Source: Candidatus Zhuqueibacterota bacterium
Lineage (GTDB): Bacteria; Zhuqueibacterota; Zhuqueibacteria; Residuimicrobiales; Oceaniaggregativiventaceae
Reading direction: 5' to 3'
Length of the DNA: 64,000 nucleotides
Assembly (NCBI GenBank): GCA_016929055.1
Contig: JAFGJN010000041.1
Span: 10,731-74,730 of the forward strand
This document shows, one piece after another, positions 1-64,000 of the stretch (positions within the stretch are counted from its first letter, which is position 1; every line of letters starts with the position of its first letter). The position numbers and the translations under genes were made by a program. Below the pieces are notes generated by a model. The model saw nothing but the letters and a program-made list of their open reading frames with translations. It was not told the origin of the DNA and did no database searches.

Positions 1-539
1 TCGCTGCGGATTTTGGTTTTCAGGCAGAATTCGATCCCCAGTGGCGGCTGTTCAATCCCGAGTTAGGCGGTGGAGCCTTGCTCGATGTCGGCATTTATCC
101 CGTCTCATTTGCATTTATGGTGATGGGACAAGCGCCTGTCGCGCTGCAGACCCAGGCCATCATCGGAACAACCGGAGTGGATGAATTGACATCGATGCTG
201 TTTCGCTACGACTCGGACAAACAAGCCTTGCTTTCCTGCAGCAACCGCTGCGAAATGTCGCATAGCGCCTATATCTATGGCGATCAAGGTCAGATTTACG
301 TCCATCCCGCTTTTTGGCGCGGACAACGCGCAACGTTAAAAAAACAAAATCGCTCCATCACGCTGGATCTACCCTTCCACGGCAACGGCTATTATCATGA
401 AGCCAAACACGTACAAGCCTGTTTGCAAAAGGGAGAAACAACCAGTCCCCTGATGCCGTTGGATGAGACCCTTGTCATCATGCGAACCCTGGACGCCATA
501 CGCGACCAAATCGGGTTGATCTACCCTATGGAACGGTGA
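1..539 (+). CDS. Gfo/Idh/MocA-family oxidoreductase, C-terminal portion (5' end lies outside the window)
   Basis: The frame is open from the window edge (codon phase beginning at nt 3). The translation AADFGFQAEFDPQWRLFNPELGGGALLDVGIYPV... contains the conserved GGGALLD[VL]G.Y segment typical of Gfo/Idh/MocA dehydrogenases. The frame continues to the stop at 539. Confidence 0.6.
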   Translation, partial: AADFGFQAEFDPQWRLFNPELGGGALLDVGIYPVSFAFMVMGQAPVALQTQAIIGTTGVDELTSMLFRYDSDKQALLSCSNRCEMSHSAYIYGDQGQIYVHPAFWRGQRATLKKQNRSITLDLPFHGNGYYHEAKHVQACLQKGETTSPLMPLDETLVIMRTLDAIRDQIGLIYPMER

Positions 540-546
540 ATCCTTA

Positions 547-1410
547 TTGCTGCTCGAGTCGCTTATGGTTTTTCTTGTCCTTTCGATCTTTTCCTCTGTT
601 GCGATCGCCCATATTTTCAAATGGGCACAGCGTAAAAAGCTGTCCACACTCGGACTGCTGACAGTCAATTATTTTTTGGCGGCTTTTTTGGCGATTCTGG
701 ACAGCACAGGAACCGACGCCGCAATGCTGCCTCCCCCCTCCTTTTTCTTTGCAGTTGTCGTAGGCGGCCTGTTTGTCGGCAGCTTTTTTCTCATGACAAA
801 GAGTATCGAAAAAATGGGCGTAACCTTGCCCGTCGCCCTGATGCGCTTGTCTGCCGTGCTGCCGACTCTGGGCTCGATATTTTTCTTTTTCGAAATGCCC
901 CACGCTGTGCAAATTGTGGGGATGCTGACGGCCTTTGTTGCGCTACCCTTGGCCAACCAACCGGATCTGACGGGATCGGAACACCGACGGCTTGGAAACC
1001 ACTTTATTCAGGGTCTGGCCTTGTTTGGTCTATTTGGACTGACCGATTTTTCCCTGAAAATCCAGACGGAACTCTTTGCTCTGGACAATCCCAACAGATT
1101 TTTAGCTGTGGTTTTTACCACGGCCTTGATTATCACTGCCGTCGGCAGTTGGATCGAGAGAATTCGTATCAGCCGTGATTTGCTCATAGGCGGGATGATC
1201 CTCGGTCTTTTTAATCTGCTATCCTCATTTTTCTTTCTCAAAGCCTTGCCGCGCTTGCCCGGTCTGGTTGTTTATCCGACCAATGGTATCGGCATCATAC
1301 TCCTTGCGGCATTGAGCAGCAAGATGATCTGGCGGGAAAATCTACATCCGCGAACGATCCGATTTTTGATCCTTGCCTCATTTTCTCTGGTTTTGATCAA
1401 TTGGAAATAG
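547..1410 (+). CDS. Polytopic integral membrane protein (about 10 predicted TM helices; possibly DMT/EamA-like transporter)
   Basis: 287-aa ORF starting 8 nt after the upstream stop. It is uniformly hydrophobic with repeated helix-length segments. No catalytic motif was recognised. Confidence 0.4.
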   Translation: MLLESLMVFLVLSIFSSVAIAHIFKWAQRKKLSTLGLLTVNYFLAAFLAILDSTGTDAAMLPPPSFFFAVVVGGLFVGSFFLMTKSIEKMGVTLPVALMRLSAVLPTLGSIFFFFEMPHAVQIVGMLTAFVALPLANQPDLTGSEHRRLGNHFIQGLALFGLFGLTDFSLKIQTELFALDNPNRFLAVVFTTALIITAVGSWIERIRISRDLLIGGMILGLFNLLSSFFFLKALPRLPGLVVYPTNGIGIILLAALSSKMIWRENLHPRTIRFLILASFSLVLINWK

Positions 1411-1517
1411 AGGATTTTATACCGACAAATTCTTGTCTTTTTCGCTACAAGTGCTATATTCGGTTATCCCTATTTGGTGACCAAACTCGGTAGACCTGTA
1501 TACAGCTGATCAACACA

Positions 1518-2099
1518 GTGAGGAGTGTCGTGCAAATTGACTTGTTGCCCACAGAAATCGATGACATCAAATTGATAAAAATCAGTGTTTTTCGGGATGA
1601 TCGGGGATTTTTTGCGGAGACCTTCCAGGCCCGCGATTTTGCCCGCGCGGGATTGCCGGAGCATTTTGTCCAGGACAACCACTCGCGTTCAGTCAAAGGC
1701 GTGTTGCGGGGTTTTCATTATCAGTCTCCGAATGCACCCCAGGGCAAGCTGGTTCGCTGTACCGTGGGCGAGATTCTCGATGTCGCTGTCGACTTGAGAA
1801 TCGGTTCGCCTACTTTTGGGCGCTCTGTTTCCGCCTGTCTCAGTGCGGAAAACATGTGGCAGCTCTATGTCCCGGTCGGTTTTGGACACGCATTTATCAC
1901 CCTTTCCGACATTGCCGAAGTTCAGTACAAATGTACGGGCTTTTACAATCGTGAAGCCGAGGGAAATATCCGCTGGAACGATCCCGACATTGATTTTAAT
2001 TGGCCCATAAATGAACCGGTTCTTTCACCTCGGGACCTTGCGGCTTCGTCGTTGGAAGAGTATATTAAAAATCCGGCCTTTATATATGGGCAAATTTGA
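1518..2099 (+). CDS. rfbC: dTDP-4-dehydrorhamnose 3,5-epimerase (RmlC/RfbC)
   Basis: 193 aa with the cupin-type RmlC hallmarks FRDDRGFF, VLRGFHYQ and PVGFGHAF. An alternative GTG start at 1530 sits 4 nt downstream of an AGGAG site. Confidence 0.85.
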   Translation: MRSVVQIDLLPTEIDDIKLIKISVFRDDRGFFAETFQARDFARAGLPEHFVQDNHSRSVKGVLRGFHYQSPNAPQGKLVRCTVGEILDVAVDLRIGSPTFGRSVSACLSAENMWQLYVPVGFGHAFITLSDIAEVQYKCTGFYNREAEGNIRWNDPDIDFNWPINEPVLSPRDLAASSLEEYIKNPAFIYGQI

Positions 2100-2295
2100 C
2101 AATTTCGTTACAGTCTCTGTTTTTTTTCATTCGGACTTTAGAGTTGAGATCCTTTGGGCACTGCATTCGATTTTTTTAAGCTTGCGTCAAATCGATATGC
2201 CGAATATATTAACCTAGTCGGCGCATGCAAATTTTAAACCGACCATATACGGTTCAATTGCAGGACACCCCACATTTTAAGCGGAGGTCATTCCC

Positions 2296-5200
2296 GTGAA
2301 AAAACTGTTGTACCTCTCTTTCATCCTGCTTTTCTGCCTCGTTTCTCTCAGCCTTGCCAGTATTAGCGGCAAAATTACCGGACACATCATCGATGCGGAA
2401 AGCCGGGAACCCCTGACAGGCGTGAATGTATTGGTGGAAGGGACAACATTGGGAGCCGCATCCGATCTGGACGGCTATTTCGTCATCCTGAATGTTCCGC
2501 CCGGGAGCTATACCGTCAAGGCGCTGATGATCGGCTACTCGTCCGTCAGCACCCAAAACGTACGGGTCATCATCGATCTGACGACAACGGTCGACTTTAG
2601 CTTGACGCCTGAAGTATTGGGAGTTGGCGATGTCGTTGTTGTGGCCGAGCGCCCGGTTGTGGCGCGCGACGTTTCCGCCAGTGAGATGAATGTCGAAGCC
2701 AAACTGATCGAAAGTTTACCTGTTGCCGAGATCACGCAGGTTGTCGGTTTGCAGGCAGGTGTGCAGGGATTGAGCGTTCGTGGCGGCGGCTCGGACCAAA
2801 CCGCCTTTATAATCGACGGTTTTTCCTTTAACGACGAGCGCTCCAACATCCCCTATACCGCCGTGAGCCTCAGTTCGGTCAAGGAAGTCAAGATTCAGAC
2901 CGGCGGATTCAACGCTGAATACGGCAATGTGCGCTCCGGCGTGGTCAATGTTACCATGCGCGAAGGTGATAAAAATCGCTACAGCGGCACGATCACCGGC
3001 TGGTATCGCCCTCCTGCTGAAAAACACTTTGGACCTTCCGTCTACGATCCCAATACCTTTTTTACCCGTCCCTTTCAGGATCCCGAGGTGTGCTGGACGG
3101 GAACGGACAATGGGGTCTGGGACGAGTATACCCAAAAACAATATGTGCGCTTTGCCGGTTACAATGCGGTTTCCGAAGCGCTGTTGTCCGATGAAGATCC
3201 CGCCAACGATCTGAGTCCAGAGGGTGTTAAACGCTTGTGGGAGTGGCAGCACCGCCGCCGTGGAGAGATCGAAAAGCCCGATTATACCCTGGATCTCGGT
3301 TTTGGCGGCCCCATGCCTTTTGTCAGCGATCGATTGGGAGGCTTGCGCTTTTTCGCTTCTTATCGCGACGTCGAAGAATTTTTTATTTTTCCGCTTTCGC
3401 GGGACAGTTATCGAGACCGCCATGGTCAGGTCAAGTTGACTTCCGACATCAACTCGGCCATGAAACTCATGGTTACAGCGCTTTACGGGGAAACCTTTTC
3501 TGTCTGTCCCGAAGATTATTCACCGCCTACCGGCACGATTTTTCGCAATTCCTACACCATCGCGCGCAAAGTCCGAAGCAACAGCAACGCTGCCAGCATT
3601 CTCTATGTACCCGGTTATTACAATCCCACCGACATCTATCGCACCCATTTGGGTGCCAAGTTTAGCCATGTTTTGAACTCTAATACGTTTTACGAGATCA
3701 ATCTGCAGCACATGATCAGCCGCTATCGAACCTGGCGCACGGACGAACGCGATCGCACGCCCCGTTATGAAATCGTTGATGATTATTTTGTCGATGAAGC
3801 GCCCTATGGCTATTATGGCTTTCCTGATGTCGCCGTCGACGGTATGCGAATGGGCGGTTGGATGGGCTTGAGCCGTGACCGAAGCAATTTCTACACAACC
3901 TCGCTGCAGGCCGACCTGACCAGCCAGATCGGCAAATTCAATCAGGTTCAAACCGGGCTTCAGTTCGTCATGAACGATCAGGATATTCATTCATCGCTGG
4001 TGAGCCCGTTTTCGCTATCCTGGAATGAATCGCGCGATTGGAACATCTCACCTTTTCGGTTGGGCGCCTATGTGCAAGACAAGATTGAATTCCAGGGTTT
4101 TGTCGCCAACATCGGTCTCCGTCTGGACCTCTACAATCCCAACACCGAGTGGTACGAATTCACGCCCTATGACAATTGGTTGAATTCCAGTCAAGGCCGT
4201 TCAATCGAAACTGAAGCGCCGCGCAAAGAATCCGAACTCAACGCCAAGCTCAGCCCGAGACTGGGAATTTCCCATCCCATAACCGAAAACTCGAAACTCT
4301 ATTTCAATTATGGCCATTTTCATTCGCTTCCGGACAACCGGTATCTCTATACCATCGACCGATTGGGCGACGGGCAAGTGCAGTTTCTCGGCAACCCATC
4401 GCTGGCTTACAGCCGCACGGTTCAATATGAATTGGGTTATTCGCACAACATCCTCGATCTCTTTCTGCTCAACATTGCGGCCTATTATAAAGATGTGACA
4501 GATCAGCCGAATTGGATCCACTATATCAGTGCGGATATGACAGTGGACTATTATCTGGCGGACAACAACAGCTATGAAGATATCCGTGGTTTTGAGTTCA
4601 CCCTGACCAAAAGAATGGGTGAGTGGGTGACCGGATTCATCAATTACACCTATATGATGCGCACCTATGGCTATTTCGGTTTGCAAAGATATTACGAAAA
4701 CACCAATTTGCAGCGCAATTATGAGAGACTTAATCCGTACCAGGAAAAACCGCATGCCTCTCCCTACCTTCGGGCCAACATCGATCTGCGCACACCGATG
4801 CAATTTGGTCCCACCTGGCTTGGCTTGAAACCCCTGGGTCAGTGGAGCCTGAATATCCTCGGTACCTGGCAATCAGGGGATTATTTCACCTACAATCCCG
4901 GTGGCAAACGCGGGGTCAAAGACAATGTCCAGTGGGTAGATTACACCAATCTCGATTTGAGACTTTCCAAGACGTTCAAAATGCAAAAAATCGATCTGCA
5001 ATTGTTCGTCGATATAACCAATACCCTGAACACCAAACGCTTGTCGACAGCGGGTTTTTCGGATGAAAACGACTGGATTGCCTATATGGAATCGTTGCGC
5101 TTTGATTGGGAAGAAGGCGCTGAGCGCGGCACTGATCATGTTGGCGATGTGCGCGATGCGGGCGTTCCCTATCAGACGTACGATCCGACCGACCCGTCTT

Positions 5201-5322
5201 TGAGCGAAGCGGATCTGCAGCGCATTCTCGATACCAAAGCTTACATCGACATGCCCAATCTCAGCTATTTTTCTTTTCTCAATCCGCGAGATATTCAGAT
5301 CGGCGTCAAGATCGATTTCTAA
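2296..5322 (+). CDS. TonB-dependent outer-membrane receptor with N-terminal carboxypeptidase-regulatory-like domain (SusC-like architecture)
   Basis: GTG start 8 nt after GGAGGT. There is a signal peptide, then GKITGHIIDAESREPLTGVNVLVEGTTLGAASDLDGYFVILNVPPGSYTV (CarbopepD_reg-like), then a plug segment VRGGGSDQTAFIIDGF. A long beta-rich C-terminal region ends in the terminal aromatic ...GVKIDF. It is a paralog of 19808-22978. Confidence 0.8.
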   Translation: MKKLLYLSFILLFCLVSLSLASISGKITGHIIDAESREPLTGVNVLVEGTTLGAASDLDGYFVILNVPPGSYTVKALMIGYSSVSTQNVRVIIDLTTTVDFSLTPEVLGVGDVVVVAERPVVARDVSASEMNVEAKLIESLPVAEITQVVGLQAGVQGLSVRGGGSDQTAFIIDGFSFNDERSNIPYTAVSLSSVKEVKIQTGGFNAEYGNVRSGVVNVTMREGDKNRYSGTITGWYRPPAEKHFGPSVYDPNTFFTRPFQDPEVCWTGTDNGVWDEYTQKQYVRFAGYNAVSEALLSDEDPANDLSPEGVKRLWEWQHRRRGEIEKPDYTLDLGFGGPMPFVSDRLGGLRFFASYRDVEEFFIFPLSRDSYRDRHGQVKLTSDINSAMKLMVTALYGETFSVCPEDYSPPTGTIFRNSYTIARKVRSNSNAASILYVPGYYNPTDIYRTHLGAKFSHVLNSNTFYEINLQHMISRYRTWRTDERDRTPRYEIVDDYFVDEAPYGYYGFPDVAVDGMRMGGWMGLSRDRSNFYTTSLQADLTSQIGKFNQVQTGLQFVMNDQDIHSSLVSPFSLSWNESRDWNISPFRLGAYVQDKIEFQGFVANIGLRLDLYNPNTEWYEFTPYDNWLNSSQGRSIETEAPRKESELNAKLSPRLGISHPITENSKLYFNYGHFHSLPDNRYLYTIDRLGDGQVQFLGNPSLAYSRTVQYELGYSHNILDLFLLNIAAYYKDVTDQPNWIHYISADMTVDYYLADNNSYEDIRGFEFTLTKRMGEWVTGFINYTYMMRTYGYFGLQRYYENTNLQRNYERLNPYQEKPHASPYLRANIDLRTPMQFGPTWLGLKPLGQWSLNILGTWQSGDYFTYNPGGKRGVKDNVQWVDYTNLDLRLSKTFKMQKIDLQLFVDITNTLNTKRLSTAGFSDENDWIAYMESLRFDWEEGAERGTDHVGDVRDAGVPYQTYDPTDPSLSEADLQRILDTKAYIDMPNLSYFSFLNPRDIQIGVKIDF

Positions 5323-5375
5323 GTCAGGCGTGCTCGGCACACTGTAATGCTGACTCTATCATAGGAAACCCGACT

Positions 5376-7460
5376 ATGCGAACCACTCAAAAAATAATCA
5401 TCAATCTGTTTTGCGCACTTTATCTGATCGCGCCCGTCATGCTCCGGCAGACGGCCGATGCGCAGATCTCGCCTAAAAAAGAGAAATGGGTCAAAGTCGG
5501 ACGGTTGCATCATCTGCTGCGCGCCTCGACATTGGAACGCGGATACAACGGCACCTATTATGCCGGATTGATGTGGCCGGCGGAATATGCCGAAACCGAC
5601 AACTTTGTCAACAAGCGTTTCTGGGTGTCGTGCCGGGATTTTACCGATATCGACAACAAATACTGGCCGGTCAAGGCCACAGCTCTCGGCGAGACCGAAG
5701 ATCTGACCCAATTCTGGACCGATGAATTCAGGCAGGTGGCGCAATTCGAGCCGACGCGGGTTTATGTCGATGGCGTTGAAATCTCGGAAACAACCGAAAC
5801 CTATGCGGACATGATCAACGAAATTGACCCAACCCTTGCGGCCGATCGCATGGTCTTTAGTCGAGTGCACACCAATATTGGTCTGACCATCGAGCGGCGG
5901 GTCTATGTCTTTAGCCAGCAATACCATGACAACTATTTCATCTACGATTATGTATTCAAAAACACCGGCAATATCGATGGTGATGAAGAGATCGAATATC
6001 CGACCAACACGCTGCAAGACGTCTATATCGGCATGATGGTGCATTACGCCACAAGTCGCGATGGAGCCTGGAAGGTGCAGGGACGCCAAACCTGGGGCTA
6101 CAATCAGTGGTTGACCAAGCGCGGCGAAGATTATGAGGATTTTGTCAACGGAGATACGAGTGCCGACTCGCTTCGATGCACCTTTAGCTGGCTTGGACAG
6201 GACGACAAGGTCAGCCATGACAATATCGGCGCTCCGGATGTTCAGGGAGGTACCGGGCGCTGGTGTTCGCCACAATATGCCGGAATCGTTTTTTTACACA
6301 CCGACAAGAGTCCAAACGATCCCAGCGACGATCCCAATCAGCCCCTGACTGTGGGCTGGAACGGCAACGACACTTTTCCCCGATTGAGCGGCACCAACGA
6401 ACTGGAGATGCAAAACGCCTATAAAATGTGTCAAGGTTTGATGATGAAAGGGGCCACCGATCGTATGGATGACCGAATGAAAGACACCAAATATCCCGGT
6501 CGTCTGACAGATGACGGCGGTGCTGCAGCCGTGATGGGATGGGGTCCCTACACCCTCGCGCCCAGCGACAGTTTTCGATTCGTCTATGCCGAAGGAGTTA
6601 ACGGATTAAATCGACAGGCCTGCATCGATTTTGGCCGAAGCTGGATCAACGAGGATAGCCCGTATGAATTACCGGACGGTACTGTGACCAACGATGCGGA
6701 CGAGTTTAAAAATACATGGATCTATACCGGGGCGGATTCCATTCTGCAGACATTTGGTCGCGCCAACCGCAATTACAAGTCGGGCTATGCGATCCCCCGG
6801 CCGCCACGTCCGCCATCTGTATTCAATGTGACCTCCGGTGGCGACCGCATCATGCTGGAATGGACGGCGGAATCGGAAGATTCTCCCGATTTTGCCGGTT
6901 ATCGCATTTTTCGAGCGGTCGGAAAACCAGATACGACTTACCAGGAGATCTTTAGCTGCGGTGCTGGAACGGACAATCCCGCAATCGTCCACAGCTACGA
7001 TGACATAGATGCGGTGCGCGGATATTCGTATTACTATTACATCACCGCTTTCAACGACGGAAGCCGCAACAATACAGATCTCAATCCACACGGATCTCTT
7101 TCCAGCAGCCGCTTCTACACTCAGACAAGCGAACCTGCCTACCTGCGCCGACAGGCGGCAGAAAATCTCAACGATATTCGCGTGGTTCCCAATCCTTACA
7201 ACATTCGAGCCCGCGATTTGCAGTACCCGGGTGAGGAGAACAAGATTATGTTTCTCAACATCCCCGGCCAGTGTACGATTCGTATCTTTACCGATCGCGG
7301 CGATTTGATCAAAACCATCAACCACACCAATGGAACCGGTGACGAAGCCTGGAATCTGGTTACCGAATCGCGTCAGTTCGTTGTCAGCGGTGTCTATATC
7401 GCCTATTTTGAAACTCCGGACGGCACCAGCACATTTCGCAAATTCGGCGTTATCCGATAG
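5376..7460 (+). CDS. Secreted multidomain protein: unrecognised N-terminal domain, PRPPRPP linker, FN3-like domain and T9SS C-terminal sorting domain
   Basis: Signal peptide MRTTQKIIINLFCALYLIAPVMLRQTADA, then an internal YHDNYFIYDYVFKNTG motif and the linker IPRPPRPPSVFNV. The segment GYRIFRAV...YSYYYYITAFNDG is FN3-like. The terminal about 95 aa (RVVPNPYN...IRIFTDRGDLIKTI...SGVYIAYFE...) match the T9SS type-A CTD pattern. It is a paralog of 17658-19766. Confidence 0.6.
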   Translation: MRTTQKIIINLFCALYLIAPVMLRQTADAQISPKKEKWVKVGRLHHLLRASTLERGYNGTYYAGLMWPAEYAETDNFVNKRFWVSCRDFTDIDNKYWPVKATALGETEDLTQFWTDEFRQVAQFEPTRVYVDGVEISETTETYADMINEIDPTLAADRMVFSRVHTNIGLTIERRVYVFSQQYHDNYFIYDYVFKNTGNIDGDEEIEYPTNTLQDVYIGMMVHYATSRDGAWKVQGRQTWGYNQWLTKRGEDYEDFVNGDTSADSLRCTFSWLGQDDKVSHDNIGAPDVQGGTGRWCSPQYAGIVFLHTDKSPNDPSDDPNQPLTVGWNGNDTFPRLSGTNELEMQNAYKMCQGLMMKGATDRMDDRMKDTKYPGRLTDDGGAAAVMGWGPYTLAPSDSFRFVYAEGVNGLNRQACIDFGRSWINEDSPYELPDGTVTNDADEFKNTWIYTGADSILQTFGRANRNYKSGYAIPRPPRPPSVFNVTSGGDRIMLEWTAESEDSPDFAGYRIFRAVGKPDTTYQEIFSCGAGTDNPAIVHSYDDIDAVRGYSYYYYITAFNDGSRNNTDLNPHGSLSSSRFYTQTSEPAYLRRQAAENLNDIRVVPNPYNIRARDLQYPGEENKIMFLNIPGQCTIRIFTDRGDLIKTINHTNGTGDEAWNLVTESRQFVVSGVYIAYFETPDGTSTFRKFGVIR

Positions 7461-7540
7461 AAATGAAAGGCTCGGCTTACGCCGACAGTCGATCGCTTAC
7501 AAAAAATTGCGGTACTGAATCATAAATTTTGGGTAAGCCA

Positions 7541-8566
7541 ATGAAAAAACAATTGATGACTTGCATGATCAGCCTGCTGCTTCTGCCGTCATTCTGCGGA
7601 ATTTTGGCAGCCGATAAAAAACTGGCGCAGACGGGTTTCCAGTTTCTCAGCATTCCGCCCCATGCCCGCTCGGCTGCCATGGGCGAAGCGTTCACCACCA
7701 TCGATGGCCGTTCCAGTTCGCTTTTTTACAATCCGGCCAATATGGCGCGGATGGATTGCTTTATGGATTTTTCCTTTACCAAACAGAATTGGATTGCGGA
7801 TATCAACCTGATTTCGGCCAGTTTCGCCGTCAATCCAGCGCGTGGTGCATACGGCACCCTGGGATTTAGCCTGATGACAGTCGATTATGGAGAGATCCAG
7901 GGAACCCGAGTCGATGCCGGCAGCGATGCCGGATACATCGACACCGAAACCTATTCCCCCGGCGCCTTTGTCGTGGGAACCGGATACGGCATTGCCTTGA
8001 CCGATCGGTTTTCAGTGGGTGGGCAAATCAAATACGCCTATCAATCCATCGGCAGCAATACCATCCCCATTCTCGATAAAAACGACCAGATGGTCGACAC
8101 TGAAACAAAAGACAACGAGCTGGGTGTTGTGGCCTATGATTTTGGCACTCTCTACCAGACCGGTTTTCGCAGCATCGCCTTCGGCATGTCGGTCAGCAAT
8201 TTTTCGCCCGAGGTCAAATATGAAAACGAGAGTTTTCAACTGCCGATGACATTTCGCATCGGCATTTCCATGGACGTGCTCGATTTTCTTCGGGTTGACG
8301 ACTCGATCCATTCTCTGCTTGTTTCGATCGATGCCTTACACCCCCGTGCCTACTCTGAACGGCTGAATTTCGGAATCGAATATCTCTTTATGGATCTTTT
8401 TGCCTTGCGCGGCGGCTATTTGTACAACTATGACGAACGAGGACTCACAGCCGGACTCGGTGTTCAAAAGAACTTAAACAATCGCTTGATCGCTTTCGAC
8501 TATGCCTATACGCCGTTCGGAATTTTCGACAACGTTCAACAGCTGTCATTTCGAGTTTCGCTTTAA
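7541..8566 (+). CDS. PorV/FadL-like outer-membrane beta-barrel protein (T9SS shuttle-like)
   Basis: Signal peptide, then AQTGFQFLSIPPHARSAAMGEAFTTIDGRSSSLFYNPANMA, matching the GF.FL...AR..AMGgAf...dD.sa.fyNPAg N-terminal signature of PorV/FadL-family barrels. Near the C-terminus are alternating beta-strand patterns with ERGLTAGLGV...FDYAY, ending in an aromatic-rich strand. An in-frame TTG at 7529 is possible, but the ATG at 7541 is preferred. It is a paralog of 16587-17618. Confidence 0.55.
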   Translation: MKKQLMTCMISLLLLPSFCGILAADKKLAQTGFQFLSIPPHARSAAMGEAFTTIDGRSSSLFYNPANMARMDCFMDFSFTKQNWIADINLISASFAVNPARGAYGTLGFSLMTVDYGEIQGTRVDAGSDAGYIDTETYSPGAFVVGTGYGIALTDRFSVGGQIKYAYQSIGSNTIPILDKNDQMVDTETKDNELGVVAYDFGTLYQTGFRSIAFGMSVSNFSPEVKYENESFQLPMTFRIGISMDVLDFLRVDDSIHSLLVSIDALHPRAYSERLNFGIEYLFMDLFALRGGYLYNYDERGLTAGLGVQKNLNNRLIAFDYAYTPFGIFDNVQQLSFRVSL

Positions 8567-8620
8567 GCCGGGCAATATGCCTCGCGGCTGCATTTGAATG
8601 AACTGCAAAAGGAGCGCAAG

Positions 8621-9823
8621 ATGAAACGAGGACTCGCGATTGTATTGGTCCTGTGTGGTATTTGGGGGTGTTCAAAAGATCGCCCCAAAAGCCTTTTCGA
8701 TCCGGATTATGTTTCACAGGAAAAGCCGACGATTCATTCTGTAACCCCGAGCGGCGAAGCCCTGGCTGCGGTGGTTCCCATCACCATCGAGGGTGCTCAT
8801 TTCCTCAACGACACGGCCAAAGTCTCGGTCTGGTTCAACACGGTCAAAGCCAAAATACTGCAGGCTTCCAGCGACCGGATCGTGGTTCAGAGTCCCAATT
8901 TGGTGGCCGATTCTGTTGCGATCAAAATTGCGGTCCGCGAAGCCGATCGCTTAAGCGATCCGTACTCCTATCGCTTGTTGCAATCGGTTTTTGTGGTCGG
9001 CGGTTTCAACAAATACGACGATCCGTACGCTTTGACATGCGATCGCCATGGCACCGTCTACGTATCCAACGCCCCTTCGCGGCTGGAAAAAGTGACACCG
9101 GAAGGCGAACGCACCCAATTCGGCAGCAGTATCGGCTCAGGTATTCGAATGACAAGTGTGAAAAATATGAAAGTTGGACCTGGCGATTATCTCTACCTGG
9201 TCAGCAACACCAATTATATCGCTCGTATTTCAGTCGACGGCGGCGATATCACAAAATGGGCCACCCTATCGGCTTCGGTCTATGATCTGGATTTTCTCCC
9301 AAGTGGATCACTCTATACAGGGGGACGCAATGCGCCGCTTATTTTGGTTAAAAACGATGCCTCATCCTCCAATGTAGCCGACTATAAAGGATACAATATA
9401 CAGGCGATACGTGTTTTTGACGGCTATGTCTATATCGCCGCTGAAATAACCGCAGATCGAACGGTGCATATCTGGAGACACCGGATCAATGCCGATGAAA
9501 GCGTCGGGGAACGCGAATTGGTCTTTAACTGGACTGAAAATTTCGGCACAGCTTCTCTCCTGGGTCTGACCTTTGCCGCCGATGGAACAATGTACATCGG
9601 CACTGATCTGATGGAATCGATCATGGTTTTACATTCGGACGGGAACTTTGAGCCCCTTTATCCCGGTGTTCTGCTGCCGGAAACCTATTCACTGTGTTGG
9701 GGACCGGATGAGTTTCTCTATATCGCCAGGCGAAATGACAGCAAAAATTCGAGTCAGGAACTGCAAACAGTGCTTAAGATCAATATGGTTAAATTGGGCG
9801 CCCCATATTACGGCCGACAATAA
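8621..9823 (+). CDS. Probable lipoprotein with IPT/TIG domain followed by a beta-propeller (NHL/SMP-30-like) domain
   Basis: ATG at 8621 lies 7 nt after AAAGGAG. The signal sequence has a Cys near the cleavage region (LVLCGIWGCSKD). PTIHSVTPSGEALAAVVPITIEGAHF is IPT/TIG-like, and repeated YVS/YIG/YLY beta-propeller blade patterns follow. Confidence 0.5.
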   Translation: MKRGLAIVLVLCGIWGCSKDRPKSLFDPDYVSQEKPTIHSVTPSGEALAAVVPITIEGAHFLNDTAKVSVWFNTVKAKILQASSDRIVVQSPNLVADSVAIKIAVREADRLSDPYSYRLLQSVFVVGGFNKYDDPYALTCDRHGTVYVSNAPSRLEKVTPEGERTQFGSSIGSGIRMTSVKNMKVGPGDYLYLVSNTNYIARISVDGGDITKWATLSASVYDLDFLPSGSLYTGGRNAPLILVKNDASSSNVADYKGYNIQAIRVFDGYVYIAAEITADRTVHIWRHRINADESVGERELVFNWTENFGTASLLGLTFAADGTMYIGTDLMESIMVLHSDGNFEPLYPGVLLPETYSLCWGPDEFLYIARRNDSKNSSQELQTVLKINMVKLGAPYYGRQ

Positions 9824-9930
9824 CCCTCTCTATTCACGAACGGCCGAACGTCAAACCGCAAATTCCTCTGTGTCGCTCAAACCAGAACGCACACACGCCT
9901 CCCGCAACTTGCGGGTTTAAACCACTCGTG

Positions 9931-9960
9931 CTTGCCGGAAGTCCAAAGGCTTCCGGCAAG
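9931..9960. other. Strong GC-rich hairpin in the 5' leader of the glutamate/aspartate-type symporter gene
   Basis: CTTGCCGGAAG-TCCAAAGG-CTTCCGGCAAG: a perfect 11-bp stem with an 8-nt loop and no flanking U-run on either strand. It ends 44 nt upstream of the ATG at 10004. Confidence 0.4.
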
Positions 9961-10003
9961 TGGAATCAATAACGATCACGTGCATGTGAAAAAGGACTGT
10001 ACC

Positions 10004-11344
10004 ATGAAACAACTCTTGGCCTGGTATTTCAAAATCTCACTGGTTACCCGTATCTTTACTGCTTTTCTGCTCGGCTCTGTTGCGGGTGGTCTGCTATGGG
10101 CTGTGACTGACAGTGCAACTGTACAGAATATTGTCACTTATATTTCGCCGTTTGGAACCGTCCTGATCAATATGCTGAAAATGATCGTCATCCCGGTCAT
10201 TTTTTTCTCTCTCATCGTCGGTGCGTCTAGCCTGCCACTGAAACGATTTGGCAAAATCGGTGTCAAGGTCATTTCCTGGTATTTGCTTTGTTCGGTTCTT
10301 GCGGCCATCGTCGGAGTTGTGCTCGCTCTGGCCTTTAATCCGGGCGGAGGTGCAGATTTGAAAGGATGGGAAAATTTAGCTGTTGCAGTGGGAGACCAGA
10401 GCACCGAAATCGTTGATAGCGCAGCCGGACAAAAGGGATTGATCGCTCTCCTTGTGAATATGTTTCAGAATCCATTTCAGGCTTTGGCAAACGGCAATTT
10501 TTTATCGATCATCGTTTTTGCCATTCTATTCGGGCTGGCCATGCGTGTCATCATTGAAAATAATCCGGATAGCATGAATGTGCCGATTATCGAACAACTC
10601 ATCGCTCTGATCACCACCGCCCGCGATGTTATGTTCAAACTCGTCGACTGGATCCTGGAATATTCGCCGATCGGCGTTTTTGCACTTTCAATTGTCAATT
10701 TTGGATTGTATGGTCCCAACATCGTCGGCCCCTATATCAAAGTAACCCTCGGCATTATCGTCGGAATTTTATTTATGGTCTTTATTGTCTATGCCATTTT
10801 GCTACTCCTGGTTACTCGACGTTCCCCGTACCTGGTCTTCCGTGCGATTCAGGAGGCCATGATCACCGCTTTTATCACACGCAGCAGTGCAGCCACCCTG
10901 CCCGTTTCCATGCGCGTCGCCAGCGAAGAGCTCAGAATCCGCAATGAACTCGTTAGCTTTTCCCTGCCCCTCGGTGCCACGATCAATATGGATGGAGTTT
11001 GTGTCCATCTTCCCATGTTTGCAGTACTGGCTGCCAATATGTTCGGTATAGAGTTGAGCGCAGCTTCCCTAATAGCTTTGACCCTCACCACTGTCCTCGC
11101 ATCCATCGGTGCAGGCGGCGTTCCCGGCGGAAGCTTGATGCTTTTGTTTATTATTCTTGAAGGAATGGGACTCAACGGTATTCAGGTGGCGGTTATCGTT
11201 GCCCTGGCGCTGGGTATTAACCCGATACTGGACATGTTCGAAACGGCGAACAATGTGACCGGTGATCTGGTTTGCACTTATGCGGTTGCCAAAACCGAAA
11301 ACATGATCGATGAAGAAAGTATGTCGGAAGAGGCGATTAAATAG
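10004..11344 (+). CDS. Dicarboxylate/amino acid:cation symporter (DAACS family, GltP-like)
   Basis: Multi-TM protein with the SDF-family segments RSSAATLPVSMRVASEEL and SLPLGATINMDGVCVH. The upstream in-frame extension to 9932 lacks an RBS and overlaps a strong hairpin. Confidence 0.8.
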   Translation: MKQLLAWYFKISLVTRIFTAFLLGSVAGGLLWAVTDSATVQNIVTYISPFGTVLINMLKMIVIPVIFFSLIVGASSLPLKRFGKIGVKVISWYLLCSVLAAIVGVVLALAFNPGGGADLKGWENLAVAVGDQSTEIVDSAAGQKGLIALLVNMFQNPFQALANGNFLSIIVFAILFGLAMRVIIENNPDSMNVPIIEQLIALITTARDVMFKLVDWILEYSPIGVFALSIVNFGLYGPNIVGPYIKVTLGIIVGILFMVFIVYAILLLLVTRRSPYLVFRAIQEAMITAFITRSSAATLPVSMRVASEELRIRNELVSFSLPLGATINMDGVCVHLPMFAVLAANMFGIELSAASLIALTLTTVLASIGAGGVPGGSLMLLFIILEGMGLNGIQVAVIVALALGINPILDMFETANNVTGDLVCTYAVAKTENMIDEESMSEEAIK

Positions 11345-11358
11345 GAGTATGGACAGTC

Positions 11359-11724
11359 ATGCAATTCGACTTGAATGATCGGATAAAAAGCTTTGCCTAT
11401 GCCGGCCGGGGCGTTTATCAGATGCTTCGCACACAACAAAACGCCTGGATTCACGCGCTGGCAACGGTTCTTGTTTTATTGCTCAGCGCCTGGATCGGTC
11501 TGACTGCGGGCGAGTGGTGTCTGATTATCCTGACAATCGCCCTGGTCTGGATGGCCGAGGCTTTCAACACAGCTTTAGAGATTCTGGCCGATGTCACCAG
11601 TCCGCACTTTAACCCACTCGTCGGTAAAGCCAAGGATGTGGCCGCTGGCGCTGTTATGATTTCGTCGATCGGAGCGGTAGTGATTGCTACAGTCATTTTT
11701 TTGCCCTATCTTATCGATCGATAA
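11359..11724 (+). CDS. dgkA: Diacylglycerol kinase / undecaprenol kinase family protein (DgkA-like)
   Basis: 121 aa with three TM segments and conserved DgkA-family segments (RIHALATVLV...EAFNTALE...DVAAGAVMISSIGAVVIA). Confidence 0.75.
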   Translation: MQFDLNDRIKSFAYAGRGVYQMLRTQQNAWIHALATVLVLLLSAWIGLTAGEWCLIILTIALVWMAEAFNTALEILADVTSPHFNPLVGKAKDVAAGAVMISSIGAVVIATVIFLPYLIDR

Positions 11725-11748
11725 GGCAGGACATCGATAAAGTCAGGG

Positions 11749-12888
11749 TTAAATGCGGACTTGCAGGGTGCGCATGATTTGTATGACTGTTTCTTCGACA
11801 TACTGCTCACCGTTGCGAATGGCTGCCTCGACCGATACCGGGCCGGGACAAATCGAAAACGCAGCGGTCAGACCCTGGTCGTGGAGCGAATCCGTTTGTG
11901 CGCCCCGCGTTCCGGTAACTGCAATTACGGGAATTCGATGTTTAGCAGCTTTTTCAATCAAAGCGCTGATCGTTTTTCCAAACTCGGTCTGTTCGTCGAT
12001 CTTTCCTTCTCCGGTCAGAATCAGTTGAGCTCCCTGTATCTTTTCGTCGAATTGGCAGGCGTCCAATACCAATCTGGCGCCGGATTGCAGTTTGGCATGT
12101 GTAAAGGCCATTAAACCGGCTCCCAATCCTCCGGCAGCCCCTGCACCGGGTATCGCTTGAATGGATTTATCCACCGCTGCTTCGATTAATTTGATGATCG
12201 CTTGCATATTGCGTTCAAGGATGTCCAATTGCACATCGCTGGCGCCTTTTTGTTTGGAATAAGTCATGACCGCCCCGGTTGGACCGAGCAAAGGATTGTC
12301 GACATCGCAAGCAGCGATGATTTCCGTTTCCACGATCTTGGGGTTCAAATTCGATAAATCGAGGTGGCGCACCAAACCCATCAGACCACCGGTCATGTAT
12401 TCGCGAAGTTCTTTGTGTTGTTTCTGATAAAACTTGACTCCCAAAGCCTGTGCCATTCCTGTGCCGCAATCTGTCGTGGCCGAGCCGCCAATGCCGACAA
12501 TCAAACGTCGACAACCGCGTTTCATGGCGTCAGCCATCAATTGGCCGGTACCATACGTGGTCGTATCCAGTGGATTTCTGCGGTTTTGAGGAACCAAAGG
12601 CAGACCGGAAGCTGAGGCCATCTCGATAACCGCTGTTTTCTGATCGCCCAAAATTCCATACGTTGCTTCCACAGGCTCACCAAGCGGTCCAATGACCGTC
12701 ATCCTTATCAACCTTCCCTGGGTTGAAGAAACCAAAACTTTTACTGTCCCTTCTCCCCCATCGGCCACCGGAAGTTTGACGATTCGGGCATGGGGGAACA
12801 CTTTGACAATACCGCGACTCATAGCCTCGACAACTTGCAGTGCGCTCATGCTGTGTTTAAAGGAATCAGGCGCAAGGACGATTTTCAT
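11749..12888 (-). CDS. Glycerate kinase
   Basis: 379 aa. N-terminus MKIVLAPDSFKHSMSALQV and the internal segments GIGGSATTDCGTGMAQALG and GAGAAGGLGAGLMAF are characteristic of GlxK/GarK glycerate kinases. Confidence 0.85.
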   Translation of the reverse strand: MKIVLAPDSFKHSMSALQVVEAMSRGIVKVFPHARIVKLPVADGGEGTVKVLVSSTQGRLIRMTVIGPLGEPVEATYGILGDQKTAVIEMASASGLPLVPQNRRNPLDTTTYGTGQLMADAMKRGCRRLIVGIGGSATTDCGTGMAQALGVKFYQKQHKELREYMTGGLMGLVRHLDLSNLNPKIVETEIIAACDVDNPLLGPTGAVMTYSKQKGASDVQLDILERNMQAIIKLIEAAVDKSIQAIPGAGAAGGLGAGLMAFTHAKLQSGARLVLDACQFDEKIQGAQLILTGEGKIDEQTEFGKTISALIEKAAKHRIPVIAVTGTRGAQTDSLHDQGLTAAFSICPGPVSVEAAIRNGEQYVEETVIQIMRTLQVRI

Positions 12889-13143
12889 AGTTTTTTCCTC
12901 GTTTGTCGGGTTCTATCAGAAAAACCTCAAAGATAAGAAAAATTCGATTCCGATCATTGACTATAACCCGTGATAGCGCATCCTTTGATCGGTTTTGACC
13001 GGGAATGGTCAGAATTAGATCTTTGTGGTAAAAAGAATTTTGCCGACAATTCTTGGTAATTTATGATTATCAACAATACACTTTAAATAATAAGTATTTT
13101 ATGCGTATTTTTCAAACAAAATTTAATTCGGCTTGGGACTGGT

Positions 13144-14436
13144 TTATTGTTTTTGAATCGTGAGGCCTACAGCCCGCGTGGTTGTTTTATCTTTATCGCG
13201 GTCGTAGTGTTGTTCCAGGTAAAAGGTTACCGGTGTTCCGATGTGAAGCGACGTGGGGCTGAGGGCATCTCGGCAGGAAAAGACAAAACAGCGTCCATCC
13301 GATCGGGATACCAATCCACCCGATCGGTTGGGATGCAAGGATTGAATAGAGCCGTCATAACAGGGTTTATCGGTAAAACGAATTTTACGCCAAAGTGGTT
13401 TGAGGCGTTCAACTGCGAGTTCGGGAGTGGGCAATCGATCGAGCTCGATATGAAAACGCTGAATCCATCCAGTTAATTCTCCACGCAAACGCCAGCGCAT
13501 GGTTCGAGCGACTGCCAATACCAGGCGAGCATGATCGCCTGCAGCGGCTGTTTGTCCGGTTTTCTCCAACAATTGGACCAGCAACTTGTAGACGTTGATT
13601 TTGCTCTTGATTTCATCGCCATTCAAGGCCGCGCGGGCAGCGTATTCCAGCGCTGATCTCACGTCTCCCATTTCCTGGTAGACAGCAGCGATTTCTTTTT
13701 CGATGTACCATTCAGGTCTAAGGACGACCAGCTCCAACAACAGCTGCAGCGCGTCTTGAAATTCTCCCAGAGCAAAGAGAGACAAGGCGATTTTGCGTTT
13801 GAACCAGAGGGCATCATCGCCGCGAAGTGGATTGAGGCACGTCAGTGCTTCCTGGCACAGTTCCAGGCATTCCCTAGATTGGTTGTTTTTCAGCAGCGCT
13901 TCGGATCGCAAGCGGTAATAGCGTTCTTTGGGCGTTGGAGCTTTGCTCTGCACCTGACCAGCTGTATGCCGGAGCAGTGCTGGATTCAGGTAGGAGGTCC
14001 ACTCGAGAACTGCCTGGACAGAAAAGGGTTCTGAAAAAAGATCGAGGACGCGCAAAACCGTATCTGTATAGGGAGAGCGCTTGTCCTGTTGAGAAGACAA
14101 TCGAACAATTGCTCGAGCGGCTTTGAGAAAGTGCTGCCGATCTTGAGCCAGTTCGTGACGAATTTCGGCCCGATAAATAATCCATGCATAGAGATTGCGG
14201 ATCGATACGTTTTGGGGAGCCATTCTGTAAGCGATGCGACAAATCTGCAGCGCAGGCTGAAACTGTTTGAGGCGGTACAACGTATAGGCATAGGCAAAGG
14301 CCAAATCGGGCTTCCTAACCGGCGGATCAACTTTCCAAAAATTCGATAATTGATCAGCGGCTGTTTGGAACCGGTTTTGTTTCCACAATTGCCTGACCGA
14401 TTCGAGCAGACGTTTTGTTTCCGTTATGCGATTCAT
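13144..14436 (-). CDS. TPR-like repeat protein with C-terminal cold-shock-domain-like OB fold
   Basis: About 360 aa of helical repeat (TPR-like) sequence. The last about 70 aa (GSIQSLHPNRSGGLVSRSDGRCFVFSCRDALSPTSLHIGTPVTFYLEQ...RAVGLTI) follow the CspA topology pattern (GxVkwfn..kGFGFI..dg..dvFvHfsai....l.eGq.V.F........A..v). The ATG at 14436 is preferred because it follows GGGGAGG, whereas the upstream ATG at 14457 has no RBS. Confidence 0.5.
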   Translation of the reverse strand: MNRITETKRLLESVRQLWKQNRFQTAADQLSNFWKVDPPVRKPDLAFAYAYTLYRLKQFQPALQICRIAYRMAPQNVSIRNLYAWIIYRAEIRHELAQDRQHFLKAARAIVRLSSQQDKRSPYTDTVLRVLDLFSEPFSVQAVLEWTSYLNPALLRHTAGQVQSKAPTPKERYYRLRSEALLKNNQSRECLELCQEALTCLNPLRGDDALWFKRKIALSLFALGEFQDALQLLLELVVLRPEWYIEKEIAAVYQEMGDVRSALEYAARAALNGDEIKSKINVYKLLVQLLEKTGQTAAAGDHARLVLAVARTMRWRLRGELTGWIQRFHIELDRLPTPELAVERLKPLWRKIRFTDKPCYDGSIQSLHPNRSGGLVSRSDGRCFVFSCRDALSPTSLHIGTPVTFYLEQHYDRDKDKTTTRAVGLTIQKQ

Positions 14437-14562
14437 GCGCCTCCCCTGTTCCGACAAGATAGCAAATTTTTGCTTTCAATAAAATGGTTAATTTCGGATA
14501 TTACACTCAGACAGTTTACAAACATACTTACTCTATTGATATCGAAAACAAAGGAATCGCAC

Positions 14563-16416
14563 ATGACTGCAAACCCAAGCGACGCAACAACGAATCATCG
14601 TAAAAATGCCGGATGCGGATTGATTCTGGCTTTGATCGTTCTGGTCGCGATCGGTGTTGTTATAACCCTTATCGGTGCAGTGGCCTTTTTTGGTGCTTTT
14701 AACCGTGAAAAGGCCAAGGTTGAGCCGAAAACCGCTTTGCGGCTGCAGATTTCTGGTCCGCTCAACGAGTTAGCCACGACCGATCCATCTTCCCTGCTCT
14801 TTCAAGGTCAACCCGGTGTTTCCTATTTTGATGTCTTGGCCGCGATTCGTCGAGCCAAAACCGATGATCGGATTTCAGGCATCTATCTAAATTCCGGAGA
14901 TTTGCGCTGTGGTTTCGCCAAGGCGATCGAGATACGCGAAACACTGTTGGATTTTAAATCATCGGGTAAATTCATCCATGCCTATATCGAATTCGGAGAT
15001 GAACTGGATTACTTGATTGCGAGCACAGCCGACACTCTTTCGATGGCGCCGGAAGGCTTGATCGACTTGAACGGTTTTGCCGTCTCTACTCTTTTCTGGC
15101 GGGGTGCGCTGGATAAAATTGGAGTTGATATTTTTGTCGATCAGCATGAAGACTATAAATCGGCTGCTGAAACAATTTCACGAACGGATTTCAGCAGGCC
15201 GGCGCGCGAGAGTATTCGAGAGCTTTTGTTGCAGCGCTACACGTTCTTGATCGATGCCATCGCCAATAGTCGAAACAGGCCTGCCGTTGAGGTAAAAATC
15301 GCACTCGAGGAGGGCATCTATACCTCACAAGGAATGTTGGAACACGGTTTGATCGACCGGATCGAATCGAAACAATCGGTTTTAAATCGCATCGCAGCAC
15401 AGGTCGATTTGGAAAAACCCCGTCTCGTCAACGTGGGGGTCTATCTGAACAGCCGATCCGGCATGAAAGGCGAAACCGTCAACCGCGATCATGAAATTGC
15501 GTTGGTAATCGGTTCGGGAACCATCATATCCGGTGATTCAGGCGATCTGGAGCCCTTTTCAACCGGCATGCTTTCCTCCGGAAGCCTGATCCGCTCCCTT
15601 CGCCAAGCCCGTGATAATGATCGGGTCAGCGCCATCATCTTGCGGATCGACAGTCCTGGAGGTTCGGTGCTGGCTTCGGACGAAATCTGGCAGGAATTAG
15701 TGGAAATTCGCAAAGACAAACCTATCTTTGCTTCCATGAGCGATTTGGCTGCATCGGGCGGCTATTATATTGCGTTGGCTTGCGACACGCTGATCGCCCA
15801 CCCCGCCACACTCACCGGTTCGATCGGCGTGATTTCAGTTATTCCAAATTTTAGCAAATTGATTTCCAAAATGGGAATCAGCGCCGACACAATCAAGACC
15901 TCTCCTTCTTCCGATTTTCTTGATCCTTTTCTACCCTTTACTGAATCAGATAAAAGCAAATTTTCGTCAATCGGCCGCAAGACCTATCTCAACTTTGTCG
16001 ACAAAGTGGCTGACGCACGGGAACTGCCGTTCGATCGCGCCCGCGAGCTTGCGAAAGGCCGAGTCTGGTCCGGAGCCGATGCCTATAGCAAAGGATTGGT
16101 TGACACCCTGGGTGGATTATGGACAGCTATCGAAATGACCAAGGACTATCTCGGTATTCCACCGGAGGAAAAGGTTCGAATCCGGTTCTATCCCGAGCCT
16201 GAAAGCGCCTTTACAATGCTTATGAAACTATTGACATTGAACATGCAAAACCCAGTGATGCAAAACTCTAGCTTGAGCGATCCTGTGCGCCAGATCTGGG
16301 CATTTCTAACAGAGGCGGAGAGGCGACAATTCGCCTATTTGCTGCAACTGGTGCACCTGTCGAGATCCGAAAGATTGTTGTGGGCCCTTCCAGAATCCCT
16401 GTCTTTTGATTGGTGA
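14563..16416 (+). CDS. sppA: Signal peptide peptidase SppA, 67K type (protease IV)
   Basis: N-terminal TM anchor followed by two ClpP/crotonase-like halves. The second half has GSIGVISV/ASGGYYIALACD serine-protease motifs typical of SppA. The ATG at 14563 fits the TM-anchor start, and the ORF-track extension to 14350 overlaps the divergent gene. Confidence 0.85.
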   Translation: MTANPSDATTNHRKNAGCGLILALIVLVAIGVVITLIGAVAFFGAFNREKAKVEPKTALRLQISGPLNELATTDPSSLLFQGQPGVSYFDVLAAIRRAKTDDRISGIYLNSGDLRCGFAKAIEIRETLLDFKSSGKFIHAYIEFGDELDYLIASTADTLSMAPEGLIDLNGFAVSTLFWRGALDKIGVDIFVDQHEDYKSAAETISRTDFSRPARESIRELLLQRYTFLIDAIANSRNRPAVEVKIALEEGIYTSQGMLEHGLIDRIESKQSVLNRIAAQVDLEKPRLVNVGVYLNSRSGMKGETVNRDHEIALVIGSGTIISGDSGDLEPFSTGMLSSGSLIRSLRQARDNDRVSAIILRIDSPGGSVLASDEIWQELVEIRKDKPIFASMSDLAASGGYYIALACDTLIAHPATLTGSIGVISVIPNFSKLISKMGISADTIKTSPSSDFLDPFLPFTESDKSKFSSIGRKTYLNFVDKVADARELPFDRARELAKGRVWSGADAYSKGLVDTLGGLWTAIEMTKDYLGIPPEEKVRIRFYPEPESAFTMLMKLLTLNMQNPVMQNSSLSDPVRQIWAFLTEAERRQFAYLLQLVHLSRSERLLWALPESLSFDW

Positions 16417-16532
16417 ATTGCTGCGTAATCCTCCAAAAGGACACCACTGGAATAACCGATAGGATTAAAACGAGTTTTGTACTGAAGAGCAGATACCCGG
16501 TTTGGGTGCTTTGCACCGAATCCGGGTGATAT

Positions 16533-16569
16533 AAAAAAATGGATGGCCTGTTCAAGGCCATCCATTTAT
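16533..16569. terminator. Rho-independent terminator shared by convergent genes (strongest on minus strand)
   Basis: AAAAAAA-ATGGATGGCCT-GTTCA-AGGCCATCCAT-TTAT: a perfect 11-bp stem. Read on the minus strand, the hairpin is followed by TTTTTTT, 18 nt after the 16587 gene stop. It sits about 120 nt past the sppA stop on the plus strand. Confidence 0.7.
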
Positions 16570-16586
16570 CTGGAATAAACAAATCG

Positions 16587-17618
16587 TCAGAAGGCCAGGC
16601 CGAAACTAAAAACGTGCACGCCGTTGAACAGGCCATAGTCCTGATAGGCGTAATCAAAACCGACCAACTGTCCCTGAAACGTTTTCCTCACCCCCACTCC
16701 GGCAGTCAAACCGCGTTCGTCGAAATTTCCCATATATCCCATGCGCACGGTCAAAAGCTCGAGATAGGTGTATTGACAACCAAACTGAATTTTTTCTTTA
16801 AAATCACGCGGATGCCGGGTTTCAAAGCCCAGAAGGAGCCGGTGCTCTTGCCCCAGAGGGTGAAAAAATGAAAAAGGATCGACGGTCAGGCTGAAAGAAA
16901 CGGCAAACGGAAGAGGAAATTTTTCATCCTCATAACGAATTTCGCGGCTAATATTTTGTATCGCCGCTCCGAAACGAAGACCATGGGCAAGGAAATCATA
17001 GACCGTACCTACATCGATCGCTGGTTCCCCCAGGGCATAATTTTTCTCCTCCATACGCAATTCGGGATCATCGACATCGCTGCCTGAAGTGGCGATCCAT
17101 GCCGAACCGAGATCCTGGTGAGCGTATTTAACCCGAATACCGTAAGAGAATCGATCGCTGACTTTTTGACTAAAAGTCAGACCGAGCGCATAGGCCTGGG
17201 GAGTAAATGTGCCCGTCTCTTCAAAACCGACTTCATTGTTGGCTCTTCGCGTTCCATAAAACTCACCATAATCCATCATCAGCAAGTCTGCGGCGATCAC
17301 ACCGAGCTTTCCGACCTTGGCAGCGAGAGCGGCAGAGTTTGTCTGAATATCTGCTATCCCGTTGGTGTGGTTGAGACGGAGGTCGAAGCGGGACTCGATC
17401 CAGCTCACGCCAGCCGGGTTCCAGAAAACGGCATTGGCATTTTGCAACAAAGAGACACCCATGCCGCCTCGACCAATCGCTTCGGCAGAAATTGGATTTT
17501 CCAAAAATCGAAACCCCACCTGACCTTTTTTAACAATATCGCCCTGGAGCGGCGCTGTGAACAAAGCACAAAACGCCAAAATTAAAAACGATAGACGCAT
17601 TTGACGATTTATCGGCAT
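16587..17618 (-). CDS. PorV/FadL-like outer-membrane beta-barrel protein (paralog of 7541-8566)
   Basis: Signal peptide, then GQVGFRFLENPISAEAIGRGGMGVSLLQNANAVFWNPAGVS, and C-terminal ...ERGLTAGVGV...FDYAY...FSFGLAF. The domain order and motifs are collinear with the protein at 7541-8566. Confidence 0.55.
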   Translation of the reverse strand: MPINRQMRLSFLILAFCALFTAPLQGDIVKKGQVGFRFLENPISAEAIGRGGMGVSLLQNANAVFWNPAGVSWIESRFDLRLNHTNGIADIQTNSAALAAKVGKLGVIAADLLMMDYGEFYGTRRANNEVGFEETGTFTPQAYALGLTFSQKVSDRFSYGIRVKYAHQDLGSAWIATSGSDVDDPELRMEEKNYALGEPAIDVGTVYDFLAHGLRFGAAIQNISREIRYEDEKFPLPFAVSFSLTVDPFSFFHPLGQEHRLLLGFETRHPRDFKEKIQFGCQYTYLELLTVRMGYMGNFDERGLTAGVGVRKTFQGQLVGFDYAYQDYGLFNGVHVFSFGLAF

Positions 17619-17657
17619 GGTTTTCTCCTCATGCTAAGCGAATGCGGGTCCGCGGAC

Positions 17658-19766
17658 TCAACGCACGACGACAAATTTTACAAATTGATCAGAAAGCGCG
17701 TTGCCGGCCTGATCCACAGCCTCCGAGACAGCAAGAATATAGATGCCGCTAACAATGTATTGGTTGGAATCGGTGCGTTGATCCCAGACTTCCTGGTCGG
17801 TACCAAAATGATCGATCGATGCGATTCGGTCGCCAGTTTCGGTAAAAATTGTGAGCTTGCATTGATAGGGCAAGCGGGTGAACAGAATACGCGATCGGTC
17901 GCCGGGAAAACCGAGCGATCCGGCATTGATGGTTGCCGGATTGGGCACGACACGAACCCGATCGGTTTCATCCAGGCCGGCTTTGAAAGAAATTGCGGGC
18001 AATCCGCTTTTATTGACATAACGCGAGCTTTCAAGAGGCTGGCCGGGAATCAAACCGTCGGTGTTCTGCGAGCCATCGTCTATAGCGGTGACGGCATAAT
18101 AGTAACTTACACCTGGAACGACGTTTTGGTCGATGTATTCCATCTGCTGCCGATCCTGGGTTTCAAAAACTCGTTGCCAGCGGTCACCCGAAGACTGGTC
18201 TTCCGGATCGTTGACAAATGCCGCGCCTTTTTTGCGATAGACGCGCCATAATGCCCAATCATCGACTCCCGTGTCGGGATCTTTATAATAGGTTTCGGAC
18301 GGATAGGACCAGCGAACGCGAATCTGGTCCGCATCGCTGATAATTTCGACGTCCGGTGGCGGAGGCGGGTCGGGTATATTTAAGTCGCGATTAAAAGCCC
18401 AAAAGGCGCGATCCATGGTCTGAAAGAGCGAATCGCGGCCGGTCATGATTTGGGCGTTCTTTTCTGCGTCGCTGATGTCGCCGGCAAACCAGGCTTTGCC
18501 GACGCTGTCGGCTTTTTCCCAGGAGATGGAGCCGACGCCGACGGCATAAACGACAGTGATCGAGTCCTGTCGGTTGCTCTCCCAATCAAGCGTCAGATCG
18601 TAGGGTCCGACGGTGATAAACCGCATCGGACCTTTTTCCGGTGCAGCGGAAAAACCTTCGGTAACGGCATCGAGCGGAAACCGGCCACGAGAATCGAGTC
18701 CGAGATAGGTATCCCGCAGACCGAAATCGCGTCTCCCCCATAAATCTTTGACGATGGATGCATGGGGCATGGAATAAGGCTGGGCAGGATCATCTGCTGG
18801 ATTGACGTGGGATGTTGCGGCGTACAACAGCGAGAATCCGGGAATCTGCGGGGACAACAGGTGTCCTGTTGTTCGGTCCGGGTCTCCGGTATCGTCGATG
18901 CTGCCATTGGGATAGGGCGTGATGCCTTTAAATTTGTCGTCCCAGTAATAAGCGATCTTTAATGTATCGCGTGCAGCAGATGTCACGAGATGTGACGGAC
19001 GGCCGAACCAACTGTCCAGGTCATCCTCGCCTTCATAGGTAAAAGAACCGAAAACGGCGTATTCACCAGACTTGGTTGGTCCCAGGCTGAAGGAAATCGG
19101 CCACCACAACCGAATGGTTTGCGATGGGAAAAAGTCTTCCAGACCGGGATTTTCGATCTCGCGTTTGGTTTCGCCTGTGAATTTGTAGGTCGCTTTCCAG
19201 ATGACATAGTTGTCGTGGTTGGGATTGCTGTAGGCATAGACCTCGATGCGGGTTCGAATACCCCAAAACGGCAGGATATCTTCCCAGCTGGCGATGATAT
19301 CCGCCGGAAGATTGGGATCAATTTGCCAGCGGTATTCGCGAAAGAGGGGTGTTCCGTCAACGGTTACATAAGGCGGACGATAGCGGCGCCGTTCCCAGGA
19401 ATAATCGTTGACCCCGTTGCTGACAAAGGGGGTGGGGATGATTTTCTTTTGACCCAGCTGGTCGATACAACCATTGTCATCCAGGCAAACCGGATTAAAG
19501 ATCTGATAGAGCATCTGCGAATGCCACTCATCCTGAGGATAGTAGAGCAATTCGGTTTTTTCCGCTCCGGAACCGGCCAGCATCCAGCTGTATTGGGTTG
19601 TAAACTGTCCCTCGCCATTCAATTTTTTCATATCCCATTTGATGGCATTGACATCGACAAAGAGAGGCGGTCCGTTCAAATCTTTTTGCGCAGAGACGGG
19701 CGCAACGGTAAAAAGATAAAATAGCGGCAGGCATATAACAAAAACACGGATAATATTTTTTGTCAT
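17658..19766 (-). CDS. Secreted multidomain protein with poly-Pro linker, FN3-like domain and T9SS C-terminal sorting domain (paralog of 5376-7460)
   Basis: Start at 19766 (MTKNIIRVFVICLPLFYLFTVAPVSAQKD signal peptide). It shares with the 5376 protein the YSNPNHDNYVIWKATYKF motif, an IPDPPPPPDV linker, the FN3-like WRVYRKKG...YYYAVTAIDDG and a terminal RVVPNP...LTIFTETGDRIASI...SGIYILAV CTD. Confidence 0.6.
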   Translation of the reverse strand: MTKNIIRVFVICLPLFYLFTVAPVSAQKDLNGPPLFVDVNAIKWDMKKLNGEGQFTTQYSWMLAGSGAEKTELLYYPQDEWHSQMLYQIFNPVCLDDNGCIDQLGQKKIIPTPFVSNGVNDYSWERRRYRPPYVTVDGTPLFREYRWQIDPNLPADIIASWEDILPFWGIRTRIEVYAYSNPNHDNYVIWKATYKFTGETKREIENPGLEDFFPSQTIRLWWPISFSLGPTKSGEYAVFGSFTYEGEDDLDSWFGRPSHLVTSAARDTLKIAYYWDDKFKGITPYPNGSIDDTGDPDRTTGHLLSPQIPGFSLLYAATSHVNPADDPAQPYSMPHASIVKDLWGRRDFGLRDTYLGLDSRGRFPLDAVTEGFSAAPEKGPMRFITVGPYDLTLDWESNRQDSITVVYAVGVGSISWEKADSVGKAWFAGDISDAEKNAQIMTGRDSLFQTMDRAFWAFNRDLNIPDPPPPPDVEIISDADQIRVRWSYPSETYYKDPDTGVDDWALWRVYRKKGAAFVNDPEDQSSGDRWQRVFETQDRQQMEYIDQNVVPGVSYYYAVTAIDDGSQNTDGLIPGQPLESSRYVNKSGLPAISFKAGLDETDRVRVVPNPATINAGSLGFPGDRSRILFTRLPYQCKLTIFTETGDRIASIDHFGTDQEVWDQRTDSNQYIVSGIYILAVSEAVDQAGNALSDQFVKFVVVR

Positions 19767-19807
19767 GGTAAACTCCCAATTCAATTTGCCGTGCAAGCCA
19801 AAGCTCG

Positions 19808-22800
19808 TCAGAAATTCAGGCGCAAACCGAGCAAAATTCTCTGCGGATTGAGAAAAAGCGGTGCGGTAAACCATCCCACATTGATATGCTCTTTATCCCA
19901 TTCGCCTAATTTGTCGTCGCCTTTTTCATCGCCACTTTCGAATGGAAAATGGAGTGAGTCGATATAGCGATCGTATTGAGCTGTGCTCATGTTGCGAAAA
20001 GAAAGCCGTTTCTGGTCGAGCAGGTTTTGTACGGTACCAATCAACTCCAGCTGCATCCCGGCCAGGTGGAACATTTTAGATACGCGTAAATCGAGATTGG
20101 AATAATCGACCACCTGAATTTTCTTTTGTTGATTTTCGGGTGCAAAGGGATTGATGATCTGTTCGCCGCCGTCGCGCCATTCAAAACAAAAGTTGGCATA
20201 CCAGGCGCTCAGAGGTCGCAAGCCGAGAACACGAATCCCCCAGTTGTCGGGTGTGTGCAGATTAACGTTCAAGTGTCCTCGCGGCAGCGGCTGAGTAATG
20301 GAGATATTGGGATTGCGCATCTCTTCCAGAGACAACAAGCGATTTTCATAGACGCGTGCCAGGCCCGAACGCCCGCTGCTCTGCAGCATATACTCGTAAT
20401 TGCTCCAAAAGGTGACAAATCGGCCAAAACTTTTTTCGAATCGCAATTCGATTCCGCGGATATCCTTGTAGGCGTCAGGAAAATATTGCTGGACGTAGAG
20501 CTCTTCCCAATAATCGACATAGGTTCGGCTGAGCGGTTCGCCTTTGATATCTTTGTAATAGATCGACAGATTGATGAGATAATCCTTGAAAAGGCTATGT
20601 TCATAGCCGAACTCGTAGGCGATTGTGCGAGCCATATCGAGCTGCGGCGATGGAACATTGGCCGCACCCGGCATGACGGCTTGATTGTAGGTAAAGTGAA
20701 TATTGGGACGCTGATAAAAATGGCCATAATTGAAATAGAGCTTGCTGTTGACCGTTACCGGGAAGGAAACACCCAATCGCGGCGACAGGCGGAATTGTAC
20801 CGGTTTTTCTTCACGCGGCCAACCCTCCGGTTCTTCCAATTGTTGGCGAAATTCTGCCCAGCGCTCCCAGGAACCAAATTCTCCGGGCAAGTATTGGTAA
20901 ACCAAATTGTAAAAATTCGCATAATCCAGGTCTAAAGGATGCTGAACCAGGTAGGAATATTTTTGCGGATTGAAATAATCGCCGCGAAGACCAAGGGTGG
21001 CGATCATTCCCTGAAATTCCAGTTTATCCTGAACATAGACGCCACCCTCAATCGGTTTGGCGGTAAAATATTGCCAGCTGTCAGGGGTCCAGCTTTTTTC
21101 AGATTGCAGCCAGCTGCCGGAATTGATTGACAGATAGTTGTATTTAAAGCTGAATCCCGCTTCGATCTGGTGATGTCGACCGGCCTGATAGGTTAGATCG
21201 GCGCGCAGATTCGAAACCCAGGAATAGGATGAATCGGCCGATTGCAGTCCACCATAAAGCCAAAACATGTTGTTGATGTCTGTCAACCAGTTTGTGGATG
21301 CATTGGGTGTACCCACAGTGGGAGCATTCAGGACACGAATCGAGTCGACAAAAGCCCAGGAGCTGCTGAGAGTGGTATCGGCGGCAAACGGAGTGAGTTC
21401 ATGATCATTATAACTGAATTGAAAATCGACCGTATAAAAACCCTTGGCCGAAAAAGCATGGGTGAATTTAAGCCCGCCAATAATATAACGTTGATCGTAG
21501 AATTGAAGCCTGCTTCTGTTGAACATCTGTTCAAACCCATTTGAGCCGCCTAAAAGACGGGCCTGTTGCTGGACAGATACTTCGGTGCTGCTGAGGAAAT
21601 TAAAACGGCTGGAATTGTCGATCAACGCGCCCCCATAAGTCGTCGGGGTTCCGGCGGTGATGGTGTTGACCTGCGCATAAAGCCCGTTGACAGCCAGCTT
21701 CATATCGGGATTGAGGCGAGTGGTCAATTTGAGCTGGGTGTTCCAGTCGACATAATTGTCGCGGGGGCCGAGTGGAAAGGCGTATTGGGTGTCTTCGTAT
21801 TTTCCGCCGAGCAGAAATGTGGTATTTTTTAAATACTCGCCGATGAGCGGTAATCGAGCGCCCGGCATCGGTCCCGTGAGGGTGGCCTCGATAAAGGCAT
21901 CGGGGTTGGTGCCGAACTCGTATTGTGGATGCTGCAGCTGCCACAATTTGCGTTTTTGTTCGGGTGTCAGCGTCACCCCGTCGGGGATACCGATAGCGCT
22001 GTAATTGCTGATACCTTCACGCCGATTGTTCCATCCACGGAAAAAACGAAACTCTTCAGGGACCTCTTCATTTCCTCGGGCACCGATATAGGCATAACCG
22101 GTTTCGGAGGTATCCGCAAAGACGCGATAAATCCACGACTCGTCGCTCCAGGGATTCTGGCCGTAAAATTTTCTCTGATTGGCGGGTGTGATGTCGAATT
22201 TCAGAGCCAGATTGTATCGTTCACGAGTTCCTTCCTTGGTCACCGCATTGACCAGACCCGAACGAAAACCGCCGAATTTGGCTTCAAAACCGCCTGTGAG
22301 CACCTGCAGTTCGGCCACCGAGGTCGAATTGAGCGAGAGATATGAATTTTCTGAACGCGGATCGCGAACCGAGATGCCATCAACGCGCACATCTGTTTCG
22401 CGGATAGCGCCGCCGCGGATACTCAATCCGTGTCCATCGTTGCCCGAAACAAGCTCGACACCTTTGAGTTTGCCGACAAATTCATCGATGCGCAGAACCG
22501 GCGCTGCTTCGACGCGTTCGGTTAAAATGATCTCCTGGGTGCCAGCGATATCTGGTTTGATAATTTCGCGTTCGGCAATGACCGCCACTTCATCCATGGC
22601 GATCGCTTGCATTTGCAGGGGAAAATCCACGGTGATGGTTCGGTCGATATTGACACGAACCTGCTTTTTGATCAGTGCGGTATAGCCCATGAAGGAGGCG
22701 CGAATATCAAACGCACCGGGCGGCACATTGAGGATGACAAAATAACCGTCTGTATCGGTGGCTGCGCCTTGCTTTTGCGATAATTCCACCGGTCGACCGG

Positions 22801-22978
22801 CTTGATAAATACTTTCGATCACCACATTGGCGCCAGGTAAGGATTCACCTGTCTCCTGGTCATAAACTCGTCCGGTCACTTTACCACCGGCAGCATCAAC
22901 CACCGAATTTACAAAGAACAGACAAAGCCCCACCAGCTTCCAGCAGCAAACCAGAGTTCGCCTGCTTGCCTCATTCAT
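19808..22978 (-). CDS. TonB-dependent outer-membrane receptor with N-terminal carboxypeptidase-regulatory-like domain (paralog of 2296-5322)
   Basis: 1056 aa. GKVTGRVYDQETGESLPGANVVIE...TDTDGYFVILNVPPGAFDI (CarbopepD_reg-like), plug region LSIRGGAIRETDVRVDGISV, and a barrel ending ...LGLRLNF. It is collinear with 2296-5322. Confidence 0.8.
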   Translation of the reverse strand: MNEASRRTLVCCWKLVGLCLFFVNSVVDAAGGKVTGRVYDQETGESLPGANVVIESIYQAGRPVELSQKQGAATDTDGYFVILNVPPGAFDIRASFMGYTALIKKQVRVNIDRTITVDFPLQMQAIAMDEVAVIAEREIIKPDIAGTQEIILTERVEAAPVLRIDEFVGKLKGVELVSGNDGHGLSIRGGAIRETDVRVDGISVRDPRSENSYLSLNSTSVAELQVLTGGFEAKFGGFRSGLVNAVTKEGTRERYNLALKFDITPANQRKFYGQNPWSDESWIYRVFADTSETGYAYIGARGNEEVPEEFRFFRGWNNRREGISNYSAIGIPDGVTLTPEQKRKLWQLQHPQYEFGTNPDAFIEATLTGPMPGARLPLIGEYLKNTTFLLGGKYEDTQYAFPLGPRDNYVDWNTQLKLTTRLNPDMKLAVNGLYAQVNTITAGTPTTYGGALIDNSSRFNFLSSTEVSVQQQARLLGGSNGFEQMFNRSRLQFYDQRYIIGGLKFTHAFSAKGFYTVDFQFSYNDHELTPFAADTTLSSSWAFVDSIRVLNAPTVGTPNASTNWLTDINNMFWLYGGLQSADSSYSWVSNLRADLTYQAGRHHQIEAGFSFKYNYLSINSGSWLQSEKSWTPDSWQYFTAKPIEGGVYVQDKLEFQGMIATLGLRGDYFNPQKYSYLVQHPLDLDYANFYNLVYQYLPGEFGSWERWAEFRQQLEEPEGWPREEKPVQFRLSPRLGVSFPVTVNSKLYFNYGHFYQRPNIHFTYNQAVMPGAANVPSPQLDMARTIAYEFGYEHSLFKDYLINLSIYYKDIKGEPLSRTYVDYWEELYVQQYFPDAYKDIRGIELRFEKSFGRFVTFWSNYEYMLQSSGRSGLARVYENRLLSLEEMRNPNISITQPLPRGHLNVNLHTPDNWGIRVLGLRPLSAWYANFCFEWRDGGEQIINPFAPENQQKKIQVVDYSNLDLRVSKMFHLAGMQLELIGTVQNLLDQKRLSFRNMSTAQYDRYIDSLHFPFESGDEKGDDKLGEWDKEHINVGWFTAPLFLNPQRILLGLRLNF

Positions 22979-23128
22979 AAGGCCTCCTTAATTGAGATGG
23001 ATAAAAATCGTGGAATTGAGTGGGATAGCGAAAGGAATCGAAAGGATAGTTTTACAGTCTTTTGACACTTGAATATATTAAATCCCGCTTGACCTGTCAA
23101 CTTTTTTTTCCAATCCCCTATCGATAGT

Positions 23129-23176
23129 ATCTGCCTTCACTGGTGTCCGGTAACCGGACACCAGTGATCTGCCTTC
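23129..23176. repeat. Perfect palindromic element flanked by 10-bp direct repeats (operator- or MITE-like)
   Basis: ATCTGCCTTC-ACTGGTGTCCGG-TAA-CCGGACACCAGTG-ATCTGCCTTC: a 13-bp perfect inverted repeat around a 3-nt centre, bounded by identical 10-bp direct repeats. It lies in the divergent intergenic region between the TonB receptor (-) and the ROK kinase (+). Confidence 0.6.
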
Positions 23177-23243
23177 TTTTCTGTTGATTATTTTTTCAGA
23201 TTCCGTATATTCACGAGTTATCCATTCAAAGCAGGGAAAAACT

Positions 23244-24188
23244 ATGGCGATCATCGCATTGGATCTCGGCGGCACCAAACTCTTGGCTGCACTGATAGAC
23301 GAAACAGGAGAAATCCTCCACCGCGATTTTTCTCCTTTGCAAAATCGCAAAGGCGACCAAGTAGCCCAGCTCCTCGACGACCAAATCGACGGGCTGTGCA
23401 GTTTTTCCTCTGAACCGATTCGAGCTCTGGGCATTTGTGTTCCGGGAATTTATCGCGATCGGAGCGGAACCGTCTGGGTCCCCAACATACCGGGATGGAG
23501 CGACTATCCTCTGCGCGCCCATCTTACCGCTCATGTCAGGGATCGAAAGATCGCCGTAAAAATCGACAGCGACCGCGCCTGCTATATTCTCGGCGAGGTT
23601 TGGCGAGGCGCAGCCCGGGGATGTACCGACGCTGTCTTTTTAGCGGTGGGAACCGGCATCGGCGCCGGAATCCTGGCGGATGGACGCATTCTTCGCGGAA
23701 CGGGCGATATCGCCGGTGCTGTCGGCTGGTTTGCTCTGGATCGTCCTTTTCACGAGGAATACAAATCCTGTGGCTGTTTTGAATACGCGGCATCCGGAGA
23801 GGGTCTGGCACGGTATACGCGGGACCTGCTGTCGAACAGCAATCTGCCCAGTCGACTGCGCCAAATGGAGCCCGCTAGCATCGACGCACCCATGATTTTC
23901 GCCGCTGCATCGGAAAAAGATCCGCTCGCAGAACGCGTTCTGGAAAATGCGATCGAGTTGTGGGGAATGTCTGTCGCCAATCTCGTCAGTCTTTTTAATC
24001 CACAAAAAATCATTTTCGGAGGCGGTGTTTTCGGCCCGGCCATCGCGTTTCTCGAAGAGATTCACCGCAGTGCACAGCGATGGGCTCAACCGATCGCCAT
24101 GCAACAGGTCAAACTCGCTGCCTCGTCTCTCGGCGGCGACGCTGGATTGCTTGGAGCCGCAGCTCTGGCGCTCAAAGAATCCACTTGA
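23244..24188 (+). CDS. ROK-family sugar kinase (glucokinase / N-acetylglucosamine kinase-like; no HTH domain)
   Basis: MAIIALDLGGTKLLAALID (ATP-binding glycine loop), FLAVGTGIGAGIL and a CxCGxxGC-like zinc motif (YKSCGCFEYAASGEGL). The upstream in-frame extension lacks an RBS. Confidence 0.75.
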   Translation: MAIIALDLGGTKLLAALIDETGEILHRDFSPLQNRKGDQVAQLLDDQIDGLCSFSSEPIRALGICVPGIYRDRSGTVWVPNIPGWSDYPLRAHLTAHVRDRKIAVKIDSDRACYILGEVWRGAARGCTDAVFLAVGTGIGAGILADGRILRGTGDIAGAVGWFALDRPFHEEYKSCGCFEYAASGEGLARYTRDLLSNSNLPSRLRQMEPASIDAPMIFAAASEKDPLAERVLENAIELWGMSVANLVSLFNPQKIIFGGGVFGPAIAFLEEIHRSAQRWAQPIAMQQVKLAASSLGGDAGLLGAAALALKEST

Positions 24189-24278
24189 CCCATCTTTTAA
24201 CCGTTTTTCATCGTCCATGCGTTGGCCAGTGTTTTCGGCCCTTATACTAATTTGTCATTTGCCAGCGAGGAGCACGAG

Positions 24279-25427
24279 ATGTACGACAAAAAACGCGTCT
24301 TTTTGTCATCCTGCCTGGCAATGCTGATCTTTGGCATTGTCATGACCTTTCTTGGAGCAATTCTGGCTCCGTTGATCGATCACTATCGCTTGAGCGATTC
24401 CCAGGCAGGATTCATCGTCTCCCTCCTGTCGGTGGGCATGCTGTGTGGCTCGCTTTTTTTCGGACCGATCGTCGATCGGCAGGGTTATAAACCCATGCTG
24501 CTGCTCTCTGTAGCTTTGATTTTTCTTTCTCTTTTGGCTGTTTCCTGGATCGATGCTGTCTGGGTTCTCGGATTGGCCATTTTTTCCATCGGTCTTGGAG
24601 GCGGGGTGCTCAATGGCGGTTCAAATGCACTGGTGGCTGATATCAGCTTGGAAGGGAAAAGCTCAAATCTCAGTTTCCTCGGCATCTTTTTTGGGCTGGG
24701 CGCTTTTGGCGTGCCCTTTTTGCGCGGTGTGCTGCCGGCGGATCTGTCTTATCGGATTCCTCTGACCTTTCTCGCCACTCTGACACTGCTGCCCTTAATT
24801 TTTTTTGTATTTATCTCTTTTCCGCAGCCCAAACAGGAGCAGGGATTTCCACTTCGCCAGGGGATCTCGCTCCTGAAAAGCAGTACCCTTATTGTGCTGG
24901 GAATGGTTCTGTTTTTTGAGAGCGGAATCGAATTTACTCTGAACAACTGGGCTCCGCGGTTCCTGATCGATGTGCTCAATTTGCCTGAAAACAAGGCTAC
25001 ACTCTATTTTTCCATTAATTTGTTGGGGATCATGTTTTCCCGCCTCTTTCTCGGCTATTATCTCAAAGGCCGGGATGCTGCGAAAACGCTTTTGATATTT
25101 TTTGTAATCAGTCTTTGCGGTACGGTTTTGCTCCTGTTATCGACACAAGCGGCCTTGACGGTTGTCGGGTTGTTCGTGCTCGGAATCGGGATCGCTTCGG
25201 TCTATCCCATTATTCTCGCTTTCATCGGCGAGCATTTCCCCTCGTTTTCAGGAACAGCCATTGGCATGGCGATGGTCATGGCGTTATGCGGCGGCGCTCT
25301 TTTTCCCTATTTAACCGGTTTGATCTCGGCTCACAGCAACTTGAAAACCAGTTTTCTATTGATACCAGTAGCCATTGTTTTGCAAATCATCCTGTTTGGT
25401 CTCTATCGTGGACATCAGAAAAGGTGA
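24279..25427 (+). CDS. MFS transporter (sugar/amino-sugar permease-like, 12 TM)
   Basis: About 380 aa with hydrophobic periodicity consistent with 12 TM. An MFS-type loop GPIVDRQGYKP lies between TM2 and TM3. Confidence 0.7.
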   Translation: MYDKKRVFLSSCLAMLIFGIVMTFLGAILAPLIDHYRLSDSQAGFIVSLLSVGMLCGSLFFGPIVDRQGYKPMLLLSVALIFLSLLAVSWIDAVWVLGLAIFSIGLGGGVLNGGSNALVADISLEGKSSNLSFLGIFFGLGAFGVPFLRGVLPADLSYRIPLTFLATLTLLPLIFFVFISFPQPKQEQGFPLRQGISLLKSSTLIVLGMVLFFESGIEFTLNNWAPRFLIDVLNLPENKATLYFSINLLGIMFSRLFLGYYLKGRDAAKTLLIFFVISLCGTVLLLLSTQAALTVVGLFVLGIGIASVYPIILAFIGEHFPSFSGTAIGMAMVMALCGGALFPYLTGLISAHSNLKTSFLLIPVAIVLQIILFGLYRGHQKR

Positions 25428-25869
25428 ATCGACTCGACCGTGTGGGCCTGCGATTTTTAGTGTTCGTAATAGAATGCTCCCAGATTCGGAATTAGACGAA
25501 TCCACAACACGCTCAACTTTTCATTCTCCATCATTCCTGTCCAAAATAGATTTTAGTAGCATGACCAGCTAACTGATAAATACAAACTTGGGCCAAACAG
25601 CAAAATAGCGAACCTGATCTGCAGTTCATAAAAACCTCTATTCTTTTTACATCAGATAGTTTGTGTGGTGTCCCCGTTTGGAACACCCGTGATTCTCCAT
25701 TCAGTTGCGGAGATAAATTTTTTCACCCTTTTTGTGGCACGATCAAATGGGTTCACCGGTGTCCGGTCGTTCGATCTGACACTAATGAAATTGGTTTTAA
25801 TGGAGATTCGGTGCTTCGCGCCGAACATAAAAACTGTCCAAAAAATAACCTCAACTCGGAGAAAAAAAC

Positions 25870-26631
25870 ATGCTGGCACTGCAATGGTTGGAAAATTCCC
25901 GCCGCGTCATGGCGCAGATCGAGAAAACGCAGATGGAAAATATACGACAAGCAGCATCGGCCATGGCCGACAGCATCGCAGCAAAGCGCTGGGTTCACAC
26001 GTTTGGTTGTGGGCATGCGACTCTGCCGATCGAAGAGATGTACCCCCGTATCGGCGGCTTTGTCGGTTTTCATCCGATGATCGAACTACCCCTCTCTTTT
26101 TTCACCCATATCGTCGGTGAGATGGGTGTGCACCAGTTCGTATTTCTCGAGAGAGTCGAGGGTTACGGACAACAGATCATGAAAAGTTACAGCTTTGACA
26201 AGCAGGATACGATGTGGCTCTTTTCGCATTCGGGCATCAACAATGTCAACATCGATATCGCACTGGAAGCCAAAAAGATGGGCATGACCGTGGTGGCGAT
26301 GGGATCGGCGGAGGAATTTAAAGACAAACCGACACGACATTCATCAGGCAGACGGATCTTTGAACTAGCGGATATTGTGGTGGACACCTGTGTGCCGGCA
26401 CAGGATGCGAGTGTGGTCTTGAAAAATCATGTCGATCGCATCGGACCGATCTCGACTATGGCGTTTACCACAGCGGTCTGGATGACCATATGCACGGTTG
26501 CCGAGATTCTCATCGATCGGGGCGAGCGGCTCTATATCCATCCCTCTCACAATGTGCCAGGCGATCAGACAGCCCGGGAGAGACTCGATGCAGCGCTTGC
26601 AGAATACAAAAAACGGATTGCCGGAGTTTAG
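25870..26631 (+). CDS. SIS (sugar isomerase) domain protein, UPF0309-like
   Basis: 253 aa with a Rossmann-like core LFSHSGINNVNIDIALEAKKMGMTVVAMGS typical of SIS-domain phosphosugar-binding proteins. AGGAG lies 7 nt upstream of the ATG. Confidence 0.6.
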   Translation: MLALQWLENSRRVMAQIEKTQMENIRQAASAMADSIAAKRWVHTFGCGHATLPIEEMYPRIGGFVGFHPMIELPLSFFTHIVGEMGVHQFVFLERVEGYGQQIMKSYSFDKQDTMWLFSHSGINNVNIDIALEAKKMGMTVVAMGSAEEFKDKPTRHSSGRRIFELADIVVDTCVPAQDASVVLKNHVDRIGPISTMAFTTAVWMTICTVAEILIDRGERLYIHPSHNVPGDQTARERLDAALAEYKKRIAGV

Positions 26632-27773
26632 GCCTTCGCCTGATAGACAATCTCTCCCCGTACCAGCGTGAGATCGACTGAACCCTCGGAATTGAGCAAA
26701 ACCAGGTCGGCTTCCATGCCGACCTGCACCTTTCCCAGGCGATCTTCCATCCCCAGGAGTTGTGCCTGATTGGTGGAGCACACTCGGGAAACCTCTTTTT
26801 GCGATATCCCAACGAAATCGATCAAGTTCCTGCCCATTCTTGCCAGGCTTTGCGTGGAACCGATCAGGGTATCGTCGTCCAGATAACGCGCGACGCCGTT
26901 TTGGGCGCGATAGTCTTTACCGTTATAGCGATAGATCCCATCCGGCAAACCCATGCTGCGCATACCGTCGGTAACGACCAGCAGTCGTTTGAGTCCAAGC
27001 AGGCGATAGACCAGCCGTAGAACGGCTGGATGGATATGATGTCCGTCACAGATAAGCTGTGCCGTGACTCGCTCGTCTTCCAAAGCCGCCACAATCGGCC
27101 CGGGGAAGCGATGATGCAGACCAGGCATGGCGTTAAAGAGGTGAGTGATGTGGCGAACACCCCAATCAAAAGCAGTTTTTGCTTCTTCATAGGTACAGTT
27201 GCTGTGTCCGAGAGCGGGGATAACGGAGCGGCTTTTAAGCTGCTGGACGAGTTGTCGGCAGTCCGGCAATTCCGGCGCCATCGTCATCATGCGCAACGAC
27301 TTACCACAGAGTTCCAGGAGTTCGTCAAGGGCCGTGGGAGTATAGGAATAAATGCTGTTGGTTAGAATGCCTCCCCTCTTTTCCTGACTGATAAAGGGGC
27401 CTTCGAGATGGAGCCCGAGTAGACGTGCACCGCCTAGGTTGCGACTCAAGCAATCTGCGATCAGGCGAATATGGTCATTATTGCCCGGCCGGACCATGGT
27501 GGTTGCCAAAAATGCGGTGGTTCCCAGTTGTGCCAGTGTTCGGGACAGGGTCTCGAGCGCAACAAGATCGCCGTCAAAAACGTCCGCATCGCCAGCACCG
27601 TGGACGTGGATATCGATATATCCTGGAATCAGCATTTTGCCGCTGCCGTCTACTAGTCGATCTCCCGGTTTGGGTTCCAGACGAGTGGCAACAGCAGTTA
27701 TGCTTCCCTGCGCGATCGCGACATCCGCGACACGATCGTGTTCGAGAATATGTGCACCCTGAATGATCAGCAT
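26628..27773 (-). CDS. nagA: N-acetylglucosamine-6-phosphate deacetylase
   Basis: 381 aa with GYIDIHVHG metal-binding motif, HLEGPF, and the GHSNCTYEEA and DGHH segments typical of NagA. Its stop overlaps the convergent SIS gene by 4 nt. Confidence 0.85.
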   Translation of the reverse strand: MLIIQGAHILEHDRVADVAIAQGSITAVATRLEPKPGDRLVDGSGKMLIPGYIDIHVHGAGDADVFDGDLVALETLSRTLAQLGTTAFLATTMVRPGNNDHIRLIADCLSRNLGGARLLGLHLEGPFISQEKRGGILTNSIYSYTPTALDELLELCGKSLRMMTMAPELPDCRQLVQQLKSRSVIPALGHSNCTYEEAKTAFDWGVRHITHLFNAMPGLHHRFPGPIVAALEDERVTAQLICDGHHIHPAVLRLVYRLLGLKRLLVVTDGMRSMGLPDGIYRYNGKDYRAQNGVARYLDDDTLIGSTQSLARMGRNLIDFVGISQKEVSRVCSTNQAQLLGMEDRLGKVQVGMEADLVLLNSEGSVDLTLVRGEIVYQAKA

Positions 27774-27789
27774 CGAAGATATCTCGGGT

Positions 27790-28407
27790 TTAGCTATAAT
27801 TCTTCGCTTTAATAAAAACCATATAGATCGATTGCAAAACTGTCGTTCCCATCATGATCAGATTAAACCACAGCAGATAATAGCTGAAAGCGGGATTGAT
27901 CGGATAGACGCTTATCGCTGCGATATAGGGAACAAGGTATTCGACGCGGTAAGCGATACGCCAGATCACCTTTTCTGTCGGATCGGGCACGGCACCCCGA
28001 TGATTGGCATAAGCGACGATAAAAGGCGGCAAAAGCGTGGTGAATAAAAGAAGAAACAACAACAGACCGATCAGCATCGGATCGCGTTCCAGCGGTAAAA
28101 AGAAAAAGCAGGCGATTAACAAGCTGTCGACAAATCGATCGACGGTTCCGTCCCAAAAGGCTCCCAACGTCGAAGAGCGGTTGGAGAAACGAGCCACCTT
28201 TCCATCGATCAGATCGCACAAGGTGGAAAAAATAAACAGGCTTACACCAACGAAGATGCGACCGGATATGACCAGAGCAAAGGCAAGAACAGCAATGACA
28301 AGGGATACAGTGGTCCAGGTATTAGGTGATAAGAACGAAAATGTGCGTCCGACCCATTTTTCCAGCCGTGGTGTTTCGATAAACTCTTTGATCATTTGTG
28401 CCTCCAC
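27790..28407 (-). CDS. CDP-alcohol phosphatidyltransferase family protein
   Basis: 205-aa membrane protein with the D-x2-D-G-x2-A-R...G...D-x3-D signature (DLIDGKVARFSNRSSTLGAFWDGTVDRFVD). Confidence 0.75.
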   Translation of the reverse strand: MEAQMIKEFIETPRLEKWVGRTFSFLSPNTWTTVSLVIAVLAFALVISGRIFVGVSLFIFSTLCDLIDGKVARFSNRSSTLGAFWDGTVDRFVDSLLIACFFFLPLERDPMLIGLLLFLLLFTTLLPPFIVAYANHRGAVPDPTEKVIWRIAYRVEYLVPYIAAISVYPINPAFSYYLLWFNLIMMGTTVLQSIYMVFIKAKNYS

Positions 28408-28479
28408 AGATACAAGCCAAAGGTATTGTTCGTTTCACCCTTCCGCTCGGGGCGGATAGTCAGCAATAAGGGGTAGGCC

Positions 28480-29406
28480 TCAGGACTGTTCTTGTGCGAT
28501 CAGCCACCAGCAATTGAGATCAGAGATCTCTTGCACGGAAAAGCCATGTTCCTGCAACCAGGATTTGATACCCGGCGGATTCCAACCCGTGTGCGGATGG
28601 TTTTCTTTGTTTGTTTGGGACAGCAGTTCCAGTGCTGCCGCGCTCCAATCACCGAGAAGCAAAACCCCATTTTTTTTGCAAAGATTTTTGCACGTTTGAA
28701 GCAGCTTTTCGGTCTGTGCAATCCGGTGTAAAACGGAGAGACAGATGACGGTATCAAAACTCTGCTCCGCCAAATCCGCTTGAAAAACATCGATTTGCCT
28801 AAAATCGGCCACATGATCGACTTTAAAGTGAACCGCGTTGAGTTGTGCGATATGCACAGCATGTGCTGAAACATCGATGCCGAGCACCGAACGGCCGCGT
28901 TTGGCCATCTCGATTGCCAACAGACCGTGCCCGGCTCCAACATGGAGGATTTGGGCAGCTTTTGCAGGCACCAAATCGGCAGTCCGGGTGTGAAAAGCGG
29001 CGAGATCCAATCCCGCTGCGGCGTATCGTTCCATGCGGCGATTATAGGCCAAATGGTTTCGGCGAATGAGATAATCTGCCATGGCTGTATGTAAACCCTG
29101 AATTCCCAAAAGTGAACAATGGCGCTTCCCCTGCGGCAATCCGCCGAGGAAGGTGACCACGTCGTCGTCGGTCATCTGAATCGCCATGGCAAATTTTTTG
29201 CCAATGACCATTTCGGAGACAGCACTGGTCGTGGCGATAGCCGCACCGCATCCATAGACTTTGTATTTGAAATCGGTGATGGTTTCATCTCGAACTTTGA
29301 TCCACACCTGAATAAAGTCGCCACAATTTGGATCGCCTACCCGCGCTTGTCCATCCGCATCCTGCAATTTCCCTACATTGCGAGGATTGTTGAAATGATC
29401 CATCAC
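28480..29406 (-). CDS. Fusion protein: N-terminal IscU/NifU-like Fe-S scaffold domain + C-terminal class I SAM-dependent methyltransferase domain
   Basis: Residues 1-125 carry all three IscU cysteine motifs (GDPNCGD, YGCGAAIATTS, KRHCSLLG). Residues about 140-308 carry methyltransferase motif I (ILHVGAGHGLLAIEMAKRGRSVLGIDVS) and the post-I/II pattern. It is one uninterrupted ORF. Confidence 0.7.
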   Translation of the reverse strand: MMDHFNNPRNVGKLQDADGQARVGDPNCGDFIQVWIKVRDETITDFKYKVYGCGAAIATTSAVSEMVIGKKFAMAIQMTDDDVVTFLGGLPQGKRHCSLLGIQGLHTAMADYLIRRNHLAYNRRMERYAAAGLDLAAFHTRTADLVPAKAAQILHVGAGHGLLAIEMAKRGRSVLGIDVSAHAVHIAQLNAVHFKVDHVADFRQIDVFQADLAEQSFDTVICLSVLHRIAQTEKLLQTCKNLCKKNGVLLLGDWSAAALELLSQTNKENHPHTGWNPPGIKSWLQEHGFSVQEISDLNCWWLIAQEQS

Positions 29407-29458
29407 CTTTTCATTATAGTCTAAAATCGAAAGGTCTCCATTGGTTTGGTCGAGTTTT

Positions 29459-30307
29459 TTAGCTGTTTTGGGTTTTAACCAGCGTTCCGATCCGTCGGCG
29501 CATTTTTCTTCGTTGAGGGGAAAGAAAAGTACAGATGAAAAATACAGCGGTTGCGGTTAAAACGATTGTAGCGCCGGAAGCGATATTGAGAAAAGCGGAT
29601 AAAAAAAGTCCGCTCCAGCACGAAACCACACCGATAAAAACGGCATAGATGATAGCTTTTTTAAAATGAGCCGTCAACTGCACGGCCGACGCGGCAGGGA
29701 TAACGAGCAGAGCCGAAACCAAAACAATGCCGACGGCTTTAATCGACAAAACAATGGTAAAAGCCATAAGAGTAAGCATGAGAAAATTGAGCCATTTAAC
29801 CGGTAAACCCGTAACCGCCGCCATTTCGGCGTCAAAGGTCAACAATAGAAATTCTTTGTAGAAAAAGAATATAACAAGGAAGACGAGCAGCGCAAGCACA
29901 GCCATAGCGATGAGATCGTTGCGACTGATGGCAAGAACGTTGCCGAAAATATAGCCAAAAAGATCGATCTGATAGCCTTTAATCAAACTGACCAACAGCA
30001 CGCCCATGGCCATGGTGGAGGCGAAAAAGATACCCACAGCAGCATCCTCACGCAACCTGCCGATTTCGGTCACCCAACCGATGAGCCAGGCAACGAGAAC
30101 ACAAAACCCGATTGCCGTATAAAGCGGATTGATGTTCAGAACAAAACCCAGCGCCACACCACCAAAAGAGGCGTGGGAAATGCCGGCGCCGATAAAAGAC
30201 ATACCGCGAAAAACGACAAAAACGCCGATCAGGGCGCATACTGCGCCTGTCAGGGAGGCAGCGACAAGGGCGCGTTGCATAAAAGTGAATTGCATCAGGT
30301 CGATCAT
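29459..30307 (-). CDS. Metal ABC transporter permease (ABC-3 family; ZnuB/MntB-like)
   Basis: 282 aa, 8-9 TM, with the typical ABC-3 start MIDLMQFTFMQRAL and the conserved EAA-like loop region. Confidence 0.85.
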   Translation of the reverse strand: MIDLMQFTFMQRALVAASLTGAVCALIGVFVVFRGMSFIGAGISHASFGGVALGFVLNINPLYTAIGFCVLVAWLIGWVTEIGRLREDAAVGIFFASTMAMGVLLVSLIKGYQIDLFGYIFGNVLAISRNDLIAMAVLALLVFLVIFFFYKEFLLLTFDAEMAAVTGLPVKWLNFLMLTLMAFTIVLSIKAVGIVLVSALLVIPAASAVQLTAHFKKAIIYAVFIGVVSCWSGLFLSAFLNIASGATIVLTATAVFFICTFLSPQRRKMRRRIGTLVKTQNS

Positions 30308-30316
30308 TTGCGGACC

Positions 30317-31111
30317 TCACGTTTTCTCGGGATCTCGGGTCGACACGACCAAATGCGGCACTTTGCCGTGGTGGAAAAAGACCGCATCACAACCGTACAT
30401 CGCCTGCAAACCTTCTTCGGTCAACACATTCTCGGGCAGCCCATGCGCCACCAAACGTTTATTGAGGCAGGCAATGGCTGTGACATAGCGGGAAACAACA
30501 CCGACGTCATGGGTAACCAGAACCAAAGTCAGGCCAAGATTTTTATGGGTGTTGTGCAGCCATTCATAAAAGCTTTCGGCGGCACCGACGTCCAGCGCAG
30601 CGGTCGGTTCATCAAGCATCAACAGATCGGGTTGGAGGGCCAGAGCTCGAGCGATCAGAACACGCTGGCGTTGGCCGCCGGACAGCCGTCCGAATTGTTC
30701 ATCGGCAAAATCGGTCATATGGACAAGTTCAAGCGCTTCCTCCACCGCTTCCCGGTCCTGGTTATGCGGCCGTTTTCCCAGCCCCATCTTGTAGGCACGA
30801 CCGAGCAGAACCACATCCTTGACCTGAATGGGAAAAGTGAGATCGATGTGACTCTGTTGTGGTACGTAGCCGATTTTTTCTCGCAAGCGTTTGAGTTTTT
30901 TTGGTTCCTTGCCAAAAACCCGCACCGTACCGTCAAATGGATCGGTCAATCCGAGCATCGTGCGCAACAGAGTGGTTTTACCCGATCCGTTGGGTCCCAG
31001 GATGCCGAGAAACGCACCCGGAGAAACTGAGAGGGTGATGTCCTGCAACACGATCTTGTCCTGATAGGCCACTGAAACATTTTGGAGATCGATCACGGGT
31101 GTCGTCATCAA
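30317..31111 (-). CDS. Metal ABC transporter ATP-binding protein (ZnuC/MntA-like)
   Basis: Walker [13 protein letters not shown] signature LSGGQRQR and Walker [14 protein letters not shown] histidine-rich C-terminal tail is common in ZnuC. Confidence 0.85.
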
Positions 31112-31119
31112 TGCTGCCC

Positions 31120-31992
31120 CTATTGGAGTGCCTGATTCAGGTTTGAGAGATTTTCCCGCATAGTCGCAATATAGTCGCCACTCCCCAAGGGATCGAGTGT
31201 CAGAATTTGGACGCCGGTTTCGGCGGCTATCATATTGACGAGGGTCGGTGAAAATTGCGGTTCGTTAAAAATCGCCCGTGCCTGTACGCGTCTAATAGCC
31301 CGCACAACATCGCGAAAATCCTTTGGAGAGGGTTCACTGCCAGGATTTTTTATGATGACCTGGGTAAGTTCGAGGTTGTATTCGCGAGTAAAATATTCCC
31401 AGGCTGGGTGGACACAGATCAGCGAACGATGCGCCCATTTTTCAGCAGCGGTTCGAATTTCCAGATCCAAACTATCCAGACGAGACAAATAGTGTTTCTC
31501 GTTTTGGTTGAAATAGGCCGAATCAGCCGGCGACAACGATTTCAAAGCAGCGCCAATCATCCGCACTTGCTGCGCAGCCATACGCGGATTGAGCCAGACG
31601 TGGGGATTGCCGGAAGCATGATCATCATCAGCAATTATTTCCATGCCTGTGGTTGTTTCCAGAACGATGACAGAGTCGGCAGGCAAATTGTCGACAAGCT
31701 TGTCGGCCCAATATTCCAGGCCCACGCCATTCAACACTACCAGCCGGGCTTTGGAAGTGATTGCCATCATTTGCGGGGTCAATTCAAAAGTATGCGGGGA
31801 AGCGCCGGCTGGTACGAGTGTGGTGACTTTGACTCGATCGCCACCGACCTGGCGGGAAAAATCGGCCAAAGGAACAATACTGGCAACGACCGCCAGGCGG
31901 TCATTTCGCACAGGGGGGCGGGAGCAAAAGCTGAAAAAGCCAAAGCCGAGAGCGATGACGAGAGAAACCGGCAAAAGGCAACGACGCTTCAT
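31120..31992 (-). CDS. Metal ABC transporter substrate-binding protein (ZnuA/TroA-like, cluster 9)
   Basis: Signal peptide, then a TroA-like fold with metal-ligand His/Asp positions (HTFELTP, DDDHASGNPHVWLNP, CVHPAWEYF). Confidence 0.8.
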   Translation of the reverse strand: MKRRCLLPVSLVIALGFGFFSFCSRPPVRNDRLAVVASIVPLADFSRQVGGDRVKVTTLVPAGASPHTFELTPQMMAITSKARLVVLNGVGLEYWADKLVDNLPADSVIVLETTTGMEIIADDDHASGNPHVWLNPRMAAQQVRMIGAALKSLSPADSAYFNQNEKHYLSRLDSLDLEIRTAAEKWAHRSLICVHPAWEYFTREYNLELTQVIIKNPGSEPSPKDFRDVVRAIRRVQARAIFNEPQFSPTLVNMIAAETGVQILTLDPLGSGDYIATMRENLSNLNQALQ

Positions 31993-32005
31993 TTGAATGG
32001 TCTCC

Positions 32006-32803
32006 TCATGAGAGATCTTGTGGCTGCAATTTTCGTCTGTTGTGCATCAGCCGGGCATAGGCGCTGGCTGGCAGAAAACGGGATGCTCTGGCCAGAAGCG
32101 ACAGTCGATAAGGAAAATGAATTTCCAGTTTTTCGCGCTGCAGGCCCCGAACAATAATTTTCGCCGCTTTTTGGGCGGACATGAGAAACGGCATTTTAAA
32201 ACGATGATCAGCGGTCATAGGCGTGCGAACAAAGCCAGGGGATATAACCATTACTCCTATCCCCATATCCCAAAGATCGAGGCGAAGACTTTCGGCAAAA
32301 ACGGACAAAGCACTTTTGCTGGCGCTATAGTCGGCAGCTGCGGGCATGCCGCGATAACCAGCGAGGCTGGAGGTTACGACGATCCAACCCCACCTCCGAT
32401 CAGCCATGGCCGGCAAAAAATACTTTATCATTCGCAAAACTGAAAAAAAGTTGAGCGAAAAAAGCTTTTCAATTTTTTGCAAATCCATGTCCAGAGCGGA
32501 AAAATCGCCACCCATGCCGGCGTTCAAAAAGAGAATATCTGGAACGATTCCGGCATCGGATAGATTGCGACACACGCGATCGACCTCGGTAGAGTCGGCA
32601 AGATCCGCATCATAAAACAGATGAGGTTGCGACGCGGGTGACAGTTCATGCACCAGTTTTTCGAGCAGGTGTCGTCTGCGAGCGATCAGAATCAAGCGGC
32701 AACGGTTTCTGCTCAGGACGAGCGCCAATTCACGACCTATTCCGGAAGAAGCGCCGGTGAGGAGAATGGTTTGATCGGTTAACTGCATTGGTGAGCTTTT
32801 CAC
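32006..32803 (-). CDS. Short-chain dehydrogenase/reductase (SDR) family oxidoreductase
   Basis: TGASSGIG cofactor motif, NAG, S...YSASK catalytic triad spacing and PGFVRT. It overlaps the upstream gene by 4 nt. Confidence 0.8.
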   Translation of the reverse strand: MKSSPMQLTDQTILLTGASSGIGRELALVLSRNRCRLILIARRRHLLEKLVHELSPASQPHLFYDADLADSTEVDRVCRNLSDAGIVPDILFLNAGMGGDFSALDMDLQKIEKLFSLNFFSVLRMIKYFLPAMADRRWGWIVVTSSLAGYRGMPAAADYSASKSALSVFAESLRLDLWDMGIGVMVISPGFVRTPMTADHRFKMPFLMSAQKAAKIIVRGLQREKLEIHFPYRLSLLARASRFLPASAYARLMHNRRKLQPQDLS

Positions 32804-33324
32804 TTTTTCTTGTTCGGATTCATATGACCCCGAAAAATATGGCGTGAATCGTGCATAGTCACGAATGCAGCGGAATCGATGGCCTCGACCAACTTTAAAA
32901 CCAACCCGGTTTGGCGACGGCGGACAACGGTGTAAACCAATTCGATCGGCCCTTTGAGACCGCGCCCGTCGACAACAGTAACGCCAAAGCCGTTTTCCCG
33001 CAATATCTGGGTGATCTGATCCGATTTTTTAGAGATAACACGAACATGAGACCACCCCAACGCCAATCGATTTTCAATGGAAATACCTAAAAGCGTTCCG
33101 ATAGCAAAACCGCTGCTATAGGCGAAAACGTGAAAAAGATTTCCGATGCCAGAAATAGCTTTGGCGATTGCCAGCAAAAAGATGGTAACTTCAACCAATC
33201 CCACCAGGGCAGCGATATATTTACGACCCTGAATGATGAAAATCATTCGCATGGTGCCGAGAGACACGTCTGTCACACGTGCAACAAAAATCAACAATGC
33301 ACCCAGAAAAACCGAATAGGTCAT
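32800..33324 (-). CDS. UPF0316/DUF2179-family small membrane protein
   Basis: 174 aa. Three N-terminal TM helices (MTYSVFLGALLIFVARVTDVSLGTMRMIFIIQGRKYIAALVGLVEV...) are followed by a soluble DUF2179-like domain (GFGVTVVDGRGLKGPIELVYTVVRR). Confidence 0.55.
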   Translation of the reverse strand: MTYSVFLGALLIFVARVTDVSLGTMRMIFIIQGRKYIAALVGLVEVTIFLLAIAKAISGIGNLFHVFAYSSGFAIGTLLGISIENRLALGWSHVRVISKKSDQITQILRENGFGVTVVDGRGLKGPIELVYTVVRRRQTGLVLKLVEAIDSAAFVTMHDSRHIFRGHMNPNKKK

Positions 33325-33983
33325 GATTCATCCTTAAATATTTGCTGAATAACAGGCATCACTGGTGTCTTCACTGGGACACCAAAAGAGTGAAATTAAA
33401 ACATGAATTCGGGACTATCGATACCCTGTTCAATTAAAAAGCCCGGCGACGAATGTTGCTCAAATTGGGTTAAATGTAGATAACTTTTATCGAAAAAGCA
33501 AGTCCTGAGAGCCAGGTCAAATTCCGACTCTCTGTTGCCAGAGATCAACCACCATGCCAAGAAAAAACGAGTTCTTGATTGCGCCAAAACTTTTTCATCC
33601 TATACTGCATTCGGTGCGAAAACAGCAACTGTCTCACAATATCAGTCGAATAGCGTTCATTACAAACGTGAAAAGCAATTTCCACATACAAGTAACAACA
33701 TCAAATTGCACCTGTTGCGATTCGATCAAACCCGAAAGGGAATCAACGTATTTCGGATTGCTTTTAAATGAATTGTTTAGTATTTTAGAAAGCGGTCGGT
33801 CGCGAGGGATTTTAGATAGAATCATCCTTTCTGTAGGAAAAGATCGGCCATCGATGCAAGCGCTGTATCAGGTCTGCAGGTGCGCGTTTTCAGCATTTGG
33901 CGTCTTGCCGGTTTTTGGCTGTCGCCGGATTAAAGGAGGTGCTTACCGGGTTCATAGAATAAAAATCAACAAGGAGGATACGA

Positions 33984-35777
33984 TTGATTGACCCCAAACA
34001 CATTGAAAATTTCTTCTCGATCGACAGCGCTTTTACCACGATTTTACGCGAATCTTCTTCTGCAAAAGATGCCCGCTCGCAACTTTACCGCTTTTTAGAC
34101 CGCCTCGATCAAAGCCTTCAGGACACGATCGACACTACCGATTCTCTAGAGACCGCTCTCCAAAACAATTGTACCAGAGTTCTGCGCTCACTGATATCGC
34201 TGCGCAGTGAAAAAATCAGCGGTTTTCAACTTGTACATGCGCTTCGCATGCTCGCGCTCGATCAGCGCGATACGATCAGCAATTCCTGTACCGAGGCATT
34301 CATCGAGGACCTGAGCCACTTAGTGAAAGGCGTTGTTGGCAAGAGTGGTATCTATTCCGCCCAAGAATTGCCCGAATTCCTGCAGCTACAGGGACGGCAA
34401 GCAGCACGGGTCCGTTCCGATGAACTCGATAAAATGGCAGACGAGGCTCAACACTTTATGTCCCGGTATACCGATGGCCTGGATCGATCGATCATAGATG
34501 AACGACGGGCAAATAGGCAACGAATTTTAGATTATTTCAATGCCGATTCCAAAGAGTGGGACGATTATCTCTGGCAGATTCGTCACGTGATTCGCAACAG
34601 CACCGACCTGGCAAATCTGATCCAATTGACTGCCGACGAAAAAAAATCGATCGACAGCGCCAATCAATACGGATTGCCGTTTGGAATCACGCCCTATTAT
34701 ATATCGCTGATGGACTATGAAACACATCGACGGCTGGACCATGCGGTTCGAGCTCAAGTTATACCGCCCCCGAAATACATCCAGGCAATAACTGAAAAGC
34801 GCGACCGTGTAGAAATCGAATGCGATTTTATGCACGAACATGATACGTCACCGATCGATTTGATTACCCGTCGGTATCCCAAAATCGCCATTTTCAAACC
34901 CTACAATACCTGCAGTCAGATCTGTGTCTATTGTCAGCGCAACTGGGAAATCGACAATGTCCTGGACAAGAATGCAATGGCTACAAAAAGAAAAATTCTC
35001 GAGGCCATTGACTGGATCAAAAACGATTCGTCGCTTACCGAAGTTTTGGTCACAGGCGGAGATCCGTTGGTTATGCGCGACGAGCGGGTCGAATTTGTCC
35101 TGAGTCAGCTTGCGAATCTGGAACAAATCGAGCGCATTCGAATCGGTTCGCGTACGCCCGTTGTTTTGCCTCAGCGAATCACCGACTCGTTGATTCGTAT
35201 CATCAGCCAATTTCACCAACCGGGGAAACGGGAAATCGCCCTGGTCACCCATTTTGAACACCCCTATGAAATCACGCCCGAATCGATGGAAGCAGTACAA
35301 AAGTTCCGTCGTGCCGGCATTTCTGTTTATAATCAGGCGGTCTTTACCGTTGAAAATAGCCGCAAGTTCGAACTCGTCGCTTTGCGGCGGCTTTTGCGTC
35401 TGATCGGAGTCGATCCCTATTATTCTTTTAACACCAAAGGGAAGGAAGAAACAGAAAATTATCGCGTCCCCATTGCCCGTTTGCAACAGGAAATTCGCGA
35501 GGAAGCACGGCTCTTTCCTGGACTGGTTCGCACCGACGAAGCCGTCTATAATGTACCTCGCCTCGGGAAAAATTACCTGCGCGCGGACATTAATCATTCT
35601 CTGTTGACAATTTTGCCGGAAGGTAAACGCGTTTATGAATTTTTTCCCTGGGAGCGTTTTATCGCTCGAACCGAGACCTATATCGATACAGACGTCCCCA
35701 TCGCCCTTTACCTCAGGGAATTGGAACGTCGAGGAGAAAACGTCGATGACTATCGCACCATCTGGTATTATTTCTAA
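33984..35777 (+). CDS. KamA-family radical SAM protein (lysine 2,3-aminomutase-like) with about 300-aa N-terminal extension
   Basis: TTG start 7 nt after AAGGAGG. The radical SAM cluster motif CSQICVYCQRNW (C-x3-C-x2-C) is followed by the KamA-family segments (VTGGDPL, RIGSRTPVVLPQR, LVTHFEHP) including the C-terminal region. The N-terminal about 300 residues precede the usual KamA core. Confidence 0.8.
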   Translation: MIDPKHIENFFSIDSAFTTILRESSSAKDARSQLYRFLDRLDQSLQDTIDTTDSLETALQNNCTRVLRSLISLRSEKISGFQLVHALRMLALDQRDTISNSCTEAFIEDLSHLVKGVVGKSGIYSAQELPEFLQLQGRQAARVRSDELDKMADEAQHFMSRYTDGLDRSIIDERRANRQRILDYFNADSKEWDDYLWQIRHVIRNSTDLANLIQLTADEKKSIDSANQYGLPFGITPYYISLMDYETHRRLDHAVRAQVIPPPKYIQAITEKRDRVEIECDFMHEHDTSPIDLITRRYPKIAIFKPYNTCSQICVYCQRNWEIDNVLDKNAMATKRKILEAIDWIKNDSSLTEVLVTGGDPLVMRDERVEFVLSQLANLEQIERIRIGSRTPVVLPQRITDSLIRIISQFHQPGKREIALVTHFEHPYEITPESMEAVQKFRRAGISVYNQAVFTVENSRKFELVALRRLLRLIGVDPYYSFNTKGKEETENYRVPIARLQQEIREEARLFPGLVRTDEAVYNVPRLGKNYLRADINHSLLTILPEGKRVYEFFPWERFIARTETYIDTDVPIALYLRELERRGENVDDYRTIWYYF

Positions 35778-36194
35778 TTGTGACCAGCGTCAATAGAAAT
35801 AAGCGGGAAAAGTAAGATTTTAAATTGATCTCCGTATAGCATCCTCGAACCGCAACTTGGCATAACTCCCAATTCGTGAGAGCTGTATCACGATATGACA
35901 ACTCGAACGAATTGTGCGATTTTGCGACATCCCGCGCCAAAAACCATTTGCCGACGACCGATAGTGAGCTCTTTTTTTTGCCCACTGGTTCGCCGAATAG
36001 CCTTTTTTATTAATTAACAGTTATTTACAAGCAATTTGCCTGGTTTTTCAGAAAGGTTTTTAATTGATTGAATATATTGTACTTGTTTTTTTCCCGCAGA
36101 AAAGGCGAGTCCAGGCCGGCATTGTACCAGGAATTTCTGGCACTGCATTTGATTGGTTAATTGCAAAGGATCCTCACTTCACCGGAGGCTTATC

Positions 36195-37331
36195 ATGTCG
36201 CATCAACCCTTTTATCGCTTGATCCTCATTTTGACTCTATTGGCCTGCATAGGAACCGCTGGCGCACAGGTCAAGTTGGATGCCTGGTTGTTGAACAAGG
36301 ATATCAAAGTCCTTTTTCTCAGCGATTTCAATTTTACTGGAAATGCGGCGATGAGCGGGGACTTTTTTCAGTTGCAGCTCACCAACCAAACGCCGAGCGA
36401 TCAATCTATACGCGTGCGTTTGGAGGTTGGATGGGATGGTGGAGAGGACGGCAAGATTGCCGAGGGTATTACCCGGCCTTTTCTCCTTCAAATGGGTGAA
36501 ATACGTATGATCAGATCGAGTGACCTGCTGGGCGGTCACCACACCTACTCGCTTGAAGACTATGCCATCGATTCCGACGCGGAACTATTGAAAGACAAAA
36601 TTCTCAAAACCGGCAAGGTACCTTCTGGCGTATACAGCTTTAGGTTTCAAATTATGTCCGAATCGATGGACAGCGTTCTCGATGAGCGTCAGATCGATAT
36701 CCTGATCACCAATCCGACAACACTGTATCTACAATCGCCGGGGGCATCAGCGGAACTGGAACTGCAATCCATCTTTTCTCCTTATCCCCTATTCCGCTGG
36801 ATTTCAGACATGAATCGGTTTCGGCTCATCGTTGCCGAGAAATTGGACGATGTACACGATCAGGCCGCTCCCGATGAAATTATACAGGATCGAGTGATTT
36901 TTGAAAAAGAACTGATCGTCGATCCAACACTGTCGCAGGTTGAGAACGGGGTCGAAACGGTTGTCGCTCCCGCCTACACCTATCCATCGGTCGGGGCCCC
37001 TGCTCTGCAGGCGGGCAAAACCTATTACTGGCAGGTACACGGATTGGTCAACAGTGCCGGCCAACAGATCGAATTACCCAGCGAAATCTGGGCTTTTCGG
37101 GTTGCCGACCTAACCCAGGCATCGACCTCCAGGGTTTTGGCGACACTCTTGAGCTCTCTGCAATGCGGCAATCTGGAATCCTTTTTTGGTCCTGGTTCTC
37201 CTCTGGAAGGGTATGAACCTACAGGAATTTTTATGATCAACGGTCAACCGATTTCATTGCAAGCGGTACAACAAATACTGGCCAAGATTCAGAGCGGCGA
37301 ATATCAATTGGTGGACACCACCTGCGAGTAA
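36195..37331 (+). CDS. Hypothetical secreted protein
   Basis: ATG at 36195 with signal peptide MSHQPFYRLILILTLLACIGTAGAQV. It has no recognisable catalytic motif. It directly precedes the FecR-domain gene, with a 4-nt gap to the GTG at 37336 or 40 nt to the ATG at 37372. Confidence 0.5.
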   Translation: MSHQPFYRLILILTLLACIGTAGAQVKLDAWLLNKDIKVLFLSDFNFTGNAAMSGDFFQLQLTNQTPSDQSIRVRLEVGWDGGEDGKIAEGITRPFLLQMGEIRMIRSSDLLGGHHTYSLEDYAIDSDAELLKDKILKTGKVPSGVYSFRFQIMSESMDSVLDERQIDILITNPTTLYLQSPGASAELELQSIFSPYPLFRWISDMNRFRLIVAEKLDDVHDQAAPDEIIQDRVIFEKELIVDPTLSQVENGVETVVAPAYTYPSVGAPALQAGKTYYWQVHGLVNSAGQQIELPSEIWAFRVADLTQASTSRVLATLLSSLQCGNLESFFGPGSPLEGYEPTGIFMINGQPISLQAVQQILAKIQSGEYQLVDTTCE

Positions 37332-37371
37332 TCGGGTGGACTTTCAGAACACCAACCATGGAGTTTTATCG

Positions 37372-38070
37372 ATGAGACAGCGTTTATTTTTTGGGATCGC
37401 AACACTGGTCGGGCTTTTCGTTTTTACCGCCGATGCCGCTCCTTCCCCCTCCTCATCGGCAGAAAAGGATATCGCTCTGGTCCTCAAGGTCAAGGGAGAG
37501 GCTCAAGTCAAACTCAATTCTAGGCCCTGGCAAAGTTTACAAAAAGGCTCGCGTTTGAGCAGTGGTACGGAAATTCGGACTGGACACGATGCACTGGTCG
37601 CCCTGGTTTTTACCGACGACAAAAGCATGATGAAGATACGGCAGGACTCGCAGGTTCTGCTCAAGGGCCAACGGGATCAAAACCAGATTCGCAAGCAGAT
37701 CGCTGTCGATTTGGGCGCAATTTGGGCCCGAATCACGCCGGGTGGAGCAGGATTTCGCATGGAAACGCCTTCGGGTGTCGCTGCCGTCAAGGGAACCGAA
37801 TTTTACGGTATTGTGGGTCCAGACGGAGTGACCATTATTATTGGAATCCGCGGTCTGATTGAATTGTTCAACGAAACAGGATCGGTTTTGGTGGGCGCCG
37901 GACAAACGGGTACAGCAACCAAAGACCAAATTCCAGAATTGCAGATGACCCAGCAGCTCGACAACTGGGCCGAGGAAGATAATCTGGTGCGCGAACTGGA
38001 GATAGAATTTCAAAACGAAAAATCTGAAACCAAAACCCTAAAAATCCGATACCGAGAAGTCGATCGCTGA
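37372..38070 (+). CDS. FecR-domain protein (secreted/periplasmic)
   Basis: Signal peptide MRQRLFFGIATLVGLFVFTADA. The FecR-family signature is ...TPSGVAAVKGTEFYGIV... with preceding beta-rich repeats. An alternative GTG start at 37336 abuts the upstream stop. Confidence 0.65.
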   Translation: MRQRLFFGIATLVGLFVFTADAAPSPSSSAEKDIALVLKVKGEAQVKLNSRPWQSLQKGSRLSSGTEIRTGHDALVALVFTDDKSMMKIRQDSQVLLKGQRDQNQIRKQIAVDLGAIWARITPGGAGFRMETPSGVAAVKGTEFYGIVGPDGVTIIIGIRGLIELFNETGSVLVGAGQTGTATKDQIPELQMTQQLDNWAEEDNLVRELEIEFQNEKSETKTLKIRYREVDR

Positions 38071-38243
38071 TCAATACCGATTCACCCCTTTCCTATCAAA
38101 GGCTTTTCAATGTTCGAGTTCCACCTCTTCGCAACCGAATATTCACTGGACGGAGAGGCCGTGAGTTCTACGGCGATTATTTCCATCGGCAAAACCGACT
38201 CTATTGACACTATGTGAATTGCATCCGTCGGGAGAGCTTTTCA

Positions 38244-40769
38244 ATGAAACGCTGCTTTGTCCGGGTTGTTATGGTTCTTTTAGCATCCGTGGCTGTCCTT
38301 TATGCTGAGCCGAATCTTTTGCACATGCCCCCGCCTCAGATTTTCAGCGGCCACGATGCCAAACTGCAATTTACTGTAGAGCCGCTCGGAACTCGCCTTA
38401 TATTTGCCCAACTTTATTACCGGCGAGCGGGTGACAACAACTTTCAAGAAATCCCCTTTTCTCCGCAAGGTAATGGTTGGGCGGCCCTAATTCCCGCAGG
38501 CGATGTGACCGGTGTTGGGGTGGAATATTTTATATCCGCCCTTTTGATTGATGACATCGTTCTCACGTACCCTGTTTACAATCCCTACAAAGAACCTCAG
38601 CGGCTGGATGTTCTGCCGGCTCCCGTCAAGCCGGAAATACAACAAGTTAAATCGGCCGCCGCGATGCCCACGTCAATGGTCGAACCAGAGAAAACGGCAG
38701 AACCGGCCATCGCGGCTACTCCAGCCGATTCCATCGATTGGCCCCAGACGGATGATGAAATCATCATTCTTTCTCCAGACGATCACGCCGCGATGCCAGC
38801 CGCAGACCTTCTTTTTGCCGCCTCTATCAATCGAGATGAGCCAATCGATTCAAATAACGTCAAACTGTTTCTCGACGGCCAGGAAATCAGCGACGGCCTC
38901 GAGATATCGGAATATATCGTTTCCTATGTTCCGAAATCCATCCCGGCAGGAAACCATTGGTTTAAATTGGTCTTGCAGCGATCCGCACAACCGTCGCTCT
39001 CTCGAGTGGTCCATTTTAGCGTTCAAAGCGAGGAGAAACCGCTTTCAATTCCGGCCACTTTCTCTTCCTCGTTTTTCGCTGAAGCGCGTTCCGAAGAAAT
39101 CAGCAACAGGGAAGAATCCTTTGCTTTTGCCGGCGGCAGATTCGACGGGCAAACCGGTTCTCTTTCCTACAGCGGCCGTCTGTTGTTCACTTCGCTCGAA
39201 AAAAGTACTTTCCAACCACGCAACCGATATACTTTTTCCGTGGGGACAAAGTGGTTGGGGCTGAGCGCCGGCGATACCTATCCTCGATACAACGATTTGA
39301 TTCTCTGGGGCAAACGGGTTCGAGGAGTTTCGGGATATCTGCGCCTCGGTTTTTTCAACCTCGAAGCGACCTATGGAGAAATTCGACGCGCCGTGCAAGG
39401 CGACAGCCTACAACTGAGAAGGGGGACATTCGGCCGCAAAACACTGGCAATCCGGCCGAGTTTCGGCAGTGGTCAAAAATTCCAGCTGGGGTTGACCCTG
39501 GTCAAAACCCGCGATGACACCAGTTCCATCACCTATGGTCAAAATCCGCATGACAATCTCGTTTTCGGACCTGACCTCCGACTGTCGTTCGATCGCGGGC
39601 GCTTTGTCCTCACTGCATCCGGGGCGATGAGCCTTTCCACTCGAAATATCCAAGGAGGCGCGATCGATGCAGAGCAAATAAGCGAAGCGCTTGGACAAAA
39701 AGTCGATCTGCCCGTTGATCCGCAGGATTTGAGCCGATATCTTATCATTAACGACAGCACCTTTCCTATCGATCCTCGTGGTGGGAGCTCTGTGGCATGG
39801 GACGTCTCCCTGCGCCTGAATTATTACCGCAACCTCTTGCGAATCGGCTACAAATCGATCGGTTCAGAGTATTTGTCCCTGACAAACGATTGGATCCGCA
39901 CGGATGTCCAGGGACTTTATTTTTCCGATCGAATGCGCTTGTTTTCCAACAAGCTTTATCTTACATTGGGGTATGAAAATTATCAGGATAATTATTCACG
40001 CCAGGACGCAAATCCTTCGGTCGATCTCAAGACGTTTAACTATAGTCTGAGCTGGTTTCCGGGAAGCGGACTACCCCACGTCACGGCGAGTTTACGCACG
40101 CATTACCGAGACAACGGCCTTCCCGAAGATAGTCTGACGACGATCAACCGCAATTTGGGCAGTGACGGAGATTCGACTTATGTGCTGGATTATCGCGACA
40201 ACCAGCTGCACCGCGATCTGTCTCTAACCATCGGTTATGACCTGAATATTTGGGAACGGGATCATACGCTGCAGTTCAGTCTGTTGACCTATAACATGCA
40301 GGATCGCTACAAGCCGACGCGTCCGGCTGGATACAGTTCACTCGAATTCAGCAGCAATCTCTGGATGGTTTCCTGGACGTCGAATATTCGCCAGGACTTG
40401 CGCACATCCTGGCAATTCGCCTCTACGCGCAACCAGACGGGAGAGGATTCCGACTATCGCTATCGCATCATCGGTGGTCTGGCGGAATGGGAGCTAAACC
40501 AACGCCGGTTTGGCGCATTGGCGGAAATTCGACATACCACTATGGAAAATCGGTATTTGACCGTCATCGAGAACGACAATTCTGCCGAGGTCTCGGCCGA
40601 TGTTTTTCGCACCCTGTTTCGCTTCGGTGGATGGTATCAAATTCGATCGGGAATGCGGCTGACATTGGATGCCAATTTCTTTTCGATCAAACAAAAGAAC
40701 GACTTTTATCCCACACCAAAAGGTTATACCGATCGCATCATCAGATTGCGCTATGAAAAGCTTTATTAA
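38244..40769 (+). CDS. Large secreted protein with C-terminal outer-membrane beta-barrel-like region (function unknown)
   Basis: Signal peptide MKRCFVRVVMVLLASVAVLYA. The N-terminal domain is followed by an Ala/Pro-rich low-complexity linker. The C-terminal about 500 aa has alternating hydrophobic/polar strand periodicity and a terminal aromatic (...RLRYEKLY). It overlaps the downstream cyclase gene by 17 nt. Confidence 0.5.
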   Translation: MKRCFVRVVMVLLASVAVLYAEPNLLHMPPPQIFSGHDAKLQFTVEPLGTRLIFAQLYYRRAGDNNFQEIPFSPQGNGWAALIPAGDVTGVGVEYFISALLIDDIVLTYPVYNPYKEPQRLDVLPAPVKPEIQQVKSAAAMPTSMVEPEKTAEPAIAATPADSIDWPQTDDEIIILSPDDHAAMPAADLLFAASINRDEPIDSNNVKLFLDGQEISDGLEISEYIVSYVPKSIPAGNHWFKLVLQRSAQPSLSRVVHFSVQSEEKPLSIPATFSSSFFAEARSEEISNREESFAFAGGRFDGQTGSLSYSGRLLFTSLEKSTFQPRNRYTFSVGTKWLGLSAGDTYPRYNDLILWGKRVRGVSGYLRLGFFNLEATYGEIRRAVQGDSLQLRRGTFGRKTLAIRPSFGSGQKFQLGLTLVKTRDDTSSITYGQNPHDNLVFGPDLRLSFDRGRFVLTASGAMSLSTRNIQGGAIDAEQISEALGQKVDLPVDPQDLSRYLIINDSTFPIDPRGGSSVAWDVSLRLNYYRNLLRIGYKSIGSEYLSLTNDWIRTDVQGLYFSDRMRLFSNKLYLTLGYENYQDNYSRQDANPSVDLKTFNYSLSWFPGSGLPHVTASLRTHYRDNGLPEDSLTTINRNLGSDGDSTYVLDYRDNQLHRDLSLTIGYDLNIWERDHTLQFSLLTYNMQDRYKPTRPAGYSSLEFSSNLWMVSWTSNIRQDLRTSWQFASTRNQTGEDSDYRYRIIGGLAEWELNQRRFGALAEIRHTTMENRYLTVIENDNSAEVSADVFRTLFRFGGWYQIRSGMRLTLDANFFSIKQKNDFYPTPKGYTDRIIRLRYEKLY

Positions 40770-42858
40770 ATCGGTCAAAGGACTTGCTGTTCTTATAACC
40801 TTCGCCGCCTTTGTGCTGGCAATGCTTGTCTCGTCTTTTACTCTGGTGCAGAACATGCACCTCAAAATCGTCGACACCTTTTTCAGCCTTCGGGGACCGC
40901 TGGTTCCGTCTGATTCCTCCATTGTGGTTATCACGATCGACGATGAAGCCTTAAAGAGTCTGCCAAGTAAATATCCCTTTCCTACTCTGTATTATTCTCG
41001 CCTGGTAAACAATCTTGATCGCGCTGGTGCGCGTCTGATCATCTTTGATATCGAATTCACCGAAGCCAATAGCCTGAACCCAGAATCCGATCTGGAATTT
41101 GCGCGCCGTATTCGAGAGGCCGGCAACGTGATTCTAGCCGGCAAAGTCGTATTCGATGTCGGCAGTTATGGGATACAAAATTTTCATCTTTTGGAACCAA
41201 TTGCCCCTCTCCTGCGCAGTGGAGCGGGTTGGGGATTGGTCAATACGATTGAAGATGCCGATGGTTTTATCCGCCAGTATCTGCTCTTTCACCAGGTCAA
41301 CGAAAAAACCTACTATCCACTAGCAGTCAAAGCTTTGGAACACCTGCAAGGACGGTCGATTCCTGCTCAGGATCCCTACCTACGCCAGTTTCGCACCGGC
41401 TTGTTTACGGTGCCCAAAGCATCTGCCAATTCGTTTTTTATCAATTACCGCGGACCGGTCCGCACGTTTCCCGTCTATTCGCTCGCCCATGTTTTGGATG
41501 ATTCCACTTTTGATTTGCTCGAGGATGACGACACGGATATTTTCGATTTACATCTCGAGTGGGATACGTTTCGTGACAAGATCGTGCTTATCGGTGCTTC
41601 AGCCGAAGAACTGCAGGATAACAAATACACACCTTTTTATCATCACAACGACATCAAGCGAAAAATGCCGGGAGTGGAAATGCATGCGCACGCTCTCAGC
41701 ACCTTGTTAGACCGGGATTTTCTGCGCATGGTTCCTCGCTCGATTTCGATCTCCGCCTGGCTATTCCTCGCCATCTTGACAGCCTTTGTCACGTTGTTGC
41801 TGCGTCCCTTCAAAGCACTGGCGGTGATGGTCTGTGTGTCGCTTTTTCTGCTCTTTGGAGCCTTTTTTCTCTTTAGCGAAATAGGGTGGATTGTCAATCT
41901 CACGCAACCCCTGTTGGTTGTGGTCTTGATTTTTTTCTTCAACACTCTGTACCAAATCGTTCAGGAACAAAAAGAGAAAAATCGAATCCGTCAAACTTTT
42001 CAGCAATACGTCGCACCGTCGATCGTAAATAAAATGCTGAGTACGGGTGAACTCCCTGCCTATGGCGGAGAGCGCAGAGAGCTGACCATGCTTTTTTCCG
42101 ATATTCGAAAATTCAGCAGCTTTTCAGAAAACCACGAGCCAGAATATGTTGTCAACCGCTTGTCCGAGTATCTATCGGCGATGGTTGAAATCATCTTTAA
42201 GCACAATGGTACCTTGGATAAATTTATTGGCGATGAAATCATGGCTCTGTTCGGAGCTCCCTATAGTTTTGCGGATCACGCGGAACGAGCATGTATTGCG
42301 GCATTGGAAATGGTCAAAAAATTGGAATTTTTGAAAAAGGAAAAGAACGACGGCGGAAACAGCTTGTTTCAAATCGGCATCGGCATCAACACCGGAAAAG
42401 TTATTGTCGGAAATCTCGGCTCAAGTCAATTATTTGACTATACGGTGATCGGCGATCACGTCAATATTGGCGCGCGCCTGGAAGGCGTCAATAAGGAATA
42501 CAAGACAACGATTATTCTCAGCGAGCATACATGGGATGCGGTGCGAAAATCTGCCATAGTTCGGGAATTGGATATGGTCCGAGTTATGGGTCGAAACAAA
42601 CCGCTGCGCATCTATGAATTGCTGGGCATGGAATCGGTTTCTCAAATGCAAAAAGATTATCTCATCGATCTATTTGGTGAAGGATTGAGCGCTTACCGAG
42701 ATCGCCGTTGGTCGGATGCGATCAAAATTTTTCATCGCATCCTGCGCTATTACCCGGCTGATGGTCCGGCACGTGTTTTTACGATTCGGTGTTTGAATTA
42801 TCTCGAAAAGGCCCCCTCTGAAGAATGGGATGGGGTTTTTGAACTGCAGCAAAAATAA
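40753..42858 (+). CDS. CHASE2 sensor domain-containing adenylate/guanylate cyclase (class III)
   Basis: N-terminal TM, a periplasmic CHASE2-like region, then three TM helices. The class III cyclase catalytic domain has FSDIRKFSS, KFIGDEIMALFGAP and VIVGNLGSSQLFDYTVIGDHVNIGARLEG. Confidence 0.85.
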   Translation: MKSFIKSVKGLAVLITFAAFVLAMLVSSFTLVQNMHLKIVDTFFSLRGPLVPSDSSIVVITIDDEALKSLPSKYPFPTLYYSRLVNNLDRAGARLIIFDIEFTEANSLNPESDLEFARRIREAGNVILAGKVVFDVGSYGIQNFHLLEPIAPLLRSGAGWGLVNTIEDADGFIRQYLLFHQVNEKTYYPLAVKALEHLQGRSIPAQDPYLRQFRTGLFTVPKASANSFFINYRGPVRTFPVYSLAHVLDDSTFDLLEDDDTDIFDLHLEWDTFRDKIVLIGASAEELQDNKYTPFYHHNDIKRKMPGVEMHAHALSTLLDRDFLRMVPRSISISAWLFLAILTAFVTLLLRPFKALAVMVCVSLFLLFGAFFLFSEIGWIVNLTQPLLVVVLIFFFNTLYQIVQEQKEKNRIRQTFQQYVAPSIVNKMLSTGELPAYGGERRELTMLFSDIRKFSSFSENHEPEYVVNRLSEYLSAMVEIIFKHNGTLDKFIGDEIMALFGAPYSFADHAERACIAALEMVKKLEFLKKEKNDGGNSLFQIGIGINTGKVIVGNLGSSQLFDYTVIGDHVNIGARLEGVNKEYKTTIILSEHTWDAVRKSAIVRELDMVRVMGRNKPLRIYELLGMESVSQMQKDYLIDLFGEGLSAYRDRRWSDAIKIFHRILRYYPADGPARVFTIRCLNYLEKAPSEEWDGVFELQQK

Positions 42859-42873
42859 AAAAGCGAGGGTGCC

Positions 42874-43056
42874 ATGCAGGATGAAAAACAGGATCGCGAT
42901 GAACCGGTAACTGGCGAATACAAGGGGAATCCGGTGATCACTCTGAATCCAAACAGCCGCTATCCGTTTACTTTTGGTTTGGCAAAGGCAAAAATGATCA
43001 TCGATTATCTGGAGGAGATCCGTAACTTTGTTCAAGAGCATGACAAGAACGTATAA
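42874..43056 (+). CDS. Small conserved-looking protein (60 aa), function unknown
   Basis: ATG 5 nt after GAGGGTG. It lies 15 nt downstream of the cyclase stop and immediately before a canonical intrinsic terminator, placing it as the last gene of the operon. Confidence 0.45.
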   Translation: MQDEKQDRDEPVTGEYKGNPVITLNPNSRYPFTFGLAKAKMIIDYLEEIRNFVQEHDKNV

Positions 43057-43084
43057 AAAAAAACCGGCGAATGCCGGTTTTTTT
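43057..43084. terminator. Bidirectional rho-independent terminator
   Basis: AAAAAAA-CCGGC-GAAT-GCCGG-TTTTTTT: a 5-bp GC stem with a 4-nt loop, an A-run on one side and a T-run on the other. It terminates the + operon ending at 43056 and the - gene ending at 43090. Confidence 0.8.
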
Positions 43085-43089
43085 AACTT

Positions 43090-44397
43090 TTATCCGATAC
43101 GTTGCAACCATTCGCGTGCTTTCTCCACGTATTCGCTCTGCGGGTAGTCATCGATCACACCCTGGAAATAGCTTCGGGCACGCGCTGTATCGCCAAGTTT
43201 GAGATAAGTTCGACCAAGCATAAGTGTTGCATCGTCTTTTTTGTAAGAAAACTCGTAATTAAATACATTCTGAAAAGCTTGTGCCGCGTTTTCATATTGT
43301 CCCATTCCGAAATAGGCCTCACCGATCCAGTACTGGCTATTGCTTGAGAGCTTGTGATTGGGCAACCGTTCCTTGAGCTGATCCCATACCTGAATCGCCT
43401 GAGCATAATCCCGCGAGTAAAAAAGGCGCAATGCCTGTTCATAATCAGCTGAAAATTCGCCGCTGGTCGCCGTGACAGCAGACGAAACGGTGGACACGTT
43501 TGATTCCAGCTGAGCGATACGGTTGTTTTTTAGGACCAGATTGGAGCGCAGGTCCTGCAGTTCGCTGTTTTTGTTCTCAATCTGCCGATTGAGCTCATCG
43601 ACGCGGGATTTGAGCCGCACATAATGTTCCATGGTAAAATTGGTTTCTTCGCGCTCGAGATTGTCGATCTTGGTTTCAAAGATCTGCAAATTGTCCTGGG
43701 GCTTTTGTGTGTCGCTGGGCTCATCATCGAGCTGTGTCAAATCCAGCGGCTCGAGCGCCAAAAGATCTTCGTCTGGCTTTCGGTCGGCCGGACCGTCACC
43801 CATATAAAAAGTCAAACCCATACGGGTATTCAAATAACCATCTTTGTAATCTCCGGATTCAGCACCATCCAGGGCATCGCCGGTGGAAAAACGATAATCA
43901 GTAAAAATATTCAGTGCAGTCTTGCGGTTGATCATGTATTCCAAACCGCCACCGTAAATAAATGAACCATCAAAAAAACGCTTGCCCTCATTGGCTGGAG
44001 ACCCGATTGCGTATGGCTTTTCTCTTGTATACTCGAAATTGACCACACCGATTCCGAGTAAAATATAGGGGTTGATTTGTCCGGGCTTAAAAAGATTGAT
44101 ATTGGCTTTCAAATCAGCTGCGAGGAGATTGGTTTGAAACGTTTTTTCGACAAAACCGTCATTGAGCAGACCATAACCAAGAGATACAGACAAATTGAAG
44201 CGAGGACTGAGGATAAAACGGGCCATTGCTTCTGCAGCTAATCCGGCGCCGGTATGCGGTACATCGCAGTAAGGTTTTTGGAAACCAACGTTGAAACCGA
44301 TTCCCATCTTGGAGGGATTTTCGGAATAAATCTGCGCCCCCAGAGTGCCGCTGAAAAGCAAAAGGCCGAAAACTAGGATGCGTAATCGATTCATCAT
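43090..44397 (-). CDS. Fusion-type envelope protein: N-terminal OmpA-like beta-barrel domain, central coiled coil, C-terminal YbgF/CpoB-like TPR domain
   Basis: Signal peptide MMNRLRILVFGLLLFSGTLGAQ. The barrel region has the alternating pattern ...GFNVGF..., YILLGIGVVNFEY and TFYMGDG. The coiled-coil segment is LQIFETKIDNLEREE...LQDLRSNLVLKNNRIAQLESN. The C-terminus YEQALRLFYSRDYAQAIQVWDQL...SQYWIGEAYFGMGQYENAAQAFQNV...YPQSEYVEKAREWL matches the YbgF TPR repeat pattern. Confidence 0.6.
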   Translation of the reverse strand: MMNRLRILVFGLLLFSGTLGAQIYSENPSKMGIGFNVGFQKPYCDVPHTGAGLAAEAMARFILSPRFNLSVSLGYGLLNDGFVEKTFQTNLLAADLKANINLFKPGQINPYILLGIGVVNFEYTREKPYAIGSPANEGKRFFDGSFIYGGGLEYMINRKTALNIFTDYRFSTGDALDGAESGDYKDGYLNTRMGLTFYMGDGPADRKPDEDLLALEPLDLTQLDDEPSDTQKPQDNLQIFETKIDNLEREETNFTMEHYVRLKSRVDELNRQIENKNSELQDLRSNLVLKNNRIAQLESNVSTVSSAVTATSGEFSADYEQALRLFYSRDYAQAIQVWDQLKERLPNHKLSSNSQYWIGEAYFGMGQYENAAQAFQNVFNYEFSYKKDDATLMLGRTYLKLGDTARARSYFQGVIDDYPQSEYVEKAREWLQRIG

Positions 44398-44527
44398 TTT
44401 ATTCTCCCGTACAGGCCCTCGGCAATTGTGAATAAGCAACCGGGAAATGCCGAACTCCCCGTTGTGTACATCGCGTCAATCCGAATCCGTAGAATAGAAA
44501 TTTGTTTATTAAACCTTTCGTTCCTGG

Positions 44528-45058
44528 TCACCCCTCTCCGCCTTGATGTGAGGCTTCCCGCGGCAAAATCTGATCAAGCGTCATGTTTTGACCGGCATGA
44601 AGATTGTAAGCATCGAGCAACAAACGAATTTCCTGGATTATTTTTTCAATATGTTGGTTGCCCGCTCTCTGATGCATCGCTCGCCGCAATGTGATCAATT
44701 TTTCACCAAGCTTTTCGAAATAGTAGGTGCTCAGCGAAGTGTCTATCAAATGTTTTACCTGTTGATCGATGATTTGTCTCTTAGAGATCACATCTTTAAT
44801 CGTTCCCTGGAGCATTTGATAACTGTTGGTAGGGGGCAAACTCTCCTCCACCCCCAAATAGAGCAGATATACCGTTTCATCATCAACCGATGAAGGCGAC
44901 TTTTGAAGATCAAATTGTTTGACGATGAATGTTTCAACTTGACGCAATTCTTCTTTTTCTGCACGACGGTGAGTAGTAAAATGAATAATGCGTTTGCCTT
45001 GCGATTGACAGATTCGTACCACCAAATCGAGCGATGAGAAATAGTAAATATTTTTCAT
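44528..45058 (-). CDS. Hypothetical cytoplasmic protein (176 aa)
   Basis: ORF with plausible codon usage. There is no signal peptide or recognisable motif. It is followed upstream by a 790-bp ORF-poor region. Confidence 0.4.
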   Translation of the reverse strand: MKNIYYFSSLDLVVRICQSQGKRIIHFTTHRRAEKEELRQVETFIVKQFDLQKSPSSVDDETVYLLYLGVEESLPPTNSYQMLQGTIKDVISKRQIIDQQVKHLIDTSLSTYYFEKLGEKLITLRRAMHQRAGNQHIEKIIQEIRLLLDAYNLHAGQNMTLDQILPREASHQGGEG

Positions 45059-45704
45059 GCGATCACCCTCTGCTCAAGATGCTTTACCTTTTTATGACCG
45101 CAATTTTTGTGCCACTTTTTAAGGCCGATCTCGACAAATCTGTTGCCATCTTGCTCGTATCGTTCGTTTGATTACTGATAAAAATGATTGTTTTATCGTG
45201 AGTTAAAAGTCGCAAGCTGCCTGCGAAATCTCTGGCTCGAAAGGATTGTTTTTCGTGTTCGCAGTTTTTTTGTTCCCCGCTGTTGCATTTGTATTCATGT
45301 GTAACACATTTGTCATATTATTCGTGCCCGGTCTAACGACCGGACACCCGTGTTGTCAGATATTACCAAAATCAAGTGTCAACAGAATTGAACCACTGAT
45401 CATATTGCTTGTTTTGCACTACGCCAAATAAACTGGGAACCTGGTTGTCAACATATCGAATTGATTTTATAGAGGATTTGGCCATTTGCGCCACAGCCGA
45501 CATGTACCCGGATTCGGTACGAAGCACCGAATCCCAAACAAATACAATACGATATTTTCACCAATCTAGTGGAAATGATGAATGTTGCAAACTCATTAAA
45601 ATACTAACCTTTGTATTCTGTCAACACAGAATCCGGGATGTATTAAAAGAGCTGCTAAACTGAACAAACAGATAGAATTATGTCAATTATTTGAAGATAG
45701 AAAT

Positions 45705-45732
45705 AAAAAAGCGCTTTGTCAAGCGCTTTTTG
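45705..45732. terminator. Bidirectional rho-independent terminator
   Basis: AAAAAA-GCGCTT-TGTC-AAGCGC-TTTTTG. On the minus strand the hairpin is followed by TTTTTTATTT, and it lies 117 nt downstream of the metalloprotease stop at 45849. Confidence 0.75.
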
Positions 45733-45848
45733 TTCAAATATTGCACACTCGTTCACCACAAAAGCAACACTGGGTGTGGCAGAACAGAATAGCGTAACTA
45801 TAGGTTATGGCTGTCCCACATTTGGACATCACAGCAGCGGTATAAATA

Positions 45849-47603
45849 TCAACGAATCAATGCAATTTTTACCGGCTGAATTTTTTCTTCACATAAAATT
45901 TGAACCAAGTAAATACCAGAGGCCGCGGTCTGCCCCTGCTCATTCTTGCCGTCCCATTCCACAACATGATAACCTATTGAATGCCAACCCAGATTTTTGC
46001 TGAGGATCACCTCGCCAGTCAGTGTGACGATGGATAGGTTTACAGAATTGCTTGGACGGAGGAGGCTGAATTCTATCGAAATGCTACCATGCCGATTCGG
46101 AAAAAAGGGACTGGGATAAACCCGATGAATTTGATTGGCGAGCTGCGAAGCACCAATTCCAGGTGTAATACGAACAGCAAAAGGCTCGGCAAGCGGGAAA
46201 AAGCCATTACCCGGGCGGGATGTATTGACGACAGACAACCAAATCTCGCTATCAAGAGAAACATCGCGAATTTGTACGGGTGCTGCACCGCTGTTGATGC
46301 GCCATCGGGATTGCCCACCCTCGTAGCGCTCAAGAACTGCAATCATCCAATCAGCAGGAAACCCGGATTGCGGCTGAATAATATAATCACCGGGGATTCG
46401 GGGCGTCAATCGATAGAACAGGGTCTGCAACTGCGACGCTTGCCCTTCGATAATCATCTCTTCAATGAGTTCATGTTCATTTTTGGCAAGGAGCAAGGGA
46501 TAGTGCTTGCCCTGGGGATAAAAGTTTAAGGTATCGGCTCGTTGGCCAGTATGGACATTCCAGACCGAAAATTCAGCCAATTCGCGATTGAAATTGCTGC
46601 CATAGTTTTGGAAAACGGCCTGGAATGCCTGAAAAAGATCAACGTATTCCAATTCCGTCCAAAATTGCCGAGTAATATTTCGACCGTACTTTTTTTCAAG
46701 CATGTGAAGAAAAACAGAGCTGCCGTATTCATGGCTCCCGTTAAAAAGATAAAAAGCCTGGTCCGAACCGGTGAAAAAAGGATCGAGATAATAATAGTAA
46801 TCGTTAATGGAATCGAATACGACATCCTCCATCCAGGTCGAGCTCATTTCATAGAAAAACCTTTCATTGTAAGCGACGGTCGAATATCCACGATATCCCA
46901 ATTGAATCATATGAAAGAATTCGTGTGCCGCCGTCACCCGCAATGCGTCGATACCGCGGGTTGGAGTGTGGGTGAAATTGTTGTCCATTTCGATAAAGCT
47001 TGAGAACGAACGGCTTTCAGATCCTTCGACCCGTTCTTCTTCGGTTGTCGATCCATAGGCTGCCATGTTACGCATATAGATATCATATTCTGGACCACAT
47101 CGACCATCGTCTGAGGGTGGAGGGCGATAGCCAAGAACGTCTATTTCGTAAGAATAGACCTGGTCATAGATCTCGGCGCACTGGCGGGCAAAGTCATCCA
47201 TTGTCTGGTGCACGCCTTCGGCAGCATAGTGGATTTTGAACCTGCCGCTGGGAGATATAACTCGCTGGTTAAAGACAGTGGAATCGGGACGTTGGAACCA
47301 TTGCTGCAGCTTGACGCGTTGCAGCCCGTCGGCTTGCGCCATCAACTGTTTGGCCTCCGCCTTGATAAAAGTGGGATCCAAAATCAAATCGGTGGCCAGT
47401 CCCCGATAGTTGAGCGGCAAATCCTGCGGTGCATAGATCGCCTGCAGCTGCAGATTAACAGCATCAATCGAATCGATGCGACCGAGGTGCAATTCGTAAG
47501 AAACATGTTCGATGAATCTATGCGCACCGCCCTGCAAACCAGTGTGGATCAAGAGTCCGACAACCAACAACAGTCGAACAATAACGATCGATCGTTTATG
47601 CAT
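45849..47603 (-). CDS. Secreted zinc metalloprotease (HExxH) with T9SS C-terminal sorting domain
   Basis: Signal peptide, HExxH zinc motif AAHEFFHMIQ, and a terminal about 90 aa (RVYPSPFFPN...VNLSIVTLTGEVI...SGIYLVQI...IALIR) matching the T9SS type-A CTD. Confidence 0.65.
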   Translation of the reverse strand: MHKRSIVIVRLLLVVGLLIHTGLQGGAHRFIEHVSYELHLGRIDSIDAVNLQLQAIYAPQDLPLNYRGLATDLILDPTFIKAEAKQLMAQADGLQRVKLQQWFQRPDSTVFNQRVISPSGRFKIHYAAEGVHQTMDDFARQCAEIYDQVYSYEIDVLGYRPPPSDDGRCGPEYDIYMRNMAAYGSTTEEERVEGSESRSFSSFIEMDNNFTHTPTRGIDALRVTAAHEFFHMIQLGYRGYSTVAYNERFFYEMSSTWMEDVVFDSINDYYYYLDPFFTGSDQAFYLFNGSHEYGSSVFLHMLEKKYGRNITRQFWTELEYVDLFQAFQAVFQNYGSNFNRELAEFSVWNVHTGQRADTLNFYPQGKHYPLLLAKNEHELIEEMIIEGQASQLQTLFYRLTPRIPGDYIIQPQSGFPADWMIAVLERYEGGQSRWRINSGAAPVQIRDVSLDSEIWLSVVNTSRPGNGFFPLAEPFAVRITPGIGASQLANQIHRVYPSPFFPNRHGSISIEFSLLRPSNSVNLSIVTLTGEVILSKNLGWHSIGYHVVEWDGKNEQGQTAASGIYLVQILCEEKIQPVKIALIR

Positions 47604-47644
47604 AGGATCATTCCCTAATCCGCTTTGACAAGTGCATCAAACGG

Positions 47645-48958
47645 TCAATTCTTTTTACGAAACCTCAGGCTAATCGGCACACCGAAAAATCCAAAGCGCG
47701 TGCGCAGACGGTTTTCCAAATAGTTGCGGTAGTTTTTGGGAATCCCTTTGGGTTCGTTGGTAAAAAAGGTAAAGACCGGAGGCGCCGTTCGTGTTTGAAC
47801 CATATAATTGAGTTTGACGTATTTGGCGCCATACGGTGGCGGCTGATTATCGTGAACCGCATCCTGAAGGAACTGATTGAGTTCCGAGGTTGCGATCTTG
47901 CGATTTCGCTCATCGAAAACAGCCACAGCCGTATCGAGCACCTTAAAAATGCGTTGTCGCGTTAGAGCCGAAATAAAAAATACCGGTATATAGTGAACGT
48001 CACGTATCTCTTCGGCCAGATCCCGTTCAAAATCCCGTGCGGTATTGGTCTGCCTTTCGACCAGATCCCATTTATTGACACCAATGACAATGCCTTTGCG
48101 CTCCTCCACGCAATTGCCGATAATCTTTTTATCCTGATCGGTCACTCCTGCCACGGCATCGATCAGCACCAGAGCAACATCACAGCGGCGAATGGCATTC
48201 ATCGTTCGCACAGTGCTATAAAATTCAACATTTTCGTGAACTCGGCTGCGTTTTCGCAGACCAGCGGTATCGATGAGGGTGATTCGGCGCTGCTTATATG
48301 GAAATTCGGTGTCGATCGCATCGCGGGTGGTGCCAGCGATATCGGTGACCATCAAGCGGCTCTCGCCTAGGATGGCATTGACATAGGAAGATTTTCCGAC
48401 ATTCGGTCGCCCGAGCACAGCAAGAGACAGGAAGGATTGTTCGGTCGGGTTTCCCGATTCTTTGCGCGGTAATTTTTCAATAATCGCATCGAGAAAATCG
48501 CCTACTGCTCGGCTGTTTTGGGCGCTGATTGGATAAGGTGTGCCCAATCCCAGCCGATAAAATTCGTACAGCCCCCCCTCCCTTTCCTGATTGTCCACCT
48601 TGTTCACGCCAAGTACCACTTTGCTGTTGGAGCGTTGCAAGAGTTCCGCTACTTCTTCGTCCAGAGGTGTGATACCGGTGGTAACATCGACCAAAAAAAC
48701 CACCACATCGGCCTCATGCAAAGCATAGACAACCTGTTCGCGAATGCCCTGCTCAAAAACATCGATGCTTCCGTGTACATAACCGCCGGTATCAATCAGT
48801 TGAAATTCCACCCCGGCCCACTCGGTCTGGGCGTAAATGCGATCGCGCGTTACACCCGGGGCATCGTCGACGATGGCTTCGCGCTTGCGAAGAATTCGGT
48901 TAAAGAGAGTGGATTTCCCAACATTCGGTCTTCCGACAATTGCAACGGTATTGTTCAT
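47645..48958 (-). CDS. der: Ribosome-biogenesis GTPase Der (EngA), double GTP-binding domains
   Basis: Two G-domains, each with GRPNVGKS, DTGG/DTAG and NKVD/NKWD motifs, plus a C-terminal KH-like domain. Confidence 0.9.
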   Translation of the reverse strand: MNNTVAIVGRPNVGKSTLFNRILRKREAIVDDAPGVTRDRIYAQTEWAGVEFQLIDTGGYVHGSIDVFEQGIREQVVYALHEADVVVFLVDVTTGITPLDEEVAELLQRSNSKVVLGVNKVDNQEREGGLYEFYRLGLGTPYPISAQNSRAVGDFLDAIIEKLPRKESGNPTEQSFLSLAVLGRPNVGKSSYVNAILGESRLMVTDIAGTTRDAIDTEFPYKQRRITLIDTAGLRKRSRVHENVEFYSTVRTMNAIRRCDVALVLIDAVAGVTDQDKKIIGNCVEERKGIVIGVNKWDLVERQTNTARDFERDLAEEIRDVHYIPVFFISALTRQRIFKVLDTAVAVFDERNRKIATSELNQFLQDAVHDNQPPPYGAKYVKLNYMVQTRTAPPVFTFFTNEPKGIPKNYRNYLENRLRTRFGFFGVPISLRFRKKN

Positions 48959-50241
48959 TGTGCTTTCTCAGACTTGTGCAGAGGTAAAAATCCATCATTC
49001 GCGACCAAAACGGGTGTTTGCAGCGCTTCTTGCAGTCGCACCGGCGTCCAATCATCGAGCAGTTTTCCATCGTGATTGATGCAATTGGGTGGCAGCAACA
49101 CCAGATCGGTTTTTGGTTGGTCGACGAGTTGTGAAGCGATATCTTTTCCGGTCAGCAAACCGCTGACGGTAATTCTTTCACCATAAAACCGATTTTCGAT
49201 GGCAACAAGATCGACATCCAATCCTTTAATTTGCCGCAAACGCGGGACAACGATCTGTTTCAGCAAGGGGGCAGCCATGCGACCGGTGACGATACGCAAC
49301 CGCTGTGGTTTCATACGGCGAGGAAAAGACTCGGATTGCTCTGAAAATGTTTCGATAAAATCACGGCTCATGCCAACGCCGTTTTCGATTTGTTCATATT
49401 CTTCATAATGCGAATGAGGGGGAAGAGGTTCATCGAGCATTAGATAAAACTCATCGGCCAAAAAAACAAATGACGTTTTAAGCATTTTTTTCCATCGACC
49501 GAGATTCCGATTATACCACACAAAGAGTTCACGAGCTTCCGATGGCGTGACTGGCTGCATATCCGGAAGACCGGCACGGTGTCGGGTCAATCCAACTGGC
49601 ACAATCGCCAGGGTCTTGAGCTTTGGATAATAGTCGATCAGATCGGTAACAGTTTTTTCCAGAATTTCACCGTTATTGATACCCGGACAGAGAACGATTT
49701 GGGCATGCAAGGTGATATTGCCGCGGGCGAGAAAGTCGATTTTCTCGATCAGATGATCATCTCGACGCAATCCCAGCATCCTTTTCCGAACATCGAGGTC
49801 GGTAGCATGCACCGAAATATAGAGTGGCGAAAGCCGTTGATCGACGATGCGGTGCAAATCCCTTTGGGAGGCGTTCGTCAGGGTGACATAATTGCCATAA
49901 AGAAAAGAAAGTCGATAGTCCTCATCCTTGATATAAAGTGCTGATCGCATATTGGCGGGATTTTGGTCGACAAAACAAAAAATACACTTGTTTCCGCAGC
50001 AACGGGTCGCCATTTCTTCGAATTCAATACCCAGGGGAGAATCCAAACCATCTTCGATCTCGATGATGAATTCGGATTGATCGCGACGAATGAGTATTTC
50101 GATTGGTTGTTCATGCCGCCAAAACTCGAAATCAAGGGGATCACGAATGGGATTGCCGTTGATAGACAGCAGATCGTCATCGGTTTGCAGTCCAATCTCG
50201 GCAGCAAAACCATGCGGATCAATATCGACTATTTTCATCAA
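48955..50241 (-). CDS. DUF512-domain protein with N-terminal PDZ domain and Cx3Cx2C cluster (TIGR03279-like putative radical SAM-related protein)
   Basis: PDZ-like N-terminus (IVDIDPHGFAAEIGLQTDDDLLSINGNPI) and a CCGNKCIFCF cysteine motif. The long DUF512-like C-terminal region overlaps the der start by 4 nt. Confidence 0.7.
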   Translation of the reverse strand: MMKIVDIDPHGFAAEIGLQTDDDLLSINGNPIRDPLDFEFWRHEQPIEILIRRDQSEFIIEIEDGLDSPLGIEFEEMATRCCGNKCIFCFVDQNPANMRSALYIKDEDYRLSFLYGNYVTLTNASQRDLHRIVDQRLSPLYISVHATDLDVRKRMLGLRRDDHLIEKIDFLARGNITLHAQIVLCPGINNGEILEKTVTDLIDYYPKLKTLAIVPVGLTRHRAGLPDMQPVTPSEARELFVWYNRNLGRWKKMLKTSFVFLADEFYLMLDEPLPPHSHYEEYEQIENGVGMSRDFIETFSEQSESFPRRMKPQRLRIVTGRMAAPLLKQIVVPRLRQIKGLDVDLVAIENRFYGERITVSGLLTGKDIASQLVDQPKTDLVLLPPNCINHDGKLLDDWTPVRLQEALQTPVLVANDGFLPLHKSEKAQ

Positions 50242-50334
50242 AATACGGACACCAAAATTAATTCCTGATAAAATAAAGAGGCGGATTCCCGATTGCGCAG
50301 GATTTTGACCGAGAAGGCTAACGGATGAAACGTT

Positions 50335-51573
50335 TTACTTGTCTTTCGGTTCCGATAATCCCGGGCTATAGAATTGCAATAATTGACCGATAAAAACACG
50401 GATCACCGCTCCGGCAGGCACCGCGATAAGTAAGCCCCAAAATCCAAAAAAGTGAGAAAAGACGAGTATGGAAAAAATCACCCAGACCGGATGCAGCCCC
50501 ACACGATCGCCGACAATGCGCGGAGAAAGAACAGAGCTTTCGAGTATTTGCACCACCTCGATGACGCCGACGATCTTGAGAATCGCAAGAAAAGGCGATG
50601 GACTTAAAAATCCGACTAAAACTCCAAAAACGAGAGTTATGGCCAGTCCGACATAGGGTATGATATTCAAAATACCGGCGAGCAATCCTAAAATCAGCGC
50701 ATAGCGAATGCCGAATAGAGCCAGACCGGCGGTTGTCAAGATCCCAACAATCGTACATACGATCAGCTGACCGCGAAAAAAGGCACTGACGATTGTTCCG
50801 ACAGAATCCAAAGTTTTTTGCAGACGAGAATCGTCATTCGGGGGAAGCAGTCGATGGAAACCCCGGCGTATATGAGTGAAATCCTTGAGTAGATAGAAAA
50901 AGAGAAAAGGTACCAGTACGAGATTGACGAGCTGCCCTATAGCGGCGGAGACACCGGATGTAATATTGACGGCGCTCTTAAACGCAGCTTCGAAGAGTTG
51001 CTGAACCTTGTCAGGCAATTGATTGAGGACAAAATCCTGGAGTTTGCCGTCATCGAGCCGGATGTAACGAGTCAACAGCTGGAGTCCGCTCCCTTCGATC
51101 CAGTCGGAAATCTTGTTAGAATATTTGATACTTAACGTCACCAGGTCCCCCAATTGTTGCAATATTTGAGGGATCAAGAAAAGGGAGAGCAGACTTGCAA
51201 GTCCAAGCACGAGCAGAACGATAGCGACGACGCTCAGCCAACGCGGGATCTTTTTTGCTTCAAAAAAAGTGACCAAAGGATCAAACAGGTAGGCTAGCCC
51301 GAATGACAAAACAAAAGGCAACAAAATCCCGCCGCTCGCCTGCACAAACCAAACGACAAAAATCAATCCAAGAACCAGGAACAGACGGCGCACGATTAAA
51401 ATCGAGCGCAGCGGGAGCAACAAAAGAACAAGTGAAGCAAAGAGCACCAGAGGTGTCAGAATCGTGCGAATATGGTAAATCAAAAAAATTAAAAAGAGTG
51501 CGCTCGCGATCCACACCAACGGGTGAGTATCGGCGAGATTCATTTTATTCCGATTTTGCGTTGTCCGCACCAT
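50335..51573 (-). CDS. AI-2E family transporter (PerM/YhhT-like membrane protein)
   Basis: 8-TM protein with AI-2E-family organisation. An alternative start is the ATG at 51543 (MNLADTHPLVWIAS...). Confidence 0.65.
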   Translation of the reverse strand: MVRTTQNRNKMNLADTHPLVWIASALFLIFLIYHIRTILTPLVLFASLVLLLLPLRSILIVRRLFLVLGLIFVVWFVQASGGILLPFVLSFGLAYLFDPLVTFFEAKKIPRWLSVVAIVLLVLGLASLLSLFLIPQILQQLGDLVTLSIKYSNKISDWIEGSGLQLLTRYIRLDDGKLQDFVLNQLPDKVQQLFEAAFKSAVNITSGVSAAIGQLVNLVLVPFLFFYLLKDFTHIRRGFHRLLPPNDDSRLQKTLDSVGTIVSAFFRGQLIVCTIVGILTTAGLALFGIRYALILGLLAGILNIIPYVGLAITLVFGVLVGFLSPSPFLAILKIVGVIEVVQILESSVLSPRIVGDRVGLHPVWVIFSILVFSHFFGFWGLLIAVPAGAVIRVFIGQLLQFYSPGLSEPKDK

Positions 51574-51661
51574 AGGTAATCACTTTGGCATAAAGTCGGT
51601 TTTCCCCATTGAAGAGATGGACACAGGCCCGGGCGTGGGCTTCCCGGGCCTGAAATTCGTT

Positions 51662-52582
51662 CTACTTTTCGCGCACAATATCAGAACGCAAAAAACCGGC
51701 ACCCTGAACTGCTTCACATTGAGAGGCGCGGCCATCGCTGACCTGATTGTTGACCACACGGATAACACCGATTTTGGATTCGGTCTTGCCGAGCGAGAGA
51801 CCGGTATCGGGATCGACCAGCTCCTCTCCGGCTCGATATACGACAAACTCTTCACCAACCTCGACACCGCTTTGTGAACCGGCATTGATGTATATGGGGC
51901 CGTCGCCTTTGATTATGGTGGCGCTCCAGGGTAAAGCGCGCATCGACTGGCCGACCAATTCGACAACCTGATCGATAGCGTCGCGGGTTGCTTTTCCGAC
52001 AAGCGATTCATCGAACTTGTCTTTATTGTTGAAATCGAAATCCTGGGTGCTGAGGGACAATCCTTTTTTGCTCTCTTTTTTTCGTACCGATTCGGCGGAG
52101 AGAATTTCACCCGTTGTCGTATTGACGAGGCGCACATCGATTCCGACATTTGCAGCCGAAGTCTTGACCCCGACACCAAAGCCGCGTTTCTTAATGCTCC
52201 CGCCAAGGTTGTCTTCGGAATAGCCGAATTCGGTTACCGAACCAAAGATTCCCAGGTCGACGCCCAAAAGCTTGCCAATTTCAGCCGCAGTCTGTTGGGT
52301 CACAAGTCCGCTGGCACCGAGTTTTTGTTCTTCCATCACTCGGTTCAGTTCCTGGCGTTCAATGACCTGATAGCGGCCGGTTTTGACCAGAGCGGTGACC
52401 AGCATATCGGCCATACCCTCTCCTACTGGCTGTCCGGTCCACCATCGATATCGATGTCCGGATTTGTCCTCAAAATTAAAAACTGCTACACGTCGTGTTC
52501 TGCTTTTCTCGGCAGCAACCAGTCCCACTCCATGAGCCATGATCAAGACCACCAACAAACTCGCTGAAAGTAATCGTTTCAT
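51662..52582 (-). CDS. CsgG-family lipoprotein (curli-type secretion channel-like)
   Basis: Signal peptide, then the CsgG-family pattern RRVAVFNFEDKSG...GEGMADMLVTALVKTGRYQVIERQELNRVMEEQKLGASGLV...AAEIGKLLGVDLGIFGSVTEFG. Confidence 0.7.
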   Translation of the reverse strand: MKRLLSASLLVVLIMAHGVGLVAAEKSRTRRVAVFNFEDKSGHRYRWWTGQPVGEGMADMLVTALVKTGRYQVIERQELNRVMEEQKLGASGLVTQQTAAEIGKLLGVDLGIFGSVTEFGYSEDNLGGSIKKRGFGVGVKTSAANVGIDVRLVNTTTGEILSAESVRKKESKKGLSLSTQDFDFNNKDKFDESLVGKATRDAIDQVVELVGQSMRALPWSATIIKGDGPIYINAGSQSGVEVGEEFVVYRAGEELVDPDTGLSLGKTESKIGVIRVVNNQVSDGRASQCEAVQGAGFLRSDIVREK

Positions 52583-52855
52583 GCTTTGTACTCCTCAGTT
52601 TGTTTTTGCAACTGTTATCTCCGAAAGCCCTCTTGCCAATCCCCTTGCCGACGCACAAGCCGGCTTTTCGTTTCAGCAGCCGAGCTGGCTAATTTTCAGA
52701 TTTGTTCCAATCCGCATTTTCTCTCCCGACCTTTGCCATCGCCAACACCAGATGTCCATTCAATGCGCGAAAATTCGACGCAAAGGCATCTGAATGTTAA
52801 TCATTTTTCCCTTTAGATCATAGAATAAAATGGCGAAAATGCAGGAAACTTTGTT

Positions 52856-53977
52856 TCAGCTCCAAGTATCTAACTGTGTCAGTGCATAGCAGTAAGCACC
52901 GACGGCAATTGCTTGACTGGTTCCGAGGCGCGAAATACCGACGGCAGTACGGGCAAAATTGTCATAGGTAATTGTCCGATGGCTCATTGGTACAGTGATC
53001 GTCTGAACACGTCCTTTTAAGAATTCATTGCGTTGCTGGTCGTCCTCATAATTGTAGCATAAAAGTTCCAGCCGATCAATTTTTTCACCCCGCAGATTTA
53101 TATACGGTGCATTCATTTCCTCGACCAGCGCAGGCAGGAACCATTTACCTGCGCCTGCCAATCCACCGCCGATAACCACTAATCCATCGATCAGGGCAAC
53201 CGCATGAGCCAGAGCATCGCCCGCGACTCGTCCCATCTGTGCAAATGATTTTTGGGCAGCATTTCTATCACCTGCGAGCCGACCTTCGGCTATCTTGAAA
53301 ATATCGATGGGTGAAGGCGCAGAGCGAAAATCGGTTCCGGTCAGGCGAGCATAAAAATTTCGCACACCCCGTATGCTCACGCCTTCTTCGGCACAATGCT
53401 CGGGTGACAATCGATTTCGCAAGGACCAGATTTCACCGGCCGCTGAATTATCACCAACGAGCATCTGCTGATCGATGATAACGCTGCCACCGAAACCCGT
53501 TCCGAATGTCACGCCGATTAAATTGCGAAAACGCTTGGGACTTTTAGCTTGCGCCAGATCGCGATTGACCTGCGGTAGAAATCCGGCCAGAGCTTCGCCC
53601 AAACCGAACAAATTGCCGTCGTTGTTGATATAGACCGGTAAATCGAATATGTCGTTCAAAAGTTTTGAAAGTGCCACACCGCCTGTGTATGCTGGCAGAT
53701 TGATCAATTTTTCAATAATGCCGTTTGGATAATCGGCCGGGCCGGGAAAGGCAAAACTGATGGCAACCGGTTTTTCCGGAACCGTCTGTTGCACCTTTCG
53801 AAAACCCTCGATAATGGTTTTCAGCGAAAGATCGAGTTGATGGCCGTTGGAGGGTTTCCGGATTGGTTCAACAATTTGCTTGTTGGCCCGCATAGCGGAA
53901 AAAACAAAATTGGTACCTCCGGCATCCAGCGTCATAACCACTCGTGAATCCTGGGTATAATCCATTTTCATCCTCAA
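52856..53977 (-). CDS. ROK-family sugar kinase
   Basis: VMTLDAGGTNFVFSAM ATP-binding loop and GVTFGTGFGGSVII. There is no N-terminal HTH domain. Confidence 0.7.
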   Translation of the reverse strand: MRMKMDYTQDSRVVMTLDAGGTNFVFSAMRANKQIVEPIRKPSNGHQLDLSLKTIIEGFRKVQQTVPEKPVAISFAFPGPADYPNGIIEKLINLPAYTGGVALSKLLNDIFDLPVYINNDGNLFGLGEALAGFLPQVNRDLAQAKSPKRFRNLIGVTFGTGFGGSVIIDQQMLVGDNSAAGEIWSLRNRLSPEHCAEEGVSIRGVRNFYARLTGTDFRSAPSPIDIFKIAEGRLAGDRNAAQKSFAQMGRVAGDALAHAVALIDGLVVIGGGLAGAGKWFLPALVEEMNAPYINLRGEKIDRLELLCYNYEDDQQRNEFLKGRVQTITVPMSHRTITYDNFARTAVGISRLGTSQAIAVGAYCYALTQLDTWS

Positions 53978-53991
53978 ACCTCAATGTCATT

Positions 53992-55680
53992 TTATCCATT
54001 CGATGGAGAAACCCGCTGTTTTTCTGCTTGCAAACGATGAGCGCGTTGTAGCGCTTCTTGAAATGTGCCGAGAACGTTATCTAATTTAATACTCTGAAGA
54101 AATCCCGAACGTTCCATAACGATAAACGGCTGTGCATGAACGCCAGAAAGCAGAACCGTGGTTCCGTTTTTTTGGGATTGATCGATCAAAGCTTCCAGAG
54201 CATTTAGTCCTGTCGCATCCAATGCCAGGACATTTCGCATTCGCAAGATAAGGATTTGCGGTTGTCGGTTAATTTGTAAAAGTGCATCGCGGAATTTATG
54301 TGCCGCTCCGAAAAAAAAGGTGCCGTTGATCTCAAAGATCTCGGTGCCTGGCGGAATATCTAAAGTGCGGCTTCCGGGGTTATCGGGATCCTCTTCATTC
54401 AACATGGTCGACATAAAACGCATCTGTGTTACACTTGCCATCCGCCGCATGAGCAGAACAGATGCCAAAACTACACCGGCTTGAATAGCTACGGTCAAAT
54501 CGATAAAAAGCGTCAGCAAAAAGGTCGTCAACAAGACCAAGCTATCGCTGCGCGTGCTTTTGAATATTTTAAAAAACAAATGCAGCTCGCTCATATTCCA
54601 GGCGACAACCAACAATATTCCTGCCAACGCCGGCATGGGTATCAACGCGGCCCATCGGCCTGCAAAGAGCAAAATCATCAAAACGGTCAATGCGTGAAAC
54701 AGTCCTGCAAAGGGTGTCAGGCCGCCGTTCTTGATGTTGGTGGCAGTGCGTGCGATAGCTCCCGTTGCTGGAATCCCTCCGAAAAGCGGAGAAATCAGAT
54801 TAGCAGCACCCTGAGCGATCAATTCCATATTGGAGCGATGTCGACGACCAGTCATTCCATCAGCGACGACGGCACTGAGCAGAGATTCTATCCCACCCAA
54901 AAGTGCTATTGACAATGCAGCCGAAAACAGTTCAGCCATTCGACCAGTCGGCATCATAGGCCAGTGAAATCTGGGCAACATGTTGGGGATCTCGCCAAAA
55001 CGACTTGCGATTGTATCGATAGGTAATGAGAAAAGCTCGACAGCGATGGTCGTCAGCACCAGGGCAACAAGAGATCCAGGCAAACGTTTTGTGACACGCG
55101 GCCAATAGGTCATAATAGCAATGGTAAGCAGACAAATCGCACAGGCGCGGAAATCGATCGATGGCAGGGAACGCAAAATAAAAAGCCATTTTAAATGAAA
55201 GGGGGAAGGAATTTCTGAACCGTAAATGCCCATACCGTCGAAAAGCTGACCGGTAGCAATGATCAGGGCGATACCGGTGGTAAACCCAACGGTGACCGGA
55301 TAAGGAATAAATCGAATAATCGTTCCCAGTCGCGCCATCCCCATTGCGACCAACAAAATACCGGCGACAATCGTGGCGAAAGCCAATCCATCCATACCAT
55401 AGTTTGTTACGATGGAGTGAACGAGAATGACAAAAGCGCCGGTAGGACCGCCGATCTGGACACGGCTGCCCGACAATAAAGAAATTGTAAAACCTGCGAT
55501 AATTGCTGTATACAAACCTTGCTCCGGCCGTACACCGGACGCGATAGCGAAAGCAATGGCCAAAGGTATTGCGACCAAGCCAACCGTTACGCCGGCGGCA
55601 AGGTCTTTTGACAATTGCGCAAAAGATACCCCTTCGCGCAAAACGGCGATCAGTTTGGGCTCAAACTCTTTTGAATGCAT
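53992..55680 (-). CDS. SulP-family inorganic anion transporter with C-terminal STAS domain
   Basis: Sulfate-transporter-family TM core (GVTVGLVAIPLAIAFAIASGV, QIGGPTGAFVILV) and a C-terminal STAS fold (ILILRMRNVLALDATGLNALEALI). The ATG at 55680 is preferred over the upstream in-frame ATG at 55761. Confidence 0.8.
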   Translation of the reverse strand: MHSKEFEPKLIAVLREGVSFAQLSKDLAAGVTVGLVAIPLAIAFAIASGVRPEQGLYTAIIAGFTISLLSGSRVQIGGPTGAFVILVHSIVTNYGMDGLAFATIVAGILLVAMGMARLGTIIRFIPYPVTVGFTTGIALIIATGQLFDGMGIYGSEIPSPFHLKWLFILRSLPSIDFRACAICLLTIAIMTYWPRVTKRLPGSLVALVLTTIAVELFSLPIDTIASRFGEIPNMLPRFHWPMMPTGRMAELFSAALSIALLGGIESLLSAVVADGMTGRRHRSNMELIAQGAANLISPLFGGIPATGAIARTATNIKNGGLTPFAGLFHALTVLMILLFAGRWAALIPMPALAGILLVVAWNMSELHLFFKIFKSTRSDSLVLLTTFLLTLFIDLTVAIQAGVVLASVLLMRRMASVTQMRFMSTMLNEEDPDNPGSRTLDIPPGTEIFEINGTFFFGAAHKFRDALLQINRQPQILILRMRNVLALDATGLNALEALIDQSQKNGTTVLLSGVHAQPFIVMERSGFLQSIKLDNVLGTFQEALQRAHRLQAEKQRVSPSNG

Positions 55681-56042
55681 GGTTCTTTCATCGAAATGGT
55701 TTGGGTAGTAGTGGTTAGGCACGGTCGAGGTCGACTTGTGGGTGCAAAAAGGCAGTCTCACGGCCCTGGTCTGATCTCAAAAATTGATCGTCAATATAAA
55801 TCAAACTTTTTGAATTTACAAGTCGAAAATCAGAACTTTAAGAAAAGTAATTCTCAGAAAATCTATTTTGAATGGGGCTGGTGCCAACCAGTTTTTCTAG
55901 TTAAGCAAAGCGTCGAAACGCTGATTTGGAAAAAAATGCACATGGAAAAAAAAGCTGCATTCTGAGATTGTCCATAAAGGCAATAATACAAACCGGTCTC
56001 TCGATCCTTTTTGAACAGCACATGGCTGTTCTATCCAGCGCT

Positions 56043-57824
56043 TTAAAAAGGATCCAACCACTCATTTGGCAAAACTTTGGTCAAGCGGACAATGGGATAT
56101 CGGTTGCGTTCCCGGTCATAATAAGGGGTTCGTTCATAAAAAAACTCGAGTTTTTTTCGGCCATCGGCGGCAAATACGCTGTCTTGATCGCAGCGTCGTT
56201 TAAATTCTTCCGCCGAAGCCGGATCTTGCGCCAGCATTTGTTGCGCCATTGGCTCCATGACATAGGTTTCAAAATAGACACGATGCTCGAAAATGGTATT
56301 GAAAAAACCCCAATGCACCAGAGCGTCAGGAGCCTGTGGTTCAAGCAGATTGAGTATGAGCCGCGATTTGGGATTAGCCAGAGGTACATACACTGAGCCT
56401 GGCGGCAAGTGGATTTTTTCAATAACCGGAAGGGCCTGATAGTTTACTCGAAACCTTCCTTCATATGGCCAGGAGTGAAAGGCGACATCGGAAAACCTGT
56501 AGGTCTGGAGGGAATCATTCAAGGAGCGATTCAGCCGATAGAGCGGAACTCGATGCGCTTGCAGCACTGCGATCGCGTCTTGCCATTGCGGCGGAATGAC
56601 ATAGGCCATCGGCGGAGTAATCTGTTGCTCGGGACGAACCGTGTTATAATAGACAATCGGCCGATCCCTCTTTTCATCGGAATAGACGAGATACTCCAAT
56701 CCCGAGATCTTGCCCTTTTGTCTTTCGATTCGGTAACCCCGGTAGAGCAACGTATCCCACTCATCCTTTCGAGTGGAAAAAGTCAATGAAAAGAGTTGCT
56801 CGGGATCATAATCGCGGCCAATTTGTGTCGCCTGCAAGTCGCCTTCCTGAACAGCGAGCAGCAATTCATCCGGCTGATCAGCAACCGATTCGAGACAAGC
56901 GCGCAAGATTTCACCTGTTGCCCGGACACGGGTCTTATAATTCTTCAGGCTGTGAGCTTCAATAAGAAATCCACCGCGATTGCAGAGAGTACAGTAAATA
57001 TTGGACAAACGAGGCGGCCAAACACCGCCCTGCATACCCAAGTCCGGTCGCAACGGATCGACATAACCGGCATAAGGCGCAAGATAGACTTTTTTTTCTT
57101 CACAGCGCCTCAACACGTCGGGCAGGAACCGATCGCGAGCCCATACAGAGATGGGGCCCCCGAATTGCGGATGGGTATCGATATAATAGGAAGCCACGTA
57201 TTGAAAGTCCTCGCCGTCGGTTGTATGGCAGTCGATCAGCAGATCGGGTTTCCAGGTCTGATACAATTCGAGAAAGTGTTGCATCTCGGGCGAATCAGCC
57301 TTCATGAAATCGCGATTGAGATTGAGGCGAGTCGATGTAACACGAAAACCCATTTCTTCCGGACCGATCTGGTTGATCCGATTGTAAGGATTAAAATTTT
57401 CATGGCCGTCAGCATTGAAAATAGGGATGATGCCGAGTGATACTTTTTCTACCAAGTGTGGATAGCGGTTCTCGATCAAGAGTTCGCGAGCCAGAATCAT
57501 GGCTGCATCCTTGCCGGCGGATTCGCCCGGATGAATCGCGCATAGGATAAAAATTAAAGGTTTGTGATGATTCGTTTCAGGAGTAAACCGTGCATTGGAA
57601 TCGATAAGCAAAATATTCAAATCACGACCAAGAGGCGTGACACCAAATCGTTGCCATTTTGCCTGCGGTGAGGCATTGGCCAGACGCGCAAAATAGTCCA
57701 TGGTTTCCAGGTAACGCGGCGTTCGCAGACCATCGGATTGCTCAAAAATCGTTTCCCAACCGATTTCCGTCGTTCGGCAGGAAAGCAATAAAGAGGCCAG
57801 CATCAGCAGTACCATTTTATTCAT
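56043..57824 (-). CDS. M14-family zinc carboxypeptidase (secreted)
   Basis: Signal peptide. M14 zinc ligand motif IHPGESAG (HxxE), downstream His and catalytic-Glu regions, and a long C-terminal beta-rich extension. Confidence 0.75.
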   Translation of the reverse strand: MNKMVLLMLASLLLSCRTTEIGWETIFEQSDGLRTPRYLETMDYFARLANASPQAKWQRFGVTPLGRDLNILLIDSNARFTPETNHHKPLIFILCAIHPGESAGKDAAMILARELLIENRYPHLVEKVSLGIIPIFNADGHENFNPYNRINQIGPEEMGFRVTSTRLNLNRDFMKADSPEMQHFLELYQTWKPDLLIDCHTTDGEDFQYVASYYIDTHPQFGGPISVWARDRFLPDVLRRCEEKKVYLAPYAGYVDPLRPDLGMQGGVWPPRLSNIYCTLCNRGGFLIEAHSLKNYKTRVRATGEILRACLESVADQPDELLLAVQEGDLQATQIGRDYDPEQLFSLTFSTRKDEWDTLLYRGYRIERQKGKISGLEYLVYSDEKRDRPIVYYNTVRPEQQITPPMAYVIPPQWQDAIAVLQAHRVPLYRLNRSLNDSLQTYRFSDVAFHSWPYEGRFRVNYQALPVIEKIHLPPGSVYVPLANPKSRLILNLLEPQAPDALVHWGFFNTIFEHRVYFETYVMEPMAQQMLAQDPASAEEFKRRCDQDSVFAADGRKKLEFFYERTPYYDRERNRYPIVRLTKVLPNEWLDPF

Positions 57825-57996
57825 ACCCTGTCTCCGTTTCAGTCTTGAAGATTTTTACATCATCAGCCATTTTTCCTGCGGTGATCGATAGAGTTATTTC
57901 AAAAACCGCCATACAAGCAATCGAGCTATTCAGGTTAAAAAACGGATTGCAGGTTTTACCAGATGGTCTCCCCTGTTTTTTTCTGCTTCTTTGGTT

Positions 57997-59172
57997 TTAT
58001 CGTTTGAAAAAGAAAAAACGTTTTTTTTTCACATCCAACCGCTTGAAAAACCCGTCGCGGGAAGCTAGTTTGCGATCGGCTTTTTTGAGCAACTGATTGG
58101 CAGAGGTAAAAACAGCGTCGGGGAAATGCGGTTTGAGAAGTTGAAAATTTTTGTCAAAATCATTGCCTGGTACGACTCGGCCGGCCAGCCAGCCAAACGT
58201 GTCGAGGATTTCTTCGAGGCCTTTGCCATCGCGAAAAGAGATGATCGGGATCGGATAATCGCTGCCATAGAAGAAGCGCTCAGGAAATTGTTTAGCCAAA
58301 TCGAGAATGCGTTTGATGTAACGAAAACGGCCGGGGAGACAAAAGGCTGACAAATCGGCATAAAGCCGTTTCGACTTTTCAACTTGTAGACGTGCGATCA
58401 GTTTTTCAAAAACTCCTTCCCAATAGGAGTTGTGTTTGTCAAGAAGGTTTCCCAGAGGCGTTGCGCAATGGGCGATAATGACAGTAGCTTTGGCTTCCAG
58501 AGCCATCTCAATCGCATCGCCCGGTTCTGAAGCATACATGCCGCAGGCAGCATCGAACAGACGTGCTTTTTCGGTTTTTAGAGCAGTCGGTATCGCCTCC
58601 TCGGGCCCAACATGGATCAAGATCGGCAAGTCGAGTTCAGCACAAGCCCGATAGAACCGCTGTGCCAGAGGATGGGTTGGATCGATCACCTGCGAAGAGG
58701 GAACCCATTTGCAGAACAAAGCACCGCGTGCGGCATTTGCATAAAGACGTTCCAATGCATTCGGGGCATAGGGATGAACCGAACAGCTGGGTAAGAGTTG
58801 GGGAAAAATCCGCGACAAATAATAGAGATAGTCGTCGGAGACAAACAGATGGCTCTTTGGCAGTTGCAGCTCTCCCGATTCGGAATAGACGTGATCGAGT
58901 GCCAAAAGGACAACCTTGTCGACGTGTCGGGAAGTTTTAAGCTGCTGCAAAACAACATCGATATAGCGTGGCCCGGAAAAATCGCTTTCGCCTACCTTGA
59001 TGACCAGTTTCATGGCCTCGAAAGAGGGCGAATGGGTGAATTTCCTGGACCAGTGGTACATAGAGTCGTTTTCGCCCGCAGGTCCGCCAACATGGACATG
59101 CATATCGATTACGGGTAGATCCGAGCCATTCGATTTTCGACGTTGTTTTACGACGGAAAGGATCGAGCGCAT
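57997..59172 (-). CDS. Amidohydrolase-family metal-dependent hydrolase (TIM-barrel)
   Basis: VIDMHVHVG metal-binding HxH motif, downstream His/Asp ligand positions (ILIHVG, IIAHCA, GSDYP). The ATG at 59172 is preferred. Confidence 0.6.
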   Translation of the reverse strand: MRSILSVVKQRRKSNGSDLPVIDMHVHVGGPAGENDSMYHWSRKFTHSPSFEAMKLVIKVGESDFSGPRYIDVVLQQLKTSRHVDKVVLLALDHVYSESGELQLPKSHLFVSDDYLYYLSRIFPQLLPSCSVHPYAPNALERLYANAARGALFCKWVPSSQVIDPTHPLAQRFYRACAELDLPILIHVGPEEAIPTALKTEKARLFDAACGMYASEPGDAIEMALEAKATVIIAHCATPLGNLLDKHNSYWEGVFEKLIARLQVEKSKRLYADLSAFCLPGRFRYIKRILDLAKQFPERFFYGSDYPIPIISFRDGKGLEEILDTFGWLAGRVVPGNDFDKNFQLLKPHFPDAVFTSANQLLKKADRKLASRDGFFKRLDVKKKRFFFFKR

Positions 59173-59545
59173 TTTCGAGCCTCGCAAAAAAAGAACCCTC
59201 ACTGCTACACAATCGAATTTATTTTCTAAAAGATTCGGTATCGAGCCTCGAATCCAGAGAATTATTTTGGCCAAGAATGCGTGTAGGGCTATTTTAATTT
59301 ATAAGATTACAAGATGAAATTCAAGTTCTATTCATTACCTTTTTGCCATTCATGCTGGCGGGTCTCTTGCAACAACAACGCGCAAGAAAATGATGATTTT
59401 TCGGGAACAATCACGCTTTCAAATTAGTTAAATATTAATAAATGCTCGAGTAACGATGCAAATTCATCCTCTGAATTCCGCACCACAGCCAAGAATATTT
59501 ATTACTCCGGGGTGGGGTTAAAACCCAAAAATCAGGGAGAATTCC

Positions 59546-61726
59546 ATGCAGGAGCGATTGCTCATTGTGTCCAATCGATTGCCGGTTAACATCAGCAAAC
59601 GCCAGGGAGAACTCGTCTACAGCAAAAGCGCCGGCGGTTTGGCCACAGGACTCGCATCTTTTTACAAGAATTATGATAGCCGGTGGATCGGATGGCCGGG
59701 GTATATAACAGAATCAAAGCTGGAAAAAATGAGAATCACCGATGATTTGCATAAAGATGCAACCGTACCGGTCTTTCTCACCCGGCGAGATATCGAAAAT
59801 TATTATGAAGGCTTTAGCAATCGAACAATATGGCCGCTTTTTCACTATTTCCCCGAGTTTGTCGCTTATAATCCATCTTATTGGGATACATACCGGCGGG
59901 TGAACAGCCGATTTGCCGAACAGATAATTGACATTGCACAGCCGAACGACATCATCTGGGTTCACGATTACCATCTGATGCTGTTGCCGGCTTTGCTTCG
60001 GCAGGCGTTGCCCAGCGTGAGCATCGGTTTTTTTCTGCACATCCCTTTTCCCTCCTACGAGGTTTTTCGAACACTGCCGTGGCGAAATGAACTCATGCAT
60101 GGTCTGCTGGGTGCCGATCTGGTCGGATTCCATACCCATGATTATGCGCGCCACTTTCTTAGCGCCGCGAGTCGTCTGTTGGGGCTGGAACATTCCCTGA
60201 TGCGTTTGACCTATGAAGAGCGAATGGTCAAAGCGGACTCTTTTCCCATGGGCATCGATTTTGACAAATTTAACCATGCAGGATCGAGCAAAAGCGTGCG
60301 ACGAGAGATGACGCGTATGCAAAACCGCATTGGCGATCGACAATTGATCCTCTCCATCGACCGATTGGATTACAGCAAGGGCATTTTGCAGCGCCTCGAA
60401 GCTTTTAATCTCTTTCTTCAACGCCACCCAAAATATCGGGAAAAGGTGACACTGCTTCTGCTCGTGGTCCCGTCACGTTCGCGGGTGGATTCCTATCGCC
60501 AGCTTAAATTGCAGGTGGACACCCACGTCGGCCGCATCAACGGTGAACACGGCACGATCGGCTGGTCGCCGATCTGGTATCTTTATCGCTCGACACCCTT
60601 TCCGACCTTGTCGGCAATGTACAATGTGGCCGATGTCGCCTTGATTACACCTTATCGCGACGGCATGAATTTGGTGGCCAAAGAATTCGTCGCCAGCAAG
60701 ACAAACGGCCGTGGTGTGCTGATTCTCAGCGAAATGGCGGGGGCGGCTGCGGAGTTGAGCGAGTCGTTACTGATCAATCCCAACAATATTGAAGAAATCG
60801 CCAACGCTATCCGAATCGCTTTACAGATGCCGCAAGAAGAGCAGGCCAAACGGCTTACAGAGATGCAGAGCAAAATCAGCCGCTACAATGTAACGAGATG
60901 GGCACTTGACTTTATCGATGGTTTAAAGCAGATCAAAACACTAAACTCTCGTCTACGCAGCAATCGGCTGACGACCCAAATCGAGGCCGAGATCATCGAT
61001 CATTTTCACGCGGGTAGCAACCGTATCCTGTTTCTCGATTACGACGGCACCCTGGTGCCATTTGCCAAAACGCCGGCACAAGCCAAACCACCGCAAACGC
61101 TGTTGGATCTGTTGAAACGGTTGAGCGAATCAGATAATTGTCAGGTGGTGATCAACAGCGGCAGAAAAAAAGAAGAGCTGGATCAGTGGTTTTCTTATCT
61201 GCCATTGGATATGAGCGCCGAACACGGAGCCTGGATCAAAAAAAGGGGCGGCGAATGGGAGACGATCCAACCCATGACCGATGAATGGAAAACCGAACTT
61301 TTACCTCTTTTAGAGCTCTATGTAGCACGAACTCCCGGCGCCTTTATTGAAGACAAGAGCTATTCGCTGGTCTGGCATTATCGAAAAGCCGAAGTCGGAC
61401 TCGGCCAGACCCGCTCACGCGAGCTGCTCAACGAATTGCGCTATCTGACGGCCAATCTCAATTTACAGGTAATGGAAGGCAACAAAGTCATCGAGATCAA
61501 GACCTCGGGAATCAACAAAGGCCGCACCGCGGTTGCCTTTCTGATGCAGGCAAAAAAACCCGACTTTATTTTCGCAGTCGGCGACGATCATACTGACGAA
61601 GATCTATTTCGAGCTCTTCCGCCGGAAGCCTATACGATTAAAGTCGGCTATCACATGACCGCTGCACGCTTTAGTGTAAAAAATCCCGAAGCAGTCCGGT
61701 CACTTTTGGAAAAGTTGAGCAAATAA
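59546..61726 (+). CDS. otsA: Bifunctional trehalose-6-phosphate synthase (GT20, OtsA) / trehalose-6-phosphate phosphatase (HAD, OtsB) fusion
   Basis: GT20 hallmark IWVHDYHLMLLPALLR and UDP-Glc binding region. The C-terminal HAD phosphatase motifs are FLDYDGTLVPF (DxDGT) and GDDHTDEDLF. Confidence 0.85.
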   Translation: MQERLLIVSNRLPVNISKRQGELVYSKSAGGLATGLASFYKNYDSRWIGWPGYITESKLEKMRITDDLHKDATVPVFLTRRDIENYYEGFSNRTIWPLFHYFPEFVAYNPSYWDTYRRVNSRFAEQIIDIAQPNDIIWVHDYHLMLLPALLRQALPSVSIGFFLHIPFPSYEVFRTLPWRNELMHGLLGADLVGFHTHDYARHFLSAASRLLGLEHSLMRLTYEERMVKADSFPMGIDFDKFNHAGSSKSVRREMTRMQNRIGDRQLILSIDRLDYSKGILQRLEAFNLFLQRHPKYREKVTLLLLVVPSRSRVDSYRQLKLQVDTHVGRINGEHGTIGWSPIWYLYRSTPFPTLSAMYNVADVALITPYRDGMNLVAKEFVASKTNGRGVLILSEMAGAAAELSESLLINPNNIEEIANAIRIALQMPQEEQAKRLTEMQSKISRYNVTRWALDFIDGLKQIKTLNSRLRSNRLTTQIEAEIIDHFHAGSNRILFLDYDGTLVPFAKTPAQAKPPQTLLDLLKRLSESDNCQVVINSGRKKEELDQWFSYLPLDMSAEHGAWIKKRGGEWETIQPMTDEWKTELLPLLELYVARTPGAFIEDKSYSLVWHYRKAEVGLGQTRSRELLNELRYLTANLNLQVMEGNKVIEIKTSGINKGRTAVAFLMQAKKPDFIFAVGDDHTDEDLFRALPPEAYTIKVGYHMTAARFSVKNPEAVRSLLEKLSK

Positions 61727-61735
61727 GGAGACGGC

Positions 61736-62947
61736 ATGAAACGACTGAGTGATTATCGATCCATTGTAGGAGACGAAACCATCAGCACCATCTATCGCGA
61801 AGCCAAAAATCTTTATGGCCAACGAGTTTTGCATATTAATTCGACCTATACCGGCGGAGGAGTGGCTGAAATCCTCACCAGTCTGACTCCCCTGCTGGTG
61901 GATGCAGGTGTGGAAACAGATTGGCGTATCTTGAACGGCAATCCCGATTTTTTTAATATCACGAAAAAATTCCATAACGCTTTACAGGGCGACAGCATCA
62001 ATCTCAGCGATATCAAGAAAAAATTGTATATCCGTGCCAATGAAGATTTTTCCATCTATGCCCGTGTGAACCAATCTTACGACGCGGTCATCATTCACGA
62101 TCCTCAGCCACTGCCGCTGATCCATTTTTATAAAAAACGACAACCATGGGTCTGGCGCTGTCACGTCGATCTCTCTCAGCCAAACGCTGAATTGTGGGAA
62201 TTTCTCAAGGATTTCATCCTTCGCTACGATCGTGTGATTCTATCTGATGTTAGTTATCGCAAGCCGGACCTGCCTGTCGAGTATCGGATCTTTGCTCCGG
62301 TAATCGATCCGCTGTCCAGTAAAAACAAAGAACTTTCTCAACGGGATATCGCCAAGTATCTGAAAAAATTCAATGTGGCAACCGATAAACCCCTGATCAC
62401 GCAAATCTCGCGTTTCGATAAATTCAAAGATCCGTTGGGCGTTATCAAAGTATTCGAACTCGTGAGGCAGGAAATCGATTGTCGGTTGGTGCTGTGCGGT
62501 AGTATGGCTTCTGACGATCCGGAGGGTCTCTTGATCTATGAAAAAGTCAAACAGCGTGCCAAAAAGCTTATCGAAACAGGGGATGTGATCCTGATCACCT
62601 CTGAAAACAATATTCTGGTCAATGCGCTGCAGCGACAATCGGATGTCATTATGCAAAAATCGCTCAAAGAGGGCTTTGGTTTGACAGTCACCGAAGGTTT
62701 GTGGAAAGGCAAACCGGTGATCGCATCGAATGTAGGCGGAATTCCCCTGCAGATCAGCGATGGTGAAACCGGCTTTCTTGTCAATCCCCGTGATTATAAC
62801 CAGACAGCAAAAACAGTCATACGCGTTTTACGCGATCCCGATGCAGCGCACGAAATCGGTCGTGCTGGCAAAGAGCATGTGCGACGCCACTTTCTGGTGA
62901 CGCGCCTGGTGCGCGACTACCTGAGCTTGTTCAACGAAATTATCTGA
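61736..62947 (+). CDS. GT4-family retaining glycosyltransferase (TreT-like trehalose synthase candidate)
   Basis: N-terminal HINSTYTGGGVAEIL and C-terminal EGFGLTVTEGLWKGKPVIASNVGGIPLQI (GT4 E-x7-E region). It starts 10 nt after the otsAB stop. Confidence 0.65.
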   Translation: MKRLSDYRSIVGDETISTIYREAKNLYGQRVLHINSTYTGGGVAEILTSLTPLLVDAGVETDWRILNGNPDFFNITKKFHNALQGDSINLSDIKKKLYIRANEDFSIYARVNQSYDAVIIHDPQPLPLIHFYKKRQPWVWRCHVDLSQPNAELWEFLKDFILRYDRVILSDVSYRKPDLPVEYRIFAPVIDPLSSKNKELSQRDIAKYLKKFNVATDKPLITQISRFDKFKDPLGVIKVFELVRQEIDCRLVLCGSMASDDPEGLLIYEKVKQRAKKLIETGDVILITSENNILVNALQRQSDVIMQKSLKEGFGLTVTEGLWKGKPVIASNVGGIPLQISDGETGFLVNPRDYNQTAKTVIRVLRDPDAAHEIGRAGKEHVRRHFLVTRLVRDYLSLFNEII

Positions 62948-63362
62948 GACTGGTTTCCACCAGACAAAGATTGCGTTTGCCCGTCGTCTTTACATGATGG
63001 CGGGCAAAATCCCTCCATTGCCGCAATAAAACTGGTTTGATTCCCTTACCACCTCTTTTAACCTGGATTTTGTGTTAACGGAATCCAGCAAAAAGTATCT
63101 TTCTAATTTTATTCAATTTGAAACAGTCATCCTTTCCACCCTATTGGTGAAAACAGCCTGTTGTTTTTATTGGAGATTCGGTGTTTCGAACCAAATCTGG
63201 ATCAAAAAAAATCGGTTAATAAATATTCGTCTTGATATTAATCAAAGAACTTGATATTTTCTTGATGGCAGTCGATCAAGAACGCTTGTATGCTCTATGG
63301 CGGAATGTATCGGTGCACCGTGAACCTATTGACGATAAAATGTGCATATAAGAGGAAAAACC

Positions 63363-64000
63363 ATGATTACCATCAAACCCTTGCGCGGCTTGAGACCGGC
63401 TAGAGAGCTGACAGCCACCGTCGCCTGTCCGCCCTACGATGTGCTCTCGAGCGAGGAAGCGCGCGCGCTGGCCTCAGACAATTCATTATCCTTTCTCCAC
63501 ATCAACAAACCCGAAATCGATTTGCCGCTCGATATCGATACGCACAGCGAATTGGTCTACCGCAAAGGACGAGAAAATCTCGAACGATTTATGCGGGATG
63601 GAATACTGGTACAGGATGCCAAAGAGTCGATCTATATCTACCGGCAAACCTGGCAAGGTCATCAACAAACCGGTTATTTCTGTCTTTCCAGTGTTCAGGA
63701 TTATGATTTGGGTCGCATCAAAAAACACGAGTTGACGCGACCGGATAAAGAAAAAGACCGAACGACCCTGATCGACACAATGGATGCCCAGGTTGGTCCG
63801 GTTTTTCTGATGTATCGCGCCCAAGCAACTCTGGACAACTTTCTCGACGGAATGACGCGAGTTGCACCGGAAATCGATTTCATCTCCAACGACACGGTTC
63901 ATCATCAATTGTGGCCGATCGATGATCAGCAGCAAATTGATAAAATTATCAAGGGGTTTGCCGAGCTGGACGCAACCTATGTGGCGGATGGACATCACCG
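63363..64000 (+). CDS. DUF1015-family protein (3' end outside window)
   Basis: MITIKPLRGLRPARELTATVACPPYDVLSSEEAR...NSLSFLHINKPEIDL...IYIYRQTW...GYFCLSSVQDY...IKKHELTRPDKEKDRTTLI...VGPVFLMY follows the DUF1015 family pattern. The ORF runs off the window end and is not in the supplied ORF track. Confidence 0.65.
   Translation, partial: MITIKPLRGLRPARELTATVACPPYDVLSSEEARALASDNSLSFLHINKPEIDLPLDIDTHSELVYRKGRENLERFMRDGILVQDAKESIYIYRQTWQGHQQTGYFCLSSVQDYDLGRIKKHELTRPDKEKDRTTLIDTMDAQVGPVFLMYRAQATLDNFLDGMTRVAPEIDFISNDTVHHQLWPIDDQQQIDKIIKGFAELDATYVADGHH

Follow-up and report, generated by a model that had tools for sequence, protein, structure and literature searches.

What a TonB-dependent receptor, a secreted protein and a PorV-like barrel might accomplish together is the question raised by two cassettes in the DNA analysed here, a stretch of 64,000 nucleotides referred to as the window. 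Cassette 1 comprises the receptor gene TBDR1 (2296..5322, + strand, 1008 aa), the gene for a middle protein, MID1 (5376..7460, +, 694 aa; signal peptide, beta-supersandwich, proline linker, FN3 and C-terminal domain (CTD)), and BAR1 (7541..8566, +, 341 aa from the ATG, with the ORF opening at 7529), which encodes a 14-strand-type barrel of the PorV/PorQ family. Cassette 2 has the same order on the other strand, with TBDR2 (19808..22978, -, 1056 aa), MID2 (17658..19766, -, 702 aa from the second ATG of an ORF that runs to 19874; same architecture as MID1) and BAR2 (16587..17618, -, 343 aa; PorV/PorQ family). The cassettes are convergent, with 8.0 kb between the ends of the two barrel genes and intergenic gaps of 27-80 nt inside each unit. 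Coordinates, sizes and inverted order of all six ORFs agree with a previous sequence-only reading of this DNA. A promoter-like site, a consensus match only, lies upstream of TBDR2 (23072..23100, -; TTGACA-17-TATATT, 11/12 matches), and an intrinsic-terminator-like hairpin (16537..16567, -; stem of 13 bp, then a T run) lies 20 nt past the BAR2 stop codon; these two predicted elements bracket cassette 2 as a putative three-gene operon.

The two cassettes are related gene by gene. BLASTP aligned TBDR1 with TBDR2 over the full length at 31% identity (E 1e-148), MID1 with MID2 at 30% (E 3e-52) and BAR1 with BAR2 at 35% (E 4e-72). The alignments are collinear and the similarity lies far beyond chance, in line with the three collinear paralogue pairs of well under 50% identity described before, and the motifs quoted for them (YHDNY[FV]I, IP[RD]PP[RP]PP, YYY[YA][IV]TA[FI][ND]DG, GF[QR]FL, NPA, ERGLTAG[LV]GV and FDYAY) were all recovered in the translations. 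The proposed old age of the duplication is borne out by the fact that each cassette is nearer to its own orthologues in other phyla (45-81% identity) than to its sister (~30%). Orthologues of TBDR1 in other phyla share 50-57% identity with it, and those of MID2, at 54-81%, occur in MAGs of KSB1, Marinimicrobia, Ignavibacteriales and Delongbacteria.

A survey of gene order covered KSB1, Calditrichota, Marinimicrobia/Fidelibacterota and Melioribacteraceae. At these loci, a receptor gene on the same strand immediately precedes the middle gene in 80/85 and 30/31 cases for the two subfamilies. In cassette-2-type loci, a receptor gene is located upstream of the MID2 orthologue in 7/7 cases and immediately precedes it in five of them, a T9SS-tagged enzyme being inserted in the other two; the barrel gene directly follows the MID2 orthologue in all seven. 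In cassette-1-type loci, the barrel gene directly follows the middle gene in 24/81 cases, one barrel is often found per two receptor-partner pairs, and 37 of the 43 loci longer than 18 kb encode one barrel or more. The triplet is thus syntenic across phyla. The earlier claim of one barrel per unit is true of the window and the cassette-2 family, but not of cassette-1-type loci, and a strict 1:1 tether is not general because the barrel gene is often non-adjacent in the latter and frequently single for two pairs. These loci have a conserved fourth gene, represented in the window by a lipoprotein gene (8621..9823, +, 400 aa from the ATG; lipobox LCGIWG|C) whose product combines IPT/TIG (PF01833 TIG, E 8.8e-11) with a beta-propeller-like C-terminal part; a TIG homologue was found in 36/43 loci longer than 18 kb.

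Both middle proteins start with a signal peptide. In the AF2 model of MID1 (pLDDT 91.7, pTM 0.89), the N-terminal domain (aa 30-470; 5463..6785, +) adopts a galactose-mutarotase-like beta-supersandwich that terminates with a conserved long helix (aa 441-468). It is followed by the proline-rich linker IPRPPRPP (aa 471-481) and an FN3-like domain (aa 482-565; linker and domain at 6786..7070, +), the latter recognized by model strands at aa 482-560 and Foldseek matches to FN3. Pfam fn3 is matched by three members of the middle-protein family, and the NCBI record of MID1, from candidate division KSB1, gives the product as 'fibronectin'. The Foldseek TM score for the whole middle protein is low (0.22). 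Pfam and NCBIfam searches placed the N-terminal domain in no family, glycoside hydrolases and lyases included, and MID1 in no Pfam family. Likeness to the N-terminal beta-supersandwich domains of GH15, GH94, GH65 and GH116 enzymes and to aldose 1-epimerases is restricted to the fold, at 5-11% identity, without an (alpha/alpha)6 domain and without sequence-family membership. Because the fold matches, to N-domains of GH15, GH94 and GH65, are accessory domains in known enzymes, sugar binding by the MID head is plausible rather than demonstrated. Of the seven long relatives of the N-domain, six carry Por_Secre_tail or FlgD_ig at their C-terminus.

The C-terminal domain of MID1 (aa 600-694; 7173..7457, +) represents a divergent type-A CTD of the T9SS, and no other part of the family is as conserved. 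It aligns with canonical T9SS CTDs in hhalign (96.7%, E 4e-10), and a canonical Por_Secre_tail occupies its position in one family member, while the type-B signal CHU_C gave marginal or weak matches in 3/63 members. The best NCBIfam match of the region is the C-terminus of PorZ, to which it also shows structural similarity. The T9SS signal noted before therefore stands as homology to type-A CTDs, below the curated thresholds of TIGR04183 and PF18962. Between within-genome paralogues (41 pairs), the CTD retains 60% identity as compared to 36% for the N-domain, and its Neff is 2.4, against 5.1 for the canonical CTD profile of neighbouring cargo. By these sequence measures, its conservation exceeds what a transient export signal usually shows, and the tail probably behaves like a retained functional domain. 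T9SS core genes are absent from the window, so a T9SS in the host genome was assumed from other CTD-bearing genes and from the phylum-level distribution of the system (PMC11205867).

The barrels exceed the cut-off (90 bits) of the PorV/PorQ family model NF033709, with 203.9 bits for BAR1 and 166.9 bits for BAR2, and BAR1 stays below the equivalog thresholds for PorV (86.3 vs 250) and PorQ (80.3 vs 220). Searched against the PDB, the barrel profile retrieved PorV at E 7e-22 and TodX at 0.0035, and the BAR1 model (AF2, pLDDT 89) matched PorV best in Foldseek, with a TM score of 0.71 to 8gl6_F (from a CTD-bound complex) and 0.68 to 6h3i_F, as compared to about 0.5 for FadL. Profile and model thus identify PorV homologues, and an identity as ordinary FadL channels was rejected. 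Membership in PorP/SprF was likewise discarded: BAR1 weakly passes Pfam PorP_SprF (26.6 bits vs 22.3), but the NCBIfam model gives 27.5 bits against a cut-off of 90.55. PorU and PorZ keep their CTDs, which bind PorV and PorQ, respectively, and protection of CTDs from cleavage has been proposed as a role of cognate PorV-like barrels (PMC10202324). A further precedent is BamG, a FadL-like barrel on which a surface protein docks (PMC12578637). By analogy, the cassette barrel may tether the middle protein. The middle protein may also cap the receptor.

TBDR1 consists of a carboxypeptidase-regulatory-like N-terminal extension (aa 27-115; PF13715, 64.3 bits), a plug (aa 124-214; PF07715, 28.1 bits vs cut-off 23.9) and a large barrel ending in ...KIDF. 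TBDR2 gave 57.1 bits for CarbopepD_reg_2 and 26.7 bits for Plug, so that both receptors lie above the Pfam cut-offs and share these segments as previously noted. Both fail the SusC/RagA model TIGR04056 (55.6 bits vs cut-off 368; TBDR1 match confined to aa 26-165), and in the PDB the receptor family profile matched the TonB-linked receptor 9gbc, the CirA plug and the PhuR barrel but no SusC or RagA barrel. No ORF between 1 and 28 kb matched a SusD-type family in Pfam or NCBIfam profiles, as had been observed. The further suggestion that the secreted protein substitutes for SusD was not upheld: since SusD is not expected in the host, a member of KSB1, and the receptors fail the SusC/RagA model, it describes an analogy and not a replacement event.

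Divergent from TBDR2 lies a gene for a ROK-family sugar kinase (23184..24188, +; PF00480, E 2.9e-50); glucokinases, GlcNAc kinases and ManNAc kinases are among the PDB relatives of its product. The kinase gene is followed by genes for an MFS sugar-type permease (24222..25427, +; MFS_1, E 3.3e-36; Sugar_tr, E 2.5e-12), a predicted inner-membrane importer, for a SIS_2/UPF0309 protein homologous to NagS (25870..26631, +; PF13580, E 1.7e-43; NF002805, 224.9 bits; 9eol (SCO4393), E 3.8e-18), and for the N-acetylglucosamine-6-phosphate deacetylase NagA (26628..27773, -; TIGR00221 equivalog, 287.5 bits vs cut-off 225.65). Streptomyces NagS (SCO4393) is a GlcNAc-6-phosphate dehydratase (PMC12680351). 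Cassette-2 orthologues are accompanied by the ROK-MFS-SIS block, divergently oriented in loci L086, L087 and L091, or by NagA, GH9, GH18 chitinase, PIG-L, GNAT or NamZ. Around cassette-1 orthologues, T9SS-tagged GHL10, whose Pfam family includes E. coli DigH, an enzyme that hydrolyses denuded peptidoglycan glycans, was found in 27/43 large loci, and NamZ exo-muramidase, SpoIID, Amidase_3 and a GH3/beta-lactamase fusion also occur nearby. In the window, cassette 1 is flanked by genes for an SDF symporter, a diacylglycerol kinase and a glycerate kinase, and none of the hydrolases seen at its relatives lies beside it. This context of amino-sugar catabolism and peptidoglycan or chitin hydrolysis had gone unremarked in the sequence-only reading.

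We give a probability of roughly 0.5 to the reading of each cassette as a module for nutrient import at the outer membrane, belonging to the FCB superphylum beyond the classical Bacteroidota. Given the conservation of the three-gene unit in several little-studied phyla and its amino-sugar and cell-wall-degrading neighbours, its two old copies in the window probably represent an undescribed route for the capture and import of chitin or peptidoglycan fragments. In the proposed mechanism, a large TonB-dependent receptor that combines a SusC-like plug and N-terminal extension with a barrel of its own family would be co-expressed with the ~700-aa middle protein, whose variable beta-supersandwich would bind, or possibly trim, a glycan at the cell surface. 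The strongly conserved, probably uncleaved CTD would dock on the dedicated PorV-paralogue barrel, like PorZ on PorQ and PorU on PorV, and thereby keep the protein on the cell. The captured oligosaccharide, most likely a GlcNAc/MurNAc-containing glycan of chitin, chitosan or peptidoglycan, would then pass through the receptor, and in the case of cassette 2 the permease, ROK kinase, NagA and NagS-like enzyme encoded next door would provide the downstream route.

The middle protein could instead be a surface enzyme, with the mutarotase-like domain modifying glycans in a new way (as an epimerase, lyase, deacetylase-like enzyme or hydrolase) and so priming the substrate of the receptor, while the barrel still anchors or escorts the protein. 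This appears unlikely, as Pfam, NCBIfam and PDB sequence searches assigned the protein to no catalytic family, structurally it comes closest to the non-catalytic N-domains of (alpha/alpha)6 enzymes, whose catalytic domain is absent from the MID1 model, and its N-domain diverges rapidly between paralogues, as ligand-binding heads do. Still less probable is that the barrel acts as a cargo-specific PorV-type shuttle, or as a BamG-like biogenesis helper for receptor and partner, without tethering the middle protein, which would be attached otherwise or released. Shuttling is what PorV itself does (PMC10202324), the BAM complex of Bacteroidota contains the FadL-like barrel BamG (PMC12578637), to which the cassette barrels show weak matches (NF053685, E 8.7e-5; TM 0.47 to 9hjm_F), and the frequent 1:2 ratio of barrels to partners and the variable position of the barrel gene would suit such a role. 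However, the barrels are much nearer to PorV (TM 0.71) than to BamG, whose model gives 21.7 bits vs a cut-off of 250, and the extreme conservation of the CTD speaks against a mere export signal.

The substrate may also be a different one, such as peptides or metal chelates, or the unit may serve adhesion or a surface structure, the amino-sugar neighbours being coincidental. The amino-acid/dicarboxylate symporter after cassette 1, the lack of a glycan hydrolase near that cassette in the window, the weak receptor-barrel matches to haem and siderophore receptors and an S8 peptidase inserted in one relative point in this direction, but the amino-sugar, chitin and peptidoglycan genes named above are repeatedly found next to both types of cassette in independent phyla and the MID head has a fold associated with carbohydrate enzymes, which makes this the most doubtful of the alternatives.

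Under the preferred reading of a glycan-import module, the cassettes resemble SusC/SusD (RagA/RagB) in having a ~1000-aa TonB-dependent transporter with a carboxypeptidase-regulatory-like N-terminal extension and plug, encoded immediately upstream of, and almost always adjacent to, its surface partner, in loci that also contain genes for secreted hydrolases and cytoplasmic catabolism, with several diverged paralogous pairs per genome. They differ in that the resemblance of the receptor to SusC is confined to the N-terminus, that the partner is an all-beta supersandwich with FN3 and T9SS CTD, presumably delivered by the T9SS, whereas SusD is an alpha-helical TPR lipoprotein, that the locus includes a PorV-family barrel, and that the cassettes occur in KSB1, Calditrichota, Marinimicrobia and Ignavibacteria instead of Bacteroidota. 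In the BtuB-BtuG and XusA-XusB systems of Bacteroides, non-SusD surface proteins (e.g. beta-propellers) likewise capture the ligand and cap the TonB-dependent transporter encoded next to them, but these partners are lipoproteins without a T9SS signal or PorV-like barrel. The juxtaposition of a T9SS cargo gene and a gene for a dedicated outer-membrane barrel recalls type-B CTD cargo, whose gene adjoins that of an anchoring barrel, as in SprB-SprF and others (PMC9143113; PMC10202324), although the MID CTD aligns with type-A CTDs and the barrels belong to PorV/PorQ and not PorP/SprF. The proposed attachment resembles that of PorZ-PorQ and PorU-PorV in the T9SS attachment complex of Porphyromonas gingivalis, in which T9SS cargo with an uncleaved CTD is held by a cognate 14-strand PorV-family barrel (PMC10202324). 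The MID CTD has its best NCBIfam match in the PorZ C-terminus and may be retained in the same way, but MID lacks PorZ-like propellers, the barrels fall outside the PorV and PorQ equivalogs, and the pair is encoded in a TonB-dependent uptake operon rather than with secretion machinery.

The window contains two convergent three-gene cassettes. In cassette 1, a receptor gene (TBDR1, 2296-5322, + strand) is followed by the genes for a middle protein (MID1, 5376-7460, +) and a barrel (BAR1, 7541-8566, +), the fourth gene encoding a lipoprotein with TIG and propeller domains (8621-9823, +). Cassette 2 lies on the - strand and comprises the corresponding genes TBDR2 (22978-19808), MID2 (19766-17658) and BAR2 (17618-16587), flanked by a promoter-like site (11/12 consensus match) and a terminator with a 13-bp stem. 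All six open reading frames (ORFs) were recovered at the positions claimed in the sequence-only reading, the motifs quoted there were found in the translations, and the three paralogue pairs proved collinear, with identities of 31% for the receptors (E 1e-148), 30% for the middle proteins (E 3e-52) and 35% for the barrels (E 4e-72). An NCBI protein named 'fibronectin' from candidate division KSB1, the taxon of the window, matched MID1 with 100% identity. The 8 kb separating the cassettes contain unrelated housekeeping genes, encoding an SDF symporter, diacylglycerol kinase, glycerate kinase, a TPR protein and SppA. The symporter gene (9932-11344, +; GltP/SstT-like, amino-acid/dicarboxylate type) directly follows the cassette 1 lipoprotein gene; it may take part in importing amino acids from peptidoglycan or be a neighbour by chance.

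Several other features of the window were recorded. A 308-aa ORF at 28480-29406 (-) combines a NifU-like N-terminal Fe-S scaffold (aa 2-116) with a class I SAM methyltransferase (aa 149-269), an unusual fusion, and adjoins a ZnuABC-type metal transporter operon (29459-31992). The 449-aa product of 43090-44439 (-) has the odd architecture of an N-terminal OMP_b-brl barrel (aa 26-205), a coiled coil and C-terminal TPR/YfiO-like repeats. Downstream of the gene for a 597-aa radical-SAM protein (33984-35777), three ORFs in a row (392, 244 and 851 aa; 36153-40769, +) may form an uncharacterised surface or maturation cluster; the 392- and 851-aa products matched no Pfam or NCBIfam family, and the 244-aa product, scanned against NCBIfam alone, gave weak adhesin-like matches (Lsa33, LapA retention module). 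At 59546-62947 (+), an OtsA-OtsB fusion (GT20 plus trehalose phosphatase, 726 aa) precedes a TreT-type trehalose synthase (403 aa), placing two routes of trehalose synthesis side by side.

In both receptors the plug domain PF07715 exceeded its Pfam cut-off of 23.9 bits (28.1 and 26.7 bits for TBDR1 and TBDR2, respectively) and was preceded by the carboxypeptidase-regulatory-like N-terminal extension PF13715 (64.3 and 57.1 bits); both terminated in F. When TBDR1 was searched against the PDB with phmmer, its N-terminal extension alone was matched. A profile of 40 receptor-family sequences matched the N-terminal extension of a SusC homologue (9hfj) and gained the plugs of CirA, PqqU and YncD together with one barrel fragment, the SusC/RagA barrel still being absent from its PDB matches. 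Matches to the receptor barrel were partial only, namely to TIGR01786 (E 3.9e-7, aa 527-736) and to the PhuR barrel (E 1.4e-7, profile positions 594-782), and PF00593 or PF14905 was recorded on some orthologues. Judged by their sequences, TBDR1 and TBDR2 are TonB-dependent receptors that form a family of their own. Their length of ~1000 aa is shared with SusC. Against the SusC/RagA model TIGR04056, TBDR1 reached 55.6 bits vs a cut-off of 368.25, with aa 26-165 alone aligned, and TBDR2 gave no match; a standard SusCD polysaccharide utilisation locus (PUL) was rejected on this missed cut-off. No SusD/RagB-type Pfam match was obtained among the ORFs of 1-28 kb, and the gene downstream of the receptor was modelled as all-beta, in agreement with the earlier claim that SusD is missing beside the receptors. 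Because the receptors fall short of the SusC model and no SusD gene adjoins them, the unit is not a SusCD pair, nor does it correspond to a standard PUL variant.

The middle proteins belong to a family for which Pfam has no model. MID1 and MID2 gave nothing above threshold in Pfam or NCBIfam, and a Pfam search of 63 relatives yielded at most marginal matches to fn3, CHU_C and FlgD_ig. An AlphaFold model built from these 63 relatives (pLDDT 91.7, pTM 0.89) was all-beta except for short helices and one long helix. After the signal peptide came a beta-rich domain of ~440 residues with a long terminal helix (the head); a proline linker joined it to an FN3-like domain, and a beta-sandwich (the tail) formed the C-terminus. 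Signal peptides were visible in both MID1 and MID2. The head matched, by structure, solely the accessory N-domain of GH15, GH94, GH65 and GH116 enzymes. The (alpha/alpha)6 catalytic domain was absent from the model and no Pfam or NCBIfam family was assigned, so that the head falls outside known glycoside hydrolase, phosphorylase or lyase families; its sequence family is new and its fold known.

The sequence-only reading had assigned the tail to the C-terminal domains (CTDs) of type IX secretion system (T9SS) cargo. Curated models did not bear this out, with TIGR04183 giving 16.3 bits for MID1 (cut-off 23) and no match for MID2, and PF18962 (C-terminal sorting domain) being absent from the 63 family members searched, but homology to canonical CTDs did. 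A profile of 121 tails, compared by hhalign with a profile of 95 canonical Por_Secre_tail domains encoded by cargo genes nearby, gave a match (96.7% probability, E 4.2e-10) that ran end to end and included the last residue. PorZ was a structural match for the tail, and six of the seven long head-domain relatives terminated in Por_Secre_tail or FlgD_ig. A second group of relatives, whose best match is a gene of a Calditrichota MAG (L001:13390-15408, +), is a paralogue subfamily with the same tail type; a canonical Por_Secre_tail as its general ending was rejected, because 121/127 members carry the ...RKF[IV]IIR tail and 1-2 the canonical CTD. In the Calditrichota gene itself, Por_Secre_tail (PF18962, E 6.9e-11) replaces the ...RKF[IV]IIR tail, as in at most 1-2/127 relatives, and no receptor gene lies upstream. 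This natural tail swap argues that both tails are functionally equivalent for export. From the hhalign result, the PorZ match, the member with a canonical CTD and the CTD-ended long head relatives, we regard the middle protein as probable cargo of the T9SS, its tail being a specialised derivative of the type-A CTD. No T9SS core genes were found within the 64-kb window. A 584-aa protein encoded at 45849-47603 (-), with DUF6055 and a C-terminal FlgD_ig, looks like a further T9SS-type cargo and shows that the genome employs such sorting domains beyond both cassettes.

BAR1 and BAR2 scored 203.9 and 166.9 bits, respectively, against the PorV/PorQ family model NF033709 (cut-off 90), in line with the NCBI name 'PorV/PorQ family protein'. 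At the equivalog level, they reached neither PorV proper (NF033710, 86.3 and 72.2 bits vs 250) nor PorQ proper (NF033711, 80.3 and 87.6 bits vs 220), and neither reached the NCBIfam model for PorP/SprF. A profile of 52 such barrels retrieved Flavobacterium PorV at E 6.9e-22. The AF2 model of BAR1 (pLDDT 89) was closest in the PDB to PorV 8gl6_F (TM 0.71), which is PorV in the translocon complex with bound substrate CTD, and then to 6h3i_F (0.68). Ordinary FadL/TodX channels were ruled out by Pfam, profile and structure comparisons (PF03349, 20 bits for BAR2 vs 29.7 and no match for BAR1; TodX, E 0.0035; FadL, TM ~0.5), leaving the barrels PorV-like as originally described. BamG was likewise rejected (NF053685, 21.7 bits vs 250; BamG chains, TM 0.47-0.49 to the BAR1 model).

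Conservation was distributed unevenly along the middle protein. The mean top-residue frequency was 0.74 in the tail, the family maximum, vs 0.585 in the head. Mean identities in 41 within-genome paralogue pairs were 36% for the head, 49% for the FN3-like domain plus linker and 60% for the tail, and the corresponding values between MID1 and MID2 were 26%, 31% and 44%. Canonical CTDs encoded in the same loci gave a profile with an Neff of 5.1, vs 2.4 for the middle-protein tail. A variable head and a constrained tail would be expected if the head reads differing ligands and the tail keeps one partner, and the constraint on the tail exceeds what a disposable export signal usually shows.

To map the distribution of the unit, relatives of MID1 were searched in one genome per species and found in at least 568 species-representative genomes. 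Carriers were KSB1, Calditrichota, Marinimicrobia/Fidelibacterota, Melioribacteraceae and other Ignavibacteria, and also MAGs with looser labels; the head domain formed 426 clusters at 50% identity. Synteny was counted in 80 fetched loci, in which two middle-protein subfamilies are present. ORFs were called crudely (longest ORF, greedy), and in a few loci (L023, L053, L072) the middle gene was lost to an overlapping opposite-strand ORF, so that all counts are slight underestimates. A receptor gene lay directly upstream of the middle gene in 80/85 and 30/31 cases for the two subfamilies, by which chance adjacency was rejected; the receptor-middle pair is syntenic across phyla. Of the 43 loci longer than 18 kb, 37 contained one or more PorV-family barrels and 36 the TIG lipoprotein. 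The claim that each unit has its own barrel held for both cassettes of the window and for the loci with cassette 2 orthologues, where receptor, middle and barrel stood in this order in 7/7 (two with an inserted gene for a T9SS-tagged enzyme). It failed for cassette-1-type loci, where a barrel gene directly followed the middle gene in 24/81 cases only and one barrel often served two receptor-partner pairs by count.

Cassette 1 shared 50-57% (TBDR1), 45-50% (MID1) and 50-57% (BAR1) identity with its widespread-type orthologues. MID2 orthologues were 54-81% identical and occurred in KSB1, Marinimicrobia, Ignavibacteriales and others; by these values, cassette 2 is a separate lineage, conserved even better than the cassette 1 type. 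Each cassette is closer to its orthologues in other phyla than the two are to each other, and the duplication, already taken to be old, therefore predates the divergence of these phyla. The T9SS-tagged enzymes inserted between receptor and middle gene were a GH18 chitinase (L093:7739-8992) and an S8 peptidase (L089:5222-8953), which suggests that the operon recruits surface enzymes fitted to its own substrate. A ~190-aa protein without Pfam match (L061:4103-4681 and eight other loci; also L001:340-909 and relatives) is encoded after the middle gene of the first pair and before the barrel gene, so that the genes run receptor, middle, small, barrel, TIG. The window lacks this protein, which may be one more component of the unit.

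The genomic surroundings were examined for indications of the substrate. Divergent from TBDR2, the window encodes a ROK kinase, an MFS permease and a SIS_2 protein, after which comes NagA (above the equivalog cut-off). Streptomyces NagS (PDB 9eol, E 3.8e-18), a GlcNAc-6-phosphate dehydratase (PMC12680351), is a homologue of the SIS_2 protein. The ROK-MFS-SIS block is also divergent from cassette 2 orthologues in three other phylum-level lineages, and further neighbours of these orthologues included NagA, GH9, GH18, a PIG-L deacetylase, GNATs, NamZ and SpoIID. Cassette-1-type loci usually contained one or two genes for T9SS-tagged GHL10 proteins (27/43 large loci), a propeller cargo protein was common beside cassette 1 orthologues, and the exo-beta-N-acetylmuramidase NamZ (E 2.5e-73) was present in five loci; SpoIID, Amidase_3 and a GH3/beta-lactamase fusion were also seen. 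DigH of E. coli, whose hydrolytic substrates are denuded glycans of peptidoglycan (PMC12288456), belongs to GHL10 (453 bits) and has 24% identity to the GHL10 enzyme of a locus. Between the propeller cargo gene and GHL10, a ~312-aa PD40 (TolB-like) beta-propeller was observed in L040 (17802-18740) and eleven other cassette-1-type loci. The amino-sugar, chitin and peptidoglycan genes neighbouring both cassette types point to GlcNAc/MurNAc-containing glycans of peptidoglycan and/or chitin as the probable substrate.

From the homologies, folds, synteny, conservation and genomic context observed, we infer localisation, CTD retention, the contacts of tail with barrel and of partner with receptor, and substrate as follows. 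Receptor and partner (the middle protein) would be made together, and the partner would pass the outer membrane via the T9SS. Its tail would remain uncleaved and docked on the PorV paralogue. Among retained CTDs, that of PorU binds PorV and that of PorZ binds PorQ (PMC10202324), and the FadL-like barrel BamG serves as a platform for surface proteins (PMC12578637). The pattern of CTD conservation gives indirect support to such binding of the tail by the PorV-family barrel. The head would bind an oligosaccharide freed by secreted hydrolases and pass it to the receptor. The rest of the route would fall to NamZ- or NagZ-type enzymes in the periplasm and to the MFS permease, ROK kinase, NagA and NagS-like enzyme.

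Three points of this scheme have rivals. The head may be catalytic beyond mere binding, as epimerases share its fold and many of its polar residues are invariant; its divergence between paralogues would fit the reading of differing ligands. The barrel may act as a cargo-specific shuttle or biogenesis helper instead of a tether, a role favoured by the variable barrel-to-partner ratio; the strong constraint on the tail is what a lasting partner predicts. Cassette 1 of this genome may serve another substrate, given that the amino-sugar neighbours in the window belong to cassette 2 only and that the assignment for cassette 1 derives from the neighbours of its orthologues. On its most far-reaching interpretation, the unit would be an undescribed, phylum-spanning class of TonB-dependent import machine, whose capture subunit is a T9SS cargo held by an uncleaved, specialised CTD on a dedicated PorV paralogue. 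It would add a third role of PorV-type barrels to those in secretion and attachment, and would represent a SusD-independent mode of glycan capture and the main route of peptidoglycan/chitin-fragment scavenging in Marinimicrobia, KSB1, Calditrichota and Ignavibacteria. We regard this interpretation as tentative, with a probability of roughly 0.35.

No unit of receptor, CTD protein and PorV-like barrel is described in the literature searched, which left most subscription journals outside its coverage, or, as a three-gene unit, in the Caldithrix abyssi genome paper; its apparent novelty is argued from comparative evidence. Carriers of this large family include abundant lineages of sea and sediment that are uncultured, e.g. 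Marinimicrobia/SAR406, Calditrichota and KSB1. The recurrent neighbours of the family (DigH-family GHL10, NamZ, SpoIID, amidase, GH18 and NagA) suggest that chitin and peptidoglycan necromass, which represents a large, poorly assigned flux of carbon and nitrogen, is recycled by a route dedicated to it. The model also proposes a candidate function, open to testing, for the numerous orphan barrels that bear the annotation 'PorV/PorQ family' in carrier genomes and, if it holds, would link TonB-dependent glycan import with the T9SS, which have so far been treated separately. The anchoring logic resembles that of PorZ-PorQ, yet the cassette barrels are neither PorV nor PorQ proper. Compared with the SusCD pair, the unit would work similarly but differ in kind, and the Bacteroidota PUL design of a receptor with a surface partner would, if this is true, have an independent counterpart in SusD-less sister phyla.

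Follow-up and report, generated by a model that had tools for sequence, protein, structure and literature searches.

We find that positions 36195-43084 of the window, the 64,000-nucleotide stretch of DNA from a candidate-division KSB1 bacterium analyzed here, hold a conserved cassette that we read, with a probability of roughly 0.6, as a trans-envelope signaling module with cAMP as its output. The cassette encodes two secreted proteins (g1 and g2), a predicted outer-membrane barrel (g3), and a CHASE2 receptor adenylate cyclase (g4), followed by a 60-aa protein (g5) and a terminator. The arrangement of g1-g4 is far beyond chance. Relays of this kind are already known; the cassette brings two unannotated protein families into one, and we infer its mechanism as set out below. 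The initial annotation, which had proposed an envelope-spanning relay, is supported in this respect, as the genes are co-conserved and g3 is modeled as a membrane barrel.

Organization of the cassette

All five genes are co-oriented and end in a terminator, and we found each of them in the order, on the strand, and at the positions described for them in the initial annotation:

g1, 36195..37331, + strand, secreted protein of 378 aa, unannotated family
g2, 37372..38070, + strand, secreted FecR/MtxA_N-domain protein of 232 aa
g3, 38244..40769, + strand, 841-aa outer-membrane protein (predicted), unannotated family
g4, 40753..42858, + strand, CHASE2 receptor adenylate cyclase (predicted), 701 aa
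g5, 42874..43056, + strand, 60-aa protein, conserved unannotated family
Bidirectional intrinsic terminator, 43057..43084, no strand, common to the convergent gene at 43090-44439 (− strand)

The intergenic gaps, taken in order from g1 to g5, are 40 nt, 173 nt, −17 nt, and 15 nt. The short gaps claimed earlier therefore hold for g1-g2, g3-g4, and g4-g5, while the gap between g2 and g3, at 173 nt, is not especially short. This gap is not conserved in the nearest relative, it contains no conserved structure (folding z-score −0.61), and no Rfam family matched it; a regulatory RNA or attenuator at this position was therefore rejected. The 17-nt overlap of g3 and g4 was correctly described, with the g4 ATG at 40753 and the g3 stop at 40769, and an overlap of ∼14-17 nt occurs again in relatives L008, L009, L013, L016, L019, L021, and L023. 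The terminator begins one base past the g5 stop and reads AAAAAAACCGGC-GAAT-GCCGGTTTTTTT (43057-43084), which gives a 12-bp stem with five G-C pairs and a 4-nt loop, flanked 5′ by an A7 tract and 3′ by a T7 tract. Since convergent genes lie on both sides of it, this terminator is fairly called bidirectional, as had been proposed for the element directly after the 60-aa ORF.

Conservation across genomes

A genome scan with a 13-sequence alignment of g3 relatives found a g3 relative in 209 species genomes, and the g3 family comprises ∼925 cluster representatives at E ≤ 1e-30. Synteny, which the initial annotation had suggested as a check, was read in the best 80 loci of the 209 species genomes (GTDB) with HMMs built for the cassette genes. 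These 80 loci come from different species in the lineages KSB1, Calditrichota, Ignavibacteria/Melioribacter, and Fidelibacterota. Among them, a full CHASE2-cyclase gene (g4) follows g3 in 75/75 assessable loci and a FecR gene (g2) precedes g3 in 75/75, and a g1 homologue was found before the FecR gene in 68 of the 70 loci where this could be assessed. The order and strand of g1-g2-g3-g4 are constant in all assessable loci of the best 80, across several phyla-level lineages, and the genes that flank the cassette are unrelated between loci. Only one cassette locus per species genome was present among the 80 loci recovered. The cassette is chromosomal and occurs in most members of whole lineages. 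In KSB1 relatives, the cassette has as a neighbor a CpoB/YbgF-type TPR protein fused to an outer-membrane barrel; this neighbor gene is kept only within KSB1.

The CHASE2 adenylate cyclase g4

The g4 protein matches CHASE2 (PF05226) with 181 bits (cutoff 26.3) over profile positions 3-254 of 257, as well as Guanylate_cyc with 80.7 bits. It consists of a first transmembrane segment (11-29), a periplasmic CHASE2 domain, three transmembrane segments at ∼331-403, a class III cyclase domain at ∼438-626, and a C-terminal TPR-like tail. Hydropathy peaks were found at 11-29, 356-374, and 385-403, and the segment at ∼331-351 was read off the sequence. By hydropathy, g4 has the topology of CHASE2 receptors, with one transmembrane segment, an extracytoplasmic CHASE2 domain, three transmembrane segments, and a cytoplasmic output domain.

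The best solved relatives of g4 are Cya2 (2W01; E488K variant 6FHT) and P. aeruginosa CyaB. Residues D450, K490, D494, N571, and R575 are invariant in 68 g4 orthologues, and the position of D562 is occupied by Asp in 59, Asn in eight, and Ala in one of the 68. The class III catalytic set (two metal-binding Asp residues, Asn, and Arg) is thus complete and is accompanied by a Lys/Asp base-specifying pair. In the alignment, K490 falls on residue 488 of Cya2, which specifies the base: Glu there yields a guanylate cyclase and Lys an adenylate cyclase (PMC5995499). Since the Lys/Asp pair is of the ATP type and the catalytic set is intact, cAMP, not cGMP, is the predicted product of g4. Of the two outputs named for g4 in the initial annotation, this retains cAMP and drops cGMP, and the catalytic residues served, as had been suggested there, to read the nucleotide specificity. 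A cAMP receptor encoded nearby was rejected on the absence of the PROSITE cNMP-binding motif from all window ORFs of at least 100 aa.

The outer-membrane barrel g3

The g3 protein had been claimed to be an 851-aa membrane barrel. Its length is corrected to 841 aa, with the start at ATG 38244 in place of GTG 38214, where the mechanical ORF began; the 841-aa protein matches NCBI protein JW992_02245 along its whole length at 100% identity. Its signal peptide is followed by two Ig-like domains (22-125 and 172-262), with a disordered Pro/Ala/Glu-rich linker (128-170) between them, and then by a barrel (272-841) that ends in a C-terminal Tyr. The barrel itself holds up, as an AlphaFold2 model (pLDDT 83.7) gave, by its DSSP string, an outer-membrane barrel of roughly 26-28 strands. 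The connections between strands are alternately short and long in the model, as expected with both termini in the periplasm. The Ig-like domains would face the periplasm. The protein is predicted to carry the general features of outer-membrane β-barrels, namely a signal peptide, a closed antiparallel barrel, and a C-terminal aromatic β-signal. Based on the model, we are confident in predicting that g3 is a large outer-membrane β-barrel.

Structural matches to g3 were almost exclusively outer-membrane barrels, the closest solved folds being MtrB, TonB-dependent receptors, ushers, and LptD, at TM-scores of 0.51 or less and a sequence identity of ∼10%. The best Foldseek matches (MtrB, FimD, and LptD) are barrels that hold a partner. 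In Pfam, g3 has no match to Plug, TonB_dep_Rec, or STN, and its AlphaFold2 model shows neither the plug nor the C-terminal domains that ushers have. Conservation in g3 is highest in the motif at 343-361, which belongs to an inter-strand connection predicted from the loop lengths to be extracellular. The number of N-terminal Ig repeats varies among g3 homologues. Elsewhere, the same Ig-like module is found as 17-20 repeats in giant adhesin-like proteins.

These features bear on what the module would sense. The cue could be the state of the envelope (outer-membrane integrity, the spacing between outer and inner membranes, or peptidoglycan/lipid perturbation) instead of an extracellular ligand, in which case the tethered Ig domain, the FecR protein, and CHASE2 would form a mechanical or proximity sensor. 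For instance, the flexible g3 linker and the variable number of Ig repeats suit a spacer function, and the KSB1 neighbor, a CpoB/YbgF-type TPR-barrel fusion, is of an envelope-tethering type. Moreover, the single locus per species genome in the 80 recovered loci spans very different habitats and lineages, and such wide retention argues for a housekeeping cue over a niche-specific ligand. However, the predicted extracellular side of motif 343-361 is a better fit to ligand binding, the KSB1 neighbor gene is not kept beyond KSB1, and NsrA, an outer-membrane protein of Sinorhizobium meliloti, responds to an external protein (PMC7529298). We consider envelope sensing improbable on balance and favor a signaling module that responds to an outer-membrane event.

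The secreted partners g1 and g2

The g1 gene starts at ATG 36195 with GGAGG in front, and its product carries an SPase-I type signal peptide with an AxA↓Q site that is kept in homologues. A lipoprotein assignment of g1 was rejected because the Cys of its LLAC is not conserved and the homologues carry AxA↓Q SPase-I sites. The protein has two Ig/FN3-like β-sandwich domains, at about 26-171 and 177-303, and ends in a small helical subdomain. The g2 gene most likely starts at ATG 37372, with GGAG 8 nt upstream, while the mechanical ORF begins earlier, at GTG 37336. In Pfam, g2 matches FecR (PF04773) with an E value of 1.9e-10 and 41.5 bits (cutoff 24); its match to PF24045 is under the cutoff of that family. 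Hydropathy reveals one hydrophobic segment, at the N terminus, and g2 consists solely of a signal peptide and the FecR domain, with neither an anti-sigma domain nor a further membrane anchor. It is 30% identical to residues 1-184 of S. meliloti NsrA (E 4e-19) and has weak matches to the Leptospira surface proteins Lsa33, Lsa19, and LipL45. No TPR match was found in g1, g2, or g3.

The FecR domain of g2 might also be taken to point to classical surface signaling of the FecA/FecR/FecI type, and PADLOC PycC models match the cyclase domain of g4 (best E 2.4e-24), which would suit a Pycsar-type cyclic-nucleotide anti-phage system. We give these two possibilities hardly any weight. g2 is without the cytoplasmic anti-sigma domain or transmembrane anchor, none of the loci examined has an adjacent ECF sigma factor, and the Plug, TonB_dep_Rec, and STN matches are missing from g3. 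Likewise, the PycC matches stem from the fold that class III cyclases have in common, no gene for a cNMP-binding effector lies next to the cassette, and ATP, not a pyrimidine, is what the Lys/Asp pair specifies. The chromosomal, lineage-wide, and syntenic cassette is also unlike defense islands.

A further alternative is that the g3 barrel serves mainly as a pore for export or assembly, in the manner of an usher, LptD, or MtrB, and places g1 and/or g2 in or on the outer membrane, while the cyclase only monitors or regulates this assembly. The g1 and g2 proteins would then form a surface structure or adhesin. Ushers such as FimD and PapC are about 800-880 aa long, and g3 is near this size. The two Ig-like domains of g1, the weak Leptospira matches of g2, and the recurrence of the g3 Ig-like module in giant adhesin-like proteins all suit a surface structure, and the strict synteny fits export of g1 and g2 equally well. 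Against this stand the lack of a Pfam match to Usher (PF00577), PapD, or pilin in any cassette protein, the missing usher plug and C-terminal domains in g3, and the signaling role of the NsrA precedent. Furthermore, known export systems are characterized neither by constant linkage to a sensor-cyclase gene nor by translational overlap with one. We therefore judge an export pore to be unlikely and retain the signaling module as our reading.

The lineage-specific gene g5

The initial annotation had counted the 60-aa ORF among the cassette genes. It proved to be a real gene but not a core one, as it is present in 8/65 assessable loci and confined to a KSB1 subclade, which makes it a lineage-specific add-on. 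The gene begins 15 nt past g4 and has 19 homologues; its product is 71% identical to the L008 orthologue, where g3 is only 55% identical. It lies 11-35 nt (mostly 11-23) after the cyclase gene in L008, L010-L012, L013-L015, L017, L018, L020, L022, and L032 and ∼84 nt after it in L023, a position that is kept even where the downstream flank differs. Because g5 has no signal peptide, it is presumed to be cytoplasmic. Searches against Pfam, PDB, PHROG, and PADLOC profiles gave nothing significant. A PC4/YdbC-like fold, considered on the basis of a motif resemblance, was rejected at an hhalign probability of 0.7%.

Proposed mechanism and significance

In the relay that we propose, g3 would be a large outer-membrane barrel with periplasmic Ig-like domains, one of them on the flexible Pro/Ala/Glu-rich tether, and g4 would be the inner-membrane receptor cyclase. 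The soluble FecR-domain protein g2 and the tandem Ig/FN3-like protein g1 would connect the barrel with the CHASE2 domain of g4 in the periplasm; alternatively, or as well, they may occupy the lumen of the barrel. An outer-membrane event, either the binding of a ligand to surface loops or some alteration of the barrel complex, would be the trigger and would reach CHASE2 through protein-protein contacts. This input would shift the dimer geometry of the class III cyclase and thereby change how fast it makes cAMP from ATP. Where g5 is present, in the KSB1 subclade, this small and presumably cytoplasmic protein may serve as an accessory factor. In this proposal, we infer which proteins touch and in what order they relay the signal, which way it flows, how the Ig domains are oriented, and what the stimulus is. 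More tentatively, the plug-less 26-28-strand barrel might house or dock g1 or g2, as MtrB does MtrA and LptD does LptE, with the partner activating CHASE2 directly; we see this as possible, but would not expect it. If it were true, CHASE2 would generally be switched by protein partners and not by small ligands, and a relay of the NsrA type would have arisen on at least two occasions, from barrels that are not related.

The extracytoplasmic sensor domain CHASE2 is widespread, and few of its activating signals have been established. To our knowledge, NsrA, from one rhizobial symbiosis, is the only worked example of an outer-membrane partner for CHASE2. The cassette would present the NsrA-type logic in another form, with separate genes, an unrelated larger barrel, and an extra Ig/FN3 protein, and it lends support to the view that CHASE2 is generally activated from protein to protein through FecR. 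It also places two sizeable protein families that lack annotation in a functional context. Since the cassette is carried by cultured Melioribacter spp. and Stygiobacter electus, the relay is genetically testable in these organisms.

Comparison with known systems

The linkage of CHASE2 to FecR and outer-membrane partners is less novel than the initial annotation had implied, as both NsrA-CyaK and FecR/CHASE2 pairs are already known. FecR-type secreted proteins adjoin CHASE2 receptors in Burkholderia and Pseudomonas (PMC5192318), in Campylobacterota (PMC9239204), in Magnetospirillum, where the protein is MtxA (PMC4439547), and on Paracoccus pAMI5. In these COG4254-type pairs (the Burkholderia BiofilmReg operon, P. 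aeruginosa PA4035/36, the Campylobacterota cAMP cluster, MtxA, and pAMI5), the gene directly upstream of that for the CHASE2 receptor encodes a secreted protein with a FecR or MtxA_N domain. They differ in having a histidine kinase as the output or LysM, a TPR protein, a phosphodiesterase, or DUF4136 as partners, and neither a g3-type barrel nor a g1-type protein is reported in these clusters.

FecA-FecR-FecI resembles the cassette in that an outer-membrane barrel with an N-terminal periplasmic domain is followed by a FecR-domain protein and a cytoplasmic output. The cassette, in contrast, has no TonB-dependent plug, STN, anti-sigma domain, or ECF sigma factor, and its output would be a second messenger. 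The barrels structurally closest to that of g3, those of MtrB, LptD, and FimD/PapC, are of comparable size. MtrB and LptD have 26 strands each and the ushers FimD and PapC have 24. Unlike these systems, the cassette includes no cytochrome, LptE, or pilus genes, and its accessory domains are unlike theirs.

The closest parallel is NsrA-CyaK (and CyaD1/CyaD2) of S. meliloti. NsrA is needed together with CyaK for the perception of a protein signal (PMC7529298, PMC13001267), and the signal to which NsrA responds is an external protein (PMC7529298). CyaD1 becomes constitutive when its CHASE2 domain is deleted (PMC5498481). As in the cassette, an outer-membrane barrel gene lies upstream of and overlaps a CHASE2 cyclase gene; nsrA is directly upstream of cyaK, and its stop overlaps the cyaK start by 1 nt. 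NsrA also contains a FecR module homologous to g2 (the 30% identity noted above), its barrel is similar in size to that of g3 (about 570-600 residues), and cAMP is the output, as predicted for the cassette. The host lineages differ, being Rhizobiaceae for NsrA and KSB1, Ignavibacteria, and Calditrichota for the cassette. NsrA is a single 1200-aa chain of FecR, TPR (378-587), and barrel, whereas the cassette has FecR as a separate secreted protein, no TPR region, Ig-like domains on the barrel, and the extra, obligatory Ig/FN3 protein g1. We do not assign g3 to the NsrA family, as BLASTP gave no match between the barrels and two profile comparisons by hhalign were likewise negative, with probabilities of 0.09% (NsrA alone) and 0.06% (5-sequence NsrA alignment). 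Because the barrels have no detectable sequence relationship, the analogy of g3 with NsrA is one of architecture and context. By this analogy, the cassette probably represents a variant of the Sinorhizobium NsrA-CyaK surface-to-cAMP relay that is split into separate genes and lacks annotation.

Gene organization of the cassette

ORF calling on the window revealed five ORFs followed by a hairpin on the + strand at 36195-43084, referred to as the cassette herein:

g1: ATG 36195, +, GGAGG upstream; secreted Ig/FN3-like protein
g2: ATG 37372 (most plausible start), +, GGAG upstream; secreted FecR-domain protein
g3: ATG 38244 (most plausible start), +; 841-aa predicted outer membrane (OM) barrel protein
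g4: ATG 40753, +, start 17 nt ahead of the g3 stop; 701-aa CHASE2 class III cyclase
g5: +, starts 15 nt past g4; 60-aa protein
Hairpin: directly 3' of the g5 stop, between convergent genes; AAAAAAACCGGC-GAAT-GCCGGTTTTTTT, 12-bp stem

The gaps are 40 (g1-g2), 173 (g2-g3), -17 (g3-g4), and 15 nt (g4-g5). The initial annotation had described five genes, with a 17-nt g3/g4 overlap and a bidirectional terminator immediately after the 60-aa ORF. All of this was recovered except the length of g3, given there as 851 aa, which is the mechanical ORF from GTG 38214. The 841-aa protein is an exact match to NCBI JW992_02245 from a candidate division KSB1 metagenome-assembled genome (MAG). Conservation and folding checks of the 173-nt g2-g3 gap found no conserved or unusually structured element, and an Rfam search of positions 33000-46000 gave no family match.

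The convergent neighbor (43090-44439, -), which shares the bidirectional terminator, encodes an unusual fusion: a small OM barrel domain (OMP_b-brl) at the N-terminus, then a coiled coil, and at the C-terminus a TPR domain of CpoB/YbgF type (TIGR02795 at 89.9 bits, just below the 90.1 cutoff). Genes of this type adjoin the cassette in nine KSB1-type loci, and not in locus L010 or in Ignavibacteria. The upstream gene (33984-35777, +) encodes a 597-aa KamA-family radical SAM aminomutase-like protein (TIGR00238, 333 bits) with an N-terminal extension of ~180 aa that matched no model; in L010, too, the gene immediately preceding the cassette encodes a 597-aa radical SAM protein.

Conservation across genomes

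A word-seeded search with g3 returned 72 homologues in KSB1, Calditrichaeota, Ignavibacteria, and Melioribacter, all annotated as hypothetical. In a full HMMER scan, 925 of 1.84 billion cluster representatives matched at E<=1e-30. In single-locus look-ups (L001/L002, L003 from Melioribacter, L004/L005, L009), distant g3 homologues occurred in the same four-gene arrangement, with unrelated flanks. In L001 only, among the loci looked up, a hybrid histidine kinase/response regulator (HisKA, HATPase_c, Response_reg; 12525-14870, Ignavibacteria-type) follows the cyclase on the same strand.

When each GTDB species was represented by one genome, a pattern scan placed a g3 relative in 209 genomes, and the best 80 loci were kept for a synteny count. 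These include cultured Stygiobacter electus and two Melioribacter strains, along with MAGs labelled KSB1, Calditrichota, Ignavibacteriota, Fidelibacterota, and Neomarinimicrobiota. HMMs for g1-g5, trained on the window plus eight loci, were run on six-frame ORFs of the 80 loci.

Occurrence of cassette genes at assessable loci among the best 80
g4 (CHASE2 cyclase) after g3: 75/75
g2 before g3: 75/75
g1 before g2: 68/70
g5 after g4: 8/65

Gene order and strand were constant, and each partial g4 match is accounted for by a contig end. Hence, g1 through g4 are co-conserved elsewhere, as the initial annotation required of its proposal.

Its inclusion of the 60-aa ORF holds within narrower bounds, as all g5-bearing loci belong to the KSB1-type subclade nearest the window. 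There, g5 sits 11-35 nt (mostly 11-23) past the cyclase, the exception being L023 (~84 nt), and the spacing is kept even where the next gene differs (L010). In L008, identity to the window protein is 71% for g5 against 55% for g3. Together with the narrow spacing, this marks g5 as a genuine gene under constraint that was added in one lineage.

Secreted proteins and the predicted g3 barrel

Only g2 and g4 were recognized by Pfam/NCBIfam; g1, g3, and g5 matched no family in Pfam, NCBIfam, PHROGs, or PADLOC. By hydropathy, g1, g2, and g3 each carry one N-terminal hydrophobic segment resembling a cleavable signal peptide. We ruled out g1 as a lipoprotein since its Cys is not retained in the homologues, which share AxA|Q cleavage sites. 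g2 contains little besides its FecR domain (41.5 bits, cutoff 24), with a sub-threshold MtxA_N/DUF7354 match.

An AlphaFold2 model of g3 built on 62 homologues (mean pLDDT 83.7; 401 residues at >=90) contained the following:

N-terminus: signal helix
22-125: first Ig-like sandwich
128-170: disordered Pro/Ala/Glu-rich linker of 43 residues
172-262: second Ig-like sandwich
272 to the C-terminal ...RYEKLY: barrel, an unbroken run of 27-28 long antiparallel strands

The count is 28 when two short strand pairs are counted separately, and connections then alternate between short (2-7 residues) and long (up to 50), as is typical of barrels with turns on the periplasmic face and loops at the surface. 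From this alternation in the DSSP string of the model, we infer that both termini, and hence the Ig domains, would lie on the periplasmic side. The top Foldseek match was the MtrB sheath (E 6.5e-10, TM 0.41/0.51), followed by FimD, Cir, and LptD, none closely related (~10% identity). The MtrB sheath has 26 strands, and the modeled g3 barrel falls within the largest barrel size class. The confident model thus supports, as a prediction, the membrane barrel anticipated by the initial annotation. Conservation within the family peaks at the motif GD.YP...LIL.GKRVRG (343-361). In g3, Pfam/NCBIfam detected no Plug, STN, or TonB_dep_Rec signature.

The N-terminal arm varies in length between lineages, given that some Ignavibacteria/Bacteroidota-labelled homologues (L057 5348-7207, L076 5666-7213, L087 2550-4083) carry three to five extra Ig-like modules before the barrel. 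This module (profile positions ~17-130) also matches 17-20 tandem repeats in giant proteins of 3051-4022 aa (P0202, P0207, P0238, P0256), which make up much of the g3 profile's 8490 weak matches; P0202 additionally has PKD, Big_7, and beta-helix domains.

Predicted cyclase specificity

g4 (CHASE2, 181 bits; Guanylate_cyc, 80.7 bits) shows canonical CHASE2 topology by hydropathy: one TM, an extracytoplasmic domain, three TMs, the cyclase, and a TPR-like tail. The nearest solved catalytic domains are those of Synechocystis Cya2, also a CHASE2 protein, and P. aeruginosa CyaB. Lys490 aligns with Cya2 residue 488, where Glu makes the enzyme a guanylate cyclase and the E488K substitution turns it into an adenylate cyclase (PMC5995499). 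Asp562 aligns with the Asp of CyaB. Across 68 orthologues from related loci, D450, K490, D494, N571, and R575 are invariant, and position 562 is Asp in 59, Asn in eight, and Ala in one. Based on these residues, g4 is predicted to be active and ATP-specific, which narrows the originally suggested cAMP/cGMP output to cAMP rather than cGMP.

Proposed relay

We favor a trans-envelope relay with cAMP output (probability roughly 0.6). The analysis shows which proteins take part, the compartment of each, a complete catalytic site, and the invariant linkage of the genes; all contacts, the direction of flow, and the stimulus are inferred. The g3 barrel would be the OM element, and its tethered periplasmic Ig domains, together with soluble g2 and g1, would link it to the CHASE2 domain of g4, which would set the activity of the cytoplasmic cyclase dimer. 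The OM-FecR-CHASE2 cyclase relay of the initial annotation withstood both of its own refutation tests, co-conservation (80 loci) and a predicted barrel.

To our knowledge, the lumen of every solved barrel in the largest size class is occupied by a partner protein or a plug. Since g3 lacks a plug and is of MtrB/LptD size, g1 or g2 might tentatively be placed inside it. The co-conserved barrel and secreted proteins can also be read differently: g3 may export or assemble g1/g2 at the surface while the cyclase merely monitors this, the main rival, which we consider unlikely. A variant, in which the module reports envelope state and not an external ligand, seems less probable still. Two sizeable protein families gain functional context, and strict conservation over deep lineages, cultured strains included, makes CHASE2 activation experimentally approachable.

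Comparison with known systems

We rejected a Fec-type system (no anti-sigma domain, ECF sigma factor, or TonB-dependent transducer features), a chaperone-usher system (no Usher, PapD, or pilin matches), and a Pycsar system (PycC matches reflect the shared fold only; no effector). That secreted FecR-type proteins are genetically linked to CHASE2 receptors has already been noted several times. For instance, a LysM-FecR protein is paired with a CHASE2 histidine kinase in the Burkholderia BiofilmReg operon and P. aeruginosa (PMC5192318); a Campylobacterota cluster combines a CHASE2 cyclase, phosphodiesterase, FecR-domain OM protein, and TPR protein (PMC9239204); and in Magnetospirillum MtxA is followed by a CHASE2 cyclase (PMC4439547). 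On Paracoccus aminophilus pAMI5, TPR, FecR, and CHASE2 cyclase genes occur in that order. Its 655-aa FecR-domain protein (L007 5904-7871) has collagen-like repeats and a C-terminal TbpB/fHbp-like small barrel (weak matches), one more architecture of FecR partner. Another FecR-OM component pairing lies a few kb from the cassette in L011 (16678-17421 and 17502-18183) and L012 (16423-17163 and 17239-18147), where a second FecR gene sits beside a CsgG-family gene (curli-type OM secretion channel).

Functionally, the nearest precedent is NsrA of S. meliloti, reported to be an OM-associated receptor that, along with CyaK (and CyaD1/D2), is required for perceiving a protein signal (PMC7529298, PMC13001267). 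On pSymB, the nsrA stop overlaps the cyaK start, and the 1200-aa NsrA comprises FecR (66-160), TPR (378-587), and a barrel that its authors take as 600-1200 (PMC7529298). The logic is the same, and g2 is homologous to the N-terminal FecR part, aligning over nearly its full length, signal peptide included, with NsrA 1-184 (30% identity, E 4e-19). In contrast to the single chain of NsrA, the cassette encodes FecR as a separate gene, lacks TPR, bears Ig-like domains on its barrel, and has an extra obligatory Ig/FN3 protein (g1); the two barrels showed no sequence relationship by BLASTP or hhalign (probability 0.06-0.09%). The cassette is not a new principle; it embodies NsrA-type logic in a different construction.
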